DNA of 64,000 nucleotides, from the IMG/VR virus record IMGVR_UViG_3300032007_000001, one strand, 5' to 3'. The stretch comes from a virus. Its lineage: Duplodnaviria; Caudoviricetes. The translations under genes were made by a program, and so were the position numbers. Below are positions 1 to 64,000 of this stretch, one piece after another (position 1 is the stretch's first letter; every line of letters starts with the position of its first letter). Below the pieces are notes generated by a model. It searched no databases. It was given only the letters and a program-made list of their open reading frames with translations, and had not been told where the DNA came from.

Positions 1-2
1 TA

Positions 3-947
3 AAAGATTGGAAACTACATAAAGATAAGTATTTAGGAAGACCAAAGCTTCCAAAATATAAAAAGAAAAATGGATTGTGTTGTTTGACAATAACAAATCA
101 AGAATGTAGAATAAAAGATAAAAAAATAACATTTCATAAATCTTTTAACGGTTTTTATCTTTTCCCTCAATTTATAAATAAACAATATGAAAAATTTAGA
201 CAAGTAAGATTTATACCAGACGGAGTAAATATAATAACTGAAATTATATATGAAACTAAAGATGTTAATTTTAAGAAAGATAATAAAAAATATGCTTCTA
301 TAGATATTGGAGTAGATAATTTAGCAACATTAACAACGAATGTAAATAATATGCCAATTATAATTAATGGAAAACCATTAAAGTCAATTAATCAATACTA
401 TAATAAAAAATTAGCATATGTGAAAAAAGTATGCAAACAAATGAATAATAAACATTCTTCTAAAAGAATACAAAAATTAACTAACAAAAGAAATTGGAAA
501 ACAAATGATTATATGCACAAAGCGAGTAGAAAAATAGTAAATGAATGTATAAAAAATGATATAACTACATTAGTAATTGGGCATAATAAAGAATGGAAAA
601 ATAAATGTAAATTGTCAAAAAAAGTAAATCAGAATTTTATTATGATTCCATTTAATAATCTTATTCAAAAAATACAGTACAAAGCAAAAGAAGAAGGTAT
701 AACGGTCATCTTAACTGAAGAAAGTTATACGAGCGGTACATCTTTTTTGGATAATGAATTACCTATTAAAGAGAATTATGATAAAAAAAGAAGAATAAAA
801 AGAGGATTATTTAAGTCTAACAAAAATAAATTGATTAATGCAGATGTAAATGCTTCTTTTCAAATTCTTAAGAAAGTAGTTCCAAATGCTTATAGCTATG
901 GAATAGAGGATGTTGTGGTACATCCATTTGTAGTAAATGTAGCTTAA
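3..947 (+). CDS. tnpB: RNA-guided endonuclease TnpB (IS200/IS605 OrfB family), 5'-truncated by the window edge
   Basis: The frame is open from base 3 (KDWKLHKDKYLGRPKLPKYKKK). It contains RuvC-I IDIGVDNLAT, DYMHKASRKIV, LVIGHNKEWK, EESYTSGTSFLD and RuvC-III NADVNASFQIL. Confidence 0.93.
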   Translation, partial: KDWKLHKDKYLGRPKLPKYKKKNGLCCLTITNQECRIKDKKITFHKSFNGFYLFPQFINKQYEKFRQVRFIPDGVNIITEIIYETKDVNFKKDNKKYASIDIGVDNLATLTTNVNNMPIIINGKPLKSINQYYNKKLAYVKKVCKQMNNKHSSKRIQKLTNKRNWKTNDYMHKASRKIVNECIKNDITTLVIGHNKEWKNKCKLSKKVNQNFIMIPFNNLIQKIQYKAKEEGITVILTEESYTSGTSFLDNELPIKENYDKKRRIKRGLFKSNKNKLINADVNASFQILKKVVPNAYSYGIEDVVVHPFVVNVA

Positions 948-985
948 TGCTACATTGAACAACAAAAGAAAATATAATTTTTAAT
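880..985 (+). ncRNA. Putative TnpB omega-RNA 3' part / element right end
   Basis: Two hairpins overlap the tnpB 3' end: GGATGT-tgtggt-ACATCC (~908-925) and AATGTAGC-ttaat-GCTACATT (~936-956), followed by GAAC. The omega-RNA position at the tnpB 3' end is established for this family; the exact limits are inferred. Confidence 0.5.
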
Positions 986-1003
986 TTCTTAAATTAATTT
1001 TAA

Positions 1004-1258
1004 TATTTTCTATATCATAAAAATAATATATACAAAATTATAAAATCAACCGATGATACACCATTAAACTAATGCGGAATTCTTAACAAGCGTGTATCAG
1101 AAGAAGAATTTGATAAATTTTATGCTGACGTACATTGCATTTTTTCAAAAAACAAAAAACTTATTAAAGATAAACTAAAAGAAGCATTTGATAAAGAAAT
1201 AGATAAATTAGAAAAACAATTAAAAGAATTAAAGAAAGTAAAAGAGACTATCAAATGA
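1004..1258 (+). pseudogene. 3' remnant of a small coiled-coil gene
   Basis: One frame reads YFLYHKNNIYKIIKSTDDTPLN*CGILNKRVSEEEFDKF...LKELKKVKETIK*. It has no start codon or SD, has an internal TAA at 1070-1072, and ends in a terminator. Confidence 0.5.
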
Positions 1259-1267
1259 TAGTCTCTT
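1242..1267. terminator. Bidirectional intrinsic terminator
   Basis: AAGAGACTATC-aaat-GATAGTCTCTT between convergent genes. Confidence 0.8.
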
Positions 1268-1757
1268 ATTTTTTATTTTGTTCTTCTAATTTTTCTTCTA
1301 ATGCATTTTTTACTTCTTCGAATTTTTTCCATCCACCGTATTGAACAACATTTCCATTTTCTAAAACCAGCGTTGTTGACAAAATATCCTTAAAATCAAG
1401 AAATCTATCATAATCTCTTATTTGAATATCAAAATTTTTGGAATTAACATTTCCATTATTATCAATTTCAACTGTTAAAATTGCAACGCAAAATTTTTTA
1501 CCTTCTTTTTCTATTTTTCTAAACGTATGAATTTCTGTTAAATAGATTAGTGGATTAAAAATAACGTCATCATTTGTTTTTTGATATCCAAATTCTCCAG
1601 CAACGCCAACGTTATCAACCTTGTCAAAATTGTTTATTCTTTTCCATTCTTTTTCATTAAATAAATATGGTGCCCTCGTTTTTATTAATCTTTCTACAGT
1701 ATCATTGGATAAAATAGAAATTGATGGCGATAAGGCTTTTTTAATTAAATGTGTCAT
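1266..1757 (-). CDS. Hypothetical protein
   Basis: 163-aa ORF directly downstream of 1763..2203 on the same strand. Confidence 0.75.
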   Translation of the reverse strand: MTHLIKKALSPSISILSNDTVERLIKTRAPYLFNEKEWKRINNFDKVDNVGVAGEFGYQKTNDDVIFNPLIYLTEIHTFRKIEKEGKKFCVAILTVEIDNNGNVNSKNFDIQIRDYDRFLDFKDILSTTLVLENGNVVQYGGWKKFEEVKNALEEKLEEQNKK

Positions 1758-1762
1758 GTTAT

Positions 1763-2203
1763 TTACCTTATATTCAAATTATATTTTTTATTCCATTCGT
1801 TATATAAATTTTTTTTATACCAAATCGTAACAACTTTATAATAAATTAAATGATGTTCGTCTTCTGTATCATTTTCAGAATATATATAAATTGCTATATG
1901 ATTTTCATTTTCCTCAATGAATTTTACTCCAGGTTTTCCTTTTTTCATTTTTATAGATAAAATTTTAGAAATATTGTTTTCATTAATTTCATCTTTACTT
2001 AAAATAGTATGTCCATTTACATTTATATATAAAAACCAAATTCCACACATTGACATAAAATCATTGCGAGAAGAATCATCGCTTACAATCAATACATCTT
2101 TATCTACATTTTTTGAAATATAAAAAAACAAATCTAATACTGCCTTTGTCATTTCTTTTTTATATATATTTAAGTTTTTTATTATTTCATTATCTTTTTT
2201 CAT
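1763..2203 (-). CDS. Hypothetical protein (probable early gene)
   Basis: 146-aa ORF with SD GAGGTGA and a sigma-A-type promoter upstream. Confidence 0.8.
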   Translation of the reverse strand: MKKDNEIIKNLNIYKKEMTKAVLDLFFYISKNVDKDVLIVSDDSSRNDFMSMCGIWFLYINVNGHTILSKDEINENNISKILSIKMKKGKPGVKFIEENENHIAIYIYSENDTEDEHHLIYYKVVTIWYKKNLYNEWNKKYNLNIR

Positions 2204-2223
2204 CTATCTCACCTCTTTATCAT

Positions 2224-2252
2224 ATTTTATCATAAAAATAAAGAAATGTAAA
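2224..2252 (-). promoter_or_regulatory. Sigma-A/70-type early promoter
   Basis: TTTACA-17 nt-TAAAAT with a TG extension, preceded by CTA. Confidence 0.7.
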
Positions 2253-2273
2253 TAGCTTTTATTCTTTTTATAA

Positions 2274-2304
2274 AAAAAGAAGAGTAATAAAAACTCTTCT
2301 TTTT
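2274..2304 (-). terminator. Terminator ending the baseplate operon
   Basis: AAAAAGAAGAGT-loop-ACTCTTCTTTTT just downstream of 2319..2969. Confidence 0.75.
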
Positions 2305-2318
2305 AATGTAAATTAATT

Positions 2319-2969
2319 TTAGAATGTTAACTTCCATCTGACGGAGATCCTGTGGTTATTGCCCTTACTAATTACAGGAAAGCGTTTGCAATTAAACATA
2401 ATCCCGCTATCTTTACCTGCGCCATTATTCCAATCAGCCTGTGCATCTCCTCCGAAAATTCCTATCTCGCTCAATGGAGCGCACGCTTCATTTTCATAGA
2501 ACGTTGTATCTAAAAGTAATACATTTGTTACTGTGTCTGTTTCGCTTTCATCTGGAGCTTGGAAACACCAACTTGTAAAACGTTTGCGATAAATTTCTCC
2601 AATTAATTTCGTTTCATCCAATGTTGGTTCTGGAGGATTAAGAATATCATAATTTGCAGTATCAACTGGATTTGTAATAGCATCGTATGGAGAATTTGGG
2701 TCCTGAAGAATACCAACACCAAGAGCTACACAAACCAACCCATTATCAAACCAGTTTCCAGCAAAAGCTTCGTCAGTACCACCAGTAATAGAACCAGGTG
2801 CCATACGACCTGCCATAAGAGTTGAAGCTGTATCTACAATTAAATTATGGTCTTGAATTTTATTTACAATTTCTCCGCCGACAATCTTACCATGAACAAG
2901 TTCTCCACCAATATGTTGATAAATAGCAAGTTCGCCGTGAATAGGCTTAAATGTTTCAGAAAAAATCAA
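2319..2969 (-). CDS. Baseplate / tail-fibre attachment protein
   Basis: HNLIVD start motif and the EIGIFGG...FPVISK...VRWKLTF end pattern typical of fibre-anchoring domains; last gene of the baseplate operon; TTG start with SD. Confidence 0.6.
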   Translation of the reverse strand: MIFSETFKPIHGELAIYQHIGGELVHGKIVGGEIVNKIQDHNLIVDTASTLMAGRMAPGSITGGTDEAFAGNWFDNGLVCVALGVGILQDPNSPYDAITNPVDTANYDILNPPEPTLDETKLIGEIYRKRFTSWCFQAPDESETDTVTNVLLLDTTFYENEACAPLSEIGIFGGDAQADWNNGAGKDSGIMFNCKRFPVISKGNNHRISVRWKLTF

Positions 2970-2983
2970 TGTTATCTCTCCTT

Positions 2984-4972
2984 TTATGCAATCTTATCAA
3001 TATTTAATAACTTCTTAACATCAATGGTATCATATAATTCATTATATGACATCTCATCAAATATAAGACATTGTATATGAACATCTTCTTCATTCGTACC
3101 AGTATTATATACAGTTACTTGATTGTCGTCTTCTGTATTGGCATAAACGTCTCCAATCACACCATCTTCAATTGTTGCTTTAGATGTTATAAATGGAGTT
3201 CCAAGAAGTAACGTATATGCATCTCCAAATGAAATTGATTCTTGTTGAACACCAGTAAGACCATTTAATACCATTGTAAATAATTCAACGTTTTGAATAT
3301 CAGTATTATATGTATCTATAACGACCCATGTAAATTCATTGCCAATCGTTGAAGTTACTTCACCAGAATCATCTGTTGTTAAACCAGTATTGTAAACTAT
3401 AAAACCGTTTGTTTTTGTTTTGATATAAATTTCACCATTTCTACCATTTGTATTCTCGTTTGGACAAATATAAATGAAATGTCTATTTACATCCAAATCA
3501 AAACCAAGATTGATTTCAGTTCCTTCTAAGCCATTGAATAAATCTTTGTCAGAAATGACTTTATTCTTTTCAATTCCAACGGCTGTAAGATGCATTTTCA
3601 AGCCTTTTGCACCAGTATTATGGATAACAAAGTATTTATTTTCTTTCGTTACAAATAAGTCGCCAATTTGGCCAAGATTTTCGCTATCATAATCAACAAC
3701 AGTTGGTATAACAACATAATCTTTTTTCATTAAATCCCAACCGACAAAATACTTGTTTTTGCGATATACAACGGCAATATCGTCTTCTGTTTCTGTGATA
3801 TAACCGCCTGATGTAATACCGTTCTGTCTGAAAGAATTTATTCCATAAATTTCTTCATCATGAATAGAAGGGATTGAATAACCAATATTTTGTAAAATAT
3901 AATTTGCACTTTCTATATCATGCGATAAACGATTTATCTTGTTCTTGAGATGTGTTTGATATTTATATAAATCTCTTAATGTAAGATAAATTTTATTATA
4001 TTGCTCTTCACCAAGCGCAGCCAAATGACGAAGGTCAACGATTTGGTCATGATATATAATATTTGAATATTTTTCATCTGGTCTATCTGCTGGTTCTCCG
4101 CCGTCTACATAATCAATGCCACCAAATGGATTATTGACTGCATCAAAACCAGAATTATTGATACGCTTTATGCAGAAAAGAGGAATTGCGTAAATATATC
4201 CATCAAAACTATGAATTTTGGATGTATCTCCGTCGCCAGTTCTATATAAGAATGGGTCATGTTCTGTAGCTGTAAAATAATATTCTTTTCTTATATAGCC
4301 ACCTGAAGCAGACGGATGAATATCTGTATTTGGTGTACCATCATCATCTACAAATCCATTTTCGCATTTACCATCATAATCCTCATGAGTAGACATTTTC
4401 CACTTCAATTGAATTCTTCTTGAAGTTTCCAAATCTATTCTTTCGTCAATGATATGATAGTCCAATGCATCATTTAAGTCATTGCCATAAGCTCTAACAA
4501 TGTCATCATTTTTTAATTCTTCAAACCAGAATTCTATAAAAACAAAATCATTTCTTGTTCCAGCTACAGGAGGATTAGGAAGTCTTACTATCCCATTTTT
4601 TAATTCTTTTCCTCTATAAGCATAGATATGTACTATATTCCCGTCCATAACTACACTAAATGGAGGCATTTCAAAAGCATTCAAATGTGCTTCATCATTA
4701 TTGAAAACTTGAAAACATTTACTTCTATTGTGTTCATCATTTTCGTCGTCTTCTTCAGTATTAACGGTAAGCACACCGGATTTAGTCATACTTCTTATTA
4801 ATTCTGAAACCTGTTCTGTTTGGAGCCATTGCATTTCGTTCAGTTCTCTTTCTGGAACGTATGCATTTGACCCCCAATTCAACGTCTTAAATCGCGACTT
4901 TTCAGTATAACGTCCTCTTGGATTTTCGTTAAAAGTAGGCGCAATTTTTTCAATACTTGCCAAAAATATCAC
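2984..4972 (-). CDS. Baseplate/fibre protein with DUF4815-like N-terminus and three C-terminal beta repeats
   Basis: ERELNEMQ motif; repeats GQIGDLFV..VIHNTG, GRNGEIYI..IVYNTG and GVIGDVYA..TVYNTG. Confidence 0.6.
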   Translation of the reverse strand: MIFLASIEKIAPTFNENPRGRYTEKSRFKTLNWGSNAYVPERELNEMQWLQTEQVSELIRSMTKSGVLTVNTEEDDENDEHNRSKCFQVFNNDEAHLNAFEMPPFSVVMDGNIVHIYAYRGKELKNGIVRLPNPPVAGTRNDFVFIEFWFEELKNDDIVRAYGNDLNDALDYHIIDERIDLETSRRIQLKWKMSTHEDYDGKCENGFVDDDGTPNTDIHPSASGGYIRKEYYFTATEHDPFLYRTGDGDTSKIHSFDGYIYAIPLFCIKRINNSGFDAVNNPFGGIDYVDGGEPADRPDEKYSNIIYHDQIVDLRHLAALGEEQYNKIYLTLRDLYKYQTHLKNKINRLSHDIESANYILQNIGYSIPSIHDEEIYGINSFRQNGITSGGYITETEDDIAVVYRKNKYFVGWDLMKKDYVVIPTVVDYDSENLGQIGDLFVTKENKYFVIHNTGAKGLKMHLTAVGIEKNKVISDKDLFNGLEGTEINLGFDLDVNRHFIYICPNENTNGRNGEIYIKTKTNGFIVYNTGLTTDDSGEVTSTIGNEFTWVVIDTYNTDIQNVELFTMVLNGLTGVQQESISFGDAYTLLLGTPFITSKATIEDGVIGDVYANTEDDNQVTVYNTGTNEEDVHIQCLIFDEMSYNELYDTIDVKKLLNIDKIA

Positions 4973-5634
4973 TCCTTCAAGAGTAATTGATAATCATATA
5001 AAACATTAGTTTCATTTGATACATTCTTAATCTTTAAGTAAAGAGTGTCTCCTTTTATTGTAAAAGAATTTCCTTTCTTAAAGTTTTTATTATCAAAACT
5101 ATAATGTATCGTTACATCATTCTGCGTATGTGTATTAACAACACATTTTTTATAGTTTTTCTTAAGATTTATGGGAAGAAGAGAAATAACAGAATCTTTT
5201 CTTAAAGTAATTGAATTGACTCCAGAATCGAAATTGTTGCTTTCTTCTATATCCATAAACTTAAATAAATTAAATTCATACATTAAGCACTCATTATATC
5301 CATCTTCCAATAATTGGTTTTTCTTTAACATCATAACATCCATTAAAGAAAATTTTTCAGGATAACGAGCATAATCGTATGTTTGAATATAATTTTTTTC
5401 TTCTATTAGTGGTTTCCCAAGTTCATTTGTAGAAACAACGCCATTTTTATCAATATACAATTGATTACCAGAAGAATCTTTAACAGAAATATTTTCTTTT
5501 ATAGTTTCTTCTTTTTTTAATGCATCAATATCTTCTACATATACTCCGAGTGTGAATTCAGGAGCATATTCACTACATCCTATTGATAATGCATTAATAT
5601 CTTGAGGATTGCTCATTTCGAACAAGATATACAT
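4969..5634 (-). CDS. Hypothetical structural protein
   Basis: 221-aa ORF translationally coupled to both neighbours in the baseplate operon. Confidence 0.7.
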   Translation of the reverse strand: MYILFEMSNPQDINALSIGCSEYAPEFTLGVYVEDIDALKKEETIKENISVKDSSGNQLYIDKNGVVSTNELGKPLIEEKNYIQTYDYARYPEKFSLMDVMMLKKNQLLEDGYNECLMYEFNLFKFMDIEESNNFDSGVNSITLRKDSVISLLPINLKKNYKKCVVNTHTQNDVTIHYSFDNKNFKKGNSFTIKGDTLYLKIKNVSNETNVLYDYQLLLKE

Positions 5635-8600
5635 TAAATTGAAACCTCCTGAATTATATTTTCTACTCCAGAATCTATTGTAAACAATTTAATTGAACAT
5701 GATTCTTTTACTTTCGTTTCAATTGAAGTTGTATATGTATTTGTTGTAGATAAATTCGTTCTTAACAAATGATTATGGAATTTATATTTGAAATCTTCTT
5801 CTTCAAATGTTCGTTCTGTTTCAAATGAAGTTAGTTCATCTGTTTTATGAACGTATGTATCTTCAAAAATAGAAGTTGGAATATTGATTATACATTCATC
5901 ATTTTTTGGAACATATTTCTCTTCTTCAAAAGGCATTTGCATATCAAAACGCATATAATCATCATCCATGCGTTCTTGAAATGCTGTTTTGAAAGTATTC
6001 AAATGAGTATTGTTATTTCCAAATGTATGTAAAACATGAGGCCCAACGCGATATTTGAATTTTACTTCTTCAAAGAAAATACTTGAATTCCAAGATTTTT
6101 CATCAATTGGTGGTTCAAATTTATCTTCATTCAATTGGAAAGATGTATGGAAAAATACTTCATCATTTTTAAGTATATATTTATCTTCTTCATACTTAAT
6201 CCAACTTTCATAATGGTCGGAATCTGTTATGGCATACATAAAGCCGGTAACAAAATTATTATCATTATTTGTTCCATATGTTTTTCCAAGATTTGTAATC
6301 AATGTATTTGAAATATATGGTCTTATCCCATATTTATTTTCAGTCATTAACAACAAAGAATGAAAATCTACATTTTCTTTTATTTCTCTTTCATAGTTTT
6401 CTTCATAAAAAGCATTTATATGAAATAGTTCATCTTCACCTTGCAATGAATATTTTACATCTTCAGTAATAAAACTATGAACGTAATCAATATCATGCAA
6501 TGTATATTTGGGACCAATTACGTGAGCTGAATTTAAGTCATGTTTATTTGGATTGAATACCAAATCATAATTATTTGCTTTCCAACCATATTTATTTGTT
6601 TCTTCAAAGAAAAGTAATTTCCAATCTTCTACATCGCTATCTTTCCATGGAATTCCATATTTATTTTCGTACCAATCACCATAATCTTCTTTACCGACTA
6701 ATACGACCATAATTATAGGAATTGTATGCGCTGGTCTAACTATATCGGTTACTAATCTTATGTCATCATATAATTTTTCTGTATCAATTGTAGATTCCAA
6801 ATCTTTTTCAACTTCAACAACAAAACTATATTGATTTTCATAGTGCATTTCTTTTGTCATACCATAGTGTTTATAATCCTTAAACAACTCATAGATATGA
6901 ACATCAAATGTTGTAAATGTTTTTAATGCTTTTTCAATGCTTGATTTCGTTGCACCTTTTAATAATGATTCTATTAAAGCAGACACAACTGTACGATATT
7001 GTTCTTCTGACCAATCTTTTCTCCATGGCAATTTAAGCATTGCGCCAAAATTGTTATATATCGCATCGCCATGAGCTGTTTTAAGATACATGTTGTCTTC
7101 CAATATTTGACGTTCATATTCTGTATCTCCAAGTTCAACAGCTAATGAGTGAACCAACTTTGGAAAATTGGTACCATCATAAACATCTTTTGTATAGTCA
7201 TCTGAAATCAATTCCATTATTTCTTTAGCATAATGAGAATATAATTCCATTCGTTTTTGCGCTTCTTTTAATACTGATTCATCAACATGTACTTCTAAAG
7301 AAACGGCTTCTTCTACAAAAACAAAATCATATTGCTGGAATGTTATATCTAATGGGTTTTGTAATACCCCATGCATTCCATCAGGTAAGTAATACTCTCT
7401 ATTTACCGCTGGCTTTAATGTAACTGTTGTATATGATGGATTTTTTGTTAATACTTGACGTTCGTGAGCCGGAAATATAACTGTACATAGCATTGTTTTT
7501 TCTCTATTCATTAACATAACGCTATGTAAGTCATCACTCATAACAAAAGGACGTTTGTTATTTAAGTTATATGTATTATCAGCTAATTGTGTATAATCTT
7601 CTAATTTTGTTAAAAGAAATTTATATTGGTCATACGCTGGTTTTGTTGTATTACCCAAGAAATAGTATAACAAACCATAAACGTTCTTTACAGCATCTAC
7701 ATCTTCTGGGTCAAAAAATTCATCTACTAATTGTGTTTTGAATGGGATAACGTTTGCTTTATAAGCGTTTATTATTTCTCTTAAATCTCTAAACGCTTGT
7801 AATTGCAAATCATTATAATTTCCACTTTCTGCATAATGGCCTTGATATGTAGAAAGATATTCTACATCAAAAATCAAATTATTTCTTTGGGCTTGTGAAA
7901 CTAGCCCTTTTTTCATTCTTTCAATGACATCAGTATAAATATTATAATTCATGCTATCCAAGTTTTGTTTACCTTGAAAAGCAAAAAAATCTATATATTC
8001 AAGAAAACCAGATGGACCAATATCATCATCATTTTCATCTACACCATAATATTCACCAGTAGCTGTTGCCAACCAACCGTTATGGAACGTTTCTCCATCA
8101 ACTATATATTCACTATTAACGTAATCACTTACGCCAAGACAAATACCAGGTCCACCGATTTGAATATCATTATATTTTGTATGTATGATTTCATAAATAT
8201 ATTTAATTAATTGTACATACAAATATGGTGGACATTTCATGACACCGGATTCATCTCTTGATTCAGGTTCTGTCATGATTTGCCAACGCTTTACCCATGG
8301 GTATGTATTGATTACATTAACAGCATATTGAGCATAAGAATTGACATTCAAATCAGTTACAGCCGTTGGAAATTCTATCTCCAAAATAAGATTTAAGTTA
8401 TATTCACCACATAATTGATGATACGTGTCCATTCGTTTTTCCATTGGCCACAAATCACCATTTATGCCAGAATTTCCTACATATAATTGATTGTTTGCAT
8501 TTTTATTGATTTGAATTGTGTCTATTACATCTGTAAATTTTAACTTATTGATATGAATAAATAAATCATTTAACTTTTGTTGTATTGCTTCTTCGCCAGT

Positions 8601-8678
8601 TAAATTTTTATATATCCAAACCTCGCCAAGAAGTGGGTCACCATTTTTCAAGCAGGTTAATCTTATACCTGTTCTCAT
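5634..8678 (-). CDS. Baseplate wedge protein (P2 gpI-like core) with N-terminal glycoside-hydrolase-like barrel and C-terminal repeats
   Basis: The core AIYNNFGAML..R..WSEEQYR...KGATK...IVRPAHT follows baseplate J. The N-terminus has WQIMTEPE, IGGPG and IDFFAF. Confidence 0.65.
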   Translation of the reverse strand: MRTGIRLTCLKNGDPLLGEVWIYKNLTGEEAIQQKLNDLFIHINKLKFTDVIDTIQINKNANNQLYVGNSGINGDLWPMEKRMDTYHQLCGEYNLNLILEIEFPTAVTDLNVNSYAQYAVNVINTYPWVKRWQIMTEPESRDESGVMKCPPYLYVQLIKYIYEIIHTKYNDIQIGGPGICLGVSDYVNSEYIVDGETFHNGWLATATGEYYGVDENDDDIGPSGFLEYIDFFAFQGKQNLDSMNYNIYTDVIERMKKGLVSQAQRNNLIFDVEYLSTYQGHYAESGNYNDLQLQAFRDLREIINAYKANVIPFKTQLVDEFFDPEDVDAVKNVYGLLYYFLGNTTKPAYDQYKFLLTKLEDYTQLADNTYNLNNKRPFVMSDDLHSVMLMNREKTMLCTVIFPAHERQVLTKNPSYTTVTLKPAVNREYYLPDGMHGVLQNPLDITFQQYDFVFVEEAVSLEVHVDESVLKEAQKRMELYSHYAKEIMELISDDYTKDVYDGTNFPKLVHSLAVELGDTEYERQILEDNMYLKTAHGDAIYNNFGAMLKLPWRKDWSEEQYRTVVSALIESLLKGATKSSIEKALKTFTTFDVHIYELFKDYKHYGMTKEMHYENQYSFVVEVEKDLESTIDTEKLYDDIRLVTDIVRPAHTIPIIMVVLVGKEDYGDWYENKYGIPWKDSDVEDWKLLFFEETNKYGWKANNYDLVFNPNKHDLNSAHVIGPKYTLHDIDYVHSFITEDVKYSLQGEDELFHINAFYEENYEREIKENVDFHSLLLMTENKYGIRPYISNTLITNLGKTYGTNNDNNFVTGFMYAITDSDHYESWIKYEEDKYILKNDEVFFHTSFQLNEDKFEPPIDEKSWNSSIFFEEVKFKYRVGPHVLHTFGNNNTHLNTFKTAFQERMDDDYMRFDMQMPFEEEKYVPKNDECIINIPTSIFEDTYVHKTDELTSFETERTFEEEDFKYKFHNHLLRTNLSTTNTYTTSIETKVKESCSIKLFTIDSGVENIIQEVSI

Positions 8679-8693
8679 TACATCACACCCGCT

Positions 8694-10622
8694 TTAATTT
8701 ATAATTGAACCTTCTGAAACTATATCAATGTCTATATTATCCAATACAAAATATTCGTTTTTCTCCAATTGAATTTTATCAACAGCCAATTGGTTTTTCT
8801 TTGAAAGAGAAACTGAATCCAAATCAACTTGTGTAATTCCATATGTATCTCTTGCAATTGCAACGAGCGTAGATTCTTCAATTGAATCTCCCATTTTCCT
8901 TAATGAAGCAACAAACGTTGAAATTTTTGTTATTATTGTATTTCTCAATACAGTAGAATTTGAATTTTCATCGCAATATGCTTTCATTAATATTTGAATG
9001 GGTACTTCATATGCTTCTCTTAAAAGAATATCGGCTGTCAAAATTCTTTTATTATTCATCATTTGCTGGAGATTATAAATCAGTTTATTAGAATTGTATT
9101 TGATAACCAATTTATCTCCATCTTGCAAAATTCCTTCTTTAATCCAATGAATTTTATCAGTGGCATAAATACTATTTCCCAAATCATCATTGACGTGTGA
9201 TTCATACCGTTGCCCAAGGTAAGTATCTTTTACTAAGATATAATCTGGTTCATTATAATATCTTAAGTAAATCTTATTACCTTTTTTAACGAACGTTCTA
9301 CCATTTAAGCGTTTATCAACAGCAATAATTTTATAAGGAATACCATTATAAAACACTTTCTGGAACATTGGTTCTGGAGTTCTCGAAGAAACATCTTCTT
9401 TTTCTGTCAATGCCCAGTTGATTGAATAGTTAATGTTATATAAATAGTTAATTGCTTCATGTAATTCTTCGTCTATTTTTTTCTTTAATAATTCAATTTC
9501 TGTTGGGTCTTCAACATCCAGTGCATACATTGAAGAATCTGGGAAATTATCAGTAATCGTAAAATCCCAAAGAATATCCTTATAATACGTTTCGTGTTCA
9601 ACGTTATCAGAAACACCATATTCAACTTCATAATCAGCTGCATTATCGTAAACGTATCCAGATGCGACTGATGTAATCGATATAATGTTACTTACAGGTT
9701 GACTTGGTAAAAGTATATCTTTATTTTCTTTTGTTATATAAGACGTTGTTAATTCCAAAGTATAAGTTGATTCAAAATTTTGTTTTCCTCTTACCCATAT
9801 ATCTACCATTCCACCACGGCCATAGATATATTCTTTAGCAGCATTAAGATATCCACCATCTCTGAACATGATAGAATCTCCGCCACCAATGACCAAACAA
9901 TCATCAACGTAATCTTGTTGAACGATATATTTCAAATAACCATTCTTTGTACAAATTGAAGCACCAAGTATTGATAACATTATCCTAAAACGAAGAGAAA
10001 TATCGTTTTCTTTATCTTCTCCGCCTGTTGTAGCTATTAAATTTGCTACACCGTCAATACCTTCTATTGGTGATGTCATAACAGTTATAGTTCCAGCCGA
10101 AACATTATAACTTTCACCTGGTGACGTTGCTTCAATATCAACTTCTATATATTTATAATTATTTAAGTAATCAGTTTGTAAAGAATTAATATTTCTTTTT
10201 GAAAGAAAAACAGATTCAGTTGTTCTAAATTCTCTATATGGAATAGCTGATGTTTCAAGCGTTGCTATTACAAAATTTTCTGGTATATATACGCTATCAG
10301 GTATAGAACTTGTTGAAGCGTTTATTCTATTTGAACCAGTTATATAAAATCTAACTCTGCCAGTAGCCTTTGTAGCAGCTCTACGCATTGTAAAATAATT
10401 TCCAGCCAATCTATCTAAATCATCACCAGATGCAGTCAATACAGATTGATTGATTTCCATTATCTTCATTGTGGCATAGTTTGCTGCAAATTCATCAGCC
10501 ATTGGAGATACGATGACATCATTCACCCATGTTCCTGGTTTAGTATCCGCAGAAGGCAAACGGTCGTTGATATCGTTTCTTATGCTTTGCTGAATTTCAT
10601 CAAAAATTCTCTGTTTAATCAA
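8694..10622 (-). CDS. Baseplate J / gp47-family protein
   Basis: TASGDDLDRLAGNYFTMRRAATKATGRV, EATSPGESYNV, ATTGGEDKENDISLRFR and GMVDIWV. Confidence 0.9.
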   Translation of the reverse strand: MIKQRIFDEIQQSIRNDINDRLPSADTKPGTWVNDVIVSPMADEFAANYATMKIMEINQSVLTASGDDLDRLAGNYFTMRRAATKATGRVRFYITGSNRINASTSSIPDSVYIPENFVIATLETSAIPYREFRTTESVFLSKRNINSLQTDYLNNYKYIEVDIEATSPGESYNVSAGTITVMTSPIEGIDGVANLIATTGGEDKENDISLRFRIMLSILGASICTKNGYLKYIVQQDYVDDCLVIGGGDSIMFRDGGYLNAAKEYIYGRGGMVDIWVRGKQNFESTYTLELTTSYITKENKDILLPSQPVSNIISITSVASGYVYDNAADYEVEYGVSDNVEHETYYKDILWDFTITDNFPDSSMYALDVEDPTEIELLKKKIDEELHEAINYLYNINYSINWALTEKEDVSSRTPEPMFQKVFYNGIPYKIIAVDKRLNGRTFVKKGNKIYLRYYNEPDYILVKDTYLGQRYESHVNDDLGNSIYATDKIHWIKEGILQDGDKLVIKYNSNKLIYNLQQMMNNKRILTADILLREAYEVPIQILMKAYCDENSNSTVLRNTIITKISTFVASLRKMGDSIEESTLVAIARDTYGITQVDLDSVSLSKKNQLAVDKIQLEKNEYFVLDNIDIDIVSEGSIIN

Positions 10623-10637
10623 CTATTTTCACCTTCC

Positions 10638-11135
10638 TTATGCGTTATAAATCGTTTGATTGAATATTTCGTCTTCTTGATTTTTTATTGTAACGTCCAA
10701 TTCGTATCCTCTATCAAATTGAGTAATTTTAACGTTTTCAACATCCAATAAAATTTCATCATCTGTCATATTATCATACGTTGAATTTTCTGTTATTTGC
10801 AAAAGTTTTAAGTATTCCAATGCCATGCGAACAGCTAAATCACATTTTGCAGCTGGCATATTTGTTATTTTTGAACCAATAATATTATGTATAATTGAAC
10901 CCCAATTCTCATAATATTTATTGTTTCCTTTTACATCATTAATGATTTTTAACATTTCTTGTTGTAATTTTATTGTGCCAGTTGCAAGAATTGGATTACC
11001 AGAAATATCGAATGTTATGTCATAATAATATCCATTTCCTTTGCATTTTGGACACATATCATGACTATATTGTTTATGATTTGCATAATGGTCGCATTGA
11101 CAAAATAATTTTATATCTGTAGACAAATAAATCAC
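10638..11135 (-). CDS. gp25/W-like baseplate wedge protein with N-terminal Zn ribbon
   Basis: Lies between spike and J genes; CQCDH...CPKCKGNG, KLQQEMLKI and YENWGS. Confidence 0.6.
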   Translation of the reverse strand: MIYLSTDIKLFCQCDHYANHKQYSHDMCPKCKGNGYYYDITFDISGNPILATGTIKLQQEMLKIINDVKGNNKYYENWGSIIHNIIGSKITNMPAAKCDLAVRMALEYLKLLQITENSTYDNMTDDEILLDVENVKITQFDRGYELDVTIKNQEDEIFNQTIYNA

Positions 11136-12055
11136 CCGTTTGAATCTTCTTGAGGAGCGTTCTTGTCGACATGACCAGCATTCTGAGAAATGCTTCCACC
11201 AGTCATTGTCATTCCACTGCTATCCATACCAAAGATTGTTTTTCCTTGTACTACCATATTTATTCCTTCTGGAGAAATCCATATACCAGACATTTGTCCA
11301 GCATCTCCTCCAGTTGCCGAAATTTCTATATGTCCATTATCTGCATCCATTCTTATCCACAAAGTACAATCACTTTGTGCCGATTCTTCTCTAGATGCAG
11401 CATCTCTATCTTGGTCTCCAGCTGAAGCCCAAGCCTTTAAGTCCAATTTATTTGACCAACGATTATGAATGTAATTGTTTCCTACACCTTTCATGCAAAG
11501 TTCTCCAGGTTTTAAGTATGGAGTGCATGCTTTATAATCGTTGTTTATATATCCAAGAATATAAGCATTGTGTCTTCTTCCAAAGCCTATGATAACTTCT
11601 GAATTCAATGGTGGAAGATAATTATATCCGCACCAAGAATCTTGTCCAACCCAAATAAATGGATATGTCAATGGAACTTTTTCTTCGTTAGAAGAATTTG
11701 CCACTTCATCCAAAGTTCTATCTTCAGGATTATACGAAATATCAGTATAATCTGTCATATCTTGTTGTGTTGGTGAAACAATACCTGAAAGATTTAACGT
11801 TAATACAACCTTGCCATTATTTTCATTAACTGCACTTTTTACATCTAAATAATTTGTTGATGTTGGATTTAAGTTATTTAAGTTTGGATTCCAAATTTTT
11901 GCAGTGCGAATAAAAACAATTGTATTTTTATCTAATGCATTATTTGCTGTTTGACCATATTCTATATGTGCATCTGTTGGACGCAAAGGCTGTTTTTGAT
12001 TGTCCAATAAATCTTGGAACATCTTTGCGTCATCTTCAGTAAATTCATTATTCAT
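11132..12055 (-). CDS. Baseplate central spike (gpV/gp5-like OB fold plus beta-helix)
   Basis: GYNYLPPLNSEVIIGF, YILGY, LKPGE, short beta-strand repeats at the C-terminus, and gene order. Confidence 0.7.
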   Translation of the reverse strand: MNNEFTEDDAKMFQDLLDNQKQPLRPTDAHIEYGQTANNALDKNTIVFIRTAKIWNPNLNNLNPTSTNYLDVKSAVNENNGKVVLTLNLSGIVSPTQQDMTDYTDISYNPEDRTLDEVANSSNEEKVPLTYPFIWVGQDSWCGYNYLPPLNSEVIIGFGRRHNAYILGYINNDYKACTPYLKPGELCMKGVGNNYIHNRWSNKLDLKAWASAGDQDRDAASREESAQSDCTLWIRMDADNGHIEISATGGDAGQMSGIWISPEGINMVVQGKTIFGMDSSGMTMTGGSISQNAGHVDKNAPQEDSNG

Positions 12056-12142
12056 TATTTCATTGTCCTTTCTATGTCAAAGAACATACTAATTTATTTA
12101 TTCTATAAAAAAATAATGTTGACCAACAAAAAAAGTATATAT

Positions 12143-12180
12143 AAAAAAATAAAAGAGTCAAAAAGACTCTTTTTATTTTT
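12143..12180 (-). terminator. Intrinsic terminator
   Basis: AAAAGAGTC-aaaaa-GACTCTTTT. Confidence 0.7.
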
Positions 12181-12643
12181 TTGCTACAACTGGTTGTGCA
12201 TTTTTCTTTTTTTCTTCTTCTTTTTTTATTCTTTCTTCTCTTGCTTTTTCTATGGCTTCCATTTTTTTATTTGTTTGTTCTTGAGCTGCACCGGCAGATT
12301 CGTCTTCAGCTTGGCCAGATTTTTTATTACCAACGCCTTTAGCTTTTTTTAATAATTTTGCAACGTTATTCATGACTTGCGCTGCCGCCGCAGCTCCAGC
12401 TAATGTTGGCAATATTTTCCCAGGAACCGCATCTGCTAATATGGAAGCCGCTTGAATTCCACCAAGTTTAGAAGCCAATTGTCCAGTAATATTTAATGCC
12501 GCATTGACATTAATGTTTTGAAGTATTGCTGTTGCTTGTTTTTTCATTGCATCTAATTTATTTTTTGCATCACTAGCTTTTTGTTTAGCAGATGATACTG
12601 CACTACTAGCTTTTGCCTGTGCTGCAGCTGCTGGAGAAGCCAT
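12173..12643 (-). CDS. Ala/Lys-rich hypothetical structural protein
   Basis: 156-aa helical ORF between hub and spike with SD GGGTGA. Confidence 0.75.
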   Translation of the reverse strand: MASPAAAAQAKASSAVSSAKQKASDAKNKLDAMKKQATAILQNINVNAALNITGQLASKLGGIQAASILADAVPGKILPTLAGAAAAAQVMNNVAKLLKKAKGVGNKKSGQAEDESAGAAQEQTNKKMEAIEKAREERIKKEEEKKKNAQPVVAKK

Positions 12644-12657
12644 AAACTATCACCCTA

Positions 12658-15600
12658 TTAGTGCGTTTTCCAATTACTTATATCATAATAATTCGGTCTA
12701 TTTAAAAGATTTCCCAAAGGATTAGTATTATTAATTACAAAACTATTATTCGTATTTGATAATGATTGTTGCTGTTTATTTCTAAAATTTAATATATTTG
12801 AATTATTTTTATCATTTGAGTTATCTTTAACTTGACCAGAATGTGATGTTGTTTTACCATCATTTGAGATAACTTTTTGGCTAGTACTTCCATCTTCATT
12901 TTGTTGCGTTATAACAGTGCCGTGAACTTGTGTTATTTCTTTTCTAACACCAGTATCTGTTTCTGTAATTTTTTCGTTTTTATTATCTGGATCTTCTTTT
13001 GGATTTCCAGAAGCTGGTGCTTCTGTTGTTTTTCCTTCTGTATTTTTACCTGGTTTTTTAAGTTCTGTTAAATCAATACTTTTAGGAATCTTAATTTTTT
13101 GGCCTTGGAAAGATTGTAATTGATTATTAATTTGCATTCCATTTTGTGCCAGAGAATTACCAAAAACTTCTGGATTTAATGCAATAATTGCTTTTCTAAA
13201 TTCTTCCAATTGTTCTTGTACAATATTTGTTTTTGTTTGATTCATAAAAGCAGAACCAATATAATAATCTTTTGTTTCAATATTTGCTCTACATTTTACT
13301 ACATATGCGTCACCTTGAGGTGATGTTTTGGATTCTTTTGTACCATTTTTACCCGCATTTAATTTTGCATGCATTTCATCTGTAATTTTTGATAATTTAT
13401 CTTGATATGATTGTGACTCATCAGATACTTCTGGTTGTGTTGTTGTTTTACCATCTGAATCCAAAATACCTTCATATACCCATCTAGTTTTATCATTATC
13501 ATATACATAAATTGTGAATGTGCCTATTTGTTCTGGTGCTCCAGTAGCTCCATTCGAATATTTTAAGAATTCACCTTTACTTTCATACGTTCTTCTTTTC
13601 CAACCTTTTTCAAACGTTTCTGAATCAAATGGTTTATCGCCAGATTCTTTTAGCGAGCGTGTTGACCATTTGTCTGCAAGTTGTTGTTCTTCTGTTTCTT
13701 CTTCAACCGGCTTTAATTGCGGCTGTTCTATTTCCAAACCATAAATATCTTTAGCTATTGAATGGAAAGTATCTGCAGCTTGTATAACATAATCTTGTTC
13801 GTTCCCGGCATCATGATATTTGTTATATTCTGCCATTAATACACTCAAATCTGGGCAATAACCCGTATTTGAATTATAATACGTTTTATACAATAACATC
13901 ATTTGGTCGATACACGAAGGCTCTCCCATCATTCTTCCGCATGTGAGCGTCAATGTCATTGTAGATTCTTTACCACCAACACCAATATCTCTTCTTATAG
14001 ACGTTACATAATAAATTGCTTGTGCATCTGTATGTTGCGCCATCCAACTAGCGCCAACGCCTTTATACGATGAAGATGCCAACTGGCCTACAGAAATATT
14101 AACGTCGTCGCCTTCCTTAAAATAATCTTCGTTTATTTTTTGTTCAGTAAATTGCGAAGCGTCAGAACCAAGATTAACAGAAAAATTAGAATCTAAATTT
14201 CCTGACATTTGTAAAGCATTCATGGCCTGCTTTGTAATGTTATTTGAAGCTGTCTGGAGCGATGTTGGATTGTGTGTATTAGATATATCACTTAATGCAG
14301 AAGATACACTAGAACCCCTTTCTTGTGAAGCGAGAGGTTTATGTGGATGTTCATCATAAGCAAAAAATCTAATTGGGTTGCCAATTCTTATAGAAGAATC
14401 TTCAATCATATTTAATGTAGCAGAATATCTTTCAGCTACAGATTTAGCACACATCATATAAGCAATCAAATGAGCATTTGCTTTGTTGCCCATATGAGGG
14501 AAATTGAATACCTTCGGGCTTGGACGACATCCAAAACGAATCATTGAATCAATATCTGGAAATACTCTTCTTATTTGTACCATTGCACCAGATTGGTCAA
14601 ATGGAGAAAAATCACCAGTAATATTAACTTCATACATATTAAAGAGATTTTCATCACTTTCTGTTAATGTGAATCCCATAATATATTCTTGTGGTATTTC
14701 TGGAATTAATTCGTCAGTAAGTTCTGACAATGTGCCATCATACCATTTATGTTTATTTTTTTCAAACTTTTTACGTGGTACAGATACTTTTATATATTGT
14801 GTTGTTGTTTCGCCTACTCCTTCAGTACCGTTTGCGCCATATACTCTGTCATGCCAATATTCTGTTTGTTCGTGTAAATATTGATTATATCCGTTTTTAT
14901 CTTCACTATTGGCATTTGTATAAATGGTTACCATTTGACCATTTAATTTGTTTAATTCTTGTTCAGATGCATTTGCATTAGAAAACGCGTCTTTATTTGC
15001 TTCAAATATTTCTGGCCATCGATTTCCATCACCAAGATATTTTTCAGCCAATTCATATAATGTCATTCCTTCTCTAACGGTTATATTAACAGTCCCTTTA
15101 TTATACAATTCAACTATTGGATTTGTAATGGTTGACCCACTAAGTTGATTTTTTGCATTATTAATGTCGCCTTTTGCATGTTTAGCAGCATCTTCTGCAG
15201 CTTTTGCATACAGATATTGTTTATATTCTTCTGTATATACTTGACGCTGAATAGAATCAGGGTCTTTTATGTAAACGCCATCTTTGCCTTTTACTTCTCC
15301 TTTTTGTTGGTCTGCTTTTGAATCAGCATTTGTGCCAGGTTTTTTTATTAACCCTTTTTTCTTAAGTTCTTCATCTTCACCATCGTCATCATCTTGCATA
15401 TCTTCAACCAAGTCTTTTTCGTGTCTGGCCCAATATCCATTCGTCAAATTTTTCATTTTTAATTCTGGAGAATTGAGAAGACCACCCTTAAGTTGAGAAT
15501 ATCCCATGTTATTATCAACTTTTGTATTCGCTCCCAATGCATAATTTGGACATTTTAATACAATATTTCCTTCTTCATCTGCAAAAAATTCCAATTGCAA

Positions 15601-17211
15601 ATCGCCAACAGCTCTTTGACATACTTGCAATCTTTTTTCTGTTACAGCAGTAAATACTTGGTCGCTTGCACCTTGTTTAATATTTACAGTAATTGGCGGA
15701 AATTGTATTGGTTCTATACGTTTTGTTAAATACCAAGTTGGAATACCAGCGTCCATACAAAGTTGACGAATAAGGCGTTCCATTGGCATTCCGCCAAAAA
15801 TATCTTTTAATGCAAAGCTTTTCCACATTGATTGCAATACTCTTTTTTCTTCTTCACTTGCATTTTCAACACTACCATTTTTACCAAGCATTGCCATAAC
15901 TTCAAAAGGATTATATATTTCTACAGTACCAAAATGTTCTGTATCTAATTTTCCCCAACGCAAATCAATACCAGCACCATTCATGGATGCGCCGGCTATC
16001 ATTGTTGGCTGAGTGGAAACATAACTCAAATCTAATAATTTTAATTGGTCTTTTGCCGTAATGCTAATTGTTAATCCATTCGTTGCGCCAGACGCATGGG
16101 TTTTTTTAACTTCAGAAATATATCCAAAAAAGATTTGTTTCATTTTGAAATCTCCAGTGGATTCATCTCTTTCAAAATTTGATTTACCAAAAACCCAAAC
16201 TTCATCCATTGATTCCCAATCGCATTTTTCGGCAAATTTCCATGTAGAAGGAGCTTTACTTAATTTTGGCCCTTGAATATCAATTCCATAATCTGGTGGT
16301 AATGTCATTGTTAATGGTTCATCATTACCCCATGCATCGCCCCTATTTTCAACAGTAACCAAACCTTCCTTAAAAACATCCTGATTGCTATGTTCAGATT
16401 GAATGTTTCCACCAGTTGTTTTTAATGAACGGTCAACACCAATAAGATTATTACTTTCTAATCCTGCTTTTTTTCCTAAATCATCATCAACATATGCACC
16501 AATACGCATAGTATAACCGGTTTTTTCATCTGTATATTTTTTAATAACTTTACCAGTTGTTTTACCATTGGTTGTTGTCATTTGCATGGTTTCGTCATAA
16601 GGATTTTCATATTGGTCCATTATTCCTTTTGTACCATTTAATTTATTAATTGCTTTATCAATGTCTTGGATGCCGGTTTCTATATAATCACCATCTTCAT
16701 AACACATAACCCTTTCTCCACCTTTTAAGGAAAAAGAACATGAACCTGGTGATAAAATTGAATGATTCGTAGAACAAGATGTAAACGTATCTATCAAATA
16801 CGTTCGCATATAATTACCGTTTTCCAATGCATTTGTTGAAGATTCTCCAAGTTTTCCGCTAGATTGTTGATTTGCAGCATTTGCCGCATAAAATAATTTT
16901 TTACGTATGAGAATAATATAGTCTTGCTTAAAATTAACTATCTTTCTAGACCCAGCTCTTGGATTATATTGTTCTTGTACACCAACAAGATGCTGAGGAT
17001 TGTCATACATTTTATAGGCTTGACCCATCAAAATGTCATCAGAAGCTTTATATTGTATTGTACCCCTATCAATAGAATGACCAACAATTGGACCATTATC
17101 ATCATTCAATAAATGCATATTTGAATTATTTCGTTCATTTTCTTGTGCCGATGCGGCATTAGGCGCTCCAGTTGTTGCCTCGTCACCTTTAATTCCCATA
17201 AATCCCAACAC
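12658..17211 (-). CDS. Baseplate hub protein with two LysM domains
   Basis: Hub-like motifs IFFGYISEV, ITAKDQLKLL, EFFADEEGNIVLK, IRIGNPI and YYVTSIRRD. LysM motifs VREGMTLYELAEKYLGDGNRWPEIFEAN and YVIQAADTFHSIAKDIYG. The true start may be the ATG four codons in. Confidence 0.8.
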   Translation of the reverse strand: MLGFMGIKGDEATTGAPNAASAQENERNNSNMHLLNDDNGPIVGHSIDRGTIQYKASDDILMGQAYKMYDNPQHLVGVQEQYNPRAGSRKIVNFKQDYIILIRKKLFYAANAANQQSSGKLGESSTNALENGNYMRTYLIDTFTSCSTNHSILSPGSCSFSLKGGERVMCYEDGDYIETGIQDIDKAINKLNGTKGIMDQYENPYDETMQMTTTNGKTTGKVIKKYTDEKTGYTMRIGAYVDDDLGKKAGLESNNLIGVDRSLKTTGGNIQSEHSNQDVFKEGLVTVENRGDAWGNDEPLTMTLPPDYGIDIQGPKLSKAPSTWKFAEKCDWESMDEVWVFGKSNFERDESTGDFKMKQIFFGYISEVKKTHASGATNGLTISITAKDQLKLLDLSYVSTQPTMIAGASMNGAGIDLRWGKLDTEHFGTVEIYNPFEVMAMLGKNGSVENASEEEKRVLQSMWKSFALKDIFGGMPMERLIRQLCMDAGIPTWYLTKRIEPIQFPPITVNIKQGASDQVFTAVTEKRLQVCQRAVGDLQLEFFADEEGNIVLKCPNYALGANTKVDNNMGYSQLKGGLLNSPELKMKNLTNGYWARHEKDLVEDMQDDDDGEDEELKKKGLIKKPGTNADSKADQQKGEVKGKDGVYIKDPDSIQRQVYTEEYKQYLYAKAAEDAAKHAKGDINNAKNQLSGSTITNPIVELYNKGTVNITVREGMTLYELAEKYLGDGNRWPEIFEANKDAFSNANASEQELNKLNGQMVTIYTNANSEDKNGYNQYLHEQTEYWHDRVYGANGTEGVGETTTQYIKVSVPRKKFEKNKHKWYDGTLSELTDELIPEIPQEYIMGFTLTESDENLFNMYEVNITGDFSPFDQSGAMVQIRRVFPDIDSMIRFGCRPSPKVFNFPHMGNKANAHLIAYMMCAKSVAERYSATLNMIEDSSIRIGNPIRFFAYDEHPHKPLASQERGSSVSSALSDISNTHNPTSLQTASNNITKQAMNALQMSGNLDSNFSVNLGSDASQFTEQKINEDYFKEGDDVNISVGQLASSSYKGVGASWMAQHTDAQAIYYVTSIRRDIGVGGKESTMTLTLTCGRMMGEPSCIDQMMLLYKTYYNSNTGYCPDLSVLMAEYNKYHDAGNEQDYVIQAADTFHSIAKDIYGLEIEQPQLKPVEEETEEQQLADKWSTRSLKESGDKPFDSETFEKGWKRRTYESKGEFLKYSNGATGAPEQIGTFTIYVYDNDKTRWVYEGILDSDGKTTTQPEVSDESQSYQDKLSKITDEMHAKLNAGKNGTKESKTSPQGDAYVVKCRANIETKDYYIGSAFMNQTKTNIVQEQLEEFRKAIIALNPEVFGNSLAQNGMQINNQLQSFQGQKIKIPKSIDLTELKKPGKNTEGKTTEAPASGNPKEDPDNKNEKITETDTGVRKEITQVHGTVITQQNEDGSTSQKVISNDGKTTSHSGQVKDNSNDKNNSNILNFRNKQQQSLSNTNNSFVINNTNPLGNLLNRPNYYDISNWKTH

Positions 17212-17223
17212 CTTTTACAAAAC

Positions 17224-19020
17224 TTAAAAAGTAATTCCGTTACCGAAACCTTTATTACCATATTGTAAATCTATTTTTCTATAATCCCAATTAAAATCAT
17301 TATTATTTGAATTCCAACCACCATTTGTAAGATTGAATGTTCCTCCATGCCCAACCTGTTTCTGATTACCATTAATAGATTGAGCAAATTTTTCCGTTAC
17401 GCTGCCGTATGTATCTCGATAAACTTGTGAAAATAATTCATTATTAAAACCGCTGTTATCGCTAGCGTCTTTCACGTTAGTTTTTCCTCCTCCACCCATC
17501 AACGCACCAAGCGCTCCACCAAGAACATTCAATCCAACACCAGTTAAAACGTTTTTAAGATTAAAACCGCTGCTACTGCTGCTACTAGTTCCAGCAGCTC
17601 TTATATTTTGACGATTAACTTTAATTTGACGAGTTATTGTAAATTTCATTGAATATGAAATAGACATTGTTGTTGCTTGTCTAGTCCATGTAAATTGGTC
17701 AAAATGTCCAAGAAATACTCTATCATCAAAATATATAAAAATCTGTCTTGGACGATATAAGTCTGTCAAATTATCATTTATATCAGAAACTGCATTTGCA
17801 ACAACGTCTTTATTGATTAACCGTTCTTTATTAAGAGTTTGAACAGTATTTACGACTCTTTGTAAATCCATTGTTGTCATTGAACCTAACGTATAATAAT
17901 TACCTTGTGTAGCTTGGTTCGGCATAGCATAAGGTGAATTTCCACCATTTAAGAATGTTGCCAATCCATCAACAGCACCACTTAGTCCAAAACCAAGCTG
18001 GTCCAAAAAACCACCTATATTTGCATTACTATCTTTTGTACCATATCCAGTTGCTCCAAGTAATGCATCTGTTGCTATATTACCAATTATATTTTTATCA
18101 TAACCAGAAAAAATATTTTTCAATGATGATGTTAAATCATTTAAGTTTTCTTTACTAGATTTAGCTGGATTTATAACAGCACTCCCAATTCCAGAAATCA
18201 AGCTTGCTACAGATAATGCACCAGATGCTTGATTTGTAGCAGCGCCTGTTACTTTTCCAAGTAAATTATTACCAGCTTGTTGAGATACAACGCCACCAAA
18301 ACAGCCGCTAGTACCCTTGAGTGCGTCTTGAACCGAACCTTTATTATTCATTCCAAGAGCATCGCCAAGAGTACCAACAACTTTGTTGTTTATATATTCT
18401 TTGGCCGTGTTAGCAATCCCTTCTAAACCAACAGCACCTAATACGCCACTTAATAAATCTCCAGTTGCTCCACCAGAACCGCTACTCCCAGCGGCTTTTA
18501 TATTATTTGTATGAACCGTTGTAACATCAACATTTGTATATTTTAACAATGTTCCAGAATAATGGTATACCTCTTCTAATGCTTCTATACCTTTCATTTG
18601 AGACATACCAGTTTCACCAGTAATATCCAATGTCCAAACATCATCACCGTAATGATGAAAATATATGCCACCACGAGTAAATACTTTTGCTTTTACTTTT
18701 TGGGTTGATATATTAATTTTATTCGGATTAATGTATAATACAACTTCTTTTTTCTGAGATGGCGTAAGATAATATTCTATTGACATTGGTATGCGTTCTT
18801 TTAATGACATATACCTATCTGAAGCCATTTGTGCAGCACCAAAAATATCAGTAAGATAATTATTATATCTTGCTTGTTCTTGCATAAATTTATTCGTTGA
18901 TGCTACATTTCCAAGATTGCCAACAATTGTTCCTGGAATATTAATAGCTTCCGATATTGGAGTTTCAATACCATTTTGTATTGTTGTTGGAAAAGGATTT
19001 GCTATAATAGATGAATCCAA
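17224..19020 (-). CDS. Tail-tube-initiator-like baseplate protein with Gly-rich insertion
   Basis: LYINPNKINIS...TRGG...LDITGETG and FLGHFDQFTWT...YSMKFTI flank a long G/A/S-rich segment; lies between tape measure and hub. Confidence 0.6.
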   Translation of the reverse strand: MDSSIIANPFPTTIQNGIETPISEAINIPGTIVGNLGNVASTNKFMQEQARYNNYLTDIFGAAQMASDRYMSLKERIPMSIEYYLTPSQKKEVVLYINPNKINISTQKVKAKVFTRGGIYFHHYGDDVWTLDITGETGMSQMKGIEALEEVYHYSGTLLKYTNVDVTTVHTNNIKAAGSSGSGGATGDLLSGVLGAVGLEGIANTAKEYINNKVVGTLGDALGMNNKGSVQDALKGTSGCFGGVVSQQAGNNLLGKVTGAATNQASGALSVASLISGIGSAVINPAKSSKENLNDLTSSLKNIFSGYDKNIIGNIATDALLGATGYGTKDSNANIGGFLDQLGFGLSGAVDGLATFLNGGNSPYAMPNQATQGNYYTLGSMTTMDLQRVVNTVQTLNKERLINKDVVANAVSDINDNLTDLYRPRQIFIYFDDRVFLGHFDQFTWTRQATTMSISYSMKFTITRQIKVNRQNIRAAGTSSSSSSGFNLKNVLTGVGLNVLGGALGALMGGGGKTNVKDASDNSGFNNELFSQVYRDTYGSVTEKFAQSINGNQKQVGHGGTFNLTNGGWNSNNNDFNWDYRKIDLQYGNKGFGNGITF

Positions 19021-19042
19021 TTAATTCACCTTCTCTCTAATT

Positions 19043-19642
19043 TTATAAAACATTCATATAATTTCTAGCTTTTTCTCTTATAACATTTCCACCAGTTGAT
19101 GGGTCGTCATGATTTGATGTATAATATGGACTTTCAGCTGTTCCAAGTAATTGCAAATCCCAACGTTCGCAACCGTTGTTTGGACCATACAAATCATCTT
19201 CATCATATAAATTTTCGTTGTCTCCAGCTTCACCATGTGTCATAACATTATTAATGTTAATATCAATTTGCAATTCCTTGCATATTATTGCTATAACTTG
19301 AGCCAAAGTATCAATTTGAGTTTCTGTTGGAGGATTTTCTCCCAAATCATTTGTTGTGGCGCCAACAGCACAACAAAGTGATACCCCAATTGTACCTGTA
19401 TTTAGTTTCCATGTATGAGATAATACATCAGCCAAATTATATGTAGAAACAAAAATTTCTCCATCGCCAGTTATACTTATATGATATTCATCAAAAAGTT
19501 GGTCCCACCAACCAGCTGTCCAATGGAGTATAATTTTTGGACAATCTAATCCTGCATAATTTGCATTTTCGTATAATTCCTCTTTGCTATTACTAGCAAT
19601 TTCTCTAATTTCGTCTAATGTTACTTGTTGCATTGTCGACAC
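19043..19642 (-). CDS. N-acetylmuramoyl-L-alanine amidase (Amidase_2 type)
   Basis: IILHWTAG, YHISI, SHTWKLNTGTIGVSL, TETQIDTL, VMTHGEA and RWDL. Confidence 0.88.
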   Translation of the reverse strand: MSTMQQVTLDEIREIASNSKEELYENANYAGLDCPKIILHWTAGWWDQLFDEYHISITGDGEIFVSTYNLADVLSHTWKLNTGTIGVSLCCAVGATTNDLGENPPTETQIDTLAQVIAIICKELQIDININNVMTHGEAGDNENLYDEDDLYGPNNGCERWDLQLLGTAESPYYTSNHDDPSTGGNVIREKARNYMNVL

Positions 19643-19654
19643 CTCTTTTCTAAA

Positions 19655-22600
19655 TTAAAATTCCAATTGTATTTTTTCACTACCGCTTTCATCTTCATTT
19701 TCTATAATTGAAGTATTGACGCGCTTAGCAAATTCACTTTGATTCATTGCTTCTTCTATTTTTTTCATCATTTCTTCTGCATCTTTGCCATCTTTCATAA
19801 TGCCAAAAATTTGCACTGTTCCAACATTTTCTTTTTCTGCTTTTCTAATTGCATCTTGTTGGGCTTGTAATGACGCTTTTTGAGCATCCAATTTTTGTTG
19901 TTGTTCTAATATTGATTTTTGAGATTCAATAACAGCATTCATTTCTTCTGTTGAACGTGTTCCAGAACGATATTGTTCTCTTATTTGCTTTCTTTTTTCA
20001 TCAGCACTAACATAATTGCTTCCAGAAACAACATTCATGTTATTGGAAAGTCCACCATAAGTTGGTGTTTTTCCAAGATATTTTGAAATGCTATTATAAA
20101 TACTGACATTGTTATTGAATTGTTCTATTGCTGTCATCGGTTTTGGAGGTTTGAATTGCAATTTTCCACTACCTGCTTGTGCACTTACATTAACTCCAAG
20201 TGCTCTTAAACCAGTTCCAATAGCGTCAAGCCAACCAACATTCGTTCCATTCTGGTCATTTGCCGCACCGGCTGGGCAATATTTCCTTTGAATAGCACCG
20301 ATTGTTTTAATGCCTTCATCAATATAATCTTCTTTTAACAAAACAGCTGCTCTTGTAATATTTTCTTCAACAGAAGAATCAACATGGTCATCCATTAAGC
20401 TATAAACATTATACGGTTCTCCATTACCCAATATTCCAGAAGTATCTCCGCCAAATCCATTTTCTGCATATGTAATGGCAGCAAAAAATGCTGGGTCAAT
20501 TCCATATTTACGTGCTGTATCAATAATAAATTGAGCTTTTCCTTTTAATACACCTTGTAAATGTGGTTCTAATTCTGCAGCTGTTATACCAGAATCAACA
20601 GTTACGTCATAATTACCAACATAACCACCGAGGCCAGACATTAATGGATTTGCTACAGTACCATCAGTTCTTGTTAACGGTTGTCTACCACCAGTTGGTC
20701 TTGCTTCTGGTCTATTATCATTACCAGACCAATTTATATCTACGTGAACATTTCCAGTTCCTTCGTCTTCGATAATTGCCGCATAACCATTTGCATGACA
20801 CCATTGAATTATCCATTCCATATCATCTGAGACAACGTCGGTCTTCCAACCAGTATGATGACTATATTCACCACCAGCATGAACAAATGTTTCGGCACCA
20901 CCAGTCATTTCAATTAATTCTCCGCCGTGTGCATCCTTATACGCTCTAGCTAATGCATTCATACCAGCAATTGATTCAGGACGAAGCGTAGACCACTTGG
21001 TTAATTCATCTTCCCAATCATGATTATGCAACATAATGCTTCTATCTAAAGAAGATGAATTTTCTAATCCAATTTGTTGTCTGTTATTATAATTTTGATT
21101 AACGTAATTCATTAAATCTGAATTAACAGATGGCTCATTTTTAACTACACCAGCAATATGTTGCCAGAGTTCGGTTGCTCCTCCAGCTGTCATATTTTTA
21201 AGTTCAAAATTAATAATATCGTCATCTGTCATATCTGGATTCGAAGCATATTTGGGATTTTTCTTTTTTGCCCATTCTAATACATTTCTCTTTATTCTTT
21301 GAGCAAACGGAGTATCTTTACCTGCCAATTCTCTCAAGTAAGCAGCTTCATTTTCCCAATATTGTTTATCTGTACTTCCAGCATTAGGATGATAATAATA
21401 ATTAGCCAAATGAGTGTATAAAATATTTAATTCATCATCATCTTCATAATTATTTGCATACGTTTCAAAGAATTTACCTAATATGTTATTATCAGACATT
21501 TTACTATCTAAAACGGCTGTGTTTTGATTTATAGCTCTTCTGTTTATTGCCAATGCCTGCATCAGTTGTTTTAATGTAACGTTTTGGTCTTGCAACTGTT
21601 TGACCATTTCTTTTAATATCTTTTTCTGTGTATCATTTAATTTACTTAAGTCTATTCCATTATCTTTTAAGTATGTTCTTAAAAATTCTCCTTGGTCCGT
21701 TTCAGATTCAATAACTTTCATAATGTCAATTCCTCTAATTTCGGAATTTTCATTCATGCAAGCTACCCAATCCGCTGTTGCTTCATCAAATTTTTCTCCC
21801 ATACCAAGATAATCTTTTATGGCATCTCCGCCTTTGCCACCTAACCAGCCACCGACCATGCTACCTAACACAAATCCAACACCAGGAATTGGAATTAATA
21901 CCTGTCCAATTGCGCCACCAATAGCGCCACCGGCTACTGATGTACCAGTACCAATTGCAACTCTTGCTAATCGTTCTTTCCAAGAACGTTGATTGCCAGA
22001 CATTGCATCTCCAAATTCTCCAATGGTTTCGCCAAGAGCCGATAACATCCAATATTCTCTTCCAAGATTTCTTGCACCAGAAGCAATGCTTTTCATCATG
22101 CTTGGGTCAAGATTCCTGAGCGCGCTCCAATTTGTTGAAAATGCATTTTTTGTATTTCTCAACGAAGATATAATTTGATTACCAGTACCAGTTTTTAATG
22201 CTCCCCCAAATTTTCTAATATCATCCCAAGAATTTAATCTTATATCACTTAAACTAGAATTAAAAGTACGTTTTAATTGGTTTACAATTTCAACTGGTAC
22301 TTTTCCTTCCATTTCACTGGCTCTAGCTAATTGTGACATTAATTTATTAGGAAGCTTTCTAAAATGACGCAAATCTCCTCTTTTTAGTGACATCCAAAGT
22401 GCATGACGAACGCCACCACCAGCGGCAGAAAGAGGAGCCAAAACATTTCCAATATATGGAGACGCCATATATATTGCACCAGCACCAAGACCAAGATTGA
22501 TTGCATAATTCATAAAATCCGATTCATCTTCGTTGCCTTCCATGGAATGCATTATTTCATCATAATTTGCAATCTGTACTTTCGCTCTACCGGATTTCAT

Positions 22601-25600
22601 AAATTGAATAAATCCAGTATGATTGTCTTGCATTGATGGTGTTCCTTCATCAACATTTTCTTCAGCTTCGCCACGCTTATTAAGCCAATATAATGTCGCT
22701 GCTGAGGCTCCAGCTAATGCCAAACCAGTCCAACCTTTCCCGCCACCAGTTGGACGTGATTTTGTAACCAAATTTTTAACCTGGTTCATTGCACCTTTAC
22801 CCATATATTTAATGCCTTGATATCCAGCACCAAGAGCAAATAAAGTCGTGCCAAGACCAAGAATTGGATTGTTCCCGATAGTTCTTGTAATATTTTGTAC
22901 TGTTTTGTTGTTTGCTAATTCATTTAACCAATGCGCAATCTTTCCTGCCCATTCTGGAAGTTTTTCAAGCAATTCATTTATTTGTTTTACTGCGCCTTCC
23001 AACAATGGATTTATTTTTGTTTGCCAAATATATGCCAAACGCATTAATGCATCTTCTCTTTCAGCTACCATTAATTGCGTTTTTGCTAATTGCGAAGCCA
23101 TTATGGCTAATTCTTTATCAGCATCTGATATTGAATCAGCTAAATCTATTTTTTTCTTTTCGTCTCTTTCTTTTTTACCAACTAAAAATTCTTTTATTTC
23201 ATCAGTTTTTCCTTCTTGCTTCATCGCTGTCAATTGTGCAATTTCTTTTTCAGAATACCCATCTTGTTTTAATAGATTCTGAAAATTATATAAAGAAAGA
23301 CTATTATTTCCTCCTAAGAAATTATCAAACATGGTATATTTTGCTAACATGGCATTTCCCATGTTTTCTTTCCAATCTCCAACTTGGTTGCCATTTCTAT
23401 CCATGAATATGCGACCACGAAGCATTGCGGAATACATTCCTCCGCCCCAACCTGACATCATTCCCCAATACATGGATTGAGACGTATTTTTACCAAAATT
23501 CAATTCTATTTGAGATGTTTTTATCATTAAATTAACAGCATCTGTCATATTCATTCCAGATTGTGTGGCAGAAGCAATAACATCGGTAGCTTTTTCAGCA
23601 TCAATACCCAATTCTCTTGCTCTTGTTACCATACTCTTAATATTTTCAAAAAACATCTTAGTAGACATACCGGATGATTTTGCCTGTTCAACCATATTCG
23701 CTATAATTGTAGCTGTTGTTTTAGCATCTTGTCCAGAATCTTTATAGAAATATTTGATTAAAAAGTCAAAATCATTATTATCCAAACCACTTGTTTCTTT
23801 CAATGAGAATAAATTTTCAGCAAAGAAAGACATGTCGCTTCTATTAGCTTCTGGTGTTGAATTATATCTGCCACCAATATTTCTAGCTAATGACATATAA
23901 AATTTTGTTGGAGCGTCTGCACCAATCATAGCGCCAGAAAGGTATTGATAATATCTACCAGTGTTATATATACGACTCAAATTAGCATTTGAAGCAATAT
24001 CTGCACCAAGAGATATGTCTGTTCTTGCCGCTTGATACATTAACATATCATTTGATACTGCTTTTGAAACGCTATCCTTGAATAATCCTCCTAATGATAG
24101 CATATTGGATAATCCCATTACACCAAATATGCTAAGCAAGAAAGATTTTCCGCCACCCAAAAATCCACCGATTTTTGAAGCCATCGTTAAAATGTTTTCG
24201 CCATTTTTTAAGTCGTTTATTTCATTATTTCTTTGAACTAGTTCTTCATTTAATTTTTTAACTTGTTCTATATCGTCTTTATCTAAATTAAGAATTTGCA
24301 TTGCATTAAGAACTTGCAATGTATTATTAATTTGTTGCTGAATTTCTTTTTGTTTTAAGTCAAGAGAACTTTTATCTACCTTGAAAAAATTTGATAATTT
24401 ATTTGGAATGGTTCTATCCAATACATTTCTTGCATCCAAACCGACAGAATGAGAAATAGAACGAGTAAGATTTCCAATTGTTTTTGTATTTGTTAAACCA
24501 CTTATTTGTCCTTGACGTTTTGTTATGTTTTGTCTTGTATATAATGATACCTTAAATTTATTTATTTTATCATTCCTTGCGGTTTCTGTTTCAGCATGCA
24601 ATATATCATCAATATTCATCCCGGTAGGTTGAATTTGAGAAATAAAGTGTTTTGCAATATCATTAGCACTTAATATACTTTCTTGCGAGGCTCCAGCTCT
24701 TAACGTTTTATTAAAATTTGCATTGCTTTGTTCTATCATATCCACAACAGTATATGACATATTATCCAAAGCTATCGTTGACGTTTGTACTGGACTTGCT
24801 ATTTTTTTCCCTTTTGTTTCAAAAGTACTTACATTTTTTCTTATATCTTGTAAATTTTCAACATTTTGATATGCTTTTAATGTTTGGTCATATCCCTTAA
24901 CAGCATTCTCAAGATTTGAAAATTTTCTATTAGAAATTTGATTAAGAATATTATTTGATTCTTTTATTTGTTCATCTATATTATCTATTACTTTTTTTGC
25001 TGAAATATTGGGTTCGTTTTGAATATCTTTTAATTCTTCAAATAATTTCTCTAATTTTGCAGTAGAAATTTCCTTATTATCCAATTCCTCAATGCCAACT
25101 TGAAAATCTTTAGATAAATCAAAGGTTACAAGTGACTTAATATCATTTATATTTTTAGATATTCCGCTTTTGAAAACGTCAAAAGATGCAGAAGACATTT
25201 GTGGTTCATTTTGATTTTGTAAATCACCACTTAATCCTTGCATATCTTTTTGTGCATTTTCAACCTTGCTTTGAGATAAGCGTATTCTATTAATGCAATT
25301 TTCACAATGACGTTTTAATTCATTAGAATCACTATTGTTCATTGCTGAAATCAATTTATTTTTGAATTCCGATATTGAACTTAAAACATCTATGTTTGTT
25401 TCTTTTGTTTCTATTTTTGTATTTGATAATTTTCTTAAATGACTGAATAATTGATTATATGCACTTAATTCAAATGAAGTATGTTGTACAGAATTAAGAT
25501 TACATGTTTCTTTACTTGCATACTCTAATGTTGTTGCTACTTCACCTAATTGTTTTACTGTTTCTTTATCTTCAAAATCGCAGGTGACTAAAAGATTGGT

Positions 25601-25660
25601 AACTTGCAATAATAAATCATTAAATTGATTAAAATTTCTTTCTAATACTTGTACATCCAA
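19655..25660 (-). CDS. Tape-measure-like protein A with M15-like peptidase and glucosaminidase/lysozyme-like domains
   Basis: 2001 aa, helical with Gly-rich hydrophobic blocks; SHHTGWKTD...HVDI and ARKYGIDPAFFAAITYAENG...IQRKYCP. Confidence 0.8.
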   Translation of the reverse strand: MDVQVLERNFNQFNDLLLQVTNLLVTCDFEDKETVKQLGEVATTLEYASKETCNLNSVQHTSFELSAYNQLFSHLRKLSNTKIETKETNIDVLSSISEFKNKLISAMNNSDSNELKRHCENCINRIRLSQSKVENAQKDMQGLSGDLQNQNEPQMSSASFDVFKSGISKNINDIKSLVTFDLSKDFQVGIEELDNKEISTAKLEKLFEELKDIQNEPNISAKKVIDNIDEQIKESNNILNQISNRKFSNLENAVKGYDQTLKAYQNVENLQDIRKNVSTFETKGKKIASPVQTSTIALDNMSYTVVDMIEQSNANFNKTLRAGASQESILSANDIAKHFISQIQPTGMNIDDILHAETETARNDKINKFKVSLYTRQNITKRQGQISGLTNTKTIGNLTRSISHSVGLDARNVLDRTIPNKLSNFFKVDKSSLDLKQKEIQQQINNTLQVLNAMQILNLDKDDIEQVKKLNEELVQRNNEINDLKNGENILTMASKIGGFLGGGKSFLLSIFGVMGLSNMLSLGGLFKDSVSKAVSNDMLMYQAARTDISLGADIASNANLSRIYNTGRYYQYLSGAMIGADAPTKFYMSLARNIGGRYNSTPEANRSDMSFFAENLFSLKETSGLDNNDFDFLIKYFYKDSGQDAKTTATIIANMVEQAKSSGMSTKMFFENIKSMVTRARELGIDAEKATDVIASATQSGMNMTDAVNLMIKTSQIELNFGKNTSQSMYWGMMSGWGGGMYSAMLRGRIFMDRNGNQVGDWKENMGNAMLAKYTMFDNFLGGNNSLSLYNFQNLLKQDGYSEKEIAQLTAMKQEGKTDEIKEFLVGKKERDEKKKIDLADSISDADKELAIMASQLAKTQLMVAEREDALMRLAYIWQTKINPLLEGAVKQINELLEKLPEWAGKIAHWLNELANNKTVQNITRTIGNNPILGLGTTLFALGAGYQGIKYMGKGAMNQVKNLVTKSRPTGGGKGWTGLALAGASAATLYWLNKRGEAEENVDEGTPSMQDNHTGFIQFMKSGRAKVQIANYDEIMHSMEGNEDESDFMNYAINLGLGAGAIYMASPYIGNVLAPLSAAGGGVRHALWMSLKRGDLRHFRKLPNKLMSQLARASEMEGKVPVEIVNQLKRTFNSSLSDIRLNSWDDIRKFGGALKTGTGNQIISSLRNTKNAFSTNWSALRNLDPSMMKSIASGARNLGREYWMLSALGETIGEFGDAMSGNQRSWKERLARVAIGTGTSVAGGAIGGAIGQVLIPIPGVGFVLGSMVGGWLGGKGGDAIKDYLGMGEKFDEATADWVACMNENSEIRGIDIMKVIESETDQGEFLRTYLKDNGIDLSKLNDTQKKILKEMVKQLQDQNVTLKQLMQALAINRRAINQNTAVLDSKMSDNNILGKFFETYANNYEDDDELNILYTHLANYYYHPNAGSTDKQYWENEAAYLRELAGKDTPFAQRIKRNVLEWAKKKNPKYASNPDMTDDDIINFELKNMTAGGATELWQHIAGVVKNEPSVNSDLMNYVNQNYNNRQQIGLENSSSLDRSIMLHNHDWEDELTKWSTLRPESIAGMNALARAYKDAHGGELIEMTGGAETFVHAGGEYSHHTGWKTDVVSDDMEWIIQWCHANGYAAIIEDEGTGNVHVDINWSGNDNRPEARPTGGRQPLTRTDGTVANPLMSGLGGYVGNYDVTVDSGITAAELEPHLQGVLKGKAQFIIDTARKYGIDPAFFAAITYAENGFGGDTSGILGNGEPYNVYSLMDDHVDSSVEENITRAAVLLKEDYIDEGIKTIGAIQRKYCPAGAANDQNGTNVGWLDAIGTGLRALGVNVSAQAGSGKLQFKPPKPMTAIEQFNNNVSIYNSISKYLGKTPTYGGLSNNMNVVSGSNYVSADEKRKQIREQYRSGTRSTEEMNAVIESQKSILEQQQKLDAQKASLQAQQDAIRKAEKENVGTVQIFGIMKDGKDAEEMMKKIEEAMNQSEFAKRVNTSIIENEDESGSEKIQLEF

Positions 25661-25724
25661 TCTTTTTCACCTCTTTTTACAATTACTCTAAAATAAGAAT
25701 AAAAAAAACAAACGCAATAAAAAC

Positions 25725-25750
25725 AAAAAGCCGCTAAAAAGCGGCTTTCT
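25725..25750 (-). terminator. Terminator between the short chaperone and TMP-A
   Basis: AAAGCCGC-taaaaa-GCGGCTTT; on the minus strand it is followed by a U-run. Confidence 0.8.
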
Positions 25751-25763
25751 TTTTAAGAAAATT

Positions 25764-26114
25764 TTACTTCTTTTCTTCTAATTCTTTTTCTTTCTTCGCT
25801 CTTTCTACATCATATAAACGATACAGTGTTGAAGTAATGAAAGGATTAACTCTATCAAACAAAGCATTTTTATCATCTTGTGATAACACTTCATCATTAA
25901 TAGATACCAAAGCTTCTTTCATTGTTTCGGCTTGCATTTTGAACATGCGAGATACCATATCGTTATCACTAGAATTTTCAAGAGTAGCTGTATGTTCTTT
26001 TGAATTAAGAATCTTAAATGTCCACTTCTTATCAAATCTATTGATTTCTATCTGACCAGTACCCAATGATACGATATCTTCTATCATTTTCTCTACATCG
26101 TTTACGTTTTTCAT
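25764..26114 (-). CDS. Tail assembly chaperone, short (gpG-like) form
   Basis: 116 aa, paralogous to the N-terminus of 38444..39343 (FDKKWTFKILNSKEH vs FDKTWVFRTLSPQEH; EALVSIND vs KALLSING); lies next to tape-measure genes. Confidence 0.6.
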   Translation of the reverse strand: MKNVNDVEKMIEDIVSLGTGQIEINRFDKKWTFKILNSKEHTATLENSSDNDMVSRMFKMQAETMKEALVSINDEVLSQDDKNALFDRVNPFITSTLYRLYDVERAKKEKELEEKK

Positions 26115-26193
26115 TGAAAAATCAGTCCTTTACATATTTCTGCTAATTTAATATAGATAAAACGCACAACTATAATATTTATCCAAACATTTT

Positions 26194-29100
26194 TTACGCA
26201 ATTGCACTATCACTTACAATTTCTACATCATCCATAAATTCTTCGGCGATTTCTTGTATTATTTTCACTAATGTACTTTTGTCTTTTGGTTTTTCTGTTA
26301 ATTTCGGTTCTGTTTTTAATAATTCACTTACAGATGAAAGTTTTTCCATAACATTGTCCATTCTTGCTTTTATTTCTGTTTCTGACATTCCCATATTACC
26401 CATTATTTCTTTTCGTTTTTCATCAACGGATTGGTAACTTTGCGTTGGGTCGACATTCATATTATCTGTAAGTCCACCGTAAGTAACTTTACCACCAGAA
26501 GCATATTCTGCTATTTTTGACATATCATTTACTTGTTCTTGCAATGGACGGTCATCTTTTGGTTTTCCTTGTGGAAGATTTAACATCTGACCTGGTGAAT
26601 ACATTGAACTTCCGCCACCAGTTTTTATAACGTATGTTGGGTCTTTATAATATTCATCATCATGTACAACCATGTTTCTTCCAGAACTGTTTCCGTATAT
26701 ACCACCTGCACCATCAGCTATATTAACGTGTTGATAATCACTACCATCATCTGTCATATATACTAAAACGTCGCCGCGTTGTACATTGCTTCCATTATAT
26801 ACTTGTAACAATCCTCTTGCATTTGCGTCATTTGCAAGTTGTTCTACACCAACAACACCTTTATCCAATTCTTCTTTTAAGAAAGAATTATAATAAGCGC
26901 CAATTTTTGTAGCAGCTTCAACACACCCGACGGTACCATTGTCCATCGTTACACCGGCATATCTCTGATAACCTTGTTCAAGTAAATCATTTCCACCGGT
27001 TAAAACGCCATTATCAATACTGAAATAACTTGTTGCACCGCCACCACCTGAAGAACCGCCACTAAGACTTCCACTTCCGGCAACACCCATTCTTCTCATA
27101 ACAGAGTCTGCATACTCATTAATAGAAGGATATTCGGTACCGTCCCAACTTTGTACTCTGCTTTTTTCTTCTTCACTATAACTTACAGCTCCTTCTCCTC
27201 CATACCAAGCAATCGCTACGTCTCGCCAATTTCCGAATTTTCTATAATACTCCAACATTTTATATCTTGCAACATAGTTTTGGTTTTCCGGTGTCATTGG
27301 AGCGCCGGAACCAAGTCCAGCAGCCTCTGCCCAATATGGCCAATTTTCTGGCATAATTTGGAAAGCGCCAGAAGCACCAGAATCGCTATTAATAAGGTCG
27401 TAATCTCCACCAGATTCTTGTCCCATAATAGCACGCATAAAAGCGTCTACTCCTTCTATTCCAGCAGAAGAACCTCCTAAAGAAAAACCTCCCATCATTG
27501 CTTTCATTTTTGCTTCTGTATTGGCTGCAATATAATCATTCAATTCTCCTTGGTCTTTTAATGAAAGTGCTAACATGGAATATGCTTTTTTTAATTCGCT
27601 GGCAGAAATTACCTGTAAAGCTTCGCCATTGTAAACTTCTCCAAGAATTTTAGCTATATTACCAATTTCATAATTTTTTACCATTTCATGATAATTGTTT
27701 GCTTGTTTGAACCAAAAACCATCTTCATCTTCTGGATTTTCGTCCATATGATAATAATAGTTAGCTAGCATTTCATATTTATCTTTATCTTCACCACTAA
27801 GACCTTGAGCTTTTTTAGCAAACCAATTCGCCTTTACTGTATTGTCTTCCCATTCTTTTGTTAATGCTTCTCTTATTTTCTTTCTTAATTCTGGAGTATT
27901 AAATGGATTATTTTTTAATGAACGTGAAGCTAAAAACATAGCTGCTTGGTCATCATCGTACATTTTCTTAAATTCTTTATATTTATCCAACCAAAGTCTT
28001 TGTTGGTCATCATTCATTTTTCTCCAATCCATCCCATGATTAGCTAAACTTATTGATACTAGAGAAGAAAATTCTCTATTTGACAATCCAAGCGCCATTG
28101 CTGCTTCCCCAAATGTATTGGATTGGACAAATAAACTTTCTTTTTTATCTTCATGATTTCTTAATAATTCTTCATCTTCTGATAATGGTGACATTGACCC
28201 AAAATTTTGTGCAGAACGTTCATCCATTATGCCAAAATTTCTATTTAATGCCATATTTTGATTCAAATATGTTTGGTAATAATTAGCAAGCATTTGTCTT
28301 TGACTCGAATCTTGTCCTTCCATTTCCAATGGAGATGCTTCTGCGACAGACGGAGACAAATAATCTAATGCAAACGGAGCCATACTACCAACAAAAGCAC
28401 CACCACGTCTGAACGTATTAATAAATTGTGCTGGGTTTTTAACGTGAAATTTTGTTGCTAATACAGTTGCTAATGCACCCATACCAATTTCACCAGCCAA
28501 TTCAGAGCCTGACATGATTAAAGTATCTTTACCAATTTCGCTTAAATCCATATCTCCGTCGCCAAAAAAACCCTCGAATGCAACGTTCATAAGTAAATTT
28601 GTACCGAAGTTTTTACCAGCGCTTCTCCATGTTGTGCGTTCAACAAGCTTGCCAGCTCTAGCCATAGCTTCTCTTCGTCTTTGAGCTTTTGAAAGTTTAC
28701 CCATTTTTCCAGCATTTCTGGAAAACATATTTTTTAATCCGCCAAGTTTTCCTCTGCCTTTAAATAATGAATATCCGGTTACTGCTGCCAAAGCCAAAGC
28801 TGCAGCTCCACCAATTAATCTGTTTTTATCTTTATCTACTAATTGAACTTTTGCATCACCAGAACGTAAAAATTCGTCTAATTTTTGTTCTTCGGATTTA
28901 GCTGAATGTTCAGCTATAACGTCTTGTAGTGTCGTTGCTCCTGCGAAAATAGCAGCTAACAACATTGTTTTTTGTCCTCTTCCAAGACCATCTAAATGAG
29001 AAATTACATTCGTTACTAAACTTTTTTCTGCATTCGTTGCTGGAGCAGAGGTTAATAATTTCATAGGTAAAGAAGCCAAATTTTTAAGAAGTTTCGTTCC

Positions 29101-32100
29101 AACATATTTAGCTATTCTTCCACCAGTATAAAGCATAAGCAAGGAAGCGACTGGATGATTTTCAAAAAATTCCCATGCTTTTTTTCCAAGTTTTGATTCC
29201 AAAAATTTAGAAATCAATTCTGACATTTTATTATAGAATTCTTCAACTTTTTCTGTTAATTTTTTAACTATATCACTTAATGAATCATTAAAATTAACAT
29301 GAAGCATATGTGCAATTCTATTGATAGAAGACATATATTTTGCTTCTAATTTTTGTACTTCGCTTAATTCATTTGCGGCTGTTCCTAATGCAGCTACATA
29401 ATTTTCCATAGAAGCTATTGGAGCATTTGGGTCTTTTGCTTGGTCTATAGATTTTAATTTTTCTTTTAATGCATCTATACCTTGTGTTTGCGCAATTCCC
29501 AATAATTCAACAGAATCTTTTTCACTGTAGCCATTTTCACGCAGTCTATCGACAAAAGTCATTTGTCCGACGTTATCGTTTATTTCTCCGAACATTGTCG
29601 CTTGCGCAAAAATGCGGTCAACCATTTTATCATAATATTCATTATTAATATTACCAAAACGGTCAATTGGAATTAAAGCAGATGTAACAGCATCAGCAGC
29701 ACTAGATTCACCTGTTAGCATTCCAAAAAACATATTCTTTCCCCAATTTTTTGAAGAAGTTGCTTGCCAACCAGAGGCTGCTTTACCAGTAGAAGCTATT
29801 ATAGAACCTATATCTTGAATTAACAGATTCGTTGTTTCTGAAAATGAGCCCATAATTCCAGTTACTCTCATTTCAGAAAATCCCATTTCTCTGTAATTTT
29901 TTGCTAGTGGCGCTATTATATCTGCTAACGTATCAACACTGACATTATTTTGGATTGCCATCATTTCCATTTTTCTAAAATGTTTTACAGTATCTTCTGC
30001 AGACAATCCCAAATCTCTATAAAATGACGTTACAAATTTCGTTATACTGGCATCACTAACGCCAAACAATTCCTTGTCTGCTGCTAATTGAGTTGCCATA
30101 TAACGCATATCAGCTTGATTTTGGCTAATTGTATTAAAACGATTCCCACCAACATTGTTATATAAATTCATATATAAGTTCTGTACAAATGGAAAATCCA
30201 TAGAACCATATGTCAAATCATAATATGCTTGTGAAGCTCTATATGAAAGTGCATCATTTGATTCTCTATTAATTGGAGCACCATGTGCTATATCTGTTCT
30301 TGATAAATTATAATTGGCTAATCCAAGTTGTTGCATCCTATTTATTACGTCACTTGGAGCTTTTGTAATTAAATCTAAAATTGAATTTCCGCCCATCATC
30401 ATTGCTGTAGAACCAGCAACCATAGCAAAAAATGTTTTGCTAGATGAAAAGAAATCTTTCATTGTATCAACAAAACTTTTTGAAGCTGTTTTAATATCAT
30501 TTATTCTTTCTTTTGAATCTGCTAATTTTTTCCTTATTTCCTTAAATTGTTTCAAATAAGGAGAATCAACATTGACTCTTTCCAATTGATTAATTATTAT
30601 GCTATAATTGTTAATCAATTTATCTAAATTCTTATCATATATATCTAAAACTTTTATATCAGATTGATTGAAATTATTGATTACATTAAATTGGTTTATC
30701 AATCCAATTTGTTGTTCTGATGCTTTTAATAAAGTTCCTCCCATTCCTTCGACTATTTTGGAAAGAGATTCATCACTTACTATACCGTTATTAAATAATT
30801 CATCAAATTCATGCATATGTTCTTTCAATGAATTATCAGTTTCATATAACGTTCTTGACATATCCAAATTATTTGCATAGAATTTTTCATTCATTATGTT
30901 TGTATTTGGAATCATAAAAACGTCAGAATATAATTTAGATGAAACGCCAATTTTACTTAAATCGTTTTTAACTTCATCATCAAGCATTCCACCTTGTTTT
31001 ATATATTTTAACTGATTCTTGAATGCTTCATGACTGAAATTAATTTCATCCAATTCACTAAATTGTAAAAGTTTCGTATTTGCTTCTATTTCTTCTGGTA
31101 TTTTTTCAATTAATCTATCTAATTCTTGTATTTTTTTCTTTGCATCATCAGTCAATGAATCATAATCTGTCTTTTCATCCATGACTTCTTTTAATGCTTC
31201 TGTTCCTTTGGAAAAAATATCATCTAATTTATGAGATACTTCCAAAAATTTTTTTAAGTATTTATTTGAACCGTCTTTTGTTTTTAAGTGATTTATTTTT
31301 TCTCTAACGCCATCAGATAATTCTTTTACAGAAGAAATATAATCAAGCATAACTTCATTTGTTTTATCTTCTGACTTAAAATCAATTAGTTTTTCTTTTA
31401 AGTTTTTAACATTTTCATGAACGTCTGAAATTCCTCTTAGAAGAACTATGCTATCGTCCAAAAATCTTTCATCTATTTTACGTTTTGGCGTTTGTAATTC
31501 TTCATGAGAATGTTGTAATTCTGATGTTGATTTTTCTAAATCTCTTATAATTTTTTCAATATTTAATTTTTTTGTTTTTACATCATAATCTATTTTTGTT
31601 CCATTAGCAAATTTTGGCATTGCATCAAAAAACTTTGTCTGGTCAGAACTTATTTTATCTGCTAATGCACTTACTTTTCTATCATCTATAAAACTTCCAA
31701 CATGGTCAGATACTTTTGCTATTGAATTGGCAACATCATCTTTTTTATTAGCAATTTGTTGCAACGATGCTTGAAGAGAATCAACGATGGACGTATCTAA
31801 TCCAGTATGCATTGATTCATTAAATTCTTCTTTCAAAACCAAAAAAGCAGAATCTAATGTTTTTTCGATTTCTTGGATTGCTGATATATCTTGTTTTACT
31901 AATTGTTCTACGTCTATTAATTTTTTTGCATCAGAAACTAAGCTAATTGTTTGGTCTAACCATTCAATTAACATTCCCAATTCCTGTTTTGCTTTATTTT
32001 CAGTTAATTTTTCAATAGTTTCTAATAAACTGCTTTTTGTTTTTTCAATTTGTCCTTCGAGCACATTCATTTTATTAGATAAAATTTTTTGTGCTTTTAC

Positions 32101-32115
32101 TGCAGACATAGACAT
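26194..32115 (-). CDS. Tape-measure-like protein B with lytic transglycosylase and CHAP/NlpC-like domains
   Basis: 1973 aa; AIMGQESGGDY...SGASGAFQIMPENW...AIAWYGG and GTVGCVEAAT...RGDVLVY...QHVNIADG..IYGNSS. Confidence 0.82.
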   Translation of the reverse strand: MSMSAVKAQKILSNKMNVLEGQIEKTKSSLLETIEKLTENKAKQELGMLIEWLDQTISLVSDAKKLIDVEQLVKQDISAIQEIEKTLDSAFLVLKEEFNESMHTGLDTSIVDSLQASLQQIANKKDDVANSIAKVSDHVGSFIDDRKVSALADKISSDQTKFFDAMPKFANGTKIDYDVKTKKLNIEKIIRDLEKSTSELQHSHEELQTPKRKIDERFLDDSIVLLRGISDVHENVKNLKEKLIDFKSEDKTNEVMLDYISSVKELSDGVREKINHLKTKDGSNKYLKKFLEVSHKLDDIFSKGTEALKEVMDEKTDYDSLTDDAKKKIQELDRLIEKIPEEIEANTKLLQFSELDEINFSHEAFKNQLKYIKQGGMLDDEVKNDLSKIGVSSKLYSDVFMIPNTNIMNEKFYANNLDMSRTLYETDNSLKEHMHEFDELFNNGIVSDESLSKIVEGMGGTLLKASEQQIGLINQFNVINNFNQSDIKVLDIYDKNLDKLINNYSIIINQLERVNVDSPYLKQFKEIRKKLADSKERINDIKTASKSFVDTMKDFFSSSKTFFAMVAGSTAMMMGGNSILDLITKAPSDVINRMQQLGLANYNLSRTDIAHGAPINRESNDALSYRASQAYYDLTYGSMDFPFVQNLYMNLYNNVGGNRFNTISQNQADMRYMATQLAADKELFGVSDASITKFVTSFYRDLGLSAEDTVKHFRKMEMMAIQNNVSVDTLADIIAPLAKNYREMGFSEMRVTGIMGSFSETTNLLIQDIGSIIASTGKAASGWQATSSKNWGKNMFFGMLTGESSAADAVTSALIPIDRFGNINNEYYDKMVDRIFAQATMFGEINDNVGQMTFVDRLRENGYSEKDSVELLGIAQTQGIDALKEKLKSIDQAKDPNAPIASMENYVAALGTAANELSEVQKLEAKYMSSINRIAHMLHVNFNDSLSDIVKKLTEKVEEFYNKMSELISKFLESKLGKKAWEFFENHPVASLLMLYTGGRIAKYVGTKLLKNLASLPMKLLTSAPATNAEKSLVTNVISHLDGLGRGQKTMLLAAIFAGATTLQDVIAEHSAKSEEQKLDEFLRSGDAKVQLVDKDKNRLIGGAAALALAAVTGYSLFKGRGKLGGLKNMFSRNAGKMGKLSKAQRRREAMARAGKLVERTTWRSAGKNFGTNLLMNVAFEGFFGDGDMDLSEIGKDTLIMSGSELAGEIGMGALATVLATKFHVKNPAQFINTFRRGGAFVGSMAPFALDYLSPSVAEASPLEMEGQDSSQRQMLANYYQTYLNQNMALNRNFGIMDERSAQNFGSMSPLSEDEELLRNHEDKKESLFVQSNTFGEAAMALGLSNREFSSLVSISLANHGMDWRKMNDDQQRLWLDKYKEFKKMYDDDQAAMFLASRSLKNNPFNTPELRKKIREALTKEWEDNTVKANWFAKKAQGLSGEDKDKYEMLANYYYHMDENPEDEDGFWFKQANNYHEMVKNYEIGNIAKILGEVYNGEALQVISASELKKAYSMLALSLKDQGELNDYIAANTEAKMKAMMGGFSLGGSSAGIEGVDAFMRAIMGQESGGDYDLINSDSGASGAFQIMPENWPYWAEAAGLGSGAPMTPENQNYVARYKMLEYYRKFGNWRDVAIAWYGGEGAVSYSEEEKSRVQSWDGTEYPSINEYADSVMRRMGVAGSGSLSGGSSGGGGATSYFSIDNGVLTGGNDLLEQGYQRYAGVTMDNGTVGCVEAATKIGAYYNSFLKEELDKGVVGVEQLANDANARGLLQVYNGSNVQRGDVLVYMTDDGSDYQHVNIADGAGGIYGNSSGRNMVVHDDEYYKDPTYVIKTGGGSSMYSPGQMLNLPQGKPKDDRPLQEQVNDMSKIAEYASGGKVTYGGLTDNMNVDPTQSYQSVDEKRKEIMGNMGMSETEIKARMDNVMEKLSSVSELLKTEPKLTEKPKDKSTLVKIIQEIAEEFMDDVEIVSDSAIA

Positions 32116-32142
32116 AGTATATCAGCTCCTAAAAATATAAAT

Positions 32143-32175
32143 AAAAAAAGAAATGGCATAAAAACCATTTCTTTT
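32143..32175 (-). terminator. Terminator between TMP-C and TMP-B
   Basis: AAAAGAAATGG-loop-CCATTTCTTTT followed by a U-run on the minus strand. Confidence 0.7.
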
Positions 32176-32182
32176 AATTTTT

Positions 32183-35100
32183 TTATTGTGGAGCCACAGC
32201 TTCTTCCATAATTTGATGAGATTCTTCGGAGTTTCTAACATAATTGCCATATACATTTTCATGCACTTTGCTCATTGCATACGTCATGGCATTTATAACA
32301 TATGCTTTAGATACTCCTCCACCAATAACATTAAGATTAACGTTAACATTATTTTTAGAATCTATATCATTTTGTTTTTTCCAGTCTTCTTCAGCTCTTT
32401 CTGCATCTGACGTATCATATCTACCAGCACTAGAAGAATATGCATTTTCAGCACTTTGAGCTGCTCTATCTGTTGCTTCCATAGCGGCTTCATTGAACCA
32501 TGTTGTTTTTCCAGTATATCCGTTTTCATCCCTGAATTTCTTTTCCATTTTTTCAATCATTTCTCTACCAGAAGAATGATATTGTACCATTTGACCGGTT
32601 TTTTCATCATATGAAAAGAATCCTTGTTGATTGAAACCATATAAATCCTTATCTGTAACTCCAGAATTAAGATAGAAATCATCCAATACTCCTTGCGGAG
32701 TCATAAAACGTTCTCTTTCTCTTCCTGACGCCGTTAATCCAGTAAGCATCATTCTGCCAGTAGCAATTCTATTATCCCAACCATTTCTATTCGCAAATTC
32801 AAGTAAATTCTTTTGTTGCGTTCTAACTTGGTCTGTTGCTGTTTGTAATGCTTTTGATGGGTCTGCTAAACTTTTTATTCTTTCTTCTGGTGTTTGATTT
32901 TGATTTGATTGTTGTTGTGTTTGACTAGCTATATTAGATGCTGCTGGTATGCCATTGATTGCATAATTATTTAAGTCTGGATTTTCTACAATTTGACCAT
33001 TTTTGGTCATTTCAAAATACATTTGGTCTCCAACTGTATCGCCAATATATTCTCCAGCTTTTATTGCTGCACCTTCAGCAAATCCAGAAACATCACCAAG
33101 ATTACCATATTTAGCAATAATATTGTTGCCATGATTAACTTCTACAACGCCACCAAGTTTTTCATCTTGATATGCTTTTAATACATTACCAGCGCCGATT
33201 GTACTGATTTTAGTTCCAGCATCAACGCTATATGTATTACCCATAATGCCGGCTTCTTTATTAACACCGGATAAAAGTTCTGCACTTGCAATGCCACTAA
33301 ATAATGGAAGTTTTTTAATGCCGGTCATATTTTCATTTGTTTTTTCGGCATTATCAACGTTATCTTTTACTTCTTTATCATTTATTGTAATTTTTTTAGG
33401 ATAATTTTCTGCAGCATGTTTACCAATTTCTTTAGCAGTTGTTTCTGTATGAGGAGCCAACAAAGTAGACAAATCTGAATGAAGATTTGCACTAACGGTA
33501 CCACCCGTTTGTTTGTTCTTAAATTCATCAATTAATTTATCTGTTATATCTTTTGCTAATTTGTCTGTGTCTCCAGATAATCTATATTTTGCATTATCAC
33601 TAACAAGTTCATATATTTTATCATAAATTTTTTGATTATCTTTTAATTTTCCAGTATTTGTACCAGTATAATATTCCATATCTGATAAAGATTCATCATT
33701 TAATATATCAGCAAATTCTCCAGCTAAATTTTGTGATGCTTTATCTTTACCATCTTCGTAATAATCTCTTGCCGTTTGATATTTTCCTTTGAATTGAGCA
33801 TTATTCAATCCACTTTGTGATAATCCTCTATTTATTGCTTCTTTTAATAATTCTGGATTATCCAATGTTTGTTGTGTTAATTGTTGTTTTTGTTCACCAA
33901 CAATATCACCAGCAACAATCGCAGCTGTTAAATCGCCATAACCTCTTGTTTTCAATTCTTTGAAAATTTGGTCCATATATTGTTGTTGGTCCTGCGTCAA
34001 TTTGGTCATGGTAGTACCATGTTTTTTCAATTGTTCTTCAGCCGCTCTAGCTCTATTATCATTACTATTAATTAAGCTATTTGTATCGTCTGTATATTTA
34101 TCTGATGCCCATTTAGATGCGTCTAAATAATCTTCACCCATCTTTTGGCCATCGTTATCGCCGATACCAAAAGCATCTTTCAAATAATCTCCAGCTTTAT
34201 CTCCTAAGAAACCACCAATAGCCATACCAGCCATTGTGCCAAGTGGTCCCCCAAGGCTTCCGATTGCACCACCAAGAACTGAACCAGCTGTAGCGGAGCC
34301 ACCAGAAATTAAGAATCTACCAAATCTTTCTCCTAATGTAAATTGATCAGGATTATTCATATATCCGCCAATTTCATTAAATCCAGCACCTATAAAGTTT
34401 GCTAATGCATTACCTTTAGCAAACGTTCCAAGTGTAGACATTGGAGCAGAAAGCGAACCACTTTTTGCCATTCCAATAATTCCACCAAGGAATCCTCCAC
34501 CAGCCGATACCATATCACCTAATGGAGCATTTGATGTTTGTGAAGAAAATTGTTGAGATAAACGTTTTTCTATTGCTGCTCTATCCAAATTATTAACTGA
34601 AACTTGAGATTCTGGACTAACGGTATCTAATCTTGTAGCAGCTTCTTGAATTCTTTGATTTGCTTCTTCAATTGAGCGTGCCATTCGTTCTTCTTCACTA
34701 TCGCCAGCTTCGCTTGGAGCTATTTGTTCAAATTTTGGCATAGCCCCAGTTCCGCCTTTTCCATTTTCAATTTGAACTTTTACATCGCCACTTGAAAATG
34801 TACTTTGCAGAGAAGAAATAACATCTCCAATATTGCTTGCTAAATAAGCACCGCCAGCAACCGCTGCGGCACCAAGAGCCAATTTTTTTCCTCTTGACAT
34901 ATTTTTAATGAATTTTGCTCCAGTACCAAGAGCTTTGGGGTCTCTTGTTATTCCATATTTTGCAAAATCTGTTGCTACATTTAATGCACCACGTCCAGCT
35001 GTATATGCTAGAGCTCCGCCAGCTAATAATCCTGGAAAATTGGTTGTAGCCAAATTTCCAAGAGCTTGTCCGGTTTCAGTACCAGCAAACTTTGTAAATG

Positions 35101-38100
35101 CTTCAATTACATGTTCAACAGCACCTACAACAGTGTTCAGACCTTTACCAAACGTATCAACTAAACTCTTTAATGGTTTATCTAAATCTTTTTCAATAAC
35201 TTCTCCAAGGTGCTTTTCTGCCATTGCTACAGCCGCCTGAGCTTGCGTTACTGCAGATAATTGAGAACCAGATGCTCTTATCTTTTCTGTAGCTTCTCTG
35301 GTTGCGTCAGTTAATCTTTGTTCTATTCCTTCTTTTTCTTCGTCTGCTTTCTTTAATAAATCAGCAAAACGTTCCATATCATTATTAAGATATGCGTCTG
35401 TAAGCATTGATACTGATGTTGGTGAATAACCGCGCTTACTTAATTGTTCAGAAACAAGCCATGCACCAAGTTGAGAACCTGGACCACCGCCAATCATTCC
35501 CATTAATCCTGTTTCAGCAAACAAACGTTGCGCCATCATTGGATAATAGCCTTCCATTGGCTTACCGTTGCTGTCAACCATTTGACGCCCAGAAACTATA
35601 TTTCCAAATATATCATTGCCTTGGCCAGACATCATTGCATAGAAAGCACTTGCTCCTGGGTCATTAAATCCCATTCCTCTTGCAGCATGAGCAGTATCTG
35701 AAAGAAGACGAGAAGCATCTTCTTGTCTTACGCCTTTGCTGACCATAGCTTTCATAGCGCCTTCTACTTCTTCAGCAGTTAAGCCATATTCACGCAATCC
35801 ACCAATTAAATTTGACATAGCATTGATATAATTGCTAACTGGAATACCTGCTTGCTGAGCAGTTTGCGCCATACGTACCATCATATAACTCGCTTCATCA
35901 GCTGCCATACCCATATCTTTATAGGTATTTTTCATAAATGATGCCACGTCATTATCACTTAATTGATATTGTTGAGCTATTGCAAATGTACTTTCCGTTA
36001 TACGAAACATATCATTTTGAGCATCGGTTGGTGAAGAACCATAATGTCCACCAACACCACGTCTCAAAGCTAAATTAAAGTTTTTAACTTGGTCAAGTCC
36101 AATTTGTCCGCCAGACGCTTTGAAATATTCATCGGCCATGTTATTTATCATATATGATGCTTGGCCACGATTCAAATCTGCACCCATAGCAAAATCAGCA
36201 CGTGCCAATTCATAACGAGATTTACCCATGTTACGATATTGATTAAAAGCGTTAGACCCAATTTTTGTCAAGTTGCTTAATGTTGGCGCAAGCATACCAA
36301 GACCCATCATTCCCATACCAGAGACAAAAGCACCATGTACAGAACTGAGTCCAGATACTGCCGATTTGACCATATCTCCTAAGTCAAAACCATCATCTTT
36401 TATATCTTTAATTTTTTCGGCTGTCTTCGATAATTCAGCTTCTAAACTTCTAAGATGTTCTAATGATTTATCTTTGGGGTCAAATTGAGAAATAGCTGCT
36501 ATGGCGGCACGTAAAGATTCCAATGCTGCATCAGATGACTTTAAGAACGAATCAAGCATTTGCTTGTCGTCCTCATCCAATAACTTATATTGTCCTCTTT
36601 TAAGATTTATGTTATTTAATCCTGCTAAATGAGCTTGGGCTGAATTTGTTGCAGCTGTATCTAAAAAGCCAATTTGAGCTCTAGCGGCTTCAACATCTCC
36701 AGCTTCTTTATATATTGGAAGATATTGCAGCGATTTACTAAGTTCAGATGCAGATACGCTACTAGCTCTAAATGCGTCTTGCATCTGATTTTGGAACTGT
36801 CCTCTATTTCCGAGGAAATTTCCAGCAACAGAACGATAAAACATCGGCAATGCATTTCTATCAGCTTTTAATGAACCAGCTGTAAAATGCATCATCGCGT
36901 CTTGCAATAAATTTTGTTCACTTGAAATTGCTTGGCCACCTTTTTCATAAAATCCTTGTGCCAAAGCAATGTTTGACTTATTATATTGTTCTGTTCCAGG
37001 CTGATTAGCTCTTGCTATATTTTCAACTAATTTTCTATTTGATTCTTCTATTAAGCTACTTAATTTTCCTTGGAAAATATTTTTTACATCATCAGCAGTA
37101 GACTTTAAGTTTTCTACTTCTTCTTCCAAGTAATGTATAGCATTTCTAAAATCGTCAGTGCCAGCTCTTTCACCAAGAACCTTGAAAGTATTTTTCATAT
37201 TTTCTTGGTTAACGATAGCTGTCTTTGCAAAACGGTCCATTTCGGATATTAGAGGAATTAGGTCATCTAAACCTAAATCTCCAACGTCTTCGTTATTTAA
37301 GTTTCCTATTAGTTCTGTTATTTGCTTAGAAGCATTTAATAGACTGGCTTGATTATCTGGATTTAATAGATTTTGTAAATTTTCTATATTATTATCTTTT
37401 ACTGCCTTTATAATTTCACTAATAGCAGAACTTGTATTGGCTGTAGTATAACCAGATAATTTTTCAAAAAAATCTTTTGCTACTTTTTCAGTAATTCCGT
37501 AATTCTTAAAAACTTCTTTATATTGAAGCGTTAATAAATCAATTAATTCTTTATTTTGTTCTGCAATTTCATTTGCTGTATCTAATTGTTTGGTTTGACT
37601 TGCTAATACTTCAGTTGTTTTATCTACACTATCTGCAACGTTTATTGTCGATTCGGATAAATTTTCAGCTGTTTTTGCAGTCTGTTGAATTGTACCTACG
37701 TATTGCTCTAATATATTTATTAAATTTTTTACTTCTTCGGGTTTGCAACTTTGAGAAACTACATCAATTAGATGACTTACGTCTTCCATTTGCGTTAAAA
37801 ATTTCTCAACAAATTCACTAGCTTTTGATTTTTCCAAACCTTCATTTAATGCAGTAATTATTGCGTTAACATCAACGCTGTTTATATCATCTTTTATTTT
37901 TTGTGTTGCATTATTAACTGTTTGAACTATCTCTTGTACTTTACTAGAAACACCAATATTTCTAAAATCATTAATTGCATTTTTAAGTTGCGTCACTTTA
38001 TCAGCAAGAGTTGAGATAGCTGAAACCGCATTTTGTGGAACGTCTTTTCCTTGGTCAATAAGTTTTTGCATCTTATTGATTATTTCGTCCATTTGTCGTT

Positions 38101-38431
38101 CGCATCTATCTACAGTTTCACTCATATCTCTAACGGACGAAATCATTCTAGTTTGTTGAGAATTCAAACCATTTGAAGGAGTTGCAATTTGAGAAGTACT
38201 TTCCATAGTTACAACAGAACCATGGTCTTCTCCAGAACGACCTGTAGATTCATTATTCGTTACACCAAGTTTAATTGAACCGTCGGCATTAAAATTGCTA
38301 GAATTTGGAGTAATATACCGACCACGTTGTTGCGTAGCTATATCATTTGCTTTTTGGTCAAAATTATCAGCAATTGTTCCTATTGTAACGTTTTTATTAC
38401 TTGTATTAAATTTTAACAATGTATTTTCCAA
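32183..38431 (-). CDS. Tape-measure-like protein C with degenerate M23 peptidase domain
   Basis: 2082 aa; GGVVEVNHGNNIIAKYGNL...IKAGEYIG...QMYFEMTKNGQIVENP; follows the long tail chaperone. Confidence 0.82.
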   Translation of the reverse strand: MENTLLKFNTSNKNVTIGTIADNFDQKANDIATQQRGRYITPNSSNFNADGSIKLGVTNNESTGRSGEDHGSVVTMESTSQIATPSNGLNSQQTRMISSVRDMSETVDRCERQMDEIINKMQKLIDQGKDVPQNAVSAISTLADKVTQLKNAINDFRNIGVSSKVQEIVQTVNNATQKIKDDINSVDVNAIITALNEGLEKSKASEFVEKFLTQMEDVSHLIDVVSQSCKPEEVKNLINILEQYVGTIQQTAKTAENLSESTINVADSVDKTTEVLASQTKQLDTANEIAEQNKELIDLLTLQYKEVFKNYGITEKVAKDFFEKLSGYTTANTSSAISEIIKAVKDNNIENLQNLLNPDNQASLLNASKQITELIGNLNNEDVGDLGLDDLIPLISEMDRFAKTAIVNQENMKNTFKVLGERAGTDDFRNAIHYLEEEVENLKSTADDVKNIFQGKLSSLIEESNRKLVENIARANQPGTEQYNKSNIALAQGFYEKGGQAISSEQNLLQDAMMHFTAGSLKADRNALPMFYRSVAGNFLGNRGQFQNQMQDAFRASSVSASELSKSLQYLPIYKEAGDVEAARAQIGFLDTAATNSAQAHLAGLNNINLKRGQYKLLDEDDKQMLDSFLKSSDAALESLRAAIAAISQFDPKDKSLEHLRSLEAELSKTAEKIKDIKDDGFDLGDMVKSAVSGLSSVHGAFVSGMGMMGLGMLAPTLSNLTKIGSNAFNQYRNMGKSRYELARADFAMGADLNRGQASYMINNMADEYFKASGGQIGLDQVKNFNLALRRGVGGHYGSSPTDAQNDMFRITESTFAIAQQYQLSDNDVASFMKNTYKDMGMAADEASYMMVRMAQTAQQAGIPVSNYINAMSNLIGGLREYGLTAEEVEGAMKAMVSKGVRQEDASRLLSDTAHAARGMGFNDPGASAFYAMMSGQGNDIFGNIVSGRQMVDSNGKPMEGYYPMMAQRLFAETGLMGMIGGGPGSQLGAWLVSEQLSKRGYSPTSVSMLTDAYLNNDMERFADLLKKADEEKEGIEQRLTDATREATEKIRASGSQLSAVTQAQAAVAMAEKHLGEVIEKDLDKPLKSLVDTFGKGLNTVVGAVEHVIEAFTKFAGTETGQALGNLATTNFPGLLAGGALAYTAGRGALNVATDFAKYGITRDPKALGTGAKFIKNMSRGKKLALGAAAVAGGAYLASNIGDVISSLQSTFSSGDVKVQIENGKGGTGAMPKFEQIAPSEAGDSEEERMARSIEEANQRIQEAATRLDTVSPESQVSVNNLDRAAIEKRLSQQFSSQTSNAPLGDMVSAGGGFLGGIIGMAKSGSLSAPMSTLGTFAKGNALANFIGAGFNEIGGYMNNPDQFTLGERFGRFLISGGSATAGSVLGGAIGSLGGPLGTMAGMAIGGFLGDKAGDYLKDAFGIGDNDGQKMGEDYLDASKWASDKYTDDTNSLINSNDNRARAAEEQLKKHGTTMTKLTQDQQQYMDQIFKELKTRGYGDLTAAIVAGDIVGEQKQQLTQQTLDNPELLKEAINRGLSQSGLNNAQFKGKYQTARDYYEDGKDKASQNLAGEFADILNDESLSDMEYYTGTNTGKLKDNQKIYDKIYELVSDNAKYRLSGDTDKLAKDITDKLIDEFKNKQTGGTVSANLHSDLSTLLAPHTETTAKEIGKHAAENYPKKITINDKEVKDNVDNAEKTNENMTGIKKLPLFSGIASAELLSGVNKEAGIMGNTYSVDAGTKISTIGAGNVLKAYQDEKLGGVVEVNHGNNIIAKYGNLGDVSGFAEGAAIKAGEYIGDTVGDQMYFEMTKNGQIVENPDLNNYAINGIPAASNIASQTQQQSNQNQTPEERIKSLADPSKALQTATDQVRTQQKNLLEFANRNGWDNRIATGRMMLTGLTASGRERERFMTPQGVLDDFYLNSGVTDKDLYGFNQQGFFSYDEKTGQMVQYHSSGREMIEKMEKKFRDENGYTGKTTWFNEAAMEATDRAAQSAENAYSSSAGRYDTSDAERAEEDWKKQNDIDSKNNVNVNLNVIGGGVSKAYVINAMTYAMSKVHENVYGNYVRNSEESHQIMEEAVAPQ

Positions 38432-38443
38432 CTATCTCACCTC

Positions 38444-39343
38444 CTATTCAATTGGAGTTATAGTATCAAAATCTTCTTCTTGTTTATCTTTTTTATGCAT
38501 TTCATTATATTGATTAACATATTTTTCATTATTCATAACTCTATCAAAGAATTGTTCTGGAGTTTCATTAGAATCTCCCTTTTGGTCACTACTTGGAAGT
38601 TCTACGAATTCTTCTCCTTCTTCCATCATGGCTTTCAATTTCATATCAAAATCATCGTCAACAGTTGTACTTCCATAAGTAATTTGAGTATTACCATTCA
38701 TTTCTACATGTCCGCCATGATTTTGAATAGATTTATTAACACTTTCACTTTCTTTTATTTTTTTCCAAAGTTCTGGATTGACAAACATGCATAAATAATC
38801 TCTCTTTGCTTTTTCAAGCGTTTCATCATCGTTCATTTTTTCCTGCATGTTGTACCAATACCAAAGCCATTGGTAATCATTCATATCTTTTACTCGTTGT
38901 TCTGTTGGTAAAGCATGTGCATCTTGCATAACCAAAAATTTTATTCTATCAAAACTTGGTTTTGCAAAAGATTTTATAATTTCTTCATGCATTAATGCTT
39001 CGTTTTGAAGTTTTTCTAATTCTGTATATTCTTTGTAAAGGATTTTGAACATTTTTTCTGACATTTTATCGAACAATTTTTCAGATTGTTCTTCTTCAAT
39101 AGTTAAGCCATTTATTGATAAAAGTGCTTTCGTTAATACTTTATTTTCATAAGTACGTTGTTTAATGATATCTTCTGATTTCAAAAAAGAAACGAACGTA
39201 ACTATATCATCGTGCTCCTGCGGAGACAATGTACGAAATACCCACGTCTTATCAAATTTTTCAAATTCTTTTGTGGCATAACCTTGATAAATAAACTGTC
39301 TTATGAGTTGTTTCATCAATTCTTCGTTTTCCAAAACATTCAA
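38444..39343 (-). CDS. Tail assembly chaperone, long (gpGT-like) form
   Basis: 299 aa directly upstream of a tape-measure gene; G-like N-terminus plus LPTEQRVKDMNDYQWLWYWYN. Confidence 0.62.
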   Translation of the reverse strand: MNVLENEELMKQLIRQFIYQGYATKEFEKFDKTWVFRTLSPQEHDDIVTFVSFLKSEDIIKQRTYENKVLTKALLSINGLTIEEEQSEKLFDKMSEKMFKILYKEYTELEKLQNEALMHEEIIKSFAKPSFDRIKFLVMQDAHALPTEQRVKDMNDYQWLWYWYNMQEKMNDDETLEKAKRDYLCMFVNPELWKKIKESESVNKSIQNHGGHVEMNGNTQITYGSTTVDDDFDMKLKAMMEEGEEFVELPSSDQKGDSNETPEQFFDRVMNNEKYVNQYNEMHKKDKQEEDFDTITPIE

Positions 39344-39458
39344 TCCTTTACAATTTTACTCTAATAATTAAATAAAGCTAAAAACAAAAAAAGTAATAGA
39401 AAAGTTACTTAAATTTAATGAGAATTTTAATATTCTCATTTTTTTCATCCTAAAACTA

Positions 39459-39487
39459 TTTACACATAATTGAAATTATGATATAAT
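39459..39487 (+). promoter_or_regulatory. Sigma-A/70-type early promoter
   Basis: AAAACTA-TTTACA-17 nt-TATAAT with TGn extension. Confidence 0.8.
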
Positions 39488-39501
39488 TACAATGAATTGA
39501 G

Positions 39502-39924
39502 GTGAAAATAGTGTACGATGACATCATCTATACAAATAAAGAATTTCATATGATTAATAAAGGGTATTTATACAATACGTTGCGTATAGCTCTTTTTAAT
39601 GTAAGTGTTGTCGACAATAAATTCTTCTCAATCAATTCATTAGAATTTCATTTTGATATGAATAACGAATTACAAGCTATTTCTTTGTATATCAATTTCA
39701 AAAAATGCAAAAAGAAAAATCTTGTACCATTGCAATTAACTCCAGCCCAATTTTTTGATAAAGAAAATAATTTTTTCTTTTGGAATACTATATATCGTTT
39801 TTTACCGTGTCCAAAACATTTTGAAAAATGGATAATTGATGACAGTAAAAAAGCAATAAATCCATTGATTAAAAAAGCAAACAATAATTTATTGCATTCG
39901 TTAAAAACATATTTTGGATTTTAA
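39502..39924 (+). CDS. Hypothetical early protein, paralogue family member 1
   Basis: 140 aa; LTPAQF...FWNTI...CPKHFEK aligns with the next two genes. The start is probably GTG at 39511. Confidence 0.75.
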   Translation: MKIVYDDIIYTNKEFHMINKGYLYNTLRIALFNVSVVDNKFFSINSLEFHFDMNNELQAISLYINFKKCKKKNLVPLQLTPAQFFDKENNFFFWNTIYRFLPCPKHFEKWIIDDSKKAINPLIKKANNNLLHSLKTYFGF

Positions 39925-40301
39925 TGGAGATGAATATTATGGATTTTCTATTGTATAAAAAATCAAAATACATAAAAATAAATTATCACAGTTTTGATTT
40001 TGGTGAAGGAAACGCTTATATAAAATTTACTGGTGTTTCTGTCAATATGTATTTTGACAGATTAAATAATATGAATATTCATACATTCTATAAAAAAGCA
40101 AGAGCTTGGTCATCTATATCTTTTCGTGCAAATGAAATAAGAAATCAGGAAAATATAGATTGGGACATCGAGGGCAAAATATATTCATGCCCAATGTCAA
40201 TAAAAAAAATAATGAAACAAAACGAAGATTTACTTAAAAAAATCCTTAAACAATCAGAAGAAGATTTTAAGCCGTTACTTATAAAAATGTATGGGTGTTA
40301 A
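39924..40301 (+). CDS. Hypothetical early protein, paralogue family member 2
   Basis: NAYIKF...ISF...IDWDI...YSCPMSIKK...DFKP...MYG. Confidence 0.8.
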   Translation: MEMNIMDFLLYKKSKYIKINYHSFDFGEGNAYIKFTGVSVNMYFDRLNNMNIHTFYKKARAWSSISFRANEIRNQENIDWDIEGKIYSCPMSIKKIMKQNEDLLKKILKQSEEDFKPLLIKMYGC

Positions 40302-40303
40302 TT

Positions 40304-40669
40304 ATGGATGATTTATTCTTTTTAAGAAGTTGCAAATGCGCAACATTATATTATAGCAATAAGGATTTTTATGCAAACAATGCATATATAGAAGTTTATC
40401 GTATATCTTTTGATTTTGAATTTAATACATTAGATAAATATACAATTAATTATAGATCAAAAAAATCCAATAGAAACTGTTGTATATCATTTTCTCCAGA
40501 ACAAAATTTGCATCCAGAAACAATAGGATGGGATATTATCAAAAACGTATATATGTGTCCAATGTCAATTAAAAAATTTTTAGAAAAAAATAAAGACAAT
40601 ATGGAAAAATTAATAGAACAAGCAAAAAAAGATTTTCAACCGCATTGTAAAAAATTTTATGGATATTAA
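40304..40669 (+). CDS. Hypothetical early protein, paralogue family member 3
   Basis: NAYIEV...ISF...IGWDI...YMCPMSIKK...DFQP...FYG. ATG at 40304 is preferred by alignment with member 2. Confidence 0.8.
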   Translation: MDDLFFLRSCKCATLYYSNKDFYANNAYIEVYRISFDFEFNTLDKYTINYRSKKSNRNCCISFSPEQNLHPETIGWDIIKNVYMCPMSIKKFLEKNKDNMEKLIEQAKKDFQPHCKKFYGY

Positions 40670-40671
40670 TT

Positions 40672-40700
40672 GGAGAGGCAATTGTCTCTCCTTAATTTTT
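40672..40700 (+). terminator. Intrinsic terminator
   Basis: GGAGAGGCA-at-TGTCTCTCC followed by a T-rich tract. Confidence 0.65.
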
Positions 40701-40753
40701 TATCAAATATTAGTCTCGCAACAAAACTTTTTTAATTTTTTTACACAAAACTA

Positions 40754-40782
40754 TTTACATTTTCAGCATTCTGTGGTATAAT
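40754..40782 (+). promoter_or_regulatory. Sigma-A/70-type early promoter
   Basis: AAAACTA-TTTACA-17 nt-TATAAT with TGg extension, then SD AAGGAGG. Confidence 0.85.
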
Positions 40783-40811
40783 ATAACCATCAAAGGAAAG
40801 GAGGAAGCAAA

Positions 40812-42242
40812 ATGATTACCATCGAATTCGGAAACATCTACTGCCGGATGAATGGACTTGACAACTACCCGGTTATCAAGAATCGCATTGCTAAAATCCT
40901 TTCTTATACGACTGGTGGATTTGGTGCTCCCGCGATTACAAATTCTGTTTTCTCATATAAGAAAAACATGACTTACACTGGAGTTCTTCCTCACATCCTC
41001 AAAATCTTCAAAAAGGCTTCCATTCCTTTTCAGATGATAGACAAACGCGAAAAGCCCGAAAGCGGAGATTACTATAGCATCGCTGATGGTTTCCAGCTCA
41101 GAGATTACCAGCTCAAAGCTGTTATGAATACTTCTACTCGTACAGTCATCGGCGCAGCGACTGGCGCCGGCAAAACAATCATTATGGCAGCTCTTATTGC
41201 TCATGTAAACGTTAAAAAAGCAGTTGTTATCTCTCCGGAATTAGCGCTTGCTTATCAGACTAGAGACGAAATTGCAAACTTCCTCAACATTCATGTTGGT
41301 ATTCTTTCCGGTCAGGACCATGATATCGCCGATGTTATGGTAGTTACTCCTGAAGCTGCAATGAAAGAAAAGACCATCATGGAAAATGCAGAAGTTATCC
41401 TTTACGATGAGTGCCAGTTCCTTGGCGCAATGACGATTTTCAATACCGCTCTCCTTGCTAAAAAAGCTTATTACCGGTATGCACTTTCTGCTACTCCTTG
41501 GAGAGACGGTGAAGATGATATTCTGATTCACGCGGCAGTAAATGTTCCCAATCCGAAAGCTTACATCACTGCTTCTGATTTGATTAAGAATGGGAAACTT
41601 ACTCCTTGCAATATCTACTTTGTAGAACAAAAAGATGTATGCGGATGGAAAGGTAACTATAATGCTACTTATGAAGCTGCTATCGTAAATAATGAAGAAC
41701 GCAACAACAAAGCATTGAATATCATTAAACTGGCGAATGAAAAAAATTGGGGAGCGGTACTGATTCTCCTTACTCGCATCGACCATGGCAACAAAATGCT
41801 TGCAAAAATCCGCGAGCAATTCAATACCAAAAACTTCAATTACATTTACAATGACGTAGAATATGTTATCAACGAAGCAGAATATGTTCATGGTGGAGTT
41901 GAATTGGACCGCAGGAATGCAGTTCTTCAAGCAGCTCGCGAAGGCAAAGTAAAATATGTAATTGGAAGTTCAATTTTTGATGCCGGAATTTCGGTCTCGT
42001 GCCTCAACGTGTTGATTCTCCTTGGTTCTGGTAAATCTTCTACTCGCGCGTTCCAGAGAATTGGCCGAGTTCTTCGCCTTAGCGAAGGCAAAGAAAGAGC
42101 ATATGTATTCGATTTCATGGATGAAAACAATACCTTCAAAAAACATGCAATCACTCGCAAAATGCTCTATAGCACGGAAAAAGAATTCAAAAACAACATG
42201 TACCTCATGGACGAAAACCTCACAATTAAAAACAAAATGTAA
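40812..42242 (+). CDS. SF2 DNA helicase, UvsW-like
   Basis: LRDYQ, AATGAGKT, DECQ, SAT, FDAGIS and QRIGRVLR. Confidence 0.9.
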   Translation: MITIEFGNIYCRMNGLDNYPVIKNRIAKILSYTTGGFGAPAITNSVFSYKKNMTYTGVLPHILKIFKKASIPFQMIDKREKPESGDYYSIADGFQLRDYQLKAVMNTSTRTVIGAATGAGKTIIMAALIAHVNVKKAVVISPELALAYQTRDEIANFLNIHVGILSGQDHDIADVMVVTPEAAMKEKTIMENAEVILYDECQFLGAMTIFNTALLAKKAYYRYALSATPWRDGEDDILIHAAVNVPNPKAYITASDLIKNGKLTPCNIYFVEQKDVCGWKGNYNATYEAAIVNNEERNNKALNIIKLANEKNWGAVLILLTRIDHGNKMLAKIREQFNTKNFNYIYNDVEYVINEAEYVHGGVELDRRNAVLQAAREGKVKYVIGSSIFDAGISVSCLNVLILLGSGKSSTRAFQRIGRVLRLSEGKERAYVFDFMDENNTFKKHAITRKMLYSTEKEFKNNMYLMDENLTIKNKM

Positions 42243-42268
42243 AAGAGAGGAACAAATCCTCTCTTTTA
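42241..42268 (+). terminator. Intrinsic terminator
   Basis: AAAAGAGAGGA-acaaa-TCCTCTCTTTT. Confidence 0.8.
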
Positions 42269-42271
42269 TTA

Positions 42272-42300
42272 TTTACAAAACTTTAAAAATAATATATAAT
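42272..42300 (+). promoter_or_regulatory. Sigma-A/70-type early promoter
   Basis: TA-TTTACA-17 nt-TATAAT. Confidence 0.75.
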
Positions 42301-42330
42301 TCAAACAAAAAAACAAAGGAGAGAAAAATT

Positions 42331-42705
42331 ATGTCCAATAAAATTAAACAACTAAATGAAAATTCTTTTTTCTATGATGGTGCTACGTATGGTATTCAAT
42401 TCATTAATTCAGATGGAAAAAGCAATATAAATTTCGAAATAAATATTTATAAAAACTATAATATGGAAACAAAACCAATAAAAATCGATATGTTTAACAA
42501 TAACAATCATAAAGGATTAGAATGTTTTGATAAAAATTTGAAAGATTTCATTCTTGACATGATTAGCATGATTATTTGCAAAAAAGATAATGAATATATA
42601 GAAGAAGTAATTATGAAAAACAATAAAGAAGAAATTGAAAATGAAGATATTGAAATATATAAGCCAACAGATGATTGGGGAAAAAGCATTATGAACATGT
42701 TCTAA
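42331..42705 (+). CDS. Hypothetical early protein (124 aa)
   Basis: ATG at 42331 with SD AAGGAG, its own promoter, and a terminator at 42722-42752. Confidence 0.8.
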   Translation: MSNKIKQLNENSFFYDGATYGIQFINSDGKSNINFEINIYKNYNMETKPIKIDMFNNNNHKGLECFDKNLKDFILDMISMIICKKDNEYIEEVIMKNNKEEIENEDIEIYKPTDDWGKSIMNMF

Positions 42706-42786
42706 AATTAAAAAATTTTTCAAGAGAGGAAAATTCATTCCTCTCTTTTTTATTTTGTTTTTAACTGAATATAAAGAATGGTATAA

Positions 42787-42967
42787 ATGTCAATCAACTT
42801 AAACGATATAATAAATTATGGAAGCGCTACATTCAAAGTCGTAAAAACAGCTACATCAGAAGACATCAGATGCATCAAGAACGACATAATTATATGCTGG
42901 CAGTTCAATAACATCTGCTCCGTGTAGAGTAAAAGTTTGGAAAATTGGTAAAATAAAAAGCACCTAA
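42787..42967 (+). pseudogene. Internally deleted tail-fibre gene
   Basis: MSINLNDIINYGSATFKVVKTAT matches the N-termini of 43338..43943 and 44710..45570. Another frame gives a fibre-like C-terminus YAGSSITSAPCRVKVWKIG ending at a terminator. Confidence 0.7.
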
Positions 42968-42981
42968 ATTGGTGCTTTTTT
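42955..42981. terminator. Bidirectional terminator
   Basis: AAAAAGCACC-taaatt-GGTGCTTTTT between convergent units. Confidence 0.8.
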
Positions 42982-42983
42982 AA

Positions 42984-43319
42984 TTAATCATTTTGAATTT
43001 TTCTATATTCTTCGTCATACCAATCATTTAAGTCATTTATTTCTTGTTTTAATTCTTCTTGAAGTTCTGTATCTCCTAATAACTGTGCTTCACTAAAACA
43101 TTTAAGCAATTCATCTTTACTTTGATTATATTGATTGTCCAATTCGTTTATCATGTTTGATTTATCTTTAATCCAAGTACCGTCTTCTTTTGCAACGTAA
43201 TCGCCATCTGTTGGACGTTCTGATTGCATTAAAATTTCATTATTTGATGGCGAATAATTAACATCATCATTTACAATCGTTTGTTGTGCTTGACCAATAA
43301 TTGCATAAATTTTAGACAT
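42984..43319 (-). CDS. Putative tail fibre assembly chaperone
   Basis: ERPTDGDYVAKEDGTW followed by a helical C-terminus; directly downstream of a fibre gene. Confidence 0.6.
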   Translation of the reverse strand: MSKIYAIIGQAQQTIVNDDVNYSPSNNEILMQSERPTDGDYVAKEDGTWIKDKSNMINELDNQYNQSKDELLKCFSEAQLLGDTELQEELKQEINDLNDWYDEEYRKIQND

Positions 43320-43337
43320 ATATATCTCTCCCTTTTT

Positions 43338-43943
43338 TTAAAAAGCTTTTATAATATATTTCATTGTTAAAGATTTCGGTTGAACAGTATCTACAGAATC
43401 AGAATAAATTGAATTATAAAAAGAAGCATCTATCTTAAATCCATATCGTGGTTCTCCTCCTGTAAAATCACTTTTCCCACGCAAATAAGAATAGGATGAA
43501 GTTGGTACAGCTTCAATGGCTCCAGACCCGCTCCAATCAGATGGGTCGCACCATTGACAATCTCCAATTAACTTAAATTCGCCTTTTATATTTGGTAATC
43601 CGGCATTTTTATTTGTACCAGGTACCGAACTTCCTTCTATAAATTTATCTATCAAATTGGGTAAATTAAACGTTGTTGATTCATCACCAGAACCGTATGT
43701 TGTTCCTATTATATTATATAATTTACTATATGTTGTTCTTGATATAGCCGAACCATCACATAATAAATAACTATATGGAATAGTATTCCCACAAAATGGA
43801 AAAATAACTCCAATAGGAACATAATTGTATGAAACCAAATCTAATTGATTTTGAATATTTACAATATCATTATTTGTGGCTATTTTTACAACCTTAAATG
43901 CTGCATTTCCATATGTAATTATATCGTTTAGATTTATAGACAT
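43338..43943 (-). CDS. Tail fibre protein with tail-collar domain
   Basis: VPIGVIFPF...YLLCDGSAISRTTYSKLY..IGTTYGSGDESTTFNLPNL, AGLPNIKG and TVQPKSLTMKYIIK. Confidence 0.9.
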   Translation of the reverse strand: MSINLNDIITYGNAAFKVVKIATNNDIVNIQNQLDLVSYNYVPIGVIFPFCGNTIPYSYLLCDGSAISRTTYSKLYNIIGTTYGSGDESTTFNLPNLIDKFIEGSSVPGTNKNAGLPNIKGEFKLIGDCQWCDPSDWSGSGAIEAVPTSSYSYLRGKSDFTGGEPRYGFKIDASFYNSIYSDSVDTVQPKSLTMKYIIKAF

Positions 43944-43967
43944 ACAATCATTCCATTATTTTGGATA

Positions 43968-44549
43968 TTAATTATTTTCTGGCCAAATAATTGCATTTAC
44001 TTCTTCTTTTGTTTCCGCTGCCAAAACGTTGTCTCTTAATTGATTATATTGAACATGTAAAGCATTTGAACGAATAGCTGCTTGAGTATTAATACCAGCA
44101 AAATCTTCAACTGTCATTGTAACACTTTGATTATCAGCTGTAGTCCAAAGAATTTCTCCGGCTCCAGCGTCCTCAAGAGATTGCCTTGCTATACTTAATC
44201 TATCTCTAGACTTATCGTCATAATCAAAAGTATTTCCATTATAAGAAATAACATCAATTTCTTTCATATCTCTTGTGTTTTTTAATTCCATTATTTTTTG
44301 TTGTTTGACTTCTTCTAATGTAAGTTCGCGTTCAATTATTTCTTGTTTTTGTGGAATTTCTGCATATTCCCATTTGTTTCCATCCCATACAACGTTAAAT
44401 CCTTCTTTGGATTCTAATGGTTGAATCAATGTACAATTTGCTGGAATAAGAAAAATATCTTTTCCTGCTTTTTTTGTTTCCAATGGGTCAATCTGGCATT
44501 GCATTTCGGCAATAAAAATACCATTATCATCATACCTATAGGCAATCAT
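43968..44549 (-). CDS. Tail fibre assembly protein (DUF4376-like)
   Basis: DPLE...IPANCT...WDGNKW, LEEVKQQKIMELKNTRD, FDYDDKSRDR and EEVNAIIW. Confidence 0.8.
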   Translation of the reverse strand: MIAYRYDDNGIFIAEMQCQIDPLETKKAGKDIFLIPANCTLIQPLESKEGFNVVWDGNKWEYAEIPQKQEIIERELTLEEVKQQKIMELKNTRDMKEIDVISYNGNTFDYDDKSRDRLSIARQSLEDAGAGEILWTTADNQSVTMTVEDFAGINTQAAIRSNALHVQYNQLRDNVLAAETKEEVNAIIWPENN

Positions 44550-44676
44550 TTTTATTTCTCCTTATATATTTAATCATATTTATTTTATACATTTAGCGGC
44601 GTGCAATTTTTTTGATGAATAAAAAAATAATATTTTTCTATAAGAAAATGTACTAACTGTTCACATTTCACGAGAT

Positions 44677-44710
44677 AAAAATGGGAGGTTTTTCGACCTC
44701 CCATTATTTT
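44677..44710 (-). terminator. Intrinsic terminator
   Basis: AATGGGAGGT-ttttcg-ACCTCCCATT. Confidence 0.8.
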
Positions 44711-45570
44711 TATGCAAGTAAGAAATATATTCTAACACCGTAACTATTTGTTGCAGGTCCATACGCAGAATTTCCATCTGACTTAACAGCTGCAAAACTA
44801 TTTGAATTATATACAGACCTTAACCAATAACTAACATTTTTGTCGTTTCCTGAGAACATCAATCTTCTGTTGTTTCTAAATACTGAAAATTGTTTATTGC
44901 CATCTCTTGTGTCAAATCCAGAAGAACTAAATGGTGCATATCCATATACCATTGCTTCATTTAAGATATTAGCCGTTACACTTTTTTTACTAACATTTGT
45001 TGTTACACCAGACGTAACTTGGTCGGTTAAATATTCATCATGTACGATAACGTGGTTTACGCCAAAAGCACTAACAATGGCTGTTGAATATAATGGCATC
45101 ATGGTTGTCCACATTGCTGAACCAACATATCCATCAGCAGTTGTATCTGTACCATTCATTACTGATTTACCAACATTAAATTCAGATACCATAACAACAT
45201 GATTTTTCGTAAGTTCTGTATCACCGGTATTAATAAAATAATTACAGTCGGCAACTACCCATTTTATATCATCATATGTTGTTCCGTTTACAGTAATAGA
45301 TTTTACAATATAATCGCCAGGGTAAATATTTTTGAACGTACCATTTGAAATATTTGCCGACATTCTGTTTGCATCAAAATCAGCAGTTATATCTTTTCCT
45401 CTATAAATAGAATTATGTGCAGCAGCATTATTGAAAAGTGCATTATCTAATTTAGTATCAACTGCATTGACTTCGTTTCTTACATCAGCAATATCTTTTG
45501 TTGTTGCCAATCTAACAACAAGAAATCTTGCAGTACCATCTGTAATTATATCGTTTAAGTTTACTGCCAT
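44710..45570 (-). CDS. Receptor-binding/tail fibre protein with C-type-lectin-like (DUF6273-like) C-terminus
   Basis: AAAHNSIYRGKDIT, IYPGDYI, GYVGSAM and YWLRSV...SFAAV..DG......ATNSYGVRIYF. Confidence 0.7.
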   Translation of the reverse strand: MAVNLNDIITDGTARFLVVRLATTKDIADVRNEVNAVDTKLDNALFNNAAAHNSIYRGKDITADFDANRMSANISNGTFKNIYPGDYIVKSITVNGTTYDDIKWVVADCNYFINTGDTELTKNHVVMVSEFNVGKSVMNGTDTTADGYVGSAMWTTMMPLYSTAIVSAFGVNHVIVHDEYLTDQVTSGVTTNVSKKSVTANILNEAMVYGYAPFSSSGFDTRDGNKQFSVFRNNRRLMFSGNDKNVSYWLRSVYNSNSFAAVKSDGNSAYGPATNSYGVRIYFLLA

Positions 45571-45654
45571 GTTTACCTTCCTCTTTTAATCGTATTTTTT
45601 CTCTACTATCAATTTAATATTTTTTTTTAATGTTCATATCACAAATAAAAATTT

Positions 45655-45870
45655 TTATTTCTTTTCTTTTTTAATATCAACTTTTTTAATCTTAAATTTC
45701 CATTCTTCGTTTTCTTTATTCATTGCTTTTACTATTTTTGACAATTTATCTTTTATTTCTTTCATTTCTACAAACAAAGATGCTTCTTTTAAGTTTTCTA
45801 CCGGCTTTAATGTTTCTATATTAATTGGCACTTCTTTATTTTTATTAAATTTACCATATACAGCGTACAT
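45655..45870 (-). CDS. Hypothetical protein
   Basis: 71-aa ORF in an operon. Confidence 0.65.
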   Translation of the reverse strand: MYAVYGKFNKNKEVPINIETLKPVENLKEASLFVEMKEIKDKLSKIVKAMNKENEEWKFKIKKVDIKKEKK

Positions 45871-45874
45871 TTTA

Positions 45875-46123
45875 TCATTCCTTTTCTTTATTTAATATGT
45901 TAATACAATTCATGCACGCTACATGTAATGCAGCAGACGCATTATTAATTTTTACTAAATCAGACATAAAATTTTTTCTATTTTCATCTGTCTCTTCATT
46001 TTGATATAATTGACTCATTTTTTCCAAAGATTTATTTAAGTCATTAATTTTTCCAGTCCATTCCATTACATCTTTTAACCATTCTTCCAATCCTAAAACA
46101 AGATTTGCTTTTAATCTTTTCAT
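45875..46123 (-). CDS. Hypothetical protein
   Basis: 82-aa ORF with SD GGAGG. Confidence 0.7.
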   Translation of the reverse strand: MKRLKANLVLGLEEWLKDVMEWTGKINDLNKSLEKMSQLYQNEETDENRKNFMSDLVKINNASAALHVACMNCINILNKEKE

Positions 46124-46137
46124 TACTTTCCCTCCAA

Positions 46138-47007
46138 TTAATGCTGTTCATAATATTCTTTCCAAAATTTCTTAAATGCAACGCCAATGTTTCCAATACC
46201 ATTACACTTCGAACATAACGGCAAAGATTTTCTATCATGATTCAATTGTTTTTCTCTCATGTTTTTAAAATTGTTTATATATATATCGTATACATTTTCT
46301 TCATATATATTACCAATCGTATCTATTCTTTTCCAATCACTAGAACAATGATGAATAGTGCCGTCTGTATCTACTGTAACTTGATAAAACGGCATATAAC
46401 ATACAGTATCTGGTACTTCTCTTGGAGATATGTAAAATACATTACCAGCACGGTTATTTACTGGACTTGATAAATGTTCTATATACATGGGACGTATTTT
46501 TAATCTCTTATTATACCCATACCCATCATAATTTTCATATTTTGATGTAAAATAATCTTCATCTTCTCTACTATATACGGATATTTCGATTTCTTTTATA
46601 CATTTCATATTAACAATTTCGTCTGTTAACTTTACACCATTTGTAATCAAAATAATATAAGATTGTGGACATAAATCATTTAACATATTAACAATTTCAA
46701 TGAATTGTGGATGTAACGTTGGTTCTCCTAATCCAGAAATACTGAATCTTCCACAAAAATCTTTTCCTAATTGATTGCACAATAACTTTACTGTATCTAA
46801 TGACATAAAATCCGGTATTCCTTCAGGACGAACATATCCGTGACCTCTTGGGCAGCACCAACATTTTAAGTTACACACGTCTGATATACTTAATATTACT
46901 GTACACAATGCTGTTTTTTCATTTAATTCTACTTTTGATAAATAATCTTCTATAAATTTGAAATTCTTTATTTGCGGATTCTTAAATTTTTCCAAAAAAA
47001 ACACCAC
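46138..47007 (-). CDS. Radical SAM protein with SPASM/twitch domain
   Basis: CNLKCWCC (CxxxCxxC), SGLGEPTLHP, ITNG, CYMPF...VDTDGTIHHC...IGNI...CSKC. Confidence 0.9.
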   Translation of the reverse strand: MVFFLEKFKNPQIKNFKFIEDYLSKVELNEKTALCTVILSISDVCNLKCWCCPRGHGYVRPEGIPDFMSLDTVKLLCNQLGKDFCGRFSISGLGEPTLHPQFIEIVNMLNDLCPQSYIILITNGVKLTDEIVNMKCIKEIEISVYSREDEDYFTSKYENYDGYGYNKRLKIRPMYIEHLSSPVNNRAGNVFYISPREVPDTVCYMPFYQVTVDTDGTIHHCSSDWKRIDTIGNIYEENVYDIYINNFKNMREKQLNHDRKSLPLCSKCNGIGNIGVAFKKFWKEYYEQH

Positions 47008-47086
47008 CTATAGTAATTATATTTTTTGTACAACAAAATTTAATTTAATTAATTTTTGAAAATGATATAATGTATTTGGTGATTTT

Positions 47087-47413
47087 ATGAACTACATTTT
47101 AGATTCAACAATGTGCAACAAATATGTTGATTATTGTATATTTAGCAACACGAATAACAAAAGATTTTATATTGCTATTTATTTTTATCACAGAAATTAT
47201 GAAAATACAAAAGATTTTTATTTTTTCATCATGAAAAAGGAAAAACATTCTAAAACCCTAAAAATAGAAAAGCCATTTGATGTTCTTTCATTAAAAGATA
47301 TAAAAGAAAGTGATGTTTGGAAAAATTTTGATGAAAATGAATTTGATGATTTAAGAGTTCTTGTAAAAAATTTCTATAAGATAACAAAATTTGATATAAG
47401 ATATGGACTCTAA
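47087..47413 (+). CDS. Hypothetical early protein
   Basis: 108 aa, extended -10 TGaTATAAT at 47063-47071, and a terminator at 47413-47443. Confidence 0.7.
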   Translation: MNYILDSTMCNKYVDYCIFSNTNNKRFYIAIYFYHRNYENTKDFYFFIMKKEKHSKTLKIEKPFDVLSLKDIKESDVWKNFDENEFDDLRVLVKNFYKITKFDIRYGL

Positions 47414-47427
47414 AAAAAAGAGGAGAA

Positions 47428-47658
47428 TTACTTCTCCTCTTTTGTTATTTCTCTTAATAAATCAAAATTATTATCTTGAGAGTCTTTTAAGTCTTCATAA
47501 TATTTTCTGAAGAATTCCAATGCATCAAAATTATGTTTTTCTCCATATATTTTGATTTTTGATATGAATTCTTCATCTTCAATAAGAAGCTTCATATCAT
47601 TTATTGTTTCTTCATTTCTCTTTTTTGCTCTACTGATGATTTCATCAATATCAATCAT
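47428..47658 (-). CDS. Hypothetical protein
   Basis: 76-aa ORF overlapping the upstream gene's stop. Confidence 0.65.
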   Translation of the reverse strand: MIDIDEIISRAKKRNEETINDMKLLIEDEEFISKIKIYGEKHNFDALEFFRKYYEDLKDSQDNNFDLLREITKEEK

Positions 47659-47944
47659 TCTTTTTCACCAGATTATCATCAATAATATTCTTATGTTGAA
47701 TCACTAATCCAGTGTCTTCTTGATACACTAATTCTTTTTCTTCATTTGTAATTGCTGTAATCAATGGACCAAACAAAGAACAAAAACTTTCAAGAAAAGC
47801 TTCGCAATCATTCTTCTTTTCAGAAATAATAAGTCTATGAGCGATTTGTTCGTCGTCAATATCTTCGCTCACTGTGACTTCTATTTTGAAAGAATCATTC
47901 ATTGCTTTCAGGACTTCTTTTAATTTGTTTTCTATATCGTTCAA
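47651..47944 (-). CDS. Hypothetical protein
   Basis: 97-aa ORF with TTG start and SD. Confidence 0.7.
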   Translation of the reverse strand: MNDIENKLKEVLKAMNDSFKIEVTVSEDIDDEQIAHRLIISEKKNDCEAFLESFCSLFGPLITAITNEEKELVYQEDTGLVIQHKNIIDDNLVKKND

Positions 47945-47958
47945 TTAAATTCGCTCCC

Positions 47959-50900
47959 CTACTTTTTATTGATAATCTCATTTTTATTCCAATCGTACAT
48001 CAATCTTATGTTTGCATCAATTAATATACTTGTATCATTATATTCTAATTTGTACACATACAAATCGTTGGTATTTTCAAGAGACGTTATTGTAATTTCT
48101 TCGCACGTCTTATTACCATCATTATCTCTTGGCGTTATATCAGATACAAGATTATTAATCTTAACATACATCAATGGATATTCGTTTGTCTTTCCATCAG
48201 TCCAAACTTGAATCGTACAATCTCCGTCTTCTATGCTAAATTCATTTGCTATCCAATTATTGTTAATATAATTATTATTTTCTTCAATATCGGCAATGCT
48301 TAATGTATGAATCAATATTTTTCCATCATCAAATGACAATACATAAATATTAGTTTCATCATTAATTGTTGTTACGTTATTGTTTTGTTCAGATATTTGT
48401 TCTTCAATTTTCATTGGGTCAGTGAATGTAGCATTCAAGAAACTAAATTTTGAAGTATATAATTCAAAATCTTTTTCAACGATTGCGACGAAACTTGAAG
48501 CTGGAACAACATGCAAATATTCACATCTATTGAAAACAAACTGAGACAATTTATCTTCATCCAAGGCTGCATATGTCATTGAACGAGAGTTGGCATTATA
48601 AGAAGAATACGTTAAATGAACAGCATCAAGGTTATCACAATTTATTTTTATATCATTATAATAACCAACTAAGTTATCTTCTAAAAGAAATGAATTATAT
48701 GAAAACGTTTCACTTTTGTATTCTTCTGATTCCTTATCGTTATTAACAACATAATTAATAATCTTCAATGAATTTTCGTTATCTATGCATGCCACAAAAA
48801 ATCCATTTGCGCCTTTGTTATTATTATGAGAATTTTTCAATGCATTTCTTGGACAAGAATTAATTTTATTATCATGAAGTAATGTTGTTGGACCAGAATT
48901 TTTTTCACCGTCTTTATATTTAACATACATTACATCAGAATAATATCCATAATTCTTTTCATATGTAATTATAATTGAATTATCATAACATACTTTTACA
49001 TCTGGAAACATGATTTCATTTGTTAAATCATCTTTTTCTATCAAATGCAAATCTTCTATGTCAAATCCATCAATATCAGTTGCATAATAAATATTTTTCC
49101 CATAACTCATTACAATATGAAGATTATCATTGTTGTCTTTGTCTATAGAGCCATAAACATGATTTGCTTGTAATCCATAATCTTTTACAATATCTTGTTC
49201 ATCATCATTGACTCTATAAAGAATCCCTTTGTCTAACACATAAAAAGCATCTTCTGTCTTACAAAAAGTTCTTTCTCCAGGAATTCTTTGACCATATAAG
49301 GCTTCGAAATTCTCTGGTTCTGTAATTGCTCTTTGCGTTTCACTAATACCTTTATTATCTCCATACAAACATTCCAAATATATTTGATATTCAGTATGTT
49401 GCATAAGATGTTCTAAAATATAATTATTTATTGATGTTATTGGCTTAACTTCCCAATGTTTATTATCAAATGAATAGTGTACAAATAAATACTTTTCTAC
49501 ATTTTCATCTGTAATTCTGTCAATATCATCAAACAATAATTCTATATCATGAGAATTTATCTCGCCTATCGAGAACGTTTGAATTCCGTCTCCATCGGTA
49601 TTTACATATACTTCATTTGAAATGTCACCAAGATTGCTCTCTAAAGGCGTAACACTAATTGTATAATAACTGCCTTTATGCAAATCTTCCAAATCGAATG
49701 TTATGTTTTCTCCAACTTTTACAGTATTGTCAATAATGTCATTAACTTCGTGCGTTAATTCTGACAATAGATACGTTTTTTCTTCTTCACCAGAAATATT
49801 GATTTGAATATCGCTATAACTTTCATCAACTGAAAACTTAAGTTTGGCAATTGTTTTTGTCGTTTCAATAATTTCCAAATCTTTTACTGGTTTCTTGTTT
49901 GTTGTGATTGTTACTACATTTGAATAATTTCCAGTATAACGTAACGGGAATCCCAATCTGAATTGATATTCTGTATTATGTTTTAAGTTTGGAATTGTCA
50001 TTTTGTTATTATTGACAGGATATAAAATATTCTTCCAACTTAATCCATGGTCAACTGAATACTGGAACAATTTCCCTTCATTATAAGCAACATCATTCCA
50101 ATGCAAAACAACGCTATGGAAAGTATGACTTATTTCTTTTAATGTATTCGTTATTGTAACAACATTGGAAGTCATAATGATTCCGTATTTATTTTCATAC
50201 AAAAGACGATAATAATACGTCACATTATTTAATTTTTCTATTGTACAACCATCACTATCTTTGTCAACAACTTCTTTTGTATTAGCTTTATACCAATTAA
50301 TATTGTCTATACTTTCTTGCACAATTAATTGGTTGATGTTGTTAATTTTATGCCATTTTAATTTTACATCATCACCAAATTCTATTGTCAACGGTCTAAC
50401 TTCATTGGAATAACCGTCTGCAACGCCACCAGTAATATGTAAGCGATAACGTGTAATAGTTTGTGCAAATTTATATTTAATACTATCACTTGACACAGGA
50501 ATAGGTTGGATTTCACTCCAAGACTCTTTTGTGTACTGTAAAGTCTGTTTTATAATATTGTCTATTGGTTCCCAATAAATATCTGTTTCTGGGCCTTCCA
50601 ATTCATAAATTTTATCCAAATACTTTACATTTTCAACGTTATCTGTCGTTATGTATTTTATCCTAAATTTATAAATACCTTCAGAAAGATTGACCGGATG
50701 AGCCCAAACATCTGTAACGCTCAATGGTCTTACCAACGTTGCGTCTACATATCTATCATCATTCAATCTTTCCAGTGCTATAGCTTCAGCATTTCTTGCT
50801 TTTGTCCAAGATAATACAACTTCGGAATTTGTAAGTGATTCTATCTTAAAGTCGCTAACTGGAGCAAATACTTCTGCTATGGCAGTATCAATACGCAAGA

Positions 50901-52023
50901 AACATATATCATTCATATCCATAATGAGCGAATATATATTTCTATCCATGCACCAGCCACATACAACATTCCAATTATCATTAATTAAATCAGTTATGAC
51001 GTCCCAATCATTTGAATCATATTTTTTTACCAAATATTGGACCTTCATATTTTTTTGATTGTTGCTGGCTAATGCGTCACCCAATCCCTGAGAAACGTAA
51101 TTATAAAGAATATATAAATTATCGTTCTCATCACACATAATAAACGGATATTTATTATTTTCTGCTTTTTCACTTAAAATTTGAGTGTCAGTTGTTATTC
51201 CATTACAAATATTAAGATAACAAATTTCGCTAGTATCAAAATTATCTCTTGTTGTAAGCCAAGTTATATGAACGTTATTTAATGAATCGGCTACAATGCT
51301 TGGATGATAACTATTGATAAATTTATCTTTTGATTCTTTTACAGATAAAGTACTTAATCCAGAAAACGTTTTTTCAAAACTATCGAAAATTGTATATCTT
51401 ATTTGATTTTTTCCATATTCATTGTTTTCTTCCCAACAAATATTGAATGATGTATCTCCAACTTGCGTCAATTTTGCATTATGTTGGTCATAAATTGATT
51501 GCGCTATTGGCTGATTATAAACAACACTTTCTGAATTTAATTCATAAATTGCATAATAAACACCGTAAGTATTGTTGGCTCTTGCTTTATCATATACAAT
51601 GTGAATATAATTGTTTGACCAATCTACTTTTATATCTGTGACACGCGCATTTAGGCTATAATTCGAAAAGAAATCTTTCCATTCTTCGTCCCAGGCGTAA
51701 ACATCTTCACTATCTCTAAATAAACCATATTTAATATAACGAATTGTATCTACACCATAATCATTTGGACCATGAGCAAAGATGTAACGATTCTCACCAA
51801 TCGTTACAATTTTTGCGTCATATAACTTATATATATCAACAGGAAGATATTCATCTAAAAGCCACGTTTCACCGTCATCATAGCTTATCATTAAATCTAT
51901 CCAAACGGAATTTTCGCTTGAATTTGTCATTAATGCGTAGATTTCATCTTTATCGTTCTTATATATATAAGGTTGTGTTCCCGTTGAAGAAATAACCTTC
52001 TTAAAAACAAATTTATTACTCAT
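47959..52023 (-). CDS. Large beta-rich protein: propeller/Asp-box region, fibronectin-III-like repeats, probable second propeller
   Basis: SYDDGETW Asp-box and HITW/HIVY blades; Fn3-like LKHNTEYQFR, LHKGSYYTISV, LMQHTEYQIY and YSNVVTITT. Confidence 0.65.
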   Translation of the reverse strand: MSNKFVFKKVISSTGTQPYIYKNDKDEIYALMTNSSENSVWIDLMISYDDGETWLLDEYLPVDIYKLYDAKIVTIGENRYIFAHGPNDYGVDTIRYIKYGLFRDSEDVYAWDEEWKDFFSNYSLNARVTDIKVDWSNNYIHIVYDKARANNTYGVYYAIYELNSESVVYNQPIAQSIYDQHNAKLTQVGDTSFNICWEENNEYGKNQIRYTIFDSFEKTFSGLSTLSVKESKDKFINSYHPSIVADSLNNVHITWLTTRDNFDTSEICYLNICNGITTDTQILSEKAENNKYPFIMCDENDNLYILYNYVSQGLGDALASNNQKNMKVQYLVKKYDSNDWDVITDLINDNWNVVCGWCMDRNIYSLIMDMNDICFLRIDTAIAEVFAPVSDFKIESLTNSEVVLSWTKARNAEAIALERLNDDRYVDATLVRPLSVTDVWAHPVNLSEGIYKFRIKYITTDNVENVKYLDKIYELEGPETDIYWEPIDNIIKQTLQYTKESWSEIQPIPVSSDSIKYKFAQTITRYRLHITGGVADGYSNEVRPLTIEFGDDVKLKWHKINNINQLIVQESIDNINWYKANTKEVVDKDSDGCTIEKLNNVTYYYRLLYENKYGIIMTSNVVTITNTLKEISHTFHSVVLHWNDVAYNEGKLFQYSVDHGLSWKNILYPVNNNKMTIPNLKHNTEYQFRLGFPLRYTGNYSNVVTITTNKKPVKDLEIIETTKTIAKLKFSVDESYSDIQINISGEEEKTYLLSELTHEVNDIIDNTVKVGENITFDLEDLHKGSYYTISVTPLESNLGDISNEVYVNTDGDGIQTFSIGEINSHDIELLFDDIDRITDENVEKYLFVHYSFDNKHWEVKPITSINNYILEHLMQHTEYQIYLECLYGDNKGISETQRAITEPENFEALYGQRIPGERTFCKTEDAFYVLDKGILYRVNDDEQDIVKDYGLQANHVYGSIDKDNNDNLHIVMSYGKNIYYATDIDGFDIEDLHLIEKDDLTNEIMFPDVKVCYDNSIIITYEKNYGYYSDVMYVKYKDGEKNSGPTTLLHDNKINSCPRNALKNSHNNNKGANGFFVACIDNENSLKIINYVVNNDKESEEYKSETFSYNSFLLEDNLVGYYNDIKINCDNLDAVHLTYSSYNANSRSMTYAALDEDKLSQFVFNRCEYLHVVPASSFVAIVEKDFELYTSKFSFLNATFTDPMKIEEQISEQNNNVTTINDETNIYVLSFDDGKILIHTLSIADIEENNNYINNNWIANEFSIEDGDCTIQVWTDGKTNEYPLMYVKINNLVSDITPRDNDGNKTCEEITITSLENTNDLYVYKLEYNDTSILIDANIRLMYDWNKNEIINKK

Positions 52024-52496
52024 GAACTTCTCCTATAAGTAATGAATTGATATGGTATTGTATCGTTGAAGTGTTCTGTTGTTTCTTGTATAAAATTCAT
52101 TTCATCTAAATTGGGAATAAATTTATTTCCTTTTTTTTCGTTTGAAAGAATTTTGGTAACATAAAACGTTTTAATGTATGGTAGAAATTGTTTATATATA
52201 CTTTCTCCACCAATAATATATACTTCGTTTTCATTAAAATATGAAAGTACTTTATCAATAGAATCGACAGTCAATGTATTCCAATATGAGAAATTTTTAT
52301 CTCTCGTAAGAACAACGTTAATTCTATTTGGTAAAGGTTTTTTTTGCAATGAATCAAATGTTTTTCTTCCCATAACGCAAACATGATTCATTGTAATTTC
52401 TTTGAAATGTTTCATATCATTTTTAATATGATACAACAACTCATTATCGTTTCCGATACACCAATTATTGTCTACTGCTACTATAGCGTTCATCAT
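52020..52496 (-). CDS. folA: Dihydrofolate reductase
   Basis: [38 protein letters not shown] and IIGGESIY. Confidence 0.96.
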
Positions 52497-54084
52497 TTTT
52501 CTCCATACATGCTTTTATAAATCCTAAAAATAAAGGATGCGGATTATTCGGTCTTGACTTAAATTCTGGGTGGAATTGACAACCAACAAAATAATTATTG
52601 TTATCCATTTCCAAAATTTCTACAAGATTTTCTTTTTCATATATCCCAATTGCTTTGAAACCATTATTTTCAAAATCATTTAAGTACTTATTGTTGAATT
52701 CAAATCTATGTCGATGACGTTCAGAAATCAAATCTTTTTTATATAAATCTTTTACTTTACTATTTTTAAGCTTGCAAGGATAGGAACCTAAACGTTGTGT
52801 TCCACCTTTTTCTTTTACGTCATTCTGCGATTCCATTAAATGAATTACTGGATTTTCGCAATTCTCATCAAACTCCAAACTATTAGCATCATTCAAATTC
52901 AATACATTTCTAGCAAATTCTATAGCCATGCATTGCAATCCTAAACATATCCCAAAACATGGAATATTGTTTTCTCTTGCATATTGAATAGCTTTTATTT
53001 TTCCTTCTATTCCTCTATCACCAAAACCTCCTGGAATCAAAATTCCGTCCATTCCATTAAATATATTATGAATGTTCATTTTATCGTCTTCGAGAAGTTC
53101 TGATGAAACGTAAGTAATATTCAAACGTTTTTCGTAATGTGTGCATGCATGTTTCAATGCTTCAGCTATTGATATATATGCATCTTGAAGATTAACATAT
53201 TTGCCAACTATTGCTATTCTGATATCAGAAGATGAATGAAGTTCATGATAAACGTACAATTCCAAATCTTCCAAATTAGCAGGAACAGCACTTAATTCTA
53301 ATTTATTCAAAACAATATTATCAAAATTTTCTTTTTGGAAAAGAATCGGCACTTCATAAATTGATTTTGCTGTAACATTTTTAATAATAGCGTCTTTATC
53401 AACATCACAAAACATAGCTATTTTTTCTTTCATTTCTTGCGAAATATTATTATCAGTTCTACAAACAATAATATCTGGTTGAATACCAATTGAACGTAAT
53501 TCTTTTACGCTATGCTGAGTTGGTTTTGTTTTAATTTCTCCAGCACCAGAAATATATGGAAGAAGTGTTACATGAATATATAAAACATCATTTTTACCAA
53601 CTTCTTTTTTTACCTGTCTTATTGCTTCGAGAAATGGAAGACTTTCAATATCGCCAACAGTCCCGCCAATTTCTGTAATAACTACATCATAATTGGATTT
53701 ATCATAAATATGAGATTTTATTTCATCTGTAACATGCGGAATTACTTGAACTGTTTTTCCAAGATAATCTCCTTTTCTTTCCTTTTTCAAAACAGATTCA
53801 TATATTTTACCTGTTGTTATGTTTGATTCTTTGGAAAGATTAATATTAATGAATCTCTCATAATGTCCCAAATCCAAATCAGCTTCATATCCGTCTTCTG
53901 TAACGAAAACTTCTCCATGCTGATATGGAGATAACGTACCTGGATCTATATTCAAATACGGGTCAAACTTTTGTATAACAACATTTAATCCACGTCTTTT
54001 CAAAAGCATTCCTAAAGATGCAGCTGTTATTCCTTTACCAAGCGATGATACAACTCCGCCTGTTACAAATATATATTTAGCCAA
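52465..54084 (-). CDS. pyrG: CTP synthase
   Basis: [44 protein letters not shown] and QFHPEF. Confidence 0.98.
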
Positions 54085-54087
54085 AAC

Positions 54088-54912
54088 TTACACCGCCACT
54101 TCTATTTTCATTTGTTCGTTCTTTTCATAATTTATAAGCTTAAAATCTTCAGGTCTATAATCATAAAAATTATCATGATGATTGATTTCGAGTTTTGGTG
54201 CTGGATACGTTTTTCTTTGTATAAGTTCTTTTACTAACGGAATATGTCTATCATAAATGTGTGCATCAGCAATAACGTGAACCAATTCGCCTGGTTCTAA
54301 ATTAGAAACATGAGCAAACATATATACTAAACATGCATATTGCAAAACATTCCATGCATTTGCCGTTAAAATATCTTGACTTCTTTGATTCAAAATTGCA
54401 TTCAATTTGTTGCCTTTTACATTAAATGTCATTGAATATGCACAAGGATATAATGCCATTGAATGTAAATCTTCAAAATTATACATTGATGTAAGAATAC
54501 GGCGACTATTAGGATGATGTTTTAAATTATACAAAACATTATCTACTTGGTCCATCTCGCCTTCCGGAAAGATATATTTTTTATTTAATTGATAGCCATA
54601 CGCAGTACCAATAGTACCATCATCTTGACGCCAAGAATCCCAGATTTTACTATCTAACTCACTCAATTTATTGCTTTTCTTTTGCCAAATCCACAATAGT
54701 TCTGTTACACAAGATTTCAATGGAACTGGACGTAATGTCATAACTGGTGCTTCAATAGATAAATCATATCTATTAACAACGCAACTATTTTTAATAGTAT
54801 GTGCTGGAGTTCCATCTTCCCAATGAGCTCTTGTATCATCACTTTCATTCATATATCCATTTTCAAGTATATCTTCACACATATTAACAAAAATATCATC
54901 AAATTTGCTCAA
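54088..54912 (-). CDS. thyA: Thymidylate synthase
   Basis: ELLWIW, PNSRR, MALYPC, QRSQD...WN and DAHIYDRH. The start is moved to TTG 54912 (SD AAAGGA) because the longer ORF begins inside a terminator. Confidence 0.95.
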   Translation of the reverse strand: MSKFDDIFVNMCEDILENGYMNESDDTRAHWEDGTPAHTIKNSCVVNRYDLSIEAPVMTLRPVPLKSCVTELLWIWQKKSNKLSELDSKIWDSWRQDDGTIGTAYGYQLNKKYIFPEGEMDQVDNVLYNLKHHPNSRRILTSMYNFEDLHSMALYPCAYSMTFNVKGNKLNAILNQRSQDILTANAWNVLQYACLVYMFAHVSNLEPGELVHVIADAHIYDRHIPLVKELIQRKTYPAPKLEINHHDNFYDYRPEDFKLINYEKNEQMKIEVAV

Positions 54913-54938
54913 TTCATATCCTTCTTTCTTTATAGAAA

Positions 54939-54967
54939 ATGGGAGCAAGTTTTTTGCTTGCTCCCAT
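54939..54967 (-). terminator. Intrinsic terminator after ssb
   Basis: ATGGGAGCAAG-loop-CTTGCTCCCAT. Confidence 0.8.
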
Positions 54968-54979
54968 GTTTATTTATGT

Positions 54980-55651
54980 TTAATTGAAATTATCCCAATC
55001 TCCATCTGGTTCAGGAGCTTTTTTCTTAGGTGCTGGTGCTTCTTCTTCACCGATATCATCACCAGTTGCACCAAGAATTCTAAGGTTCATTGCTTTAATT
55101 TCTTCCACTGTATTGATTTTCACTGTTGCTTTTACGTCAACAGAATTCTTTACAGCTTCAATTTCTTCTTTTGTCAATGGAACTGGAGGCTTACCAACAG
55201 CTGTATATACTGTATTGAGCTTTTCGCCAGTTTTTGTAATGTTAATATCATATCCAGACGGGTCACCAAAATCTGGGTCCTTATACAAGGTTTGAATTTG
55301 CTGGAATACGCTCAACGGAAGAGAAGCAATCTTAACAGAAATCTTTCCGTCTTCATATCCTTCTTTTTTGGTCCAACTCGTCTTATCAATGACTTTTACG
55401 TTGAATGTACGCTTTGCTTTTCCACCTGCTTTGCAAATCGGACAATCATCACCAAGACAAACAATCTTATGCATTCTGCCTTCGTTGTCTCTTTCCCAAT
55501 GATTGAAGATTTCGCTTGGCTTACCAACAACACGAACAAGATTTGAACCAGGCATAATCTTGAAAAACATCGTTCCATCTTGGTCCATCCTGTTTGCGCC
55601 ACCAACTTCAGCGCCCCAATCCATACCGAAGTTTACACGTGATTCTGACAT
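54980..55651 (-). CDS. Single-stranded DNA-binding protein, T4 gp32-like
   Basis: H...C...CPIC Zn site, DPDFGDPSGYDINITKTG..LNTVY and an acidic C-terminal tail. Confidence 0.75.
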   Translation of the reverse strand: MSESRVNFGMDWGAEVGGANRMDQDGTMFFKIMPGSNLVRVVGKPSEIFNHWERDNEGRMHKIVCLGDDCPICKAGGKAKRTFNVKVIDKTSWTKKEGYEDGKISVKIASLPLSVFQQIQTLYKDPDFGDPSGYDINITKTGEKLNTVYTAVGKPPVPLTKEEIEAVKNSVDVKATVKINTVEEIKAMNLRILGATGDDIGEEEAPAPKKKAPEPDGDWDNFN

Positions 55652-55769
55652 AGTAAAACATCTCCTTATAACTTTTAATTTTCTACTAACATGAATACTA
55701 ATTTGATTCTAAATATTTGAATGCTTTTTGATTCTTTTGAGAAACATGTTAGAAGAGTTTTACAAAAAA

Positions 55770-55815
55770 GAAATAACCCAACAAAGGTGGGAAATAACCT
55801 TTTGTTGAGTTATTT
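55770..55815 (-). terminator. Long hairpin / terminator
   Basis: AAATAACCCAACAAAGGT-loop-ACCTTTTGTTGAGTTATTT. Confidence 0.6.
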
Positions 55816-55847
55816 TATAAAAATTTTTCCTTATTAAATTTGAAATT

Positions 55848-56435
55848 TTAGTGATTTACAAAATTTTTTGCTATTTCTACATATTCTTTCGGTTCATCCT
55901 TATCCAATACGTTAATATCATCCATCGTTTCAATAAATTGCCATCTGCAATGTTCTCCATAAAAAATCTTATTGAATTTTGGTACTAAAATTGCTGGATT
56001 TTTTACGAAATTATTTCTAACTTCCTGATGTTTTGGGTCATATATAGACATAATTGAAAATGGCAAATCTCCCAAATATATGCCAATATGAACATTTTCA
56101 TCATAATCTTTTAAGTTTAATGAAATAATAACATACTTTCCAACATGGTTTTGTGTATTGTACCTATCATAAGAAATATCACTAACTATTTTATTTACTG
56201 TTATTGGATATTGAATAAACATTGGAACATAATCATCACAAATATAGTACATCGCTAAAATAAGTTCCAATTCACTTATTGCGTTAACTTCTGTTTTTAT
56301 TTCAGAATTCAATTTTTCTTTTAGTAGTTTGCATGACATTTGTTTTTTGCATGTAGAACAATTCTTTTGTTGAGGAATAATGTTTCCCTTATCATCGAAC
56401 TTTAGGTCAACATTCTTTATTTCCATCGTCTTCAT
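55848..56435 (-). CDS. Hypothetical protein
   Basis: 195 aa with a CSTC...C cluster. Confidence 0.75.
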   Translation of the reverse strand: MKTMEIKNVDLKFDDKGNIIPQQKNCSTCKKQMSCKLLKEKLNSEIKTEVNAISELELILAMYYICDDYVPMFIQYPITVNKIVSDISYDRYNTQNHVGKYVIISLNLKDYDENVHIGIYLGDLPFSIMSIYDPKHQEVRNNFVKNPAILVPKFNKIFYGEHCRWQFIETMDDINVLDKDEPKEYVEIAKNFVNH

Positions 56436-57510
56436 CCTTTAAGCTTTTATGTTGTTTGAAAATAAGTGATTCTTCTTTTTTAAGTTTTTTATTGAATTCT
56501 TTCAATGTCTTTCTACTTTCATTTATTTCATTTTTCAATCCTTCTGCTTTAGCTTCGTATTCGTTTTTCTTTTCAATTAATGATTCAATCTGATTTTGCA
56601 ACTCATTTACATTATTTGTTACGATTTCCAAATCATTTTTTTTCCAAGCAATAAAAGCACTATGGTCTTCATTCATCTTTTTGAATTCTGACGATAATTG
56701 TTTTACATATTCTAATTGCATAATCGTTGCTTGTGCATTGATTGCATCATCAGAAAATCCAAATGAATTTCTCCAGAGAGTAAGAATAATATTGTCTGTA
56801 CTAACGGCAAAAAACACCATATCACTTATATTTAGAAAAAACCTTGTCGCTATATTATCAGATATTGAAGTATAAACTTCTACAGACTTTGCGAATGATT
56901 GAGAAAGTTCATCAACAATGGATATACGTTTATTATGATTTGCTTTGTAATGATTGTTATTGTTAACTCTTTCTTCCCATCTTTTTATACTATGAGAAGT
57001 TATATAGAAAATATTTCCATTTTTATTTACTGTATTTTCACATTCGAAAAATTTCTTAAGATATTCATCTGCTTGACGAAGTACCTTATGAATATAACGT
57101 TTGTGTTCTTCTTGATGTAAATTGTTTTCAACGAATTGGTCATATTCATCTTTTGATTTTACTTTGTTAGAAACAAAATCAATTTTAATAGAATCAATAG
57201 CTTCTTCTTTTAATGGTTTTACTATCAATTCGTTTTTATTATTTTTCTTGCAAAGAATACCAAACCAAAATTCATTAAATTTAATAATGTTTGTATTAAC
57301 ACAAGAATTCATAATTTTGTCTTTTAATTCTAAAAATTCTTGTGCTAATCTCATTTTTTCCATTGTCATAGGCATGCAATCGGCATCAGTAAACTGCAAG
57401 GCTTTAGCATGAACCAAAGCCTTGTTTATACCGTCCGTTTTCAATTTGCAGTCTAAGAATTTTTCAAGCGTTGTATCATCTAAATCTACAAGTCCAGTGG
57501 ACTTTTTCAT
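56407..57510 (-). CDS. Hypothetical protein with HxxxRxxER motif and C-terminal coiled coil
   Basis: ATG at 57510 with SD AAAGGA; ITSHSIKRWEERV. Confidence 0.7.
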   Translation of the reverse strand: MKKSTGLVDLDDTTLEKFLDCKLKTDGINKALVHAKALQFTDADCMPMTMEKMRLAQEFLELKDKIMNSCVNTNIIKFNEFWFGILCKKNNKNELIVKPLKEEAIDSIKIDFVSNKVKSKDEYDQFVENNLHQEEHKRYIHKVLRQADEYLKKFFECENTVNKNGNIFYITSHSIKRWEERVNNNNHYKANHNKRISIVDELSQSFAKSVEVYTSISDNIATRFFLNISDMVFFAVSTDNIILTLWRNSFGFSDDAINAQATIMQLEYVKQLSSEFKKMNEDHSAFIAWKKNDLEIVTNNVNELQNQIESLIEKKNEYEAKAEGLKNEINESRKTLKEFNKKLKKEESLIFKQHKSLKDEDDGNKEC

Positions 57511-57538
57511 AGCTATTTCACATCCTTTCTTTTCTATT

Positions 57539-58717
57539 CTATTTAGAAGAAAGGATATTGTCAAGAGCCATTCTCTTTTCTATATATTTAAGCATTTCAT
57601 GTTTTTGTTTTTCATAACTTTCTTTAATTTTTTGAGTAAAAAAACCATTTGCTAATGACATCGGTAAGAAACAAAGCAAATCGTTTATAACAGCGAAATG
57701 TTGTTTATCGTAACCATTTTTTATAACAACAAAATCAGAACTATAAAATTCTGTTTTTACTTCACTCAAATCATTATTTGTATAATACAAAAAATAAAAT
57801 CCATTAGCAATTTTCTTTTTCTTTTTATTTTTATAAAATTTTTCTCTCGCTAATTGCATGTTATACAAATAATCATTAAACGATTCTGGATAAAATACTT
57901 TATTGTCTTTTATCATAAGAAAATTGAAATCATAATAAAAATTGCTTATCGAATTGTTTCTATTAAATGATGGGTATATATCAATACCATCATTTGATAG
58001 GATTTTTTTCATACTAAATCCAGTAATCTCATTGTATTTTCTACAATTTTTTATATATTTCGTTTTAACGTTAATAGCATTAAGAACATCCAACATCTTC
58101 ATATAAAAATCTGACTCAAATTGAACAAGATTCATGACAGTCAAAAAATCATGAATCGAAAAATTCGTAATATCTATTTTTTCAAAATAATCTTTCATTA
58201 CATACAAAATTGCAGTATAAGAGAAATTTTTTGTATTAAAAATAAATTCAAACGCTAACTTAAAATCTTGATATTTGCAGGGGAAAAAATAAATTTTTTT
58301 GCCATCTTTCTCAGCTAGTGTATAATCTTTCATAACAATCAAATCAGAAAGAGCTTCATTACAATACATAAATGAAAGTATAGAACAAAAAATATTTTTT
58401 ACATATTGATTGTTAACGTACATAGACTCATTATTAACATCTAGTGAATTTGTATTTGTAGATACTGTCCATGTATTCCAAGAAGAATAAGAACTATCAT
58501 TATATCGAATGATATAATTATTCTTCATATCATAATAAACGTTGCCTTCGTTATATATGTTGTTTTCGCTTTCTTCGGTTTTTACGTTTTGCAAAAAATC
58601 TGGCAAATATGAATGTTCTATTTTTGGTTGTTTAACATGAATATTAGCTACAGAATATCCAACATTGATATTATTTGGTGTTATGTTGGCCAATTTTTTT
58701 ATTGTTTTTGTTTTCAT
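57539..58717 (-). CDS. Hypothetical protein (early)
   Basis: 392 aa with SD GAGGTGA and an upstream promoter. Confidence 0.8.
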   Translation of the reverse strand: MKTKTIKKLANITPNNINVGYSVANIHVKQPKIEHSYLPDFLQNVKTEESENNIYNEGNVYYDMKNNYIIRYNDSSYSSWNTWTVSTNTNSLDVNNESMYVNNQYVKNIFCSILSFMYCNEALSDLIVMKDYTLAEKDGKKIYFFPCKYQDFKLAFEFIFNTKNFSYTAILYVMKDYFEKIDITNFSIHDFLTVMNLVQFESDFYMKMLDVLNAINVKTKYIKNCRKYNEITGFSMKKILSNDGIDIYPSFNRNNSISNFYYDFNFLMIKDNKVFYPESFNDYLYNMQLAREKFYKNKKKKKIANGFYFLYYTNNDLSEVKTEFYSSDFVVIKNGYDKQHFAVINDLLCFLPMSLANGFFTQKIKESYEKQKHEMLKYIEKRMALDNILSSK

Positions 58718-58743
58718 ATTTATATCACCTCATTATATGATGA

Positions 58744-58772
58744 ATTATAACATAAAAAATAATTTTTGTAAA
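58744..58772 (-). promoter_or_regulatory. Sigma-A/70-type early promoter
   Basis: TA-TTTACA-17 nt-TATAAT with TGt extension, just after a terminator at 58778-58799. Confidence 0.8.
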
Positions 58773-58813
58773 TAAAAAAGAGCAACAAAAGTTGCTCTTA
58801 CTTTTTTGTTAAG

Positions 58814-59437
58814 TTATTTAATGTCTCCCCAATCAACTTCTGGAGCTCCAGACTTATAATCATTTCCTTCTTCAGCCAATCCGGCGTGATTGAAGTCCAA
58901 TGCATCTTTCTTTCTATATTCACCCAATTGAATCTGCATAGAAATGATAGAAGCCTGTCTAGAAATGACATCCCCAATTGCTTTAAGGTTACCTATTACG
59001 TTTGTAATTTCAGTCCTGAATGCCTCTATTTTTCCAAGTTGAAGTACTAAATTTGGATATTTAAGCATTGCTTCACCTTGACGCTTGTCTGCTGATTTTT
59101 GATTGCTTACTAAATTATTTGCAGCATATAGCATATCCAGTGTGCGTTTTCTTACAGCATATTCATGTTCAACATCATTTAAGATTTCGCTCAAACGATT
59201 TTTATATTGTTGAACGTGGTCCATCGTCTCAAGCAATTGGAACGTTGTTGGATTTTCATATGTTTGAACATCCATTTCTTCCATTTCATCGTGATATTTT
59301 GATAAATCCAATTTTGGCAAAGTAGAAACAATATCATATACTATTGATTCTAATTCATTAAAATCACATGCTTTTTTTGCATGAACTTTATCGATATTGT
59401 CCATTTTGTCATAAAAATCCTGCCTGTCATTAGCCAT
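58814..59437 (-). CDS. Helical protein, possibly a recombination mediator (UvsY-like)
   Basis: 207-aa coiled-coil ORF directly after sbcC; function inferred from context only. Confidence 0.35.
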   Translation of the reverse strand: MANDRQDFYDKMDNIDKVHAKKACDFNELESIVYDIVSTLPKLDLSKYHDEMEEMDVQTYENPTTFQLLETMDHVQQYKNRLSEILNDVEHEYAVRKRTLDMLYAANNLVSNQKSADKRQGEAMLKYPNLVLQLGKIEAFRTEITNVIGNLKAIGDVISRQASIISMQIQLGEYRKKDALDFNHAGLAEEGNDYKSGAPEVDWGDIK

Positions 59438-59452
59438 AACCTACACTCTCCT

Positions 59453-61492
59453 TCATAATATTGAAATTTGAGACCCTTTTATTGGGTCTTTTTCTATGAG
59501 AACTTTTGTATTAAAAGAATCCTGAAGTTCTCTTATATGCGTAATGCACATAACTTGCTTAAATATTGTACTAATTTTATGAAGTGTATCAATAAATTTT
59601 TGTCTTGCTGATGAATCTTGTGAACCAAGCCCCTCGTCAACAATAAAGAAATCAATCGTAGCTCCGGCACGTTTTGTCAAAAACTTGGCCAATCCAATAT
59701 GACATGAAAAATCTATCCTGAATTTTTCGCCGCCAGAATACGTTTCATAACTTCTCACATTGTTTCCATCATGAACCATAACATCCAATGTGTCTATATC
59801 TTTTTTGTTTCCCTTTTTATCAGTTTCAAATTTGATAAAAATTGAATTGTCGCTAAGCAATTTTAATATATTGTTTATTTCTTTTTCAATTTCTGGCAAA
59901 TCTTTTTTAATAATACTTTTTTGAATTCCTTTTTTAGAAAAAGCTACACTGACACTATCATAATCACTAAATTGCACTTTCAATTCATTGAGCTGTTTAT
60001 TCAATGATTTCAATAAGACTTGATTCCTTGCAATATCTTCTATTTGAGAATTTGCAACAGCAATTGTTTGTTCATTATTTGAAATTCTTCTTCTATAATC
60101 ATTTATTTCATCTTTTATTTGACTATCATTGAATGTCTTTTCTTCTATTTCATCAATTTGTATAGAAATGTTTTCGTCATACTGTTGTTGATATGTAGTC
60201 AAATTTTCTTTCAAATATTTTATATCATTAATTAATTTTTCTTTTGTTCGTTTGTTGTTTTCATTTATTTGTTTTTTACCTTGTAAATCCTTTTTTCTTT
60301 CTGAAATTGATTTGCCAGATGAAGACAATTCTCTTCCTTGTTCGTTAAGATTTTCTATTTCTTCATTATTTGAAGCTATCTTAACGTTCTTTTTCTTGAA
60401 CATCTCTTTTAATTCGCTCAAGTGGTTTTGCTTATGAGTTGGAGTTATTTCGTTTCCACAAAAATCGCAAATTGATTTATTATATTTATCTAAATCATCA
60501 TATTTTGTTCTTATCTCTCTTTTATCTTTTTCAAAGAATTCATTTTCTGTTTTTAATTTACTTATTTGTTCTTTTATATGTGAAATTTCATCTTTTTTCT
60601 CATCAATTTCTTTTTGACAATTTTCTATTTCATTATCATAATCAATATCTTCTACGTTTATATTTTTTAATTTATCATTGCTTATTTTCAAACGTTCATT
60701 TATAGAATCTATATTGTTTTTTAATTGTCTTCTTTGATTTATAATCAACTGATTTTTACTAATCAAAGATTCATATTCTATTTTTTCTTTTGTGATTCTT
60801 TCAAGTTCTTTATTTAAGTCATTTAATTGTTCATTTAGTTCTTCATTTTCTTTTTGTTTTTCTTTTATTGAATTTTTAATTTCGTTAATATCATCATTTT
60901 TGTCAGAAGCAAAATTGATTTTTGAAGTTAAATCATCAATTGCATTTTTGATTTCTTTTCTTTTTTCTTTTGCTTCTTTTTCATAATTTTCGTATTTTTT
61001 AATATCCAAAATCTGTGCAAGCGTTTCTTTTCTTTCATTTGGTTTTTTATTCATAAACCTTGCAGACATACCTTGCCCAACGCAAACAGTATCAAGAAAA
61101 ACATCATAATCCAACTTAATGACATTATTGATTTTCTTTTGCGTTTCAAGAATTTTTTCTGTTTGGTCATTACCATCAATATAAAATTCTAATTCTCTTG
61201 CACCATCACGAAATTTCCTCGAAATAATTAAATATTCCGTTCCATTCATTTCAAAACAAAATTGAATTTCAAAATGATTGCAATCATTATTTATAACAGA
61301 ATCCATTCCAGTACCTTTATTGTCAGTACAAGAATTCCTATAATATAATGCTGTTGTTATCATTTCAATAATAGAACTTTTTCCAGCTCCATTTTCTCCA
61401 ATAAGACAAAACAAATTTCCGAATTTTTCAAAATCTATTTCTGCATCTAAATAAGAACGATAACCATGAATTTTTAAGTATTTTGGCAGCAT
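59453..61492 (-). CDS. sbcC: SbcC/Rad50/gp46-like ATPase
   Basis: GENGAGKS, CDFC zinc hook, YSGGE, IVDEG and ITH. Confidence 0.95.
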   Translation of the reverse strand: MLPKYLKIHGYRSYLDAEIDFEKFGNLFCLIGENGAGKSSIIEMITTALYYRNSCTDNKGTGMDSVINNDCNHFEIQFCFEMNGTEYLIISRKFRDGARELEFYIDGNDQTEKILETQKKINNVIKLDYDVFLDTVCVGQGMSARFMNKKPNERKETLAQILDIKKYENYEKEAKEKRKEIKNAIDDLTSKINFASDKNDDINEIKNSIKEKQKENEELNEQLNDLNKELERITKEKIEYESLISKNQLIINQRRQLKNNIDSINERLKISNDKLKNINVEDIDYDNEIENCQKEIDEKKDEISHIKEQISKLKTENEFFEKDKREIRTKYDDLDKYNKSICDFCGNEITPTHKQNHLSELKEMFKKKNVKIASNNEEIENLNEQGRELSSSGKSISERKKDLQGKKQINENNKRTKEKLINDIKYLKENLTTYQQQYDENISIQIDEIEEKTFNDSQIKDEINDYRRRISNNEQTIAVANSQIEDIARNQVLLKSLNKQLNELKVQFSDYDSVSVAFSKKGIQKSIIKKDLPEIEKEINNILKLLSDNSIFIKFETDKKGNKKDIDTLDVMVHDGNNVRSYETYSGGEKFRIDFSCHIGLAKFLTKRAGATIDFFIVDEGLGSQDSSARQKFIDTLHKISTIFKQVMCITHIRELQDSFNTKVLIEKDPIKGSQISIL

Positions 61493-61533
61493 AAAAACAC
61501 CTCTAATGTTATTCTATGAAAAAAAAAGAAACC

Positions 61534-62310
61534 TCAAATGAGGCCTCTCTTTTCAAAGTTTTTCTTAAATGCTTCATAGTTGATGTCTTTTAAAAGTGCA
61601 AATACTACATTTTCTATGGTTGACGTTGAAAAAACATCCAAGAATAAATTGCTTACTGTATTTGGGTCCTGTGCAAATACTCCACAACCGAAAGCTCCAA
61701 GTATAAGAGTTTTGACATTGTTATCTTCTGCTGCCAATTTAATCAATTGCATTCTTTCTTTTAATGCTTTATCGTTTTCTTCAATTGTGAAGTTATTGTA
61801 TTTCTTAGCCACAGACCAATTTGGAGCTGCGCAAACAATTACATCATATTGTTTTGTATCTTTGCCCTTAAAGAATCTAATATCTTTACAATATAACAAA
61901 CGATTCCCATATAATCCTTTGTTTTTATGTTCATTATTATAAGAATAAAACTTGATTTGATTGCTCAATACATTATAAAGATAAGATGCATGACATAATG
62001 CTTCTTCTTGAGCGTTTGAACCGTCAAGAAATCTTCCTCCTGGATTACGATAAGAAGCAAAATCCAAAATACAAGCATTTTCATGATTAAATGCTTCACT
62101 TACAGTATCATTAATTTCCAATGTAATATTTGGCTTTTTTGCATTTTGATTTTCGCTTGCCGTTCTACTATCGAATACATTATATAATCTAACTTTAGCG
62201 TCTTTTATCTCGTCGCCGTATTTTTCTATCATTTCTTCATTGTGTTTTTCTGCCTGTGCTTTTAATTTATCTTTTCTGGAATAATAATTCATTATTTTCA
62301 CCCTTTTCAA
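61534..62310 (-). CDS. TIGR02452-family microbial PARG-like ADP-ribosylhydrolase
   Basis: LDFASYRNPGGRFLDGSNAQEEALC, VIVCAAPN and LILGAFGCGVF. Confidence 0.88.
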   Translation of the reverse strand: MKRVKIMNYYSRKDKLKAQAEKHNEEMIEKYGDEIKDAKVRLYNVFDSRTASENQNAKKPNITLEINDTVSEAFNHENACILDFASYRNPGGRFLDGSNAQEEALCHASYLYNVLSNQIKFYSYNNEHKNKGLYGNRLLYCKDIRFFKGKDTKQYDVIVCAAPNWSVAKKYNNFTIEENDKALKERMQLIKLAAEDNNVKTLILGAFGCGVFAQDPNTVSNLFLDVFSTSTIENVVFALLKDINYEAFKKNFEKRGLI

Positions 62311-62702
62311 ATTTCGTTAAAATCATAATTATGCATCATATAATATGCTGGAAGATTAAAAAATCCAAGAGCATATATTTTTCTAGATACATTTAATTCT
62401 TCATCTTTTGACAATTTTGTCACAAATGGAGTATTATTTTGGTCTGTAAGAGACAAATTATCATTCTCATCAAAATGCAATCTCATATGAGTAAATGCAT
62501 ATTTATTGAAAATTTCCTTACCAATAAGATATTTTGCCGATTTTTTAGCGTTACCAATTCTTTGATACGTTAATCCGCTTCCAAAAATAAACGAATATAA
62601 ATCTTTTTTGTTCATTCGCTTCATGGCTGTTTTTAATTCGCCTTCAGAAGCAATTATACCATAATATACAAAACAATTACATTGAACTGGCTTCTTAAAC
62701 AT
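62307..62702 (-). CDS. Hypothetical protein
   Basis: 131-aa ORF coupled to both neighbours. Confidence 0.7.
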   Translation of the reverse strand: MFKKPVQCNCFVYYGIIASEGELKTAMKRMNKKDLYSFIFGSGLTYQRIGNAKKSAKYLIGKEIFNKYAFTHMRLHFDENDNLSLTDQNNTPFVTKLSKDEELNVSRKIYALGFFNLPAYYMMHNYDFNEI

Positions 62703-63837
62703 CTTCTATTTCCACCTTATTGACTATCTCTTTACATAATTTAATACGTTCATCCGAACGAGTTTGACCCTCATAATACTTTTCTATTGCCGAAAAAGTT
62801 GGCATCGAATTACTGATTTCATTATCTGTATTAACTTCATTTTTTATTTCATATCCTATTTTAAGCAAATATTGTATCTGTTTTTCTTCATAAAGATATG
62901 AAATAATCTTTTTTTCATTAATTTTAATATCATTATCCAATTTTAATTTAATTCTAACTATCGTATTTTTTAAGTTATGATTGGATAATTCATTAATAAT
63001 AATATCTTCTATCTTTTCAGCATCCGTTTCATTTGCAAAATCCATTTTTAATGTATAGAATTTTTGCGCAGAATTAATTGGTATTAACTTAAAATCTTCA
63101 ACTACATTATTGATAATTTCAAGATACACATACCCTTTTTCTTGTTTTTCTTCCGAAAAATCTATACGGTCAGCGCTTCCACAATAAAACATTAACGGGT
63201 CTTTATAAGAAAGTATTTGATGTTTATGAAGATGTCCAAGAATAACGGCTATGATATTTTTGTTTTCAAATATTTCTTTGTCTATTGCTGTTTCGTTATC
63301 AATAATATTCCAATCGTTCAAAAACGCATCTTTTATCGTTAAATGTCCAATAATAATATTATTTTTGTTTTCATCCAATTGATTGACACAATTGATTATT
63401 TCTTCTTTTGTATGATGTGTTGGAAGAAATACGAAATTATACGTTTCTTTTCCAAAAGTAACTTCTTTTTCTTTGAAAAAACGTGTTTGAATAATATTGG
63501 GAACTTCCAACGTATCAAACTGATGCAATCCTGACGAAAACGCATCCATTTTGGAAACGTCATGGTTTCCATCTAACACTAAAGTACATATATTATTATT
63601 GCTCAATTTTAAGAATGCTTCATTTACTTTATTGATAAGAGTTGGAGACATAAGACTCGTTTTGAACATATCTCCAGCAAAAACAACAACATCTATTTTC
63701 ATATCAATAGCATCATCTATGATTTTATTTAAGATTCTAATTGCTCTTGCTTCTCTTTGATAAATTCCTGTATTTGGGTCCAATTTGCAATAATTTTTTT
63801 GTCCGACATGCAAATCAGCAAAACATATTACTCTCAA
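62695..63837 (-). CDS. sbcD: SbcD/Mre11/gp47-like nuclease
   Basis: ADLHVG, AGDMF, GNHD, GHLH and YCGS..RIDFSE. Confidence 0.95.
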   Translation of the reverse strand: MRVICFADLHVGQKNYCKLDPNTGIYQREARAIRILNKIIDDAIDMKIDVVVFAGDMFKTSLMSPTLINKVNEAFLKLSNNNICTLVLDGNHDVSKMDAFSSGLHQFDTLEVPNIIQTRFFKEKEVTFGKETYNFVFLPTHHTKEEIINCVNQLDENKNNIIIGHLTIKDAFLNDWNIIDNETAIDKEIFENKNIIAVILGHLHKHQILSYKDPLMFYCGSADRIDFSEEKQEKGYVYLEIINNVVEDFKLIPINSAQKFYTLKMDFANETDAEKIEDIIINELSNHNLKNTIVRIKLKLDNDIKINEKKIISYLYEEKQIQYLLKIGYEIKNEVNTDNEISNSMPTFSAIEKYYEGQTRSDERIKLCKEIVNKVEIEDV

Positions 63838-64000
63838 TGTTTTTTAATTCCTTTCTTCTTTTTCTTTTCTACAGGTTCACCATTCATAATGCAATATGTA
63901 ACGCAAGCAGATATTGAGTCTGTTACATCATCATTAAATTCTTTTAAGAAATGACTTTTCCCAAAAATTTCGATGATTTTATCTGCAACCTCTTTTTTCA
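63834..64000 (-). CDS. RuvC-like Holliday junction resolvase, C-terminal part (runs off the window)
   Basis: Not in the ORF track. It reads KKEVADKIIEIFGKSHFLKEFNDDVTDSISACVTY...KKH*, matching the RuvC C-terminal K..V...DDxxD pattern, and its TGA overlaps the sbcD start. Confidence 0.6.
   Translation of the reverse strand, partial: KKEVADKIIEIFGKSHFLKEFNDDVTDSISACVTYCIMNGEPVEKKKKKGIKKH

What the first reader, a model, noticed from the sequence alone, without database searches (positions are those of the whole stretch)
19655..38431. Three tandem paralogous tape-measure-like proteins: a candidate heteromeric or switchable tape measure
Seen: three ORFs of 2001, 1973 and 2082 aa (A, B, C) occupy the slot between tail chaperone and hub where one TMP normally sits. 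They share ordered motifs: YQAARTDISLGA / YNLSRTDIAHGA / YELARADFAMGA (Y542, Y602, Y740); FYKDSG / FYRDLG / TYKDMG; SGRAKVQ / SGDAKVQ / SGDVKVQ (S1023, S1085, S1214); and NGIDLSKLNDTQ / HGMDWRKMNDDQ / HGTTMTKLTQDQ. The distance from the first motif to SGxxKVQ is 481, 483 and 474 aa, and total lengths agree within about 5% despite deep divergence. Known: long-tailed phages usually have one TMP gene, whose product forms a homo-oligomer (trimer or hexamer) that sets tail length. Inference: length-matched paralogues fit a 1:1:1 (or 2:2:2) heteromeric tape measure. The alternative is a phage that builds distinct tail types of similar length.
Basis: partly seen in the sequence, partly recalled or inferred. 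Interest (0 to 1): 0.9.

Follow-up and report, generated by a model that had tools for sequence, protein, structure and literature searches.

The report
Three conserved tape-measure genes in megaphage
A 504-kb uncultured gut phage, and every relative whose gene neighbourhood was complete enough to check, carries three ancient copies of the tail "tape measure" gene plus a two-gene chaperone, so its tail ruler may be built from three different chains, though this is not yet shown.

Summary
Three minus-strand ORFs of 2001 (A), 1973 (B) and 2082 aa (C) are real paralogues, 23-24% identical (BLASTP E 2e-40 to 2e-24).

All three are tape measure proteins (TMPs):
- They are homologous to Bacillus phage G TMP gp183.
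- They are the only three PhageMin_Tail hits in the 504-kb genome, though all are below Pfam's cut-off.
- They lie between tail assembly chaperone genes and tube-initiator/baseplate genes.

New findings:
- The order long chaperone, C, B, short chaperone, A is kept in at least seven diverged huge-phage lineages.
- A tree gives three orthologue clades, so both duplications are old and no copy was lost.
- The 116-aa ORF between B and A is a paralogue of the N-terminal domain of the 299-aa ORF. Together they replace phage G's frameshifted G/GT chaperone.
- Terminators whose position is conserved split the locus into three units.
- The cell-wall hydrolase domains differ between copies and are shuffled between genomes.

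A 1:1:1 heterotrimer is my favoured reading (about 0.4) but is unproven. Length matching is loose (68-313 aa spread). The one complex prediction gave no verdict.

Twin TMPs have been noted in Staphylococcus jumbo phages, and this scan found twin TMPs before on other DNA. I class this as a new variant of a known kind.

The parts
38444..39343 (-). u: long (GT-type) tail assembly chaperone, 299 aa, one continuous ORF
   Evidence: Its N-terminal ~110 aa are paralogous to the 116-aa ORF (hhalign prob 99.2%, E 2.5e-19). Residues 123-287 match the frameshift-encoded part of phage G chaperone gp182 (BLASTP 1e-14). dN/dS is 0.076 against a close relative.
39347..39364 (-). 18-nt motif TTAGAGTAA-AA-TTGTAAA just upstream of u (candidate promoter or 5'-UTR element)
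   Evidence: This motif type occurs only twice in the 64-kb window, here and upstream of A. Zero are expected in shuffles. It is not kept exactly in relatives.
32183..38431 (-). TMP-C, 2082 aa
   Evidence: phrog_167 tape measure 3.9e-8. PhageMin_Tail 24-29 bits, below the 33.2 cut-off. Homologous to phage G TMP gp183. Orthologues in at least 7 lineages.
35699..36016 (-). PhageMin_Tail-like part of the conserved helical core of C (aa 806-911)
   Evidence: AF2 on the core gives pLDDT 76-91 for aa ~730-920 as a stack of short helices.
34169..34297 (-). Gly-rich hydrophobic motif of C (aa 1379-1421)
   Evidence: Matches phage Mu TMP gp42 residues 593-635 (9ki1_g; phmmer 5.5e-5, profile 2.2e-9). 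A close relative has a 22-nt deletion here.
32987..33241 (-). Peptidase_M23 domain of C (aa 1731-1815), apparently non-catalytic in this genome
   Evidence: Pfam 37.5-42.1 bits, above the 28.7 cut-off. The HxxxD and HxH metal ligands are replaced (NTYSVD, GDQMYFE), while orthologues E_C and P0006 keep them.
32146..32175 (-). Intrinsic terminator-like hairpin plus T-run between C and B
   Evidence: 12-bp stem. The same hairpin is present in close relative W2. A hairpin of different sequence sits at the same place in relative J.
26194..32115 (-). TMP-B, 1973 aa
   Evidence: BLASTP to A 2e-40 and to C 2e-24. PhageMin_Tail 6.8e-4 in the genome scan. Forms its own orthologue clade (SH-aLRT 98).
27160..27441 (-). 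SLT lytic transglycosylase domain of B (aa 1559-1652)
   Evidence: Pfam SLT 29-33 bits, above the 21.3 cut-off. The clade profile hits the SLT part of Pa193 TMP gp41 (9b45) and Slt70. The E-S catalytic motif is present.
25764..26114 (-). s: short (G-type) tail assembly chaperone, 116 aa
   Evidence: The AF2 model (pLDDT 79) matches phage G gp181 (TM 0.74/0.75, E 4e-7) and gp182. The top PDB hit is the HK97 tail assembly chaperone 2ob9. 100% aa identity to the close relative at dS 0.48. Present between B and A in every lineage.
25725..25750 (-). Intrinsic terminator-like hairpin plus T-run between s and A
   Evidence: 11-bp stem with 5 GC pairs. Identical in W2. A hairpin of different sequence sits at the same place in J.
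25676..25691 (-). 16-nt motif TTAGAGTAA-TTGTAAA just upstream of A
   Evidence: It is the second and only other copy of the motif found upstream of u.
19655..25660 (-). TMP-A, 2001 aa
   Evidence: BLASTP to B 2e-40 and to C 5e-30. Forms its own orthologue clade (SH-aLRT 99). dN/dS 0.15.
20711..20893 (-). A, aa ~1590-1650: candidate LAS-type metallopeptidase motif (H-x6-D ... H-x-D)
   Evidence: Read from the sequence and conserved in E_A and P0020. In relative J the same motif type sits in paralogue C instead. There is no Pfam hit, so the assignment is inference.
20264..20611 (-). A, aa 1684-1799: lysozyme-like muramidase/glucosaminidase domain
   Evidence: phrog_25820 endolysin 7e-9. The clade profile hits soluble lytic transglycosylases and goose-type lysozyme. 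Orthologue E_A carries Pfam Glucosaminidase.
19043..19642 (-). 199-aa N-acetylmuramoyl-L-alanine amidase gene after A
   Evidence: Pfam Amidase_2 4e-9 and phrog endolysin 9e-37. Present in W2 but absent at this place in J, E and S.
17224..19020 (-). 598-aa tube-initiator-like protein
   Evidence: Pfam Phage_tail_tube_init 3e-4, below the cut-off. Same position, with the same faint or weak hit, in relatives.
12658..17211 (-). 1517-aa central baseplate / hub-type protein (function inferred from position)
   Evidence: phrog_14367 1.6e-89, plus weak tail-protein and endolysin matches. Syntenic 1266-1670-aa genes in relatives.
8694..10622 (-). Baseplate J-like wedge protein, which anchors the module as the baseplate of a contractile tail
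   Evidence: Pfam Baseplate_J 1e-16 and phrog_6 2e-36.

Best explanation
The locus is the tail-ruler module of a rumen/gut megaphage with a contractile tail. The single tape measure gene has been replaced by three anciently diverged paralogues, transcribed in the order C, B, A. The frameshifted G/GT chaperone has been replaced by two separate genes: u (long, before C) and s (short, between B and A).

Shown:
- The three are paralogues and are homologous to TMPs.
- The chaperones are identified by fold and by sequence.
- The whole arrangement is conserved in at least seven lineages, with three orthologue clades.
- All parts tested are under purifying selection.
- Terminators between C|B and s|A are conserved in position.
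- The cell-wall hydrolase domains are different and are shuffled between paralogues and genomes.

Inferred:
- All three proteins are built into the tail lumen with help from u and s.
- Most likely one chain of each makes the canonical TMP trimer (A:B:C), anchored by its C-terminal modules in the hub.
- That trimer would set a tail of roughly 300 nm (about 0.15 nm per residue).
- After contraction it would be expelled, and the hydrophobic and Gly-rich segments would help form the trans-envelope channel.
- Each chain would deliver its own wall-cutting or wall-binding domain, giving a division of labour among the three protomers.
For: TMP identity:
- BLASTP of each clade to phage G gp183 gives E 1e-14 to 1e-33.
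- gp183 was detected in phage G virions (PMC12484599).
- PF10145 hits exactly these three ORFs in the 504-kb genome, and the core of C finds exactly three places.
- Hydrophobic segments lie at equivalent positions.
- The core is helical.

Chaperones. The chaperone profile finds exactly two copies in the genome.

Flanking tube-initiator and baseplate genes.

Obligate joint use:
- The order u-C-B-s-A is seen in W, W2, J, E, S, L027/L028, L029, L031 and L025.
- No lineage with enough flanking sequence lacks a copy.
- The tree gives starred clades A, B and C, each with the same internal branching.
- dN/dS is 0.10-0.27 for all three.

Trimer logic: TMPs are trimers docked by their C-termini in the hub, as in phage Mu (PMC11915804). 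PDB entries 9ki1 and 9b45 each hold three TMP chains.

The C-terminal module of A and B is their best-conserved part outside the core (38% over 86 aa). This fits a shared docking site.

Total lengths covary across seven genomes: r(B,A) 0.94, permutation p about 0.006.

Jumbo-phage paralogues can form hetero-oligomers, as shown for the phiKZ fibres (PMC13250141).
Against: - There is no direct evidence of stoichiometry or of co-assembly.
- At 23% identity the chains could just as well each form homotrimers.
- Length matching is loose. Spreads are 313 aa in lineage E and 182 aa in L027.
- The length covariation comes from the enzyme-bearing C-terminal part, not from the N-terminal spacer. It largely reflects one split between two major clades.
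- The extreme C-termini differ between paralogues, which is awkward for three equivalent sites on a homotrimeric hub.
- Other jumbo phages carry two, not three, TMP-like genes (10.1101/2020.12.14.422802). The more distant lineage X shows two paralogues that are 37% identical to each other. The match between three genes and three chains may therefore be coincidence.
- In close relative W2, gene C is split by a 22-nt deletion. If that deletion is real, it argues against a strict need for an intact C.
- Conserved terminators suggest the three genes need not be made in equal amounts.
Confidence: 0.4

Rival explanations
1. Three alternative rulers. Each paralogue forms its own homotrimer, so every burst yields three kinds of virions. 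Their tails have similar length but carry different wall-degrading warheads. This would be bet-hedging against variable host cell walls or growth states.
For: - The paralogues are only 23-24% identical, which would favour self-association.
- Each has the complete TMP architecture on its own.
- The enzyme payloads differ and are swapped often, as expected for host-range-type modules.
- Each gene sits in its own terminator-bounded unit, so separate control is possible.
- Similar lengths fit one optimal tail length.
- Pairs rather than triplets in other jumbo phages fit this model better than a 1:1:1 trimer does.
Against: - Under this model each copy would be individually dispensable. Yet none has been lost in at least seven deeply diverged lineages.
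- All three are under purifying selection.
- In this genome the M23 domain of C has lost its metal ligands. A tail type carrying only C would then have no evident active hydrolase.
Confidence: 0.2
2. One true ruler plus two TMP-derived cargo proteins. Only one paralogue measures the tail. The other two are derived 'tail lysin' or channel-forming proteins that ride in the lumen or hub and are injected.
For: - In Staphylococcus jumbo phages one of the two TMP-like genes is annotated as a tail lysin or tail lysozyme (PMC10638138).
- Only C reaches notable scores for TMP models.
- Length matching is not strict.
Against: - All three keep the full-length architecture: N-terminal helical spacer, core, hydrophobic segments and C-terminal module.
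- A and B, the supposed cargo proteins, are the pair whose lengths covary most strongly (r 0.94).
- A dedicated chaperone paralogue sits directly in front of A.
Confidence: 0.2
3. End-to-end ruler. Homotrimers of C, B and A stack head to tail in gene order and together measure a very long tail of about 900 nm.
For: Gene order C-B-A-hub could mirror spatial order. All three would be essential, which fits their strict retention. Very long tails with TMPs of several thousand residues are known from background knowledge.
Against: - Only the sum of lengths would matter, so positive covariation and near-equal lengths are unexpected.
- A and B share a similar C-terminal module although they would dock on different partners.
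- Each copy keeps its own hydrophobic channel segments and hydrolases.
- There is no known precedent.
Confidence: 0.07

Closest known systems
Bacillus phage G tail module: chaperones gp181/gp182 (G and frameshifted GT) and TMP gp183 ('tail protein with lysin activity', 2893 aa)
   Same: - It is the only cultured relative found.
- The TMP core is homologous to A, B and C.
- s matches gp181 in fold, and u matches gp182 in both its parts.
- The TMP carries hydrolase domains and was detected in virions (PMC12484599).
- Genome sizes are similar (497 vs 504 kb).
   Different: Phage G has one TMP gene and makes its two chaperone forms by a programmed frameshift. Here there are three TMP genes of about 2000 aa, and the two chaperone forms are separate, diverged genes placed at different points of the module.
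Twin TMP-like genes of Staphylococcus jumbo phages (MarsHill, Madawaska, Machias, DC4)
   Same: Two adjacent genes of about 1960-1990 aa with helical and transmembrane features and different hydrolase domains, one of them M23. They are described as 'two potential tape measure proteins' (10.1101/2020.12.14.422802; PMC10638138). Earlier notes of this scan report such twins on other DNA.
   Different: - They have two copies, not three.
- No detectable sequence similarity to A, B or C was found in the phage collection.
- No chaperone paralogue between the copies has been reported.
- No conservation or phylogenetic analysis appears in those papers, and their role is untested.
Canonical homotrimeric TMPs, e.g. 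phage Mu gp42
   Same: A trimer fills the tube lumen and its C-terminus docks with hub and spike (PMC11915804). The Gly-rich motif of C aligns with Mu gp42 residues 593-635.
   Different: Mu has a single gene and therefore identical chains. It has no hydrolase domains and is 690 aa long.
TMPs with built-in muralytic domains (phiCbK gp95 with CHAP; TM4 TMP motif; T5 Pb2 from background knowledge)
   Same: A peptidoglycan hydrolase is fused to the ruler and acts after ejection (PMC3556154, which cites Piuri and Hatfull 2006). Residue count predicts tail length (1964 aa gives 295 nm).
   Different: There is one TMP per genome. Here up to five hydrolase-type domains are spread over three paralogous chains, and they are exchanged between paralogues across genomes.
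Two-gene tail chaperone of Bacillus phage 0305phi8-36 (gp143/gp144)
   Same: Two genes share a domain and reproduce the G/GT relationship without a frameshift (PMC2147016).
   Different: There the two genes are adjacent and upstream of a single TMP. Here the short form sits between the second and third TMP genes and is only 21-27% identical to the long form's N-domain.

Membership tests
Tail tape measure protein (TMP) | Gene lies between the tail assembly chaperone gene(s) and the distal-tail / tube-initiator / hub genes | tested here: met
   Order u(TAC)-C-B-s(TAC)-A-amidase-tube initiator-like-1517 aa-...-Baseplate_J. The same order is seen in relatives.
Tail tape measure protein (TMP) | Sequence homology to a recognised TMP | tested here: met
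   All three clades align with phage G TMP gp183 over 250-730 aa of the core, E 1e-14 to 1e-33. C hits phrog_167 'tail length tape measure protein' at 3.9e-8.
Tail tape measure protein (TMP) | Match to Pfam TMP models above the curated cut-off (PF10145 PhageMin_Tail, PF20155 TMP_3) | tested here: inconclusive
   PF10145: C 24-29 bits, B 17.6, A 15.3, against a cut-off of 33.2. These are the only three hits in the genome. TMP_3 gives 16 bits for C. The database's precomputed domains list PF10145 for C and for P0023.
Tail tape measure protein (TMP) | Long, mostly alpha-helical protein with internal hydrophobic / Gly-rich segments | tested here: met
   Hydrophobic segments lie before the core, around SGxxKVQ and at the Gly-rich motif, at equivalent places in paralogues and orthologues. 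The AF2 model of the core of C is all-helical. Only the core was folded. The N-terminal 540-740 aa were not.
Tail tape measure protein (TMP) | Protein length sets tail length; protein is present in the tail lumen as a trimer | not testable with these tools
   The phage is uncultured, and no particle, proteome or RNA data are available. The homologue gp183 was found in phage G virions (PMC12484599).
Tail assembly chaperone, G/GT type | TAC fold | tested here: met
   The model of s (pLDDT 79) matches phage G gp181 (TM 0.74/0.75, E 4e-7), gp182 and several annotated TACs. The top PDB hit is HK97 TAC 2ob9 (prob 0.91, E 0.13).
Tail assembly chaperone, G/GT type | A short and a long form that share the N-terminal domain | tested here: met
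   s (116 aa) aligns with the N-terminal ~110 aa of u (299 aa): hhalign prob 99.2%, E 2.5e-19. The C-terminal part of u is homologous to the T part of phage G gp182 (1e-14).
Tail assembly chaperone, G/GT type | Long form made by programmed -1 frameshift within one gene | tested here: not met
   u is one uninterrupted ORF covering both the G-like and the T-like parts. The short form is a separate gene 12 kb away. This is the same solution as in 0305phi8-36 (PMC2147016).
Peptidase M23 (domain in C) | Pfam match above cut-off | tested here: met
   37.5-42.1 bits against a cut-off of 28.7. The profile hits M23 structures.
Peptidase M23 (domain in C) | Zn ligands and catalytic His (HxxxD ... HxH) | tested here: not met
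   In this genome the positions read NTYSVD and GDQMYFE. Orthologues E_C and P0006 keep HxxxD and HxH. The domain here is probably non-catalytic, like the LytM domains of EnvC and SpoIIQ that appear among the PDB hits.
Lytic transglycosylase SLT (domain in B) | Pfam match above cut-off and catalytic Glu in the E-S motif | tested here: met
   29-33 bits against a cut-off of 21.3. 'GQESGG' is present. The profile hits Slt70 and the SLT part of Pa193 TMP.

The most novel reading that the evidence does not exclude
The tape measure of this megaphage clade is an obligate A:B:C heterotrimer. It would be the first length ruler built from three different chains. It would be assembled by a chaperone pair that has itself been split into two genes, and each protomer would carry a different, exchangeable cell-wall-attacking or wall-binding domain.
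Probability: 0.4. Interest if true: 0.85.

Novelty: new variant of a known kind. Interest (0 to 1): 0.62.

Why it matters
TMPs are treated as single-gene homotrimers that set tail length and open the way for DNA. A triplet kept intact through deep divergence, together with a matching split of the chaperone, points to one of two things. Either the ruler can be heteromeric, or one phage routinely builds several tail types. Either would change how tail assembly and host-wall penetration are modelled. It would also explain why TMP-like genes come in multiples in several unrelated jumbo-phage groups.

The system offers a direct test, because the three chains can be told apart. Co-expression with the two chaperones, or metaproteomics of rumen viromes, could settle TMP stoichiometry. 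The shuffled hydrolase domains are also a natural catalogue of tail-borne lysins.

Tried and rejected
- Complex prediction on the C-terminal modules (A 1835-2001, B 1845-1973, C 1875-2082) gave no verdict: score 0.35 against a control of 0.19. I do not use it either way.
- Megablast of the 18.8-kb stretch and tblastn of the B core against cultured phages found nothing. Only the C core reached phage G.
- The search for related loci with the single proteins A or C found nothing. The 18-sequence alignment was too divergent to seed a scan. Clade alignments worked.
- phrog_167 on the whole genome gave one weak hit (2.9e-4) at window 59453-61492. Pfam shows this to be an SbcC/AAA_23-type ATPase, so I rejected it as a fourth TMP.
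- Fold searches with the core model returned only generic helical repeats (designed repeat proteins, TAL effectors; best Z 8.8). That level is uninformative for helical models.
- Sequencing runs: no RNA holder is listed. Laying contigs of four runs showed only the probable source contig (bovine gut) and short fragments of relatives in sheep and bovine gut. It gave nothing on expression or stoichiometry, and the many 'joints' had sides of about 20 nt, which I treat as noise.
- Length covariation: nominally p 0.006. It is carried by the enzyme-bearing part and by one deep split, so I count it only as weak support.
- Comparing distances from the core to the N- or C-terminus, using the numbers, showed no consistent in-register pattern.
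- Literature searches for multiple, duplicated or heteromeric TMPs: the 'two tape measure' hits were about chaperones. Only the Staphylococcus jumbo-phage remark was relevant.
- The upstream motif shared by u and A is not kept exactly in relatives, so I make no claim about its function.

Full report
**What is there**

The window is positions 193438-257437 of a 504,279-bp IMG/VR virus record that CheckV rates as complete. It has about 30% G+C. On the minus strand lie three very long ORFs: C at 32183-38431 (2082 aa), B at 26194-32115 (1973 aa) and A at 19655-25660 (2001 aa).

They are mutually homologous well beyond chance. BLASTP gives A/B 2e-40 over 1086 aligned residues, A/C 5e-30 and B/C 2e-24, all at 23-24% identity.

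**Why these are tape measure proteins**

- The core of each paralogue clade aligns with Bacillus phage G gp183 at E 1e-14 to 1e-33. gp183 is that phage's annotated TMP with lysin domains, and it was detected in phage G particles (PMC12484599).
- C hits phrog_167 (tape measure) at 3.9e-8.
- Pfam PhageMin_Tail scanned over the whole genome hits exactly these three ORFs and nothing else. All three hits are below the curated cut-off, so I call formal Pfam membership inconclusive.
- The core of C also finds exactly three places in the genome.
- All three share one layout:
  - a poorly conserved helical N-terminal part of 540-740 aa;
  - a conserved core of about 480 aa;
  - hydrophobic and Gly-rich segments at equivalent positions;
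  - a variable region with cell-wall hydrolase domains;
  - a C-terminal module.
- The AF2 model of the core is all-helical, with confident short-helix stacking for C residues ~730-920.
- The Gly-rich motif of C aligns with residues 593-635 of phage Mu TMP gp42.

Downstream of A come, in order:
- an Amidase_2 gene;
- a tube-initiator-like gene;
- a 1517-aa hub-type gene;
- a sheath-initiator-like gene;
- a Baseplate_J gene.

The phage therefore has a contractile tail. Its sheath and tube genes lie about 100 kb away.

**The chaperones are duplicated too**

The 116-aa ORF between B and A (s, 25764-26114) looked anonymous to Pfam and PHROGs. It is in fact a paralogue of the first ~110 residues of the 299-aa ORF upstream of C (u, 38444-39343), with hhalign probability 99.2% and E 2.5e-19.

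An AF2 model of s (pLDDT 79) matches phage G gp181 and gp182. These are the short and the frameshift-extended tail assembly chaperones that precede gp183 (TM 0.74-0.81, E 4e-7). The best PDB match is the HK97 tail assembly chaperone. Residues 123-287 of u are homologous to the frameshift-encoded part of gp182 (1e-14).

So u is a permanently fused GT-type chaperone and s is a free-standing G-type chaperone. These are the only two copies in the genome. A two-gene chaperone without a frameshift has been described for phage 0305phi8-36 (PMC2147016). What differs here is that the short form sits inside the array of TMP genes.

**Conservation**

Database and contig searches recovered the same order, u-C-B-s-A followed by the tube-initiator-like gene, in these sources:
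- a close relative, W2;
- a 416-420-kb phage, J;
- a lineage on 67-178-kb contigs, E;
- a lineage on 56-281-kb contigs, S;
- four further lineages: L025, L027/L028, L029 and L031, on contigs up to 318 kb.

In one further lineage (L018) the genes after s are unrelated and A is not adjacent. A more distant lineage (L012) has at least two TMP genes with s between them, and they are 37% identical to each other. A still more distant contig (L013) has a single TMP followed by a separate lysin gene.

A maximum-likelihood tree of 20 proteins, rooted on phage G, gives three well-supported orthologue clades (SH-aLRT 99, 98 and 100). Each has the same internal branching, with topology (C,(B,A)). This is the quick search, because the careful one did not finish. 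Both duplications therefore predate the divergence of these phages, and no copy has been lost since.

Against the close relative, dN/dS is 0.15 for A, 0.10-0.17 for B and 0.13-0.27 for C. It is 0.076 for u. s has no amino-acid change at dS 0.48.

**Expression layout**

Terminator-like hairpins with T-runs lie between C and B (32146-32175) and between s and A (25725-25750). W2 has the same hairpins. Relative J has hairpins of different sequence at the same two places, which argues that they are functional. The locus is thus organised as [u-C], [B-s] and [A-amidase-hub...].

A 16-18-nt motif, TTAGAGTAA(N0-2)TTGTAAA, occurs only upstream of u and upstream of A. It is not kept exactly in relatives.

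**Payloads**

| Paralogue (this genome) | Hydrolase-type domains |
|---|---|
| A | Candidate LAS-type metallopeptidase motif, plus a lysozyme-like domain |
| B | SLT domain with its catalytic E-S motif, plus a weak CHAP-like region |
| C | M23 domain whose metal ligands are all replaced; two orthologues keep them |

Across genomes the same domain types appear in different paralogues. For example, the LAS-like motif is in A here but in C in lineage J, and C39_2-like peptidases are in A and B of J. The payload region is therefore modular and is exchanged.

**How it most likely works**

TMPs are trimers anchored by their C-termini in the hub (phage Mu, PMC11915804). All three paralogues, and both chaperones, are strictly retained. 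I therefore favour one chain of each forming the trimer, with the different hydrolase or wall-binding domains shared out among the protomers. Three further points fit this reading:
- The C-terminal module is the best-conserved region between A and B outside the core.
- Total lengths covary across seven genomes: r(B,A) 0.94, permutation p about 0.006.
- Paralogues forming hetero-oligomers has a precedent in the phiKZ fibres (PMC13250141).

I put this at about 0.4, for these reasons:
- Nothing shows co-assembly.
- Within-genome length spreads reach 313 aa.
- The covariation lies in the enzyme-bearing part and largely reflects one deep split.
- The extreme C-termini differ between paralogues.
- Other jumbo phages have two such genes, not three.
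- W2 carries a 22-nt deletion that splits C.

Rivals:
- Three alternative homotrimeric rulers giving three tail types (0.2).
- One ruler plus two TMP-derived injected proteins (0.2).
- End-to-end stacking giving a tail of about 900 nm (0.07).

**Novelty**

I found no paper describing three paralogous TMPs or a heteromeric TMP. 'Two potential tape measure proteins' are mentioned in passing for Staphylococcus jumbo phages, and the DC4 genome table lists adjacent 1990-aa and 1962-aa genes. Earlier notes of this scan report twin TMPs with different hydrolases in a 361-kb T4-like phage and in a Staphylococcus jumbo phage.

Multiplied TMPs are thus a recurring and little-studied feature of jumbo phages. 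New here are:
- the triplet itself;
- its demonstrated antiquity and strict retention;
- the coupled split of the chaperone;
- the terminator-bounded units;
- the payload shuffling.

I class it as a new variant of a known kind. The probable source is a bovine gut metagenome, and fragments of relatives occur in sheep and bovine gut runs.

Noticed in passing
L024:8380-8620 (relative W2, sample ERZ1024293) vs window 34050-34290: In the close relative, gene C is split into ORFs of 1418 and 650 aa by a 22-nt deletion inside the Gly-rich motif. Both pieces still look selected (dN/dS 0.13 and 0.27). I cannot tell whether this is a real split gene, a defective variant or an assembly error.
   Followed up: partly
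window 25764-26114 (s) vs L023:3724-4074: The short chaperone has no amino-acid difference from the close relative although synonymous divergence is 0.48. It is by far the most constrained protein of the module; its neighbours are 74-91% identical.
   Followed up: partly
G000:C1:338800-342366 (outside the window) vs L005:1208-4870 and L007:2861-6393: In relatives J and S the sheath gene and two tube-like genes lie a few kb upstream of the chaperone-TMP module. In this genome they are about 100 kb away, and divergently transcribed replication genes (helicase at window 40812-42242) abut the module instead. The sheath is 85% identical to J's, while the TMPs are only 35-52% identical.
   Followed up: partly
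L005:6047-7339: An IS605 OrfB / Cas12f-like TnpB gene is inserted between the tube genes and the chaperone gene in the 420-kb relative J.
   Followed up: no
L018:9912-19430: In another relative the third TMP gene does not follow the short chaperone. Instead there is an oppositely oriented block with PNKP-ligase/Hen1-type RNA repair genes and AAA/SMC-like genes. The module can therefore be broken at this exact point.
   Followed up: no
window 32987-33241: The M23 domain of C has lost all metal-binding and catalytic histidines in this genome but not in two orthologues. It may act as a wall-binding or enzyme-activating LytM-type domain. An Amidase_2 gene (19043-19642) is present only in this lineage and in W2.
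   Followed up: partly
window 39347-39364 and 25676-25691: A near-identical 16-18-nt motif sits immediately upstream of the ribosome-binding sites of u and of A and nowhere else in the window. It is a candidate late promoter or translational control element.
   Followed up: partly
window 46138-47007, 47959-52023 and 59453-61492: Three other genes in the window: a radical-SAM protein gene, a 1354-aa fn3-containing protein, and an SbcC/AAA_23-type ATPase. The ATPase gave a spurious weak tape-measure hit.
   Followed up: no

Follow-up and report, generated by a model that had tools for sequence, protein, structure and literature searches.

Tandem tape-measure-like paralogues of a giant phage carry different cell-wall enzyme domains in an exchangeable slot

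Results

Three giant genes in tandem at a tape-measure position

The window, a stretch of 64,000 nucleotides, belongs to an uncultured giant phage that is kin of Bacillus phage G and whose 504-kb record is complete according to CheckV. We found three tandem open reading frames (ORFs) on the minus strand, termed here A, B and C, in the following arrangement.

38444..39343, minus: long chaperone-like form, a 299-aa ORF upstream of C; its N-terminal ~120 aa are common with the 116-aa ORF
32183..38431, minus: paralogue C, tape-measure-like, 2082 aa (ORF; PF10145 3.2e-5, below cutoff; phrog_167 3.9e-8; TIGR01760 4.7e-4; phage G gp183 1e-11)
32146..32175, minus: terminator-like hairpin between C and B, a 12-pair stem then a T run; also inverted repeat I8
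26194..32115, minus: paralogue B, tape-measure-like, 1973 aa (ORF; paralogy; TIGR01760 8.9e-3)
25764..26114, minus: short chaperone-like form, a 116-aa ORF lying between B and A; homology with the 299-aa ORF at its N-terminus (8e-10)
25725..25750, minus: terminator-like hairpin 3′ of the 116-aa ORF, an 11-pair stem, 5 of its pairs GC, and a T run after it
19655..25660, minus: paralogue A, tape-measure-like, 2001 aa (ORF; paralogy; phage G gp183 2e-8)
19043..19642, minus: Amidase_2 (N-acetylmuramoyl-L-alanine amidase), 199 aa, a separate gene (PF01510 4.1e-9, above cutoff; phrog_5867 9.3e-37)

The genes run in the order 299-aa chaperone-like ORF, C, B, 116-aa ORF, A, Amidase_2, a tube-initiator-like gene (598 aa), a 1517-aa gene and a baseplate wedge gene. 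A, B and C are thus placed as a tape-measure gene is, after tail chaperones and ahead of the tube-initiator, hub and baseplate wedge genes. This order agrees with that of phage G and of relative L004, in which sheath-like and tube-like genes are found upstream, and the order of A, B and C is identical in every relative. Furthermore, the long chaperone-like ORF is kept upstream of the C-type genes in relatives (287-310 aa) and the short one in all relatives (116-122 aa). The Amidase_2 gene lies 12 nt downstream of A and scores 37.3 bits against the PF01510 cutoff of 26; an orthologue was found in relative L008 and is missing from L006.

The triplication is ancient

The three proteins align with one another (A-B, E 2e-40 over ~1086 aa; A-C, 5e-30; B-C, 2e-24), and they are the only three copies in the 504-kb record. 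They have in common a core and, C-terminal to it, hydrophobic or glycine-zipper segments.

35252..36514, minus: conserved tape-measure core of C, aa 640-1060 (alignment with A, B and 12 family members)
34157..34393, minus: glycine-zipper segment of C, aa 1347-1425 (PF21724 DUF6861, 8.9e-5; aligns with A 1209-1290)
29341..30603, minus: conserved core of B, aa 505-925 (alignment with A, C and family members)
28762..28968, minus: hydrophobic TM-like segments of B, aa 1050-1118 (hydropathy scan)
23084..24316, minus: conserved core of A, aa 449-859 (alignment with B, C and family members)
21791..22036, minus: glycine-zipper/hydrophobic segment of A, aa 1209-1290 (alignment with C; hydropathy scan)

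Matches to tape-measure models are weak yet concordant (PF10145, TMP_3, TIGR01760 and phrog_167), the best of the three paralogues being C, with 24.3-27.1 bits for PF10145 (cutoff 33.2) and 19.3 bits for TIGR01760 (cutoff 28.8), for which B scores 15.1 bits. Among the 12 family cores, four match PF10145 and three match TMP_3, every one below cutoff, and the curated cutoff was reached by no tape-measure HMM (PF10145, TIGR01760, PF20155/TMP_3). The only detectable homologue among deposited phages is gp183 of Bacillus phage G, a 2893-aa protein annotated as “tail protein with lysin activity” with the note “tapemeasure”, which shows 23-25% identity in the core.

In a tree of the cores, the A-, B- and C-type groups each have 100/100 support and each include members from every phage, which indicates that the triplication is old and predates the divergence of all sampled relatives. 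All sampled members are intact open frames of ~2000 aa or more. These comparisons indicate that A, B and C are true, ancient paralogues of the one giant tape-measure/tail-lysin gene known from jumbo myophages resembling phage G. They follow a common plan, consisting of a polar helical N-terminus, the tape-measure core, hydrophobic/glycine-zipper segments, then a helical module and the enzyme slot, and lastly a C-terminal tail specific to the type. At 0.15 nm per residue (figure from PMC3556154), ~2000 aa predicts a tail of ~300 nm.

Each paralogue has its own set of wall-enzyme domains

Wall-enzyme domains are located in the last quarter of A, B and C, and the set differs in each. In A and B they lie between flanks that the two proteins share.

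27679..28047, minus: pre-slot helical module of B with LANYYYH, aa 1357-1479 (aligns with A 1331-1446, 6e-5; conserved in B orthologues)
26197..26571, minus: post-slot tail of B with TYGGLTDNMNV..VDEKRK, aa 1849-1973 (aligns with A 1835-1919, 1e-6; L004 B-type tail, 7.7e-15)
21281..21700, minus: pre-slot helical module of A with LANYYYH, aa 1321-1460 (alignment with B; conserved in the family)
19658..20158, minus: post-slot tail of A with TYGGLSNNMNV..ADEKRK, aa 1835-2001 (alignment with the B tail)

The borders common to both are ANYYYH before the slot (LANYYYH at 21389-21409 in A and 27748-27768 in B) and GGLxxNMNV..DEKRK after it (TYGGLSNNMNV at 20030-20062 in A, TYGGLTDNMNV at 26452-26484 in B). 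The A-B comparison aligned these flanks and gave no alignment between the enzymes that they enclose. C has a C-terminal tail unrelated to that of A or B, landmark positions are up to ~190 aa apart between paralogues, and the distance from NYYYH to G.L..NMxV ranges from 297 to 514 aa across proteins. The domains are as follows.

32987..33241, minus: degenerate M23/LytM domain of C, aa 1731-1815 (PF01551 2.7e-9, above cutoff; catalytic motifs lost)
27160..27441, minus: B1, SLT lytic transglycosylase, aa 1559-1652 (PF01464 8.4e-7 with the whole protein and 3.1e-8 with the piece, above cutoff)
26617..26982, minus: B2, divergent NlpC/P60-type Cys-His domain, aa 1712-1833 (invariant residues; family profile matches)
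20711..21034, minus: A1, LAS/M15-like zinc-peptidase fold, aa 1543-1650 (invariant residues; profile against PDB; AF2 and structure comparison)
20189..20626, minus: A2, GH73-type N-acetylglucosaminidase domain, aa 1679-1824 (phrog_25820 7.1e-9; homologue and PDB profile matches)

A preliminary description of this DNA had proposed a different wall-enzyme set at the same place in each paralogue, which agrees with the ORFs, the domain calls and the alignment of the A and B flanks; the motifs that it quoted (SHHTGWKTD, HVD, QESGG, GAFQIM, LANYYYH and the TYGGL motifs among them) are all present where it placed them. Its assignments for A and B also hold, each at the level given below: an M15-like peptidase and a glucosaminidase/lysozyme-like domain in A, a lytic transglycosylase and a CHAP/NlpC-like Cys-His domain in B, and hence, going by fold assignments, one glycan cutter and one peptide cutter in each protein.

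For A1 the assignment concerns the fold. The domain carries SHHTGWKTD (20837-20863) and HVD (20738-20746), and seven residues (H1594, H1601, H1602, D1608, E1631, H1639 and D1641) are invariant across its family (n=12). It has no Pfam match at E up to 10; the family profile matched VanY-type M15 carboxypeptidases in the PDB at E 0.03, aligned over SxHxxGxAxD. In structure comparisons using the AF2 model (pLDDT 77.7), the top eight VIA matches all have the Hedgehog/DD-peptidase fold at middling Z scores of 4.9-7.1, including ShhN (Z 7.1, rmsd 3.2 over 101 aa), MepA (5.7), Ply500 (5.7), LysB4 (5.2), 1lbu (5.0) and LdcB (4.9). Atlas gave TM 0.54-0.64 to HH_signal/Peptidase_M15_3 and VanY clusters, and Foldseek matches against the PDB were weak (E >= 0.19). 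These models indicate a Hedgehog/DD-peptidase (LAS, M15-type) fold.

A2 draws most of the 853 HMMER matches. The window copy has no direct Pfam match; PF01832 is matched by 34/36 of its homologues (36-52% identity), and the orthologue in relative L006 exceeds the PF01832 cutoff (43.1 vs 30.2). Furthermore, the family profile matched 8yxk (2.4e-30), LytB (6.6e-15) and AtlE (2.9e-8) in the PDB, and the catalytic Glu is kept, the Glu of AENG aligning with a nearly invariant E. These profile matches identify A2 as GH73.

B1 scores 29-33.6 bits against the PF01464 cutoff of 21.3 and contains QESGG (27406-27420), GAFQIM (27352-27369) and the catalytic Glu of the E-S motif, which identifies it by sequence as an SLT/GH23 lytic transglycosylase. 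In the B2 family (n=15), Cys1731, His1796 and Asn1809 are invariant around a GD..V..HV core, and nine members match PF00877 (best E 1.6e-4, reporting threshold E<=1). The window copy matches CHAP PF05257 at E 0.02 (15.8 bits, below the cutoff of 26) and TIGR02219 at 0.077. Against the PDB, ~18/26 matches of the B2 profile are NlpC/P60 enzymes (best 4.6e-3), with the B2 Cys not aligned by HMMER to the catalytic Cys of those chains. The Atlas feature score is 0.92 and the AF2 prediction has a pLDDT of 31. B2 is thus placed in the NlpC/P60 superfamily by profile evidence only, from sub-threshold matches.

The M23 domain of C has lost its catalytic residues

The M23 call made earlier for C is supported for the fold, at 37.5-42.6 bits against the PF01551 cutoff of 28.7, and not for a cutting enzyme. 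The zinc ligands (HxxxD, HxH) and the catalytic His are all gone: a deletion removes the first His, Thr replaces its Asp, YAH reads YGN and HxH reads QMY. We therefore rejected an active enzyme here. The orthologues P0007 and P0006 are intact, with HKGND/HDGID, YAH and HVH/HLH. Since every catalytic residue is missing, C would add a binding or regulatory module rather than a cutter.

Among PDB sequences the nearest are inactive LytM domains, those of SpoIIQ (7.4e-5) and EnvC (3.2e-3), which resemble the domain of C in having no zinc ligands and are its best solved-structure matches. EnvC, SpoIIQ and NlpD, the last also a degenerate LytM domain protein, are cellular division or sporulation factors, and EnvC and NlpD activate Amidase_3 enzymes. 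By analogy with EnvC and NlpD, peptidoglycan binding or regulation of a partner hydrolase is more likely than cutting. The partners of EnvC and NlpD are Amidase_3 enzymes, whereas the amidase adjoining the phage genes is Amidase_2, and an activator role for C is hypothetical.

The slot is an exchangeable cassette site

Across orthologues the flanks are kept and the enzymes in the slot differ. In L004 the A1-type (LAS-like) domain occurs in the C-type protein (hhalign 96.6%, E 6e-10), and both the A-type and the B-type proteins of this relative have SLT and Peptidase_C39_2. Because orthologues keep the flanks with other enzymes, and the same enzyme type occurs in different paralogue types across phages, the sequences indicate that the slot, bounded by conserved motifs in A- and B-type proteins, is an exchangeable cassette site. 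The statement of the preliminary description that no domain type is repeated holds in the source phage and fails in the clade, as L004 illustrates. Likewise, duplication and then divergence in place do not by themselves account for the history, the comparisons indicating that slots were refilled later than the triplication, and independently.

A glycan cutter is paired with a peptidase in 5/6 A- and B-type proteins, and catalytic residues are invariant in 4/5 domains. Judged by sequence, the slots of the source phage contain four domains with apparently intact catalytic residues (LAS/M15-like, GH73, SLT and NlpC/P60-like) and the degenerate M23/LytM domain of C. No switch or invertible element was found around the three genes.

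Discussion

A proposed role in tail ejection and wall opening

In the account that we favour, at a probability of about 70% taken as a whole, ancient tape-measure paralogues with exchangeable enzyme slots serve in tail ejection and wall opening. At infection, as in T5, TM4 and JBD30, the proteins would come out of the tail tube. The C-terminal regions would next reach the wall, where the glycan-strand and peptide-stem cutters would open a local hole, with the inactive LytM domain of C binding the wall or regulating a hydrolase rather than cutting; the hydrophobic segments would help form a membrane conduit.

The tape-measure trimer and its ejection from the tail have been described (PMC11445458, PMC10966104). 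Because solved tails hold such a trimer, A, B and C may assemble as a heterotrimer with a single copy of each, an analogy that we hold tentatively, at somewhat less than even odds. Every tail would then carry the whole kit in fixed stoichiometry; the earlier proposal of one virion with a broad kit, all three proteins in one tail, is plausible and remains putative. A bolder version, to which we give slightly less credence, is that the tape measure of the clade is an obligate A:B:C heterotrimer, with three anciently diverged subunits in the canonical trimer positions and the LytM domain of C in a wall-binding or hydrolase-regulating subunit; the tail tip would have exactly one of each enzyme slot and the kit would be re-tooled by cassette swaps. 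Strict registration of such a heterotrimer is favoured neither by the unrelated tail of C nor by the offset of the landmarks. Moreover, the terminator-like hairpins that follow C and the 116-aa gene make unequal expression possible.

The same hairpins, in separating the genes, also suit a reading in which the tape measure that sets tail length is a single paralogue, most likely C, with A and B acting as tail lysins, in the tail lumen or associated with the baseplate, on a tape-measure-like scaffold. C has the best tape-measure HMM matches, its enzyme is inactive, hence it may be purely structural, and the pairs of Staphylococcus jumbo phages are annotated in this way (tape measure plus tail lysin). 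We consider this reading unlikely, given that a core of ~420 aa is common to all three proteins, their lengths are similar (1973-2082 aa), the three groups are equally deep and fully supported with the ~2000-aa length kept in every relative, the hydrophobic segments that tape measures typically have are present in A and B too, and the one protein of phage G is both tape measure and lysin.

Independent expression, which separate terminator-like signals would allow, could instead yield virions that each have a homotrimer of one paralogue, with mixed progeny for hosts or growth states that differ in peptidoglycan chemistry, as walls of different chemotypes could be matched by the different enzyme sets. 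Alternative tails were the second option in the preliminary description. This appears less likely again: the surroundings of the genes revealed neither an invertible segment nor a long inverted repeat nor a recombinase, every relative retains all three genes in this order, and a C-only tail would have no active cutter in the source phage. Least probable, in our estimate, is plain redundancy, with copies arising from jumbo genome inflation and enzyme differences being neutral mosaicism with no functional partition. Paralogues do accumulate in jumbo phages, the L004 A- and B-type proteins have the same two domain types and the M23 domain of C has already decayed, but the three groups go far back, all members sampled have intact frames, and both the invariance of catalytic residues in four of five domains and the recurrent pairing of glycan cutter with peptidase argue against it.

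Relation to known tape measures and tail lysins

Lysin domains in tape measures are familiar, and tandem pairs with different hydrolases are already published; the three-copy, different-enzyme arrangement of the tape-measure paralogues described here extends that pattern. Such tandem genes for a tape measure and a tail lysin/lysozyme occur in MarsHill, Madawaska and Machias, which are jumbo phages of Staphylococcus (bioRxiv 10.1101/2020.12.14.422802), and in Staphylococcus phage DC4 (UFVDC4_00260 and 00259; PMC10638138). The pairs resemble A, B and C in being adjacent ~2000-aa tape-measure-like proteins, with M23 in one and PF18013 and PF00877 in the other. They differ in having two copies instead of three and in belonging to a different jumbo lineage, and neither cassette exchange nor an inactive M23 is among the features described in the accessible part of these reports. 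No tblastn match to the Staphylococcus jumbo phages was found even at E 1.

Muralytic domains embedded in tape measures are also found in TM4 Tmp (PMC1796659), enterococcal TMP-LT (PMC10194240) and phiCbK gp95, which has a CHAP domain (PMC3556154). In these, as here, a hydrolase lies in the C-terminal part of the tape measure and is thought to act after ejection from the tail; they are single genes, usually with one enzyme, whereas A and B each have two enzyme domains in a set of three proteins. Phage G gp183 is likewise a giant tape measure with lysin, encoded between tail chaperones and baseplate wedge. Phage G has this one gene, whereas in the clade described here three paralogues of ~2000 aa have diverged, and each has a separate enzyme slot.

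Three tape-measure-like genes in a tail and baseplate module

The window, with a G+C content of about 30%, corresponds to positions 193438-257437 in an IMG/VR virus record of 504,279 bp, complete according to CheckV. Its minus strand encodes a myophage tail and baseplate module, near which we found a baseplate wedge, a tube-initiator-like protein, thymidylate synthase, SbcCD and a helicase. Three long ORFs, termed C, B and A, are arranged head to tail on this strand, in the order 299-aa ORF, C, B, 116-aa ORF, A, Amidase_2 gene, 598-aa tube-initiator-like gene, 1517-aa protein and wedge:

38444-39343, minus strand, 299-aa ORF upstream of C
32183-38431, minus strand, C, ORF of 2082 aa
26194-32115, minus strand, B, ORF of 1973 aa
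25764-26114, minus strand, 116-aa ORF between B and A
19655-25660, minus strand, A, ORF of 2001 aa
12 bases downstream of A, Amidase_2 gene of 199 aa (PF01510, 4.1e-9)
12658-17211, minus strand, 1517-aa hub-like protein downstream of A

A aligns with B at an E value of 2e-40 over about 1086 residues, A with C at 5e-30 and B with C at 2e-24, with 23-25% identity in all pairs. The whole genome holds exactly three such copies, which, judged by these alignments, are true paralogues. On their common plan, a polar helical N-terminus leads into a conserved core of about 420 aa; hydrophobic or glycine-zipper segments follow, then a helical module, then the enzymes and lastly a tail.

None of the three reaches the curated cutoff of the tape-measure HMMs, and the sub-cutoff matches are mutually consistent: C matches PF10145 (3.2e-5), phrog_167 (3.9e-8) and TIGR01760 (4.7e-4), PF10145 and TIGR01760 being below their curated cutoffs, B matches TIGR01760 at 8.9e-3 (below cutoff), and among 12 cores of the family four match PF10145 and three TMP_3 (below cutoff). 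The core profile retrieved coiled-coil noise only from PDB sequences, and tblastn with the core of B found no match in deposited phages. The sole homologue among 50,697 deposited phages is gp183 of Bacillus phage G (2893 aa), recorded as 'tail protein with lysin activity' with the note 'tapemeasure'. The frameshifted chaperone genes gp181/182 lie on one side of it and the baseplate wedge on the other, and the gene order around the tape measure is the same in the window. Because of this homology and synteny, we accept the designation 'tape-measure-like' for A, B and C.

An exchangeable enzyme slot

The preliminary description had placed the wall-degrading cassettes of A and B between common motifs, and the alignments bear this out: the ANYYYH module before the slot aligns between A and B at 6e-5 and the TYGGL(S/T)(N/D)NMNV..(A/V)DEKRK tail after it at 1e-6, whereas the enzymes in between do not align. 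Neither the core of C by itself nor an alignment of three cores retrieved related loci from viral contigs; three such loci were recovered via the protein database, all with the same layout, namely a protein of about 300 aa, orthologues of C and B (C-type and B-type), a protein of about 120 aa and an orthologue of A (A-type).

Table. Slot contents in the window and in related loci
Window: C, degenerate M23; B, SLT and NlpC-like; A, LAS-like and GH73
L008 (about 82% identical): C-type gene off the contig; B- and A-type contents as in the window
L006: C-type, intact M23 (1e-24); B-type, Phage_lysozyme2 PF18013 alone (1e-23); A-type, LAS-like and GH73
L004: C-type, LAS-like of the type found in A, not M23; B-type, SLT and Peptidase_C39_2; A-type, C39_2 and SLT, order reversed

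Both between orthologues and between paralogues, one lysin domain has taken the place of another, the kind of swapping that the preliminary description had raised for comparison among relatives. The LAS-like domain of the L004 C-type protein matches A1, the LAS/M15-like domain of A, with an hhalign probability of 96.6% (E 6e-10), and the bracketing motifs lie 297-514 aa apart, varying with slot content. On this comparison, the relatives show the slot to be an exchangeable enzyme site. The suggested pairing of a glycan cutter with a peptide cutter holds for five out of six proteins of A- and B-type, the partner of the glycan cutter being a domain of peptidase type. The statement that no domain type is repeated fails in L004, where SLT and C39_2 occur in both the A- and the B-type protein. 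We rejected recent gene conversion between these two cassettes: their SLT domains share only 44% identity and their C39_2 domains 27%, and the domain order is reversed. The cores are about 25% identical, and the two SLT domains of L004 are related without being recent copies.

A maximum-likelihood tree of the cores separates A-, B- and C-type groups, each with 100/100 support and with members from different phages. Because each group spans different phages, the triplication is older than their divergence; it came first, and refilling of the slot followed.

Two relatives have TnpB-type genes (OrfB_IS605 / Cas12f1-like_TNB) as insertions within their tail modules, at 6047-7339 in L004 and at 3137-4468 in the contig encoding the C-type protein P0006, both just upstream of chaperone-like genes and a C-type tape measure.

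Enzyme domains of A and B

The GH73 domain of A (A2, aa 1679-1824) has no direct Pfam match in the window copy. An exhaustive HMMER search yielded 853 relatives, and 34 of 36 aligned relatives match PF01832 Glucosaminidase. PDB entries matched by the family profile include 8yxk, described as 'phage cell wall hydrolase' (2.4e-30), and pneumococcal LytB (6.6e-15). The alignment shows that A2 retains the catalytic Glu.

The A1 domain, at about aa 1543-1650, belongs to a small family, and its window copy again has no Pfam match. Twelve aligned members share the invariant pattern TGGAE..H..G..SHHxGWKxD..E..HxD..SGxDxR, and their profile aligns with VanY-type M15 carboxypeptidases over the SxHxxGxAxD zinc motif (E 0.03). 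In an AF2 model (pLDDT 77.7), the top eight VIA matches all have the Hedgehog/DD-peptidase fold, including ShhN (Z 7.1), MepA (5.7), the phage M15 endolysins Ply500 (5.7) and LysB4 (5.2), Zn DD-peptidase (5.0) and LdcB (4.9). Atlas matches (TM 0.54-0.64) are to HH_signal/Peptidase_M15_3 and VanY clusters, and Foldseek against the PDB and BFVD gave no match at E 0.001 or better. Because these matches agree, though each score is middling, what the top Foldseek matches have in common, together with the VIA and Atlas matches, indicates a LAS/M15-like fold, so that the earlier label 'M15-like' is correct at the level of the fold. For the A1-type group we came across no curated family name.

We regard the A1-type LAS-like peptidase domain, from its distribution, as a mobile module. 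It also occurs inside other giant proteins (up to 5732 aa, some of 4,600-5,700 aa) and as a stand-alone protein of 194 aa, the proteins concerned being P0095 (5732 aa, residues 4217-4328), P0150 (4637 aa, 3681-3794), P0107, P0069, P0074, P0129, P0077, P0064 and P0022.

The first domain of B (B1, aa 1559-1652) is an SLT lytic transglycosylase, above the Pfam cutoff and with intact ES and GAFQIM motifs. The second, the Cys-His domain B2 (aa 1712-1833), has 13 homologues, 44-51% identical, on viral contigs 11-48 kb long. In a 15-sequence alignment Cys1731, His1796 and Asn1809 are invariant, and the family has a GD..V..HV core. PF00877 is matched by 9 of the 15 members, and the window copy matches CHAP at 0.02. 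The 15-sequence profile retrieved mostly NlpC/P60 endopeptidases from the PDB (RipA/B, MepS/Spr, CwlO; best E 4.6e-3), where a three-sequence profile had given noise only, and a protein-language-model search also pointed to NlpC/P60 (score 0.92). AF2 from a two-sequence alignment gave no usable fold (pLDDT 31), tblastn of B2 against deposited phages found no match, and neither PF05382 nor PF00877 matched the phage's own genome at E up to 10. This supports, and does not prove, that B2 is a distant NlpC/P60-superfamily domain.

The B2-type domain recurs in L009 (2092-4011, encoding P0164) and in L010-L022. In P0164 it lies mid-protein, and with 640 aa this protein is not tape-measure-sized. Because of such a host and the 11-48 kb contigs, we conclude that the family also serves smaller phages.

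A degenerate M23 domain in C

The preliminary description had assigned C an M23 wall cutter. The fold stands, with PF01551 matched above cutoff, and the cutting does not: the orthologues P0007 and P0006 retain HKGND/HDGID, YAH and HVH/HLH in the M23 alignment, and in C the first His is deleted, Asp is replaced by Thr, YAH by YGN and HxH by QMY. The best matches among sequences of solved structures are SpoIIQ (7.4e-5) and EnvC (3.2e-3), both classic LytM domains without catalysis. Because the catalytic motifs are lost and these are its nearest matches, we consider that one of the five enzyme domains, namely the M23 of C, is inactive. A wall-binding or hydrolase-regulating role would be a natural guess, by analogy with EnvC and NlpD. 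The window C and its orthologues would thus offer a natural comparison of an inactive M23 domain with active ones.

Relation to known tape measures and a possible heterotrimer

Tape measures bearing hydrolases are textbook knowledge, and lysin domains in them are ordinary (PMC1796659; PMC10194240; PMC3556154). Duplicated tape-measure/tail-lysin genes have been published for Staphylococcus jumbo phages: MarsHill and its relatives encode 'two potential tape measure proteins', of which one carries PF18013 and PF00877 (10.1101/2020.12.14.422802), and in DC4 the gene for a 1962-aa 'tail lysozyme' adjoins that for a 1990-aa 'tape measure' with M23 (PMC10638138). These proteins have no detectable similarity to the triplet, and a search of the literature for tape measures that are multiple, duplicated or heterotrimeric yielded only this pair. 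We consider the triplication described here to be real and conserved, with a well-defined swappable slot. Such a clearly delimited slot, with lysins replaced between orthologues and paralogues, is a natural model for work on modular virion-associated lysins and for their reuse. It also suggests a testable route by which a giant phage could gain a larger wall-breaching kit without a longer single protein. Two poorly annotated lysin families, LAS-like and divergent NlpC/P60-like, emerge here, the window copies of both being without above-threshold Pfam matches.

Domain assignments, slot and order of evolutionary events come from the sequence comparisons above, and the proposed mechanism from established tape-measure biology. 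A tape-measure trimer fills the tube, is released at infection and forms a channel (PMC11445458), and the hydrolase motif of the TM4 tape measure aids infection (PMC1796659). By analogy, the C-terminal parts of A, B and C would reach the wall after release, where glycan and peptide cutters could jointly open it locally. Because three paralogues match the three-fold stoichiometry of solved tape measures (PMC11445458, PMC10966104), an A:B:C heterotrimer would be attractive; the tail of C, which is unrelated to those of A and B, and the offset landmark positions between paralogues are mild counter-indications. If A, B and C co-assemble, theirs would be, to our knowledge, the first heteromeric tape measure.

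Expression signals and neighbouring genes

Neither an invertible element nor a long inverted repeat was detected around the three genes, the only matches being short, AT-rich and attributable to chance, and sigma-70-like promoter counts were not above those of shuffled sequence (101 versus 91.8). Two terminator-like hairpins followed by a T run are present:

32146-32175, minus strand, directly after C
25725-25750, minus strand, directly after the 116-aa gene

Because of these positions, the paralogues may be in separate or attenuated transcription units (C; B with the 116-aa gene; A with the amidase and beyond).

The 116-aa ORF and the N-terminal ~120 aa of the 299-aa ORF are homologous (E 8e-10), and both genes are kept in all relatives. 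They look like a short and long tail-chaperone pair encoded as two separate genes and not by a G/GT frameshift, as described for Bacillus phage 0305phi8-36 (PMC2147016). ARAGORN calls a 95-nt tRNA-Asn(GTT) at 38158-38252 (minus strand), inside the coding sequence of C, towards its 5' end; the call is probably a false positive.

The Amidase_2 gene next to A, present in L008 and absent in L006, is predicted to add a third bond specificity to the tail module. In L006 a 568-aa protein (22271-23977) directly follows the A-type gene, without Amidase_2 between them.

The 1517-aa protein has no Pfam match at E 0.01, and its residues 682-768 give PHROG matches to 'tail protein' and 'endolysin'. Two stretches, at about aa 700-770 and 1185-1205, look like LysM by eye (ITVREGMTLYELAEKYLGD...; YVIQAADTFHSIAKDIYG) and possibly represent a peptidoglycan-binding module in the baseplate hub.
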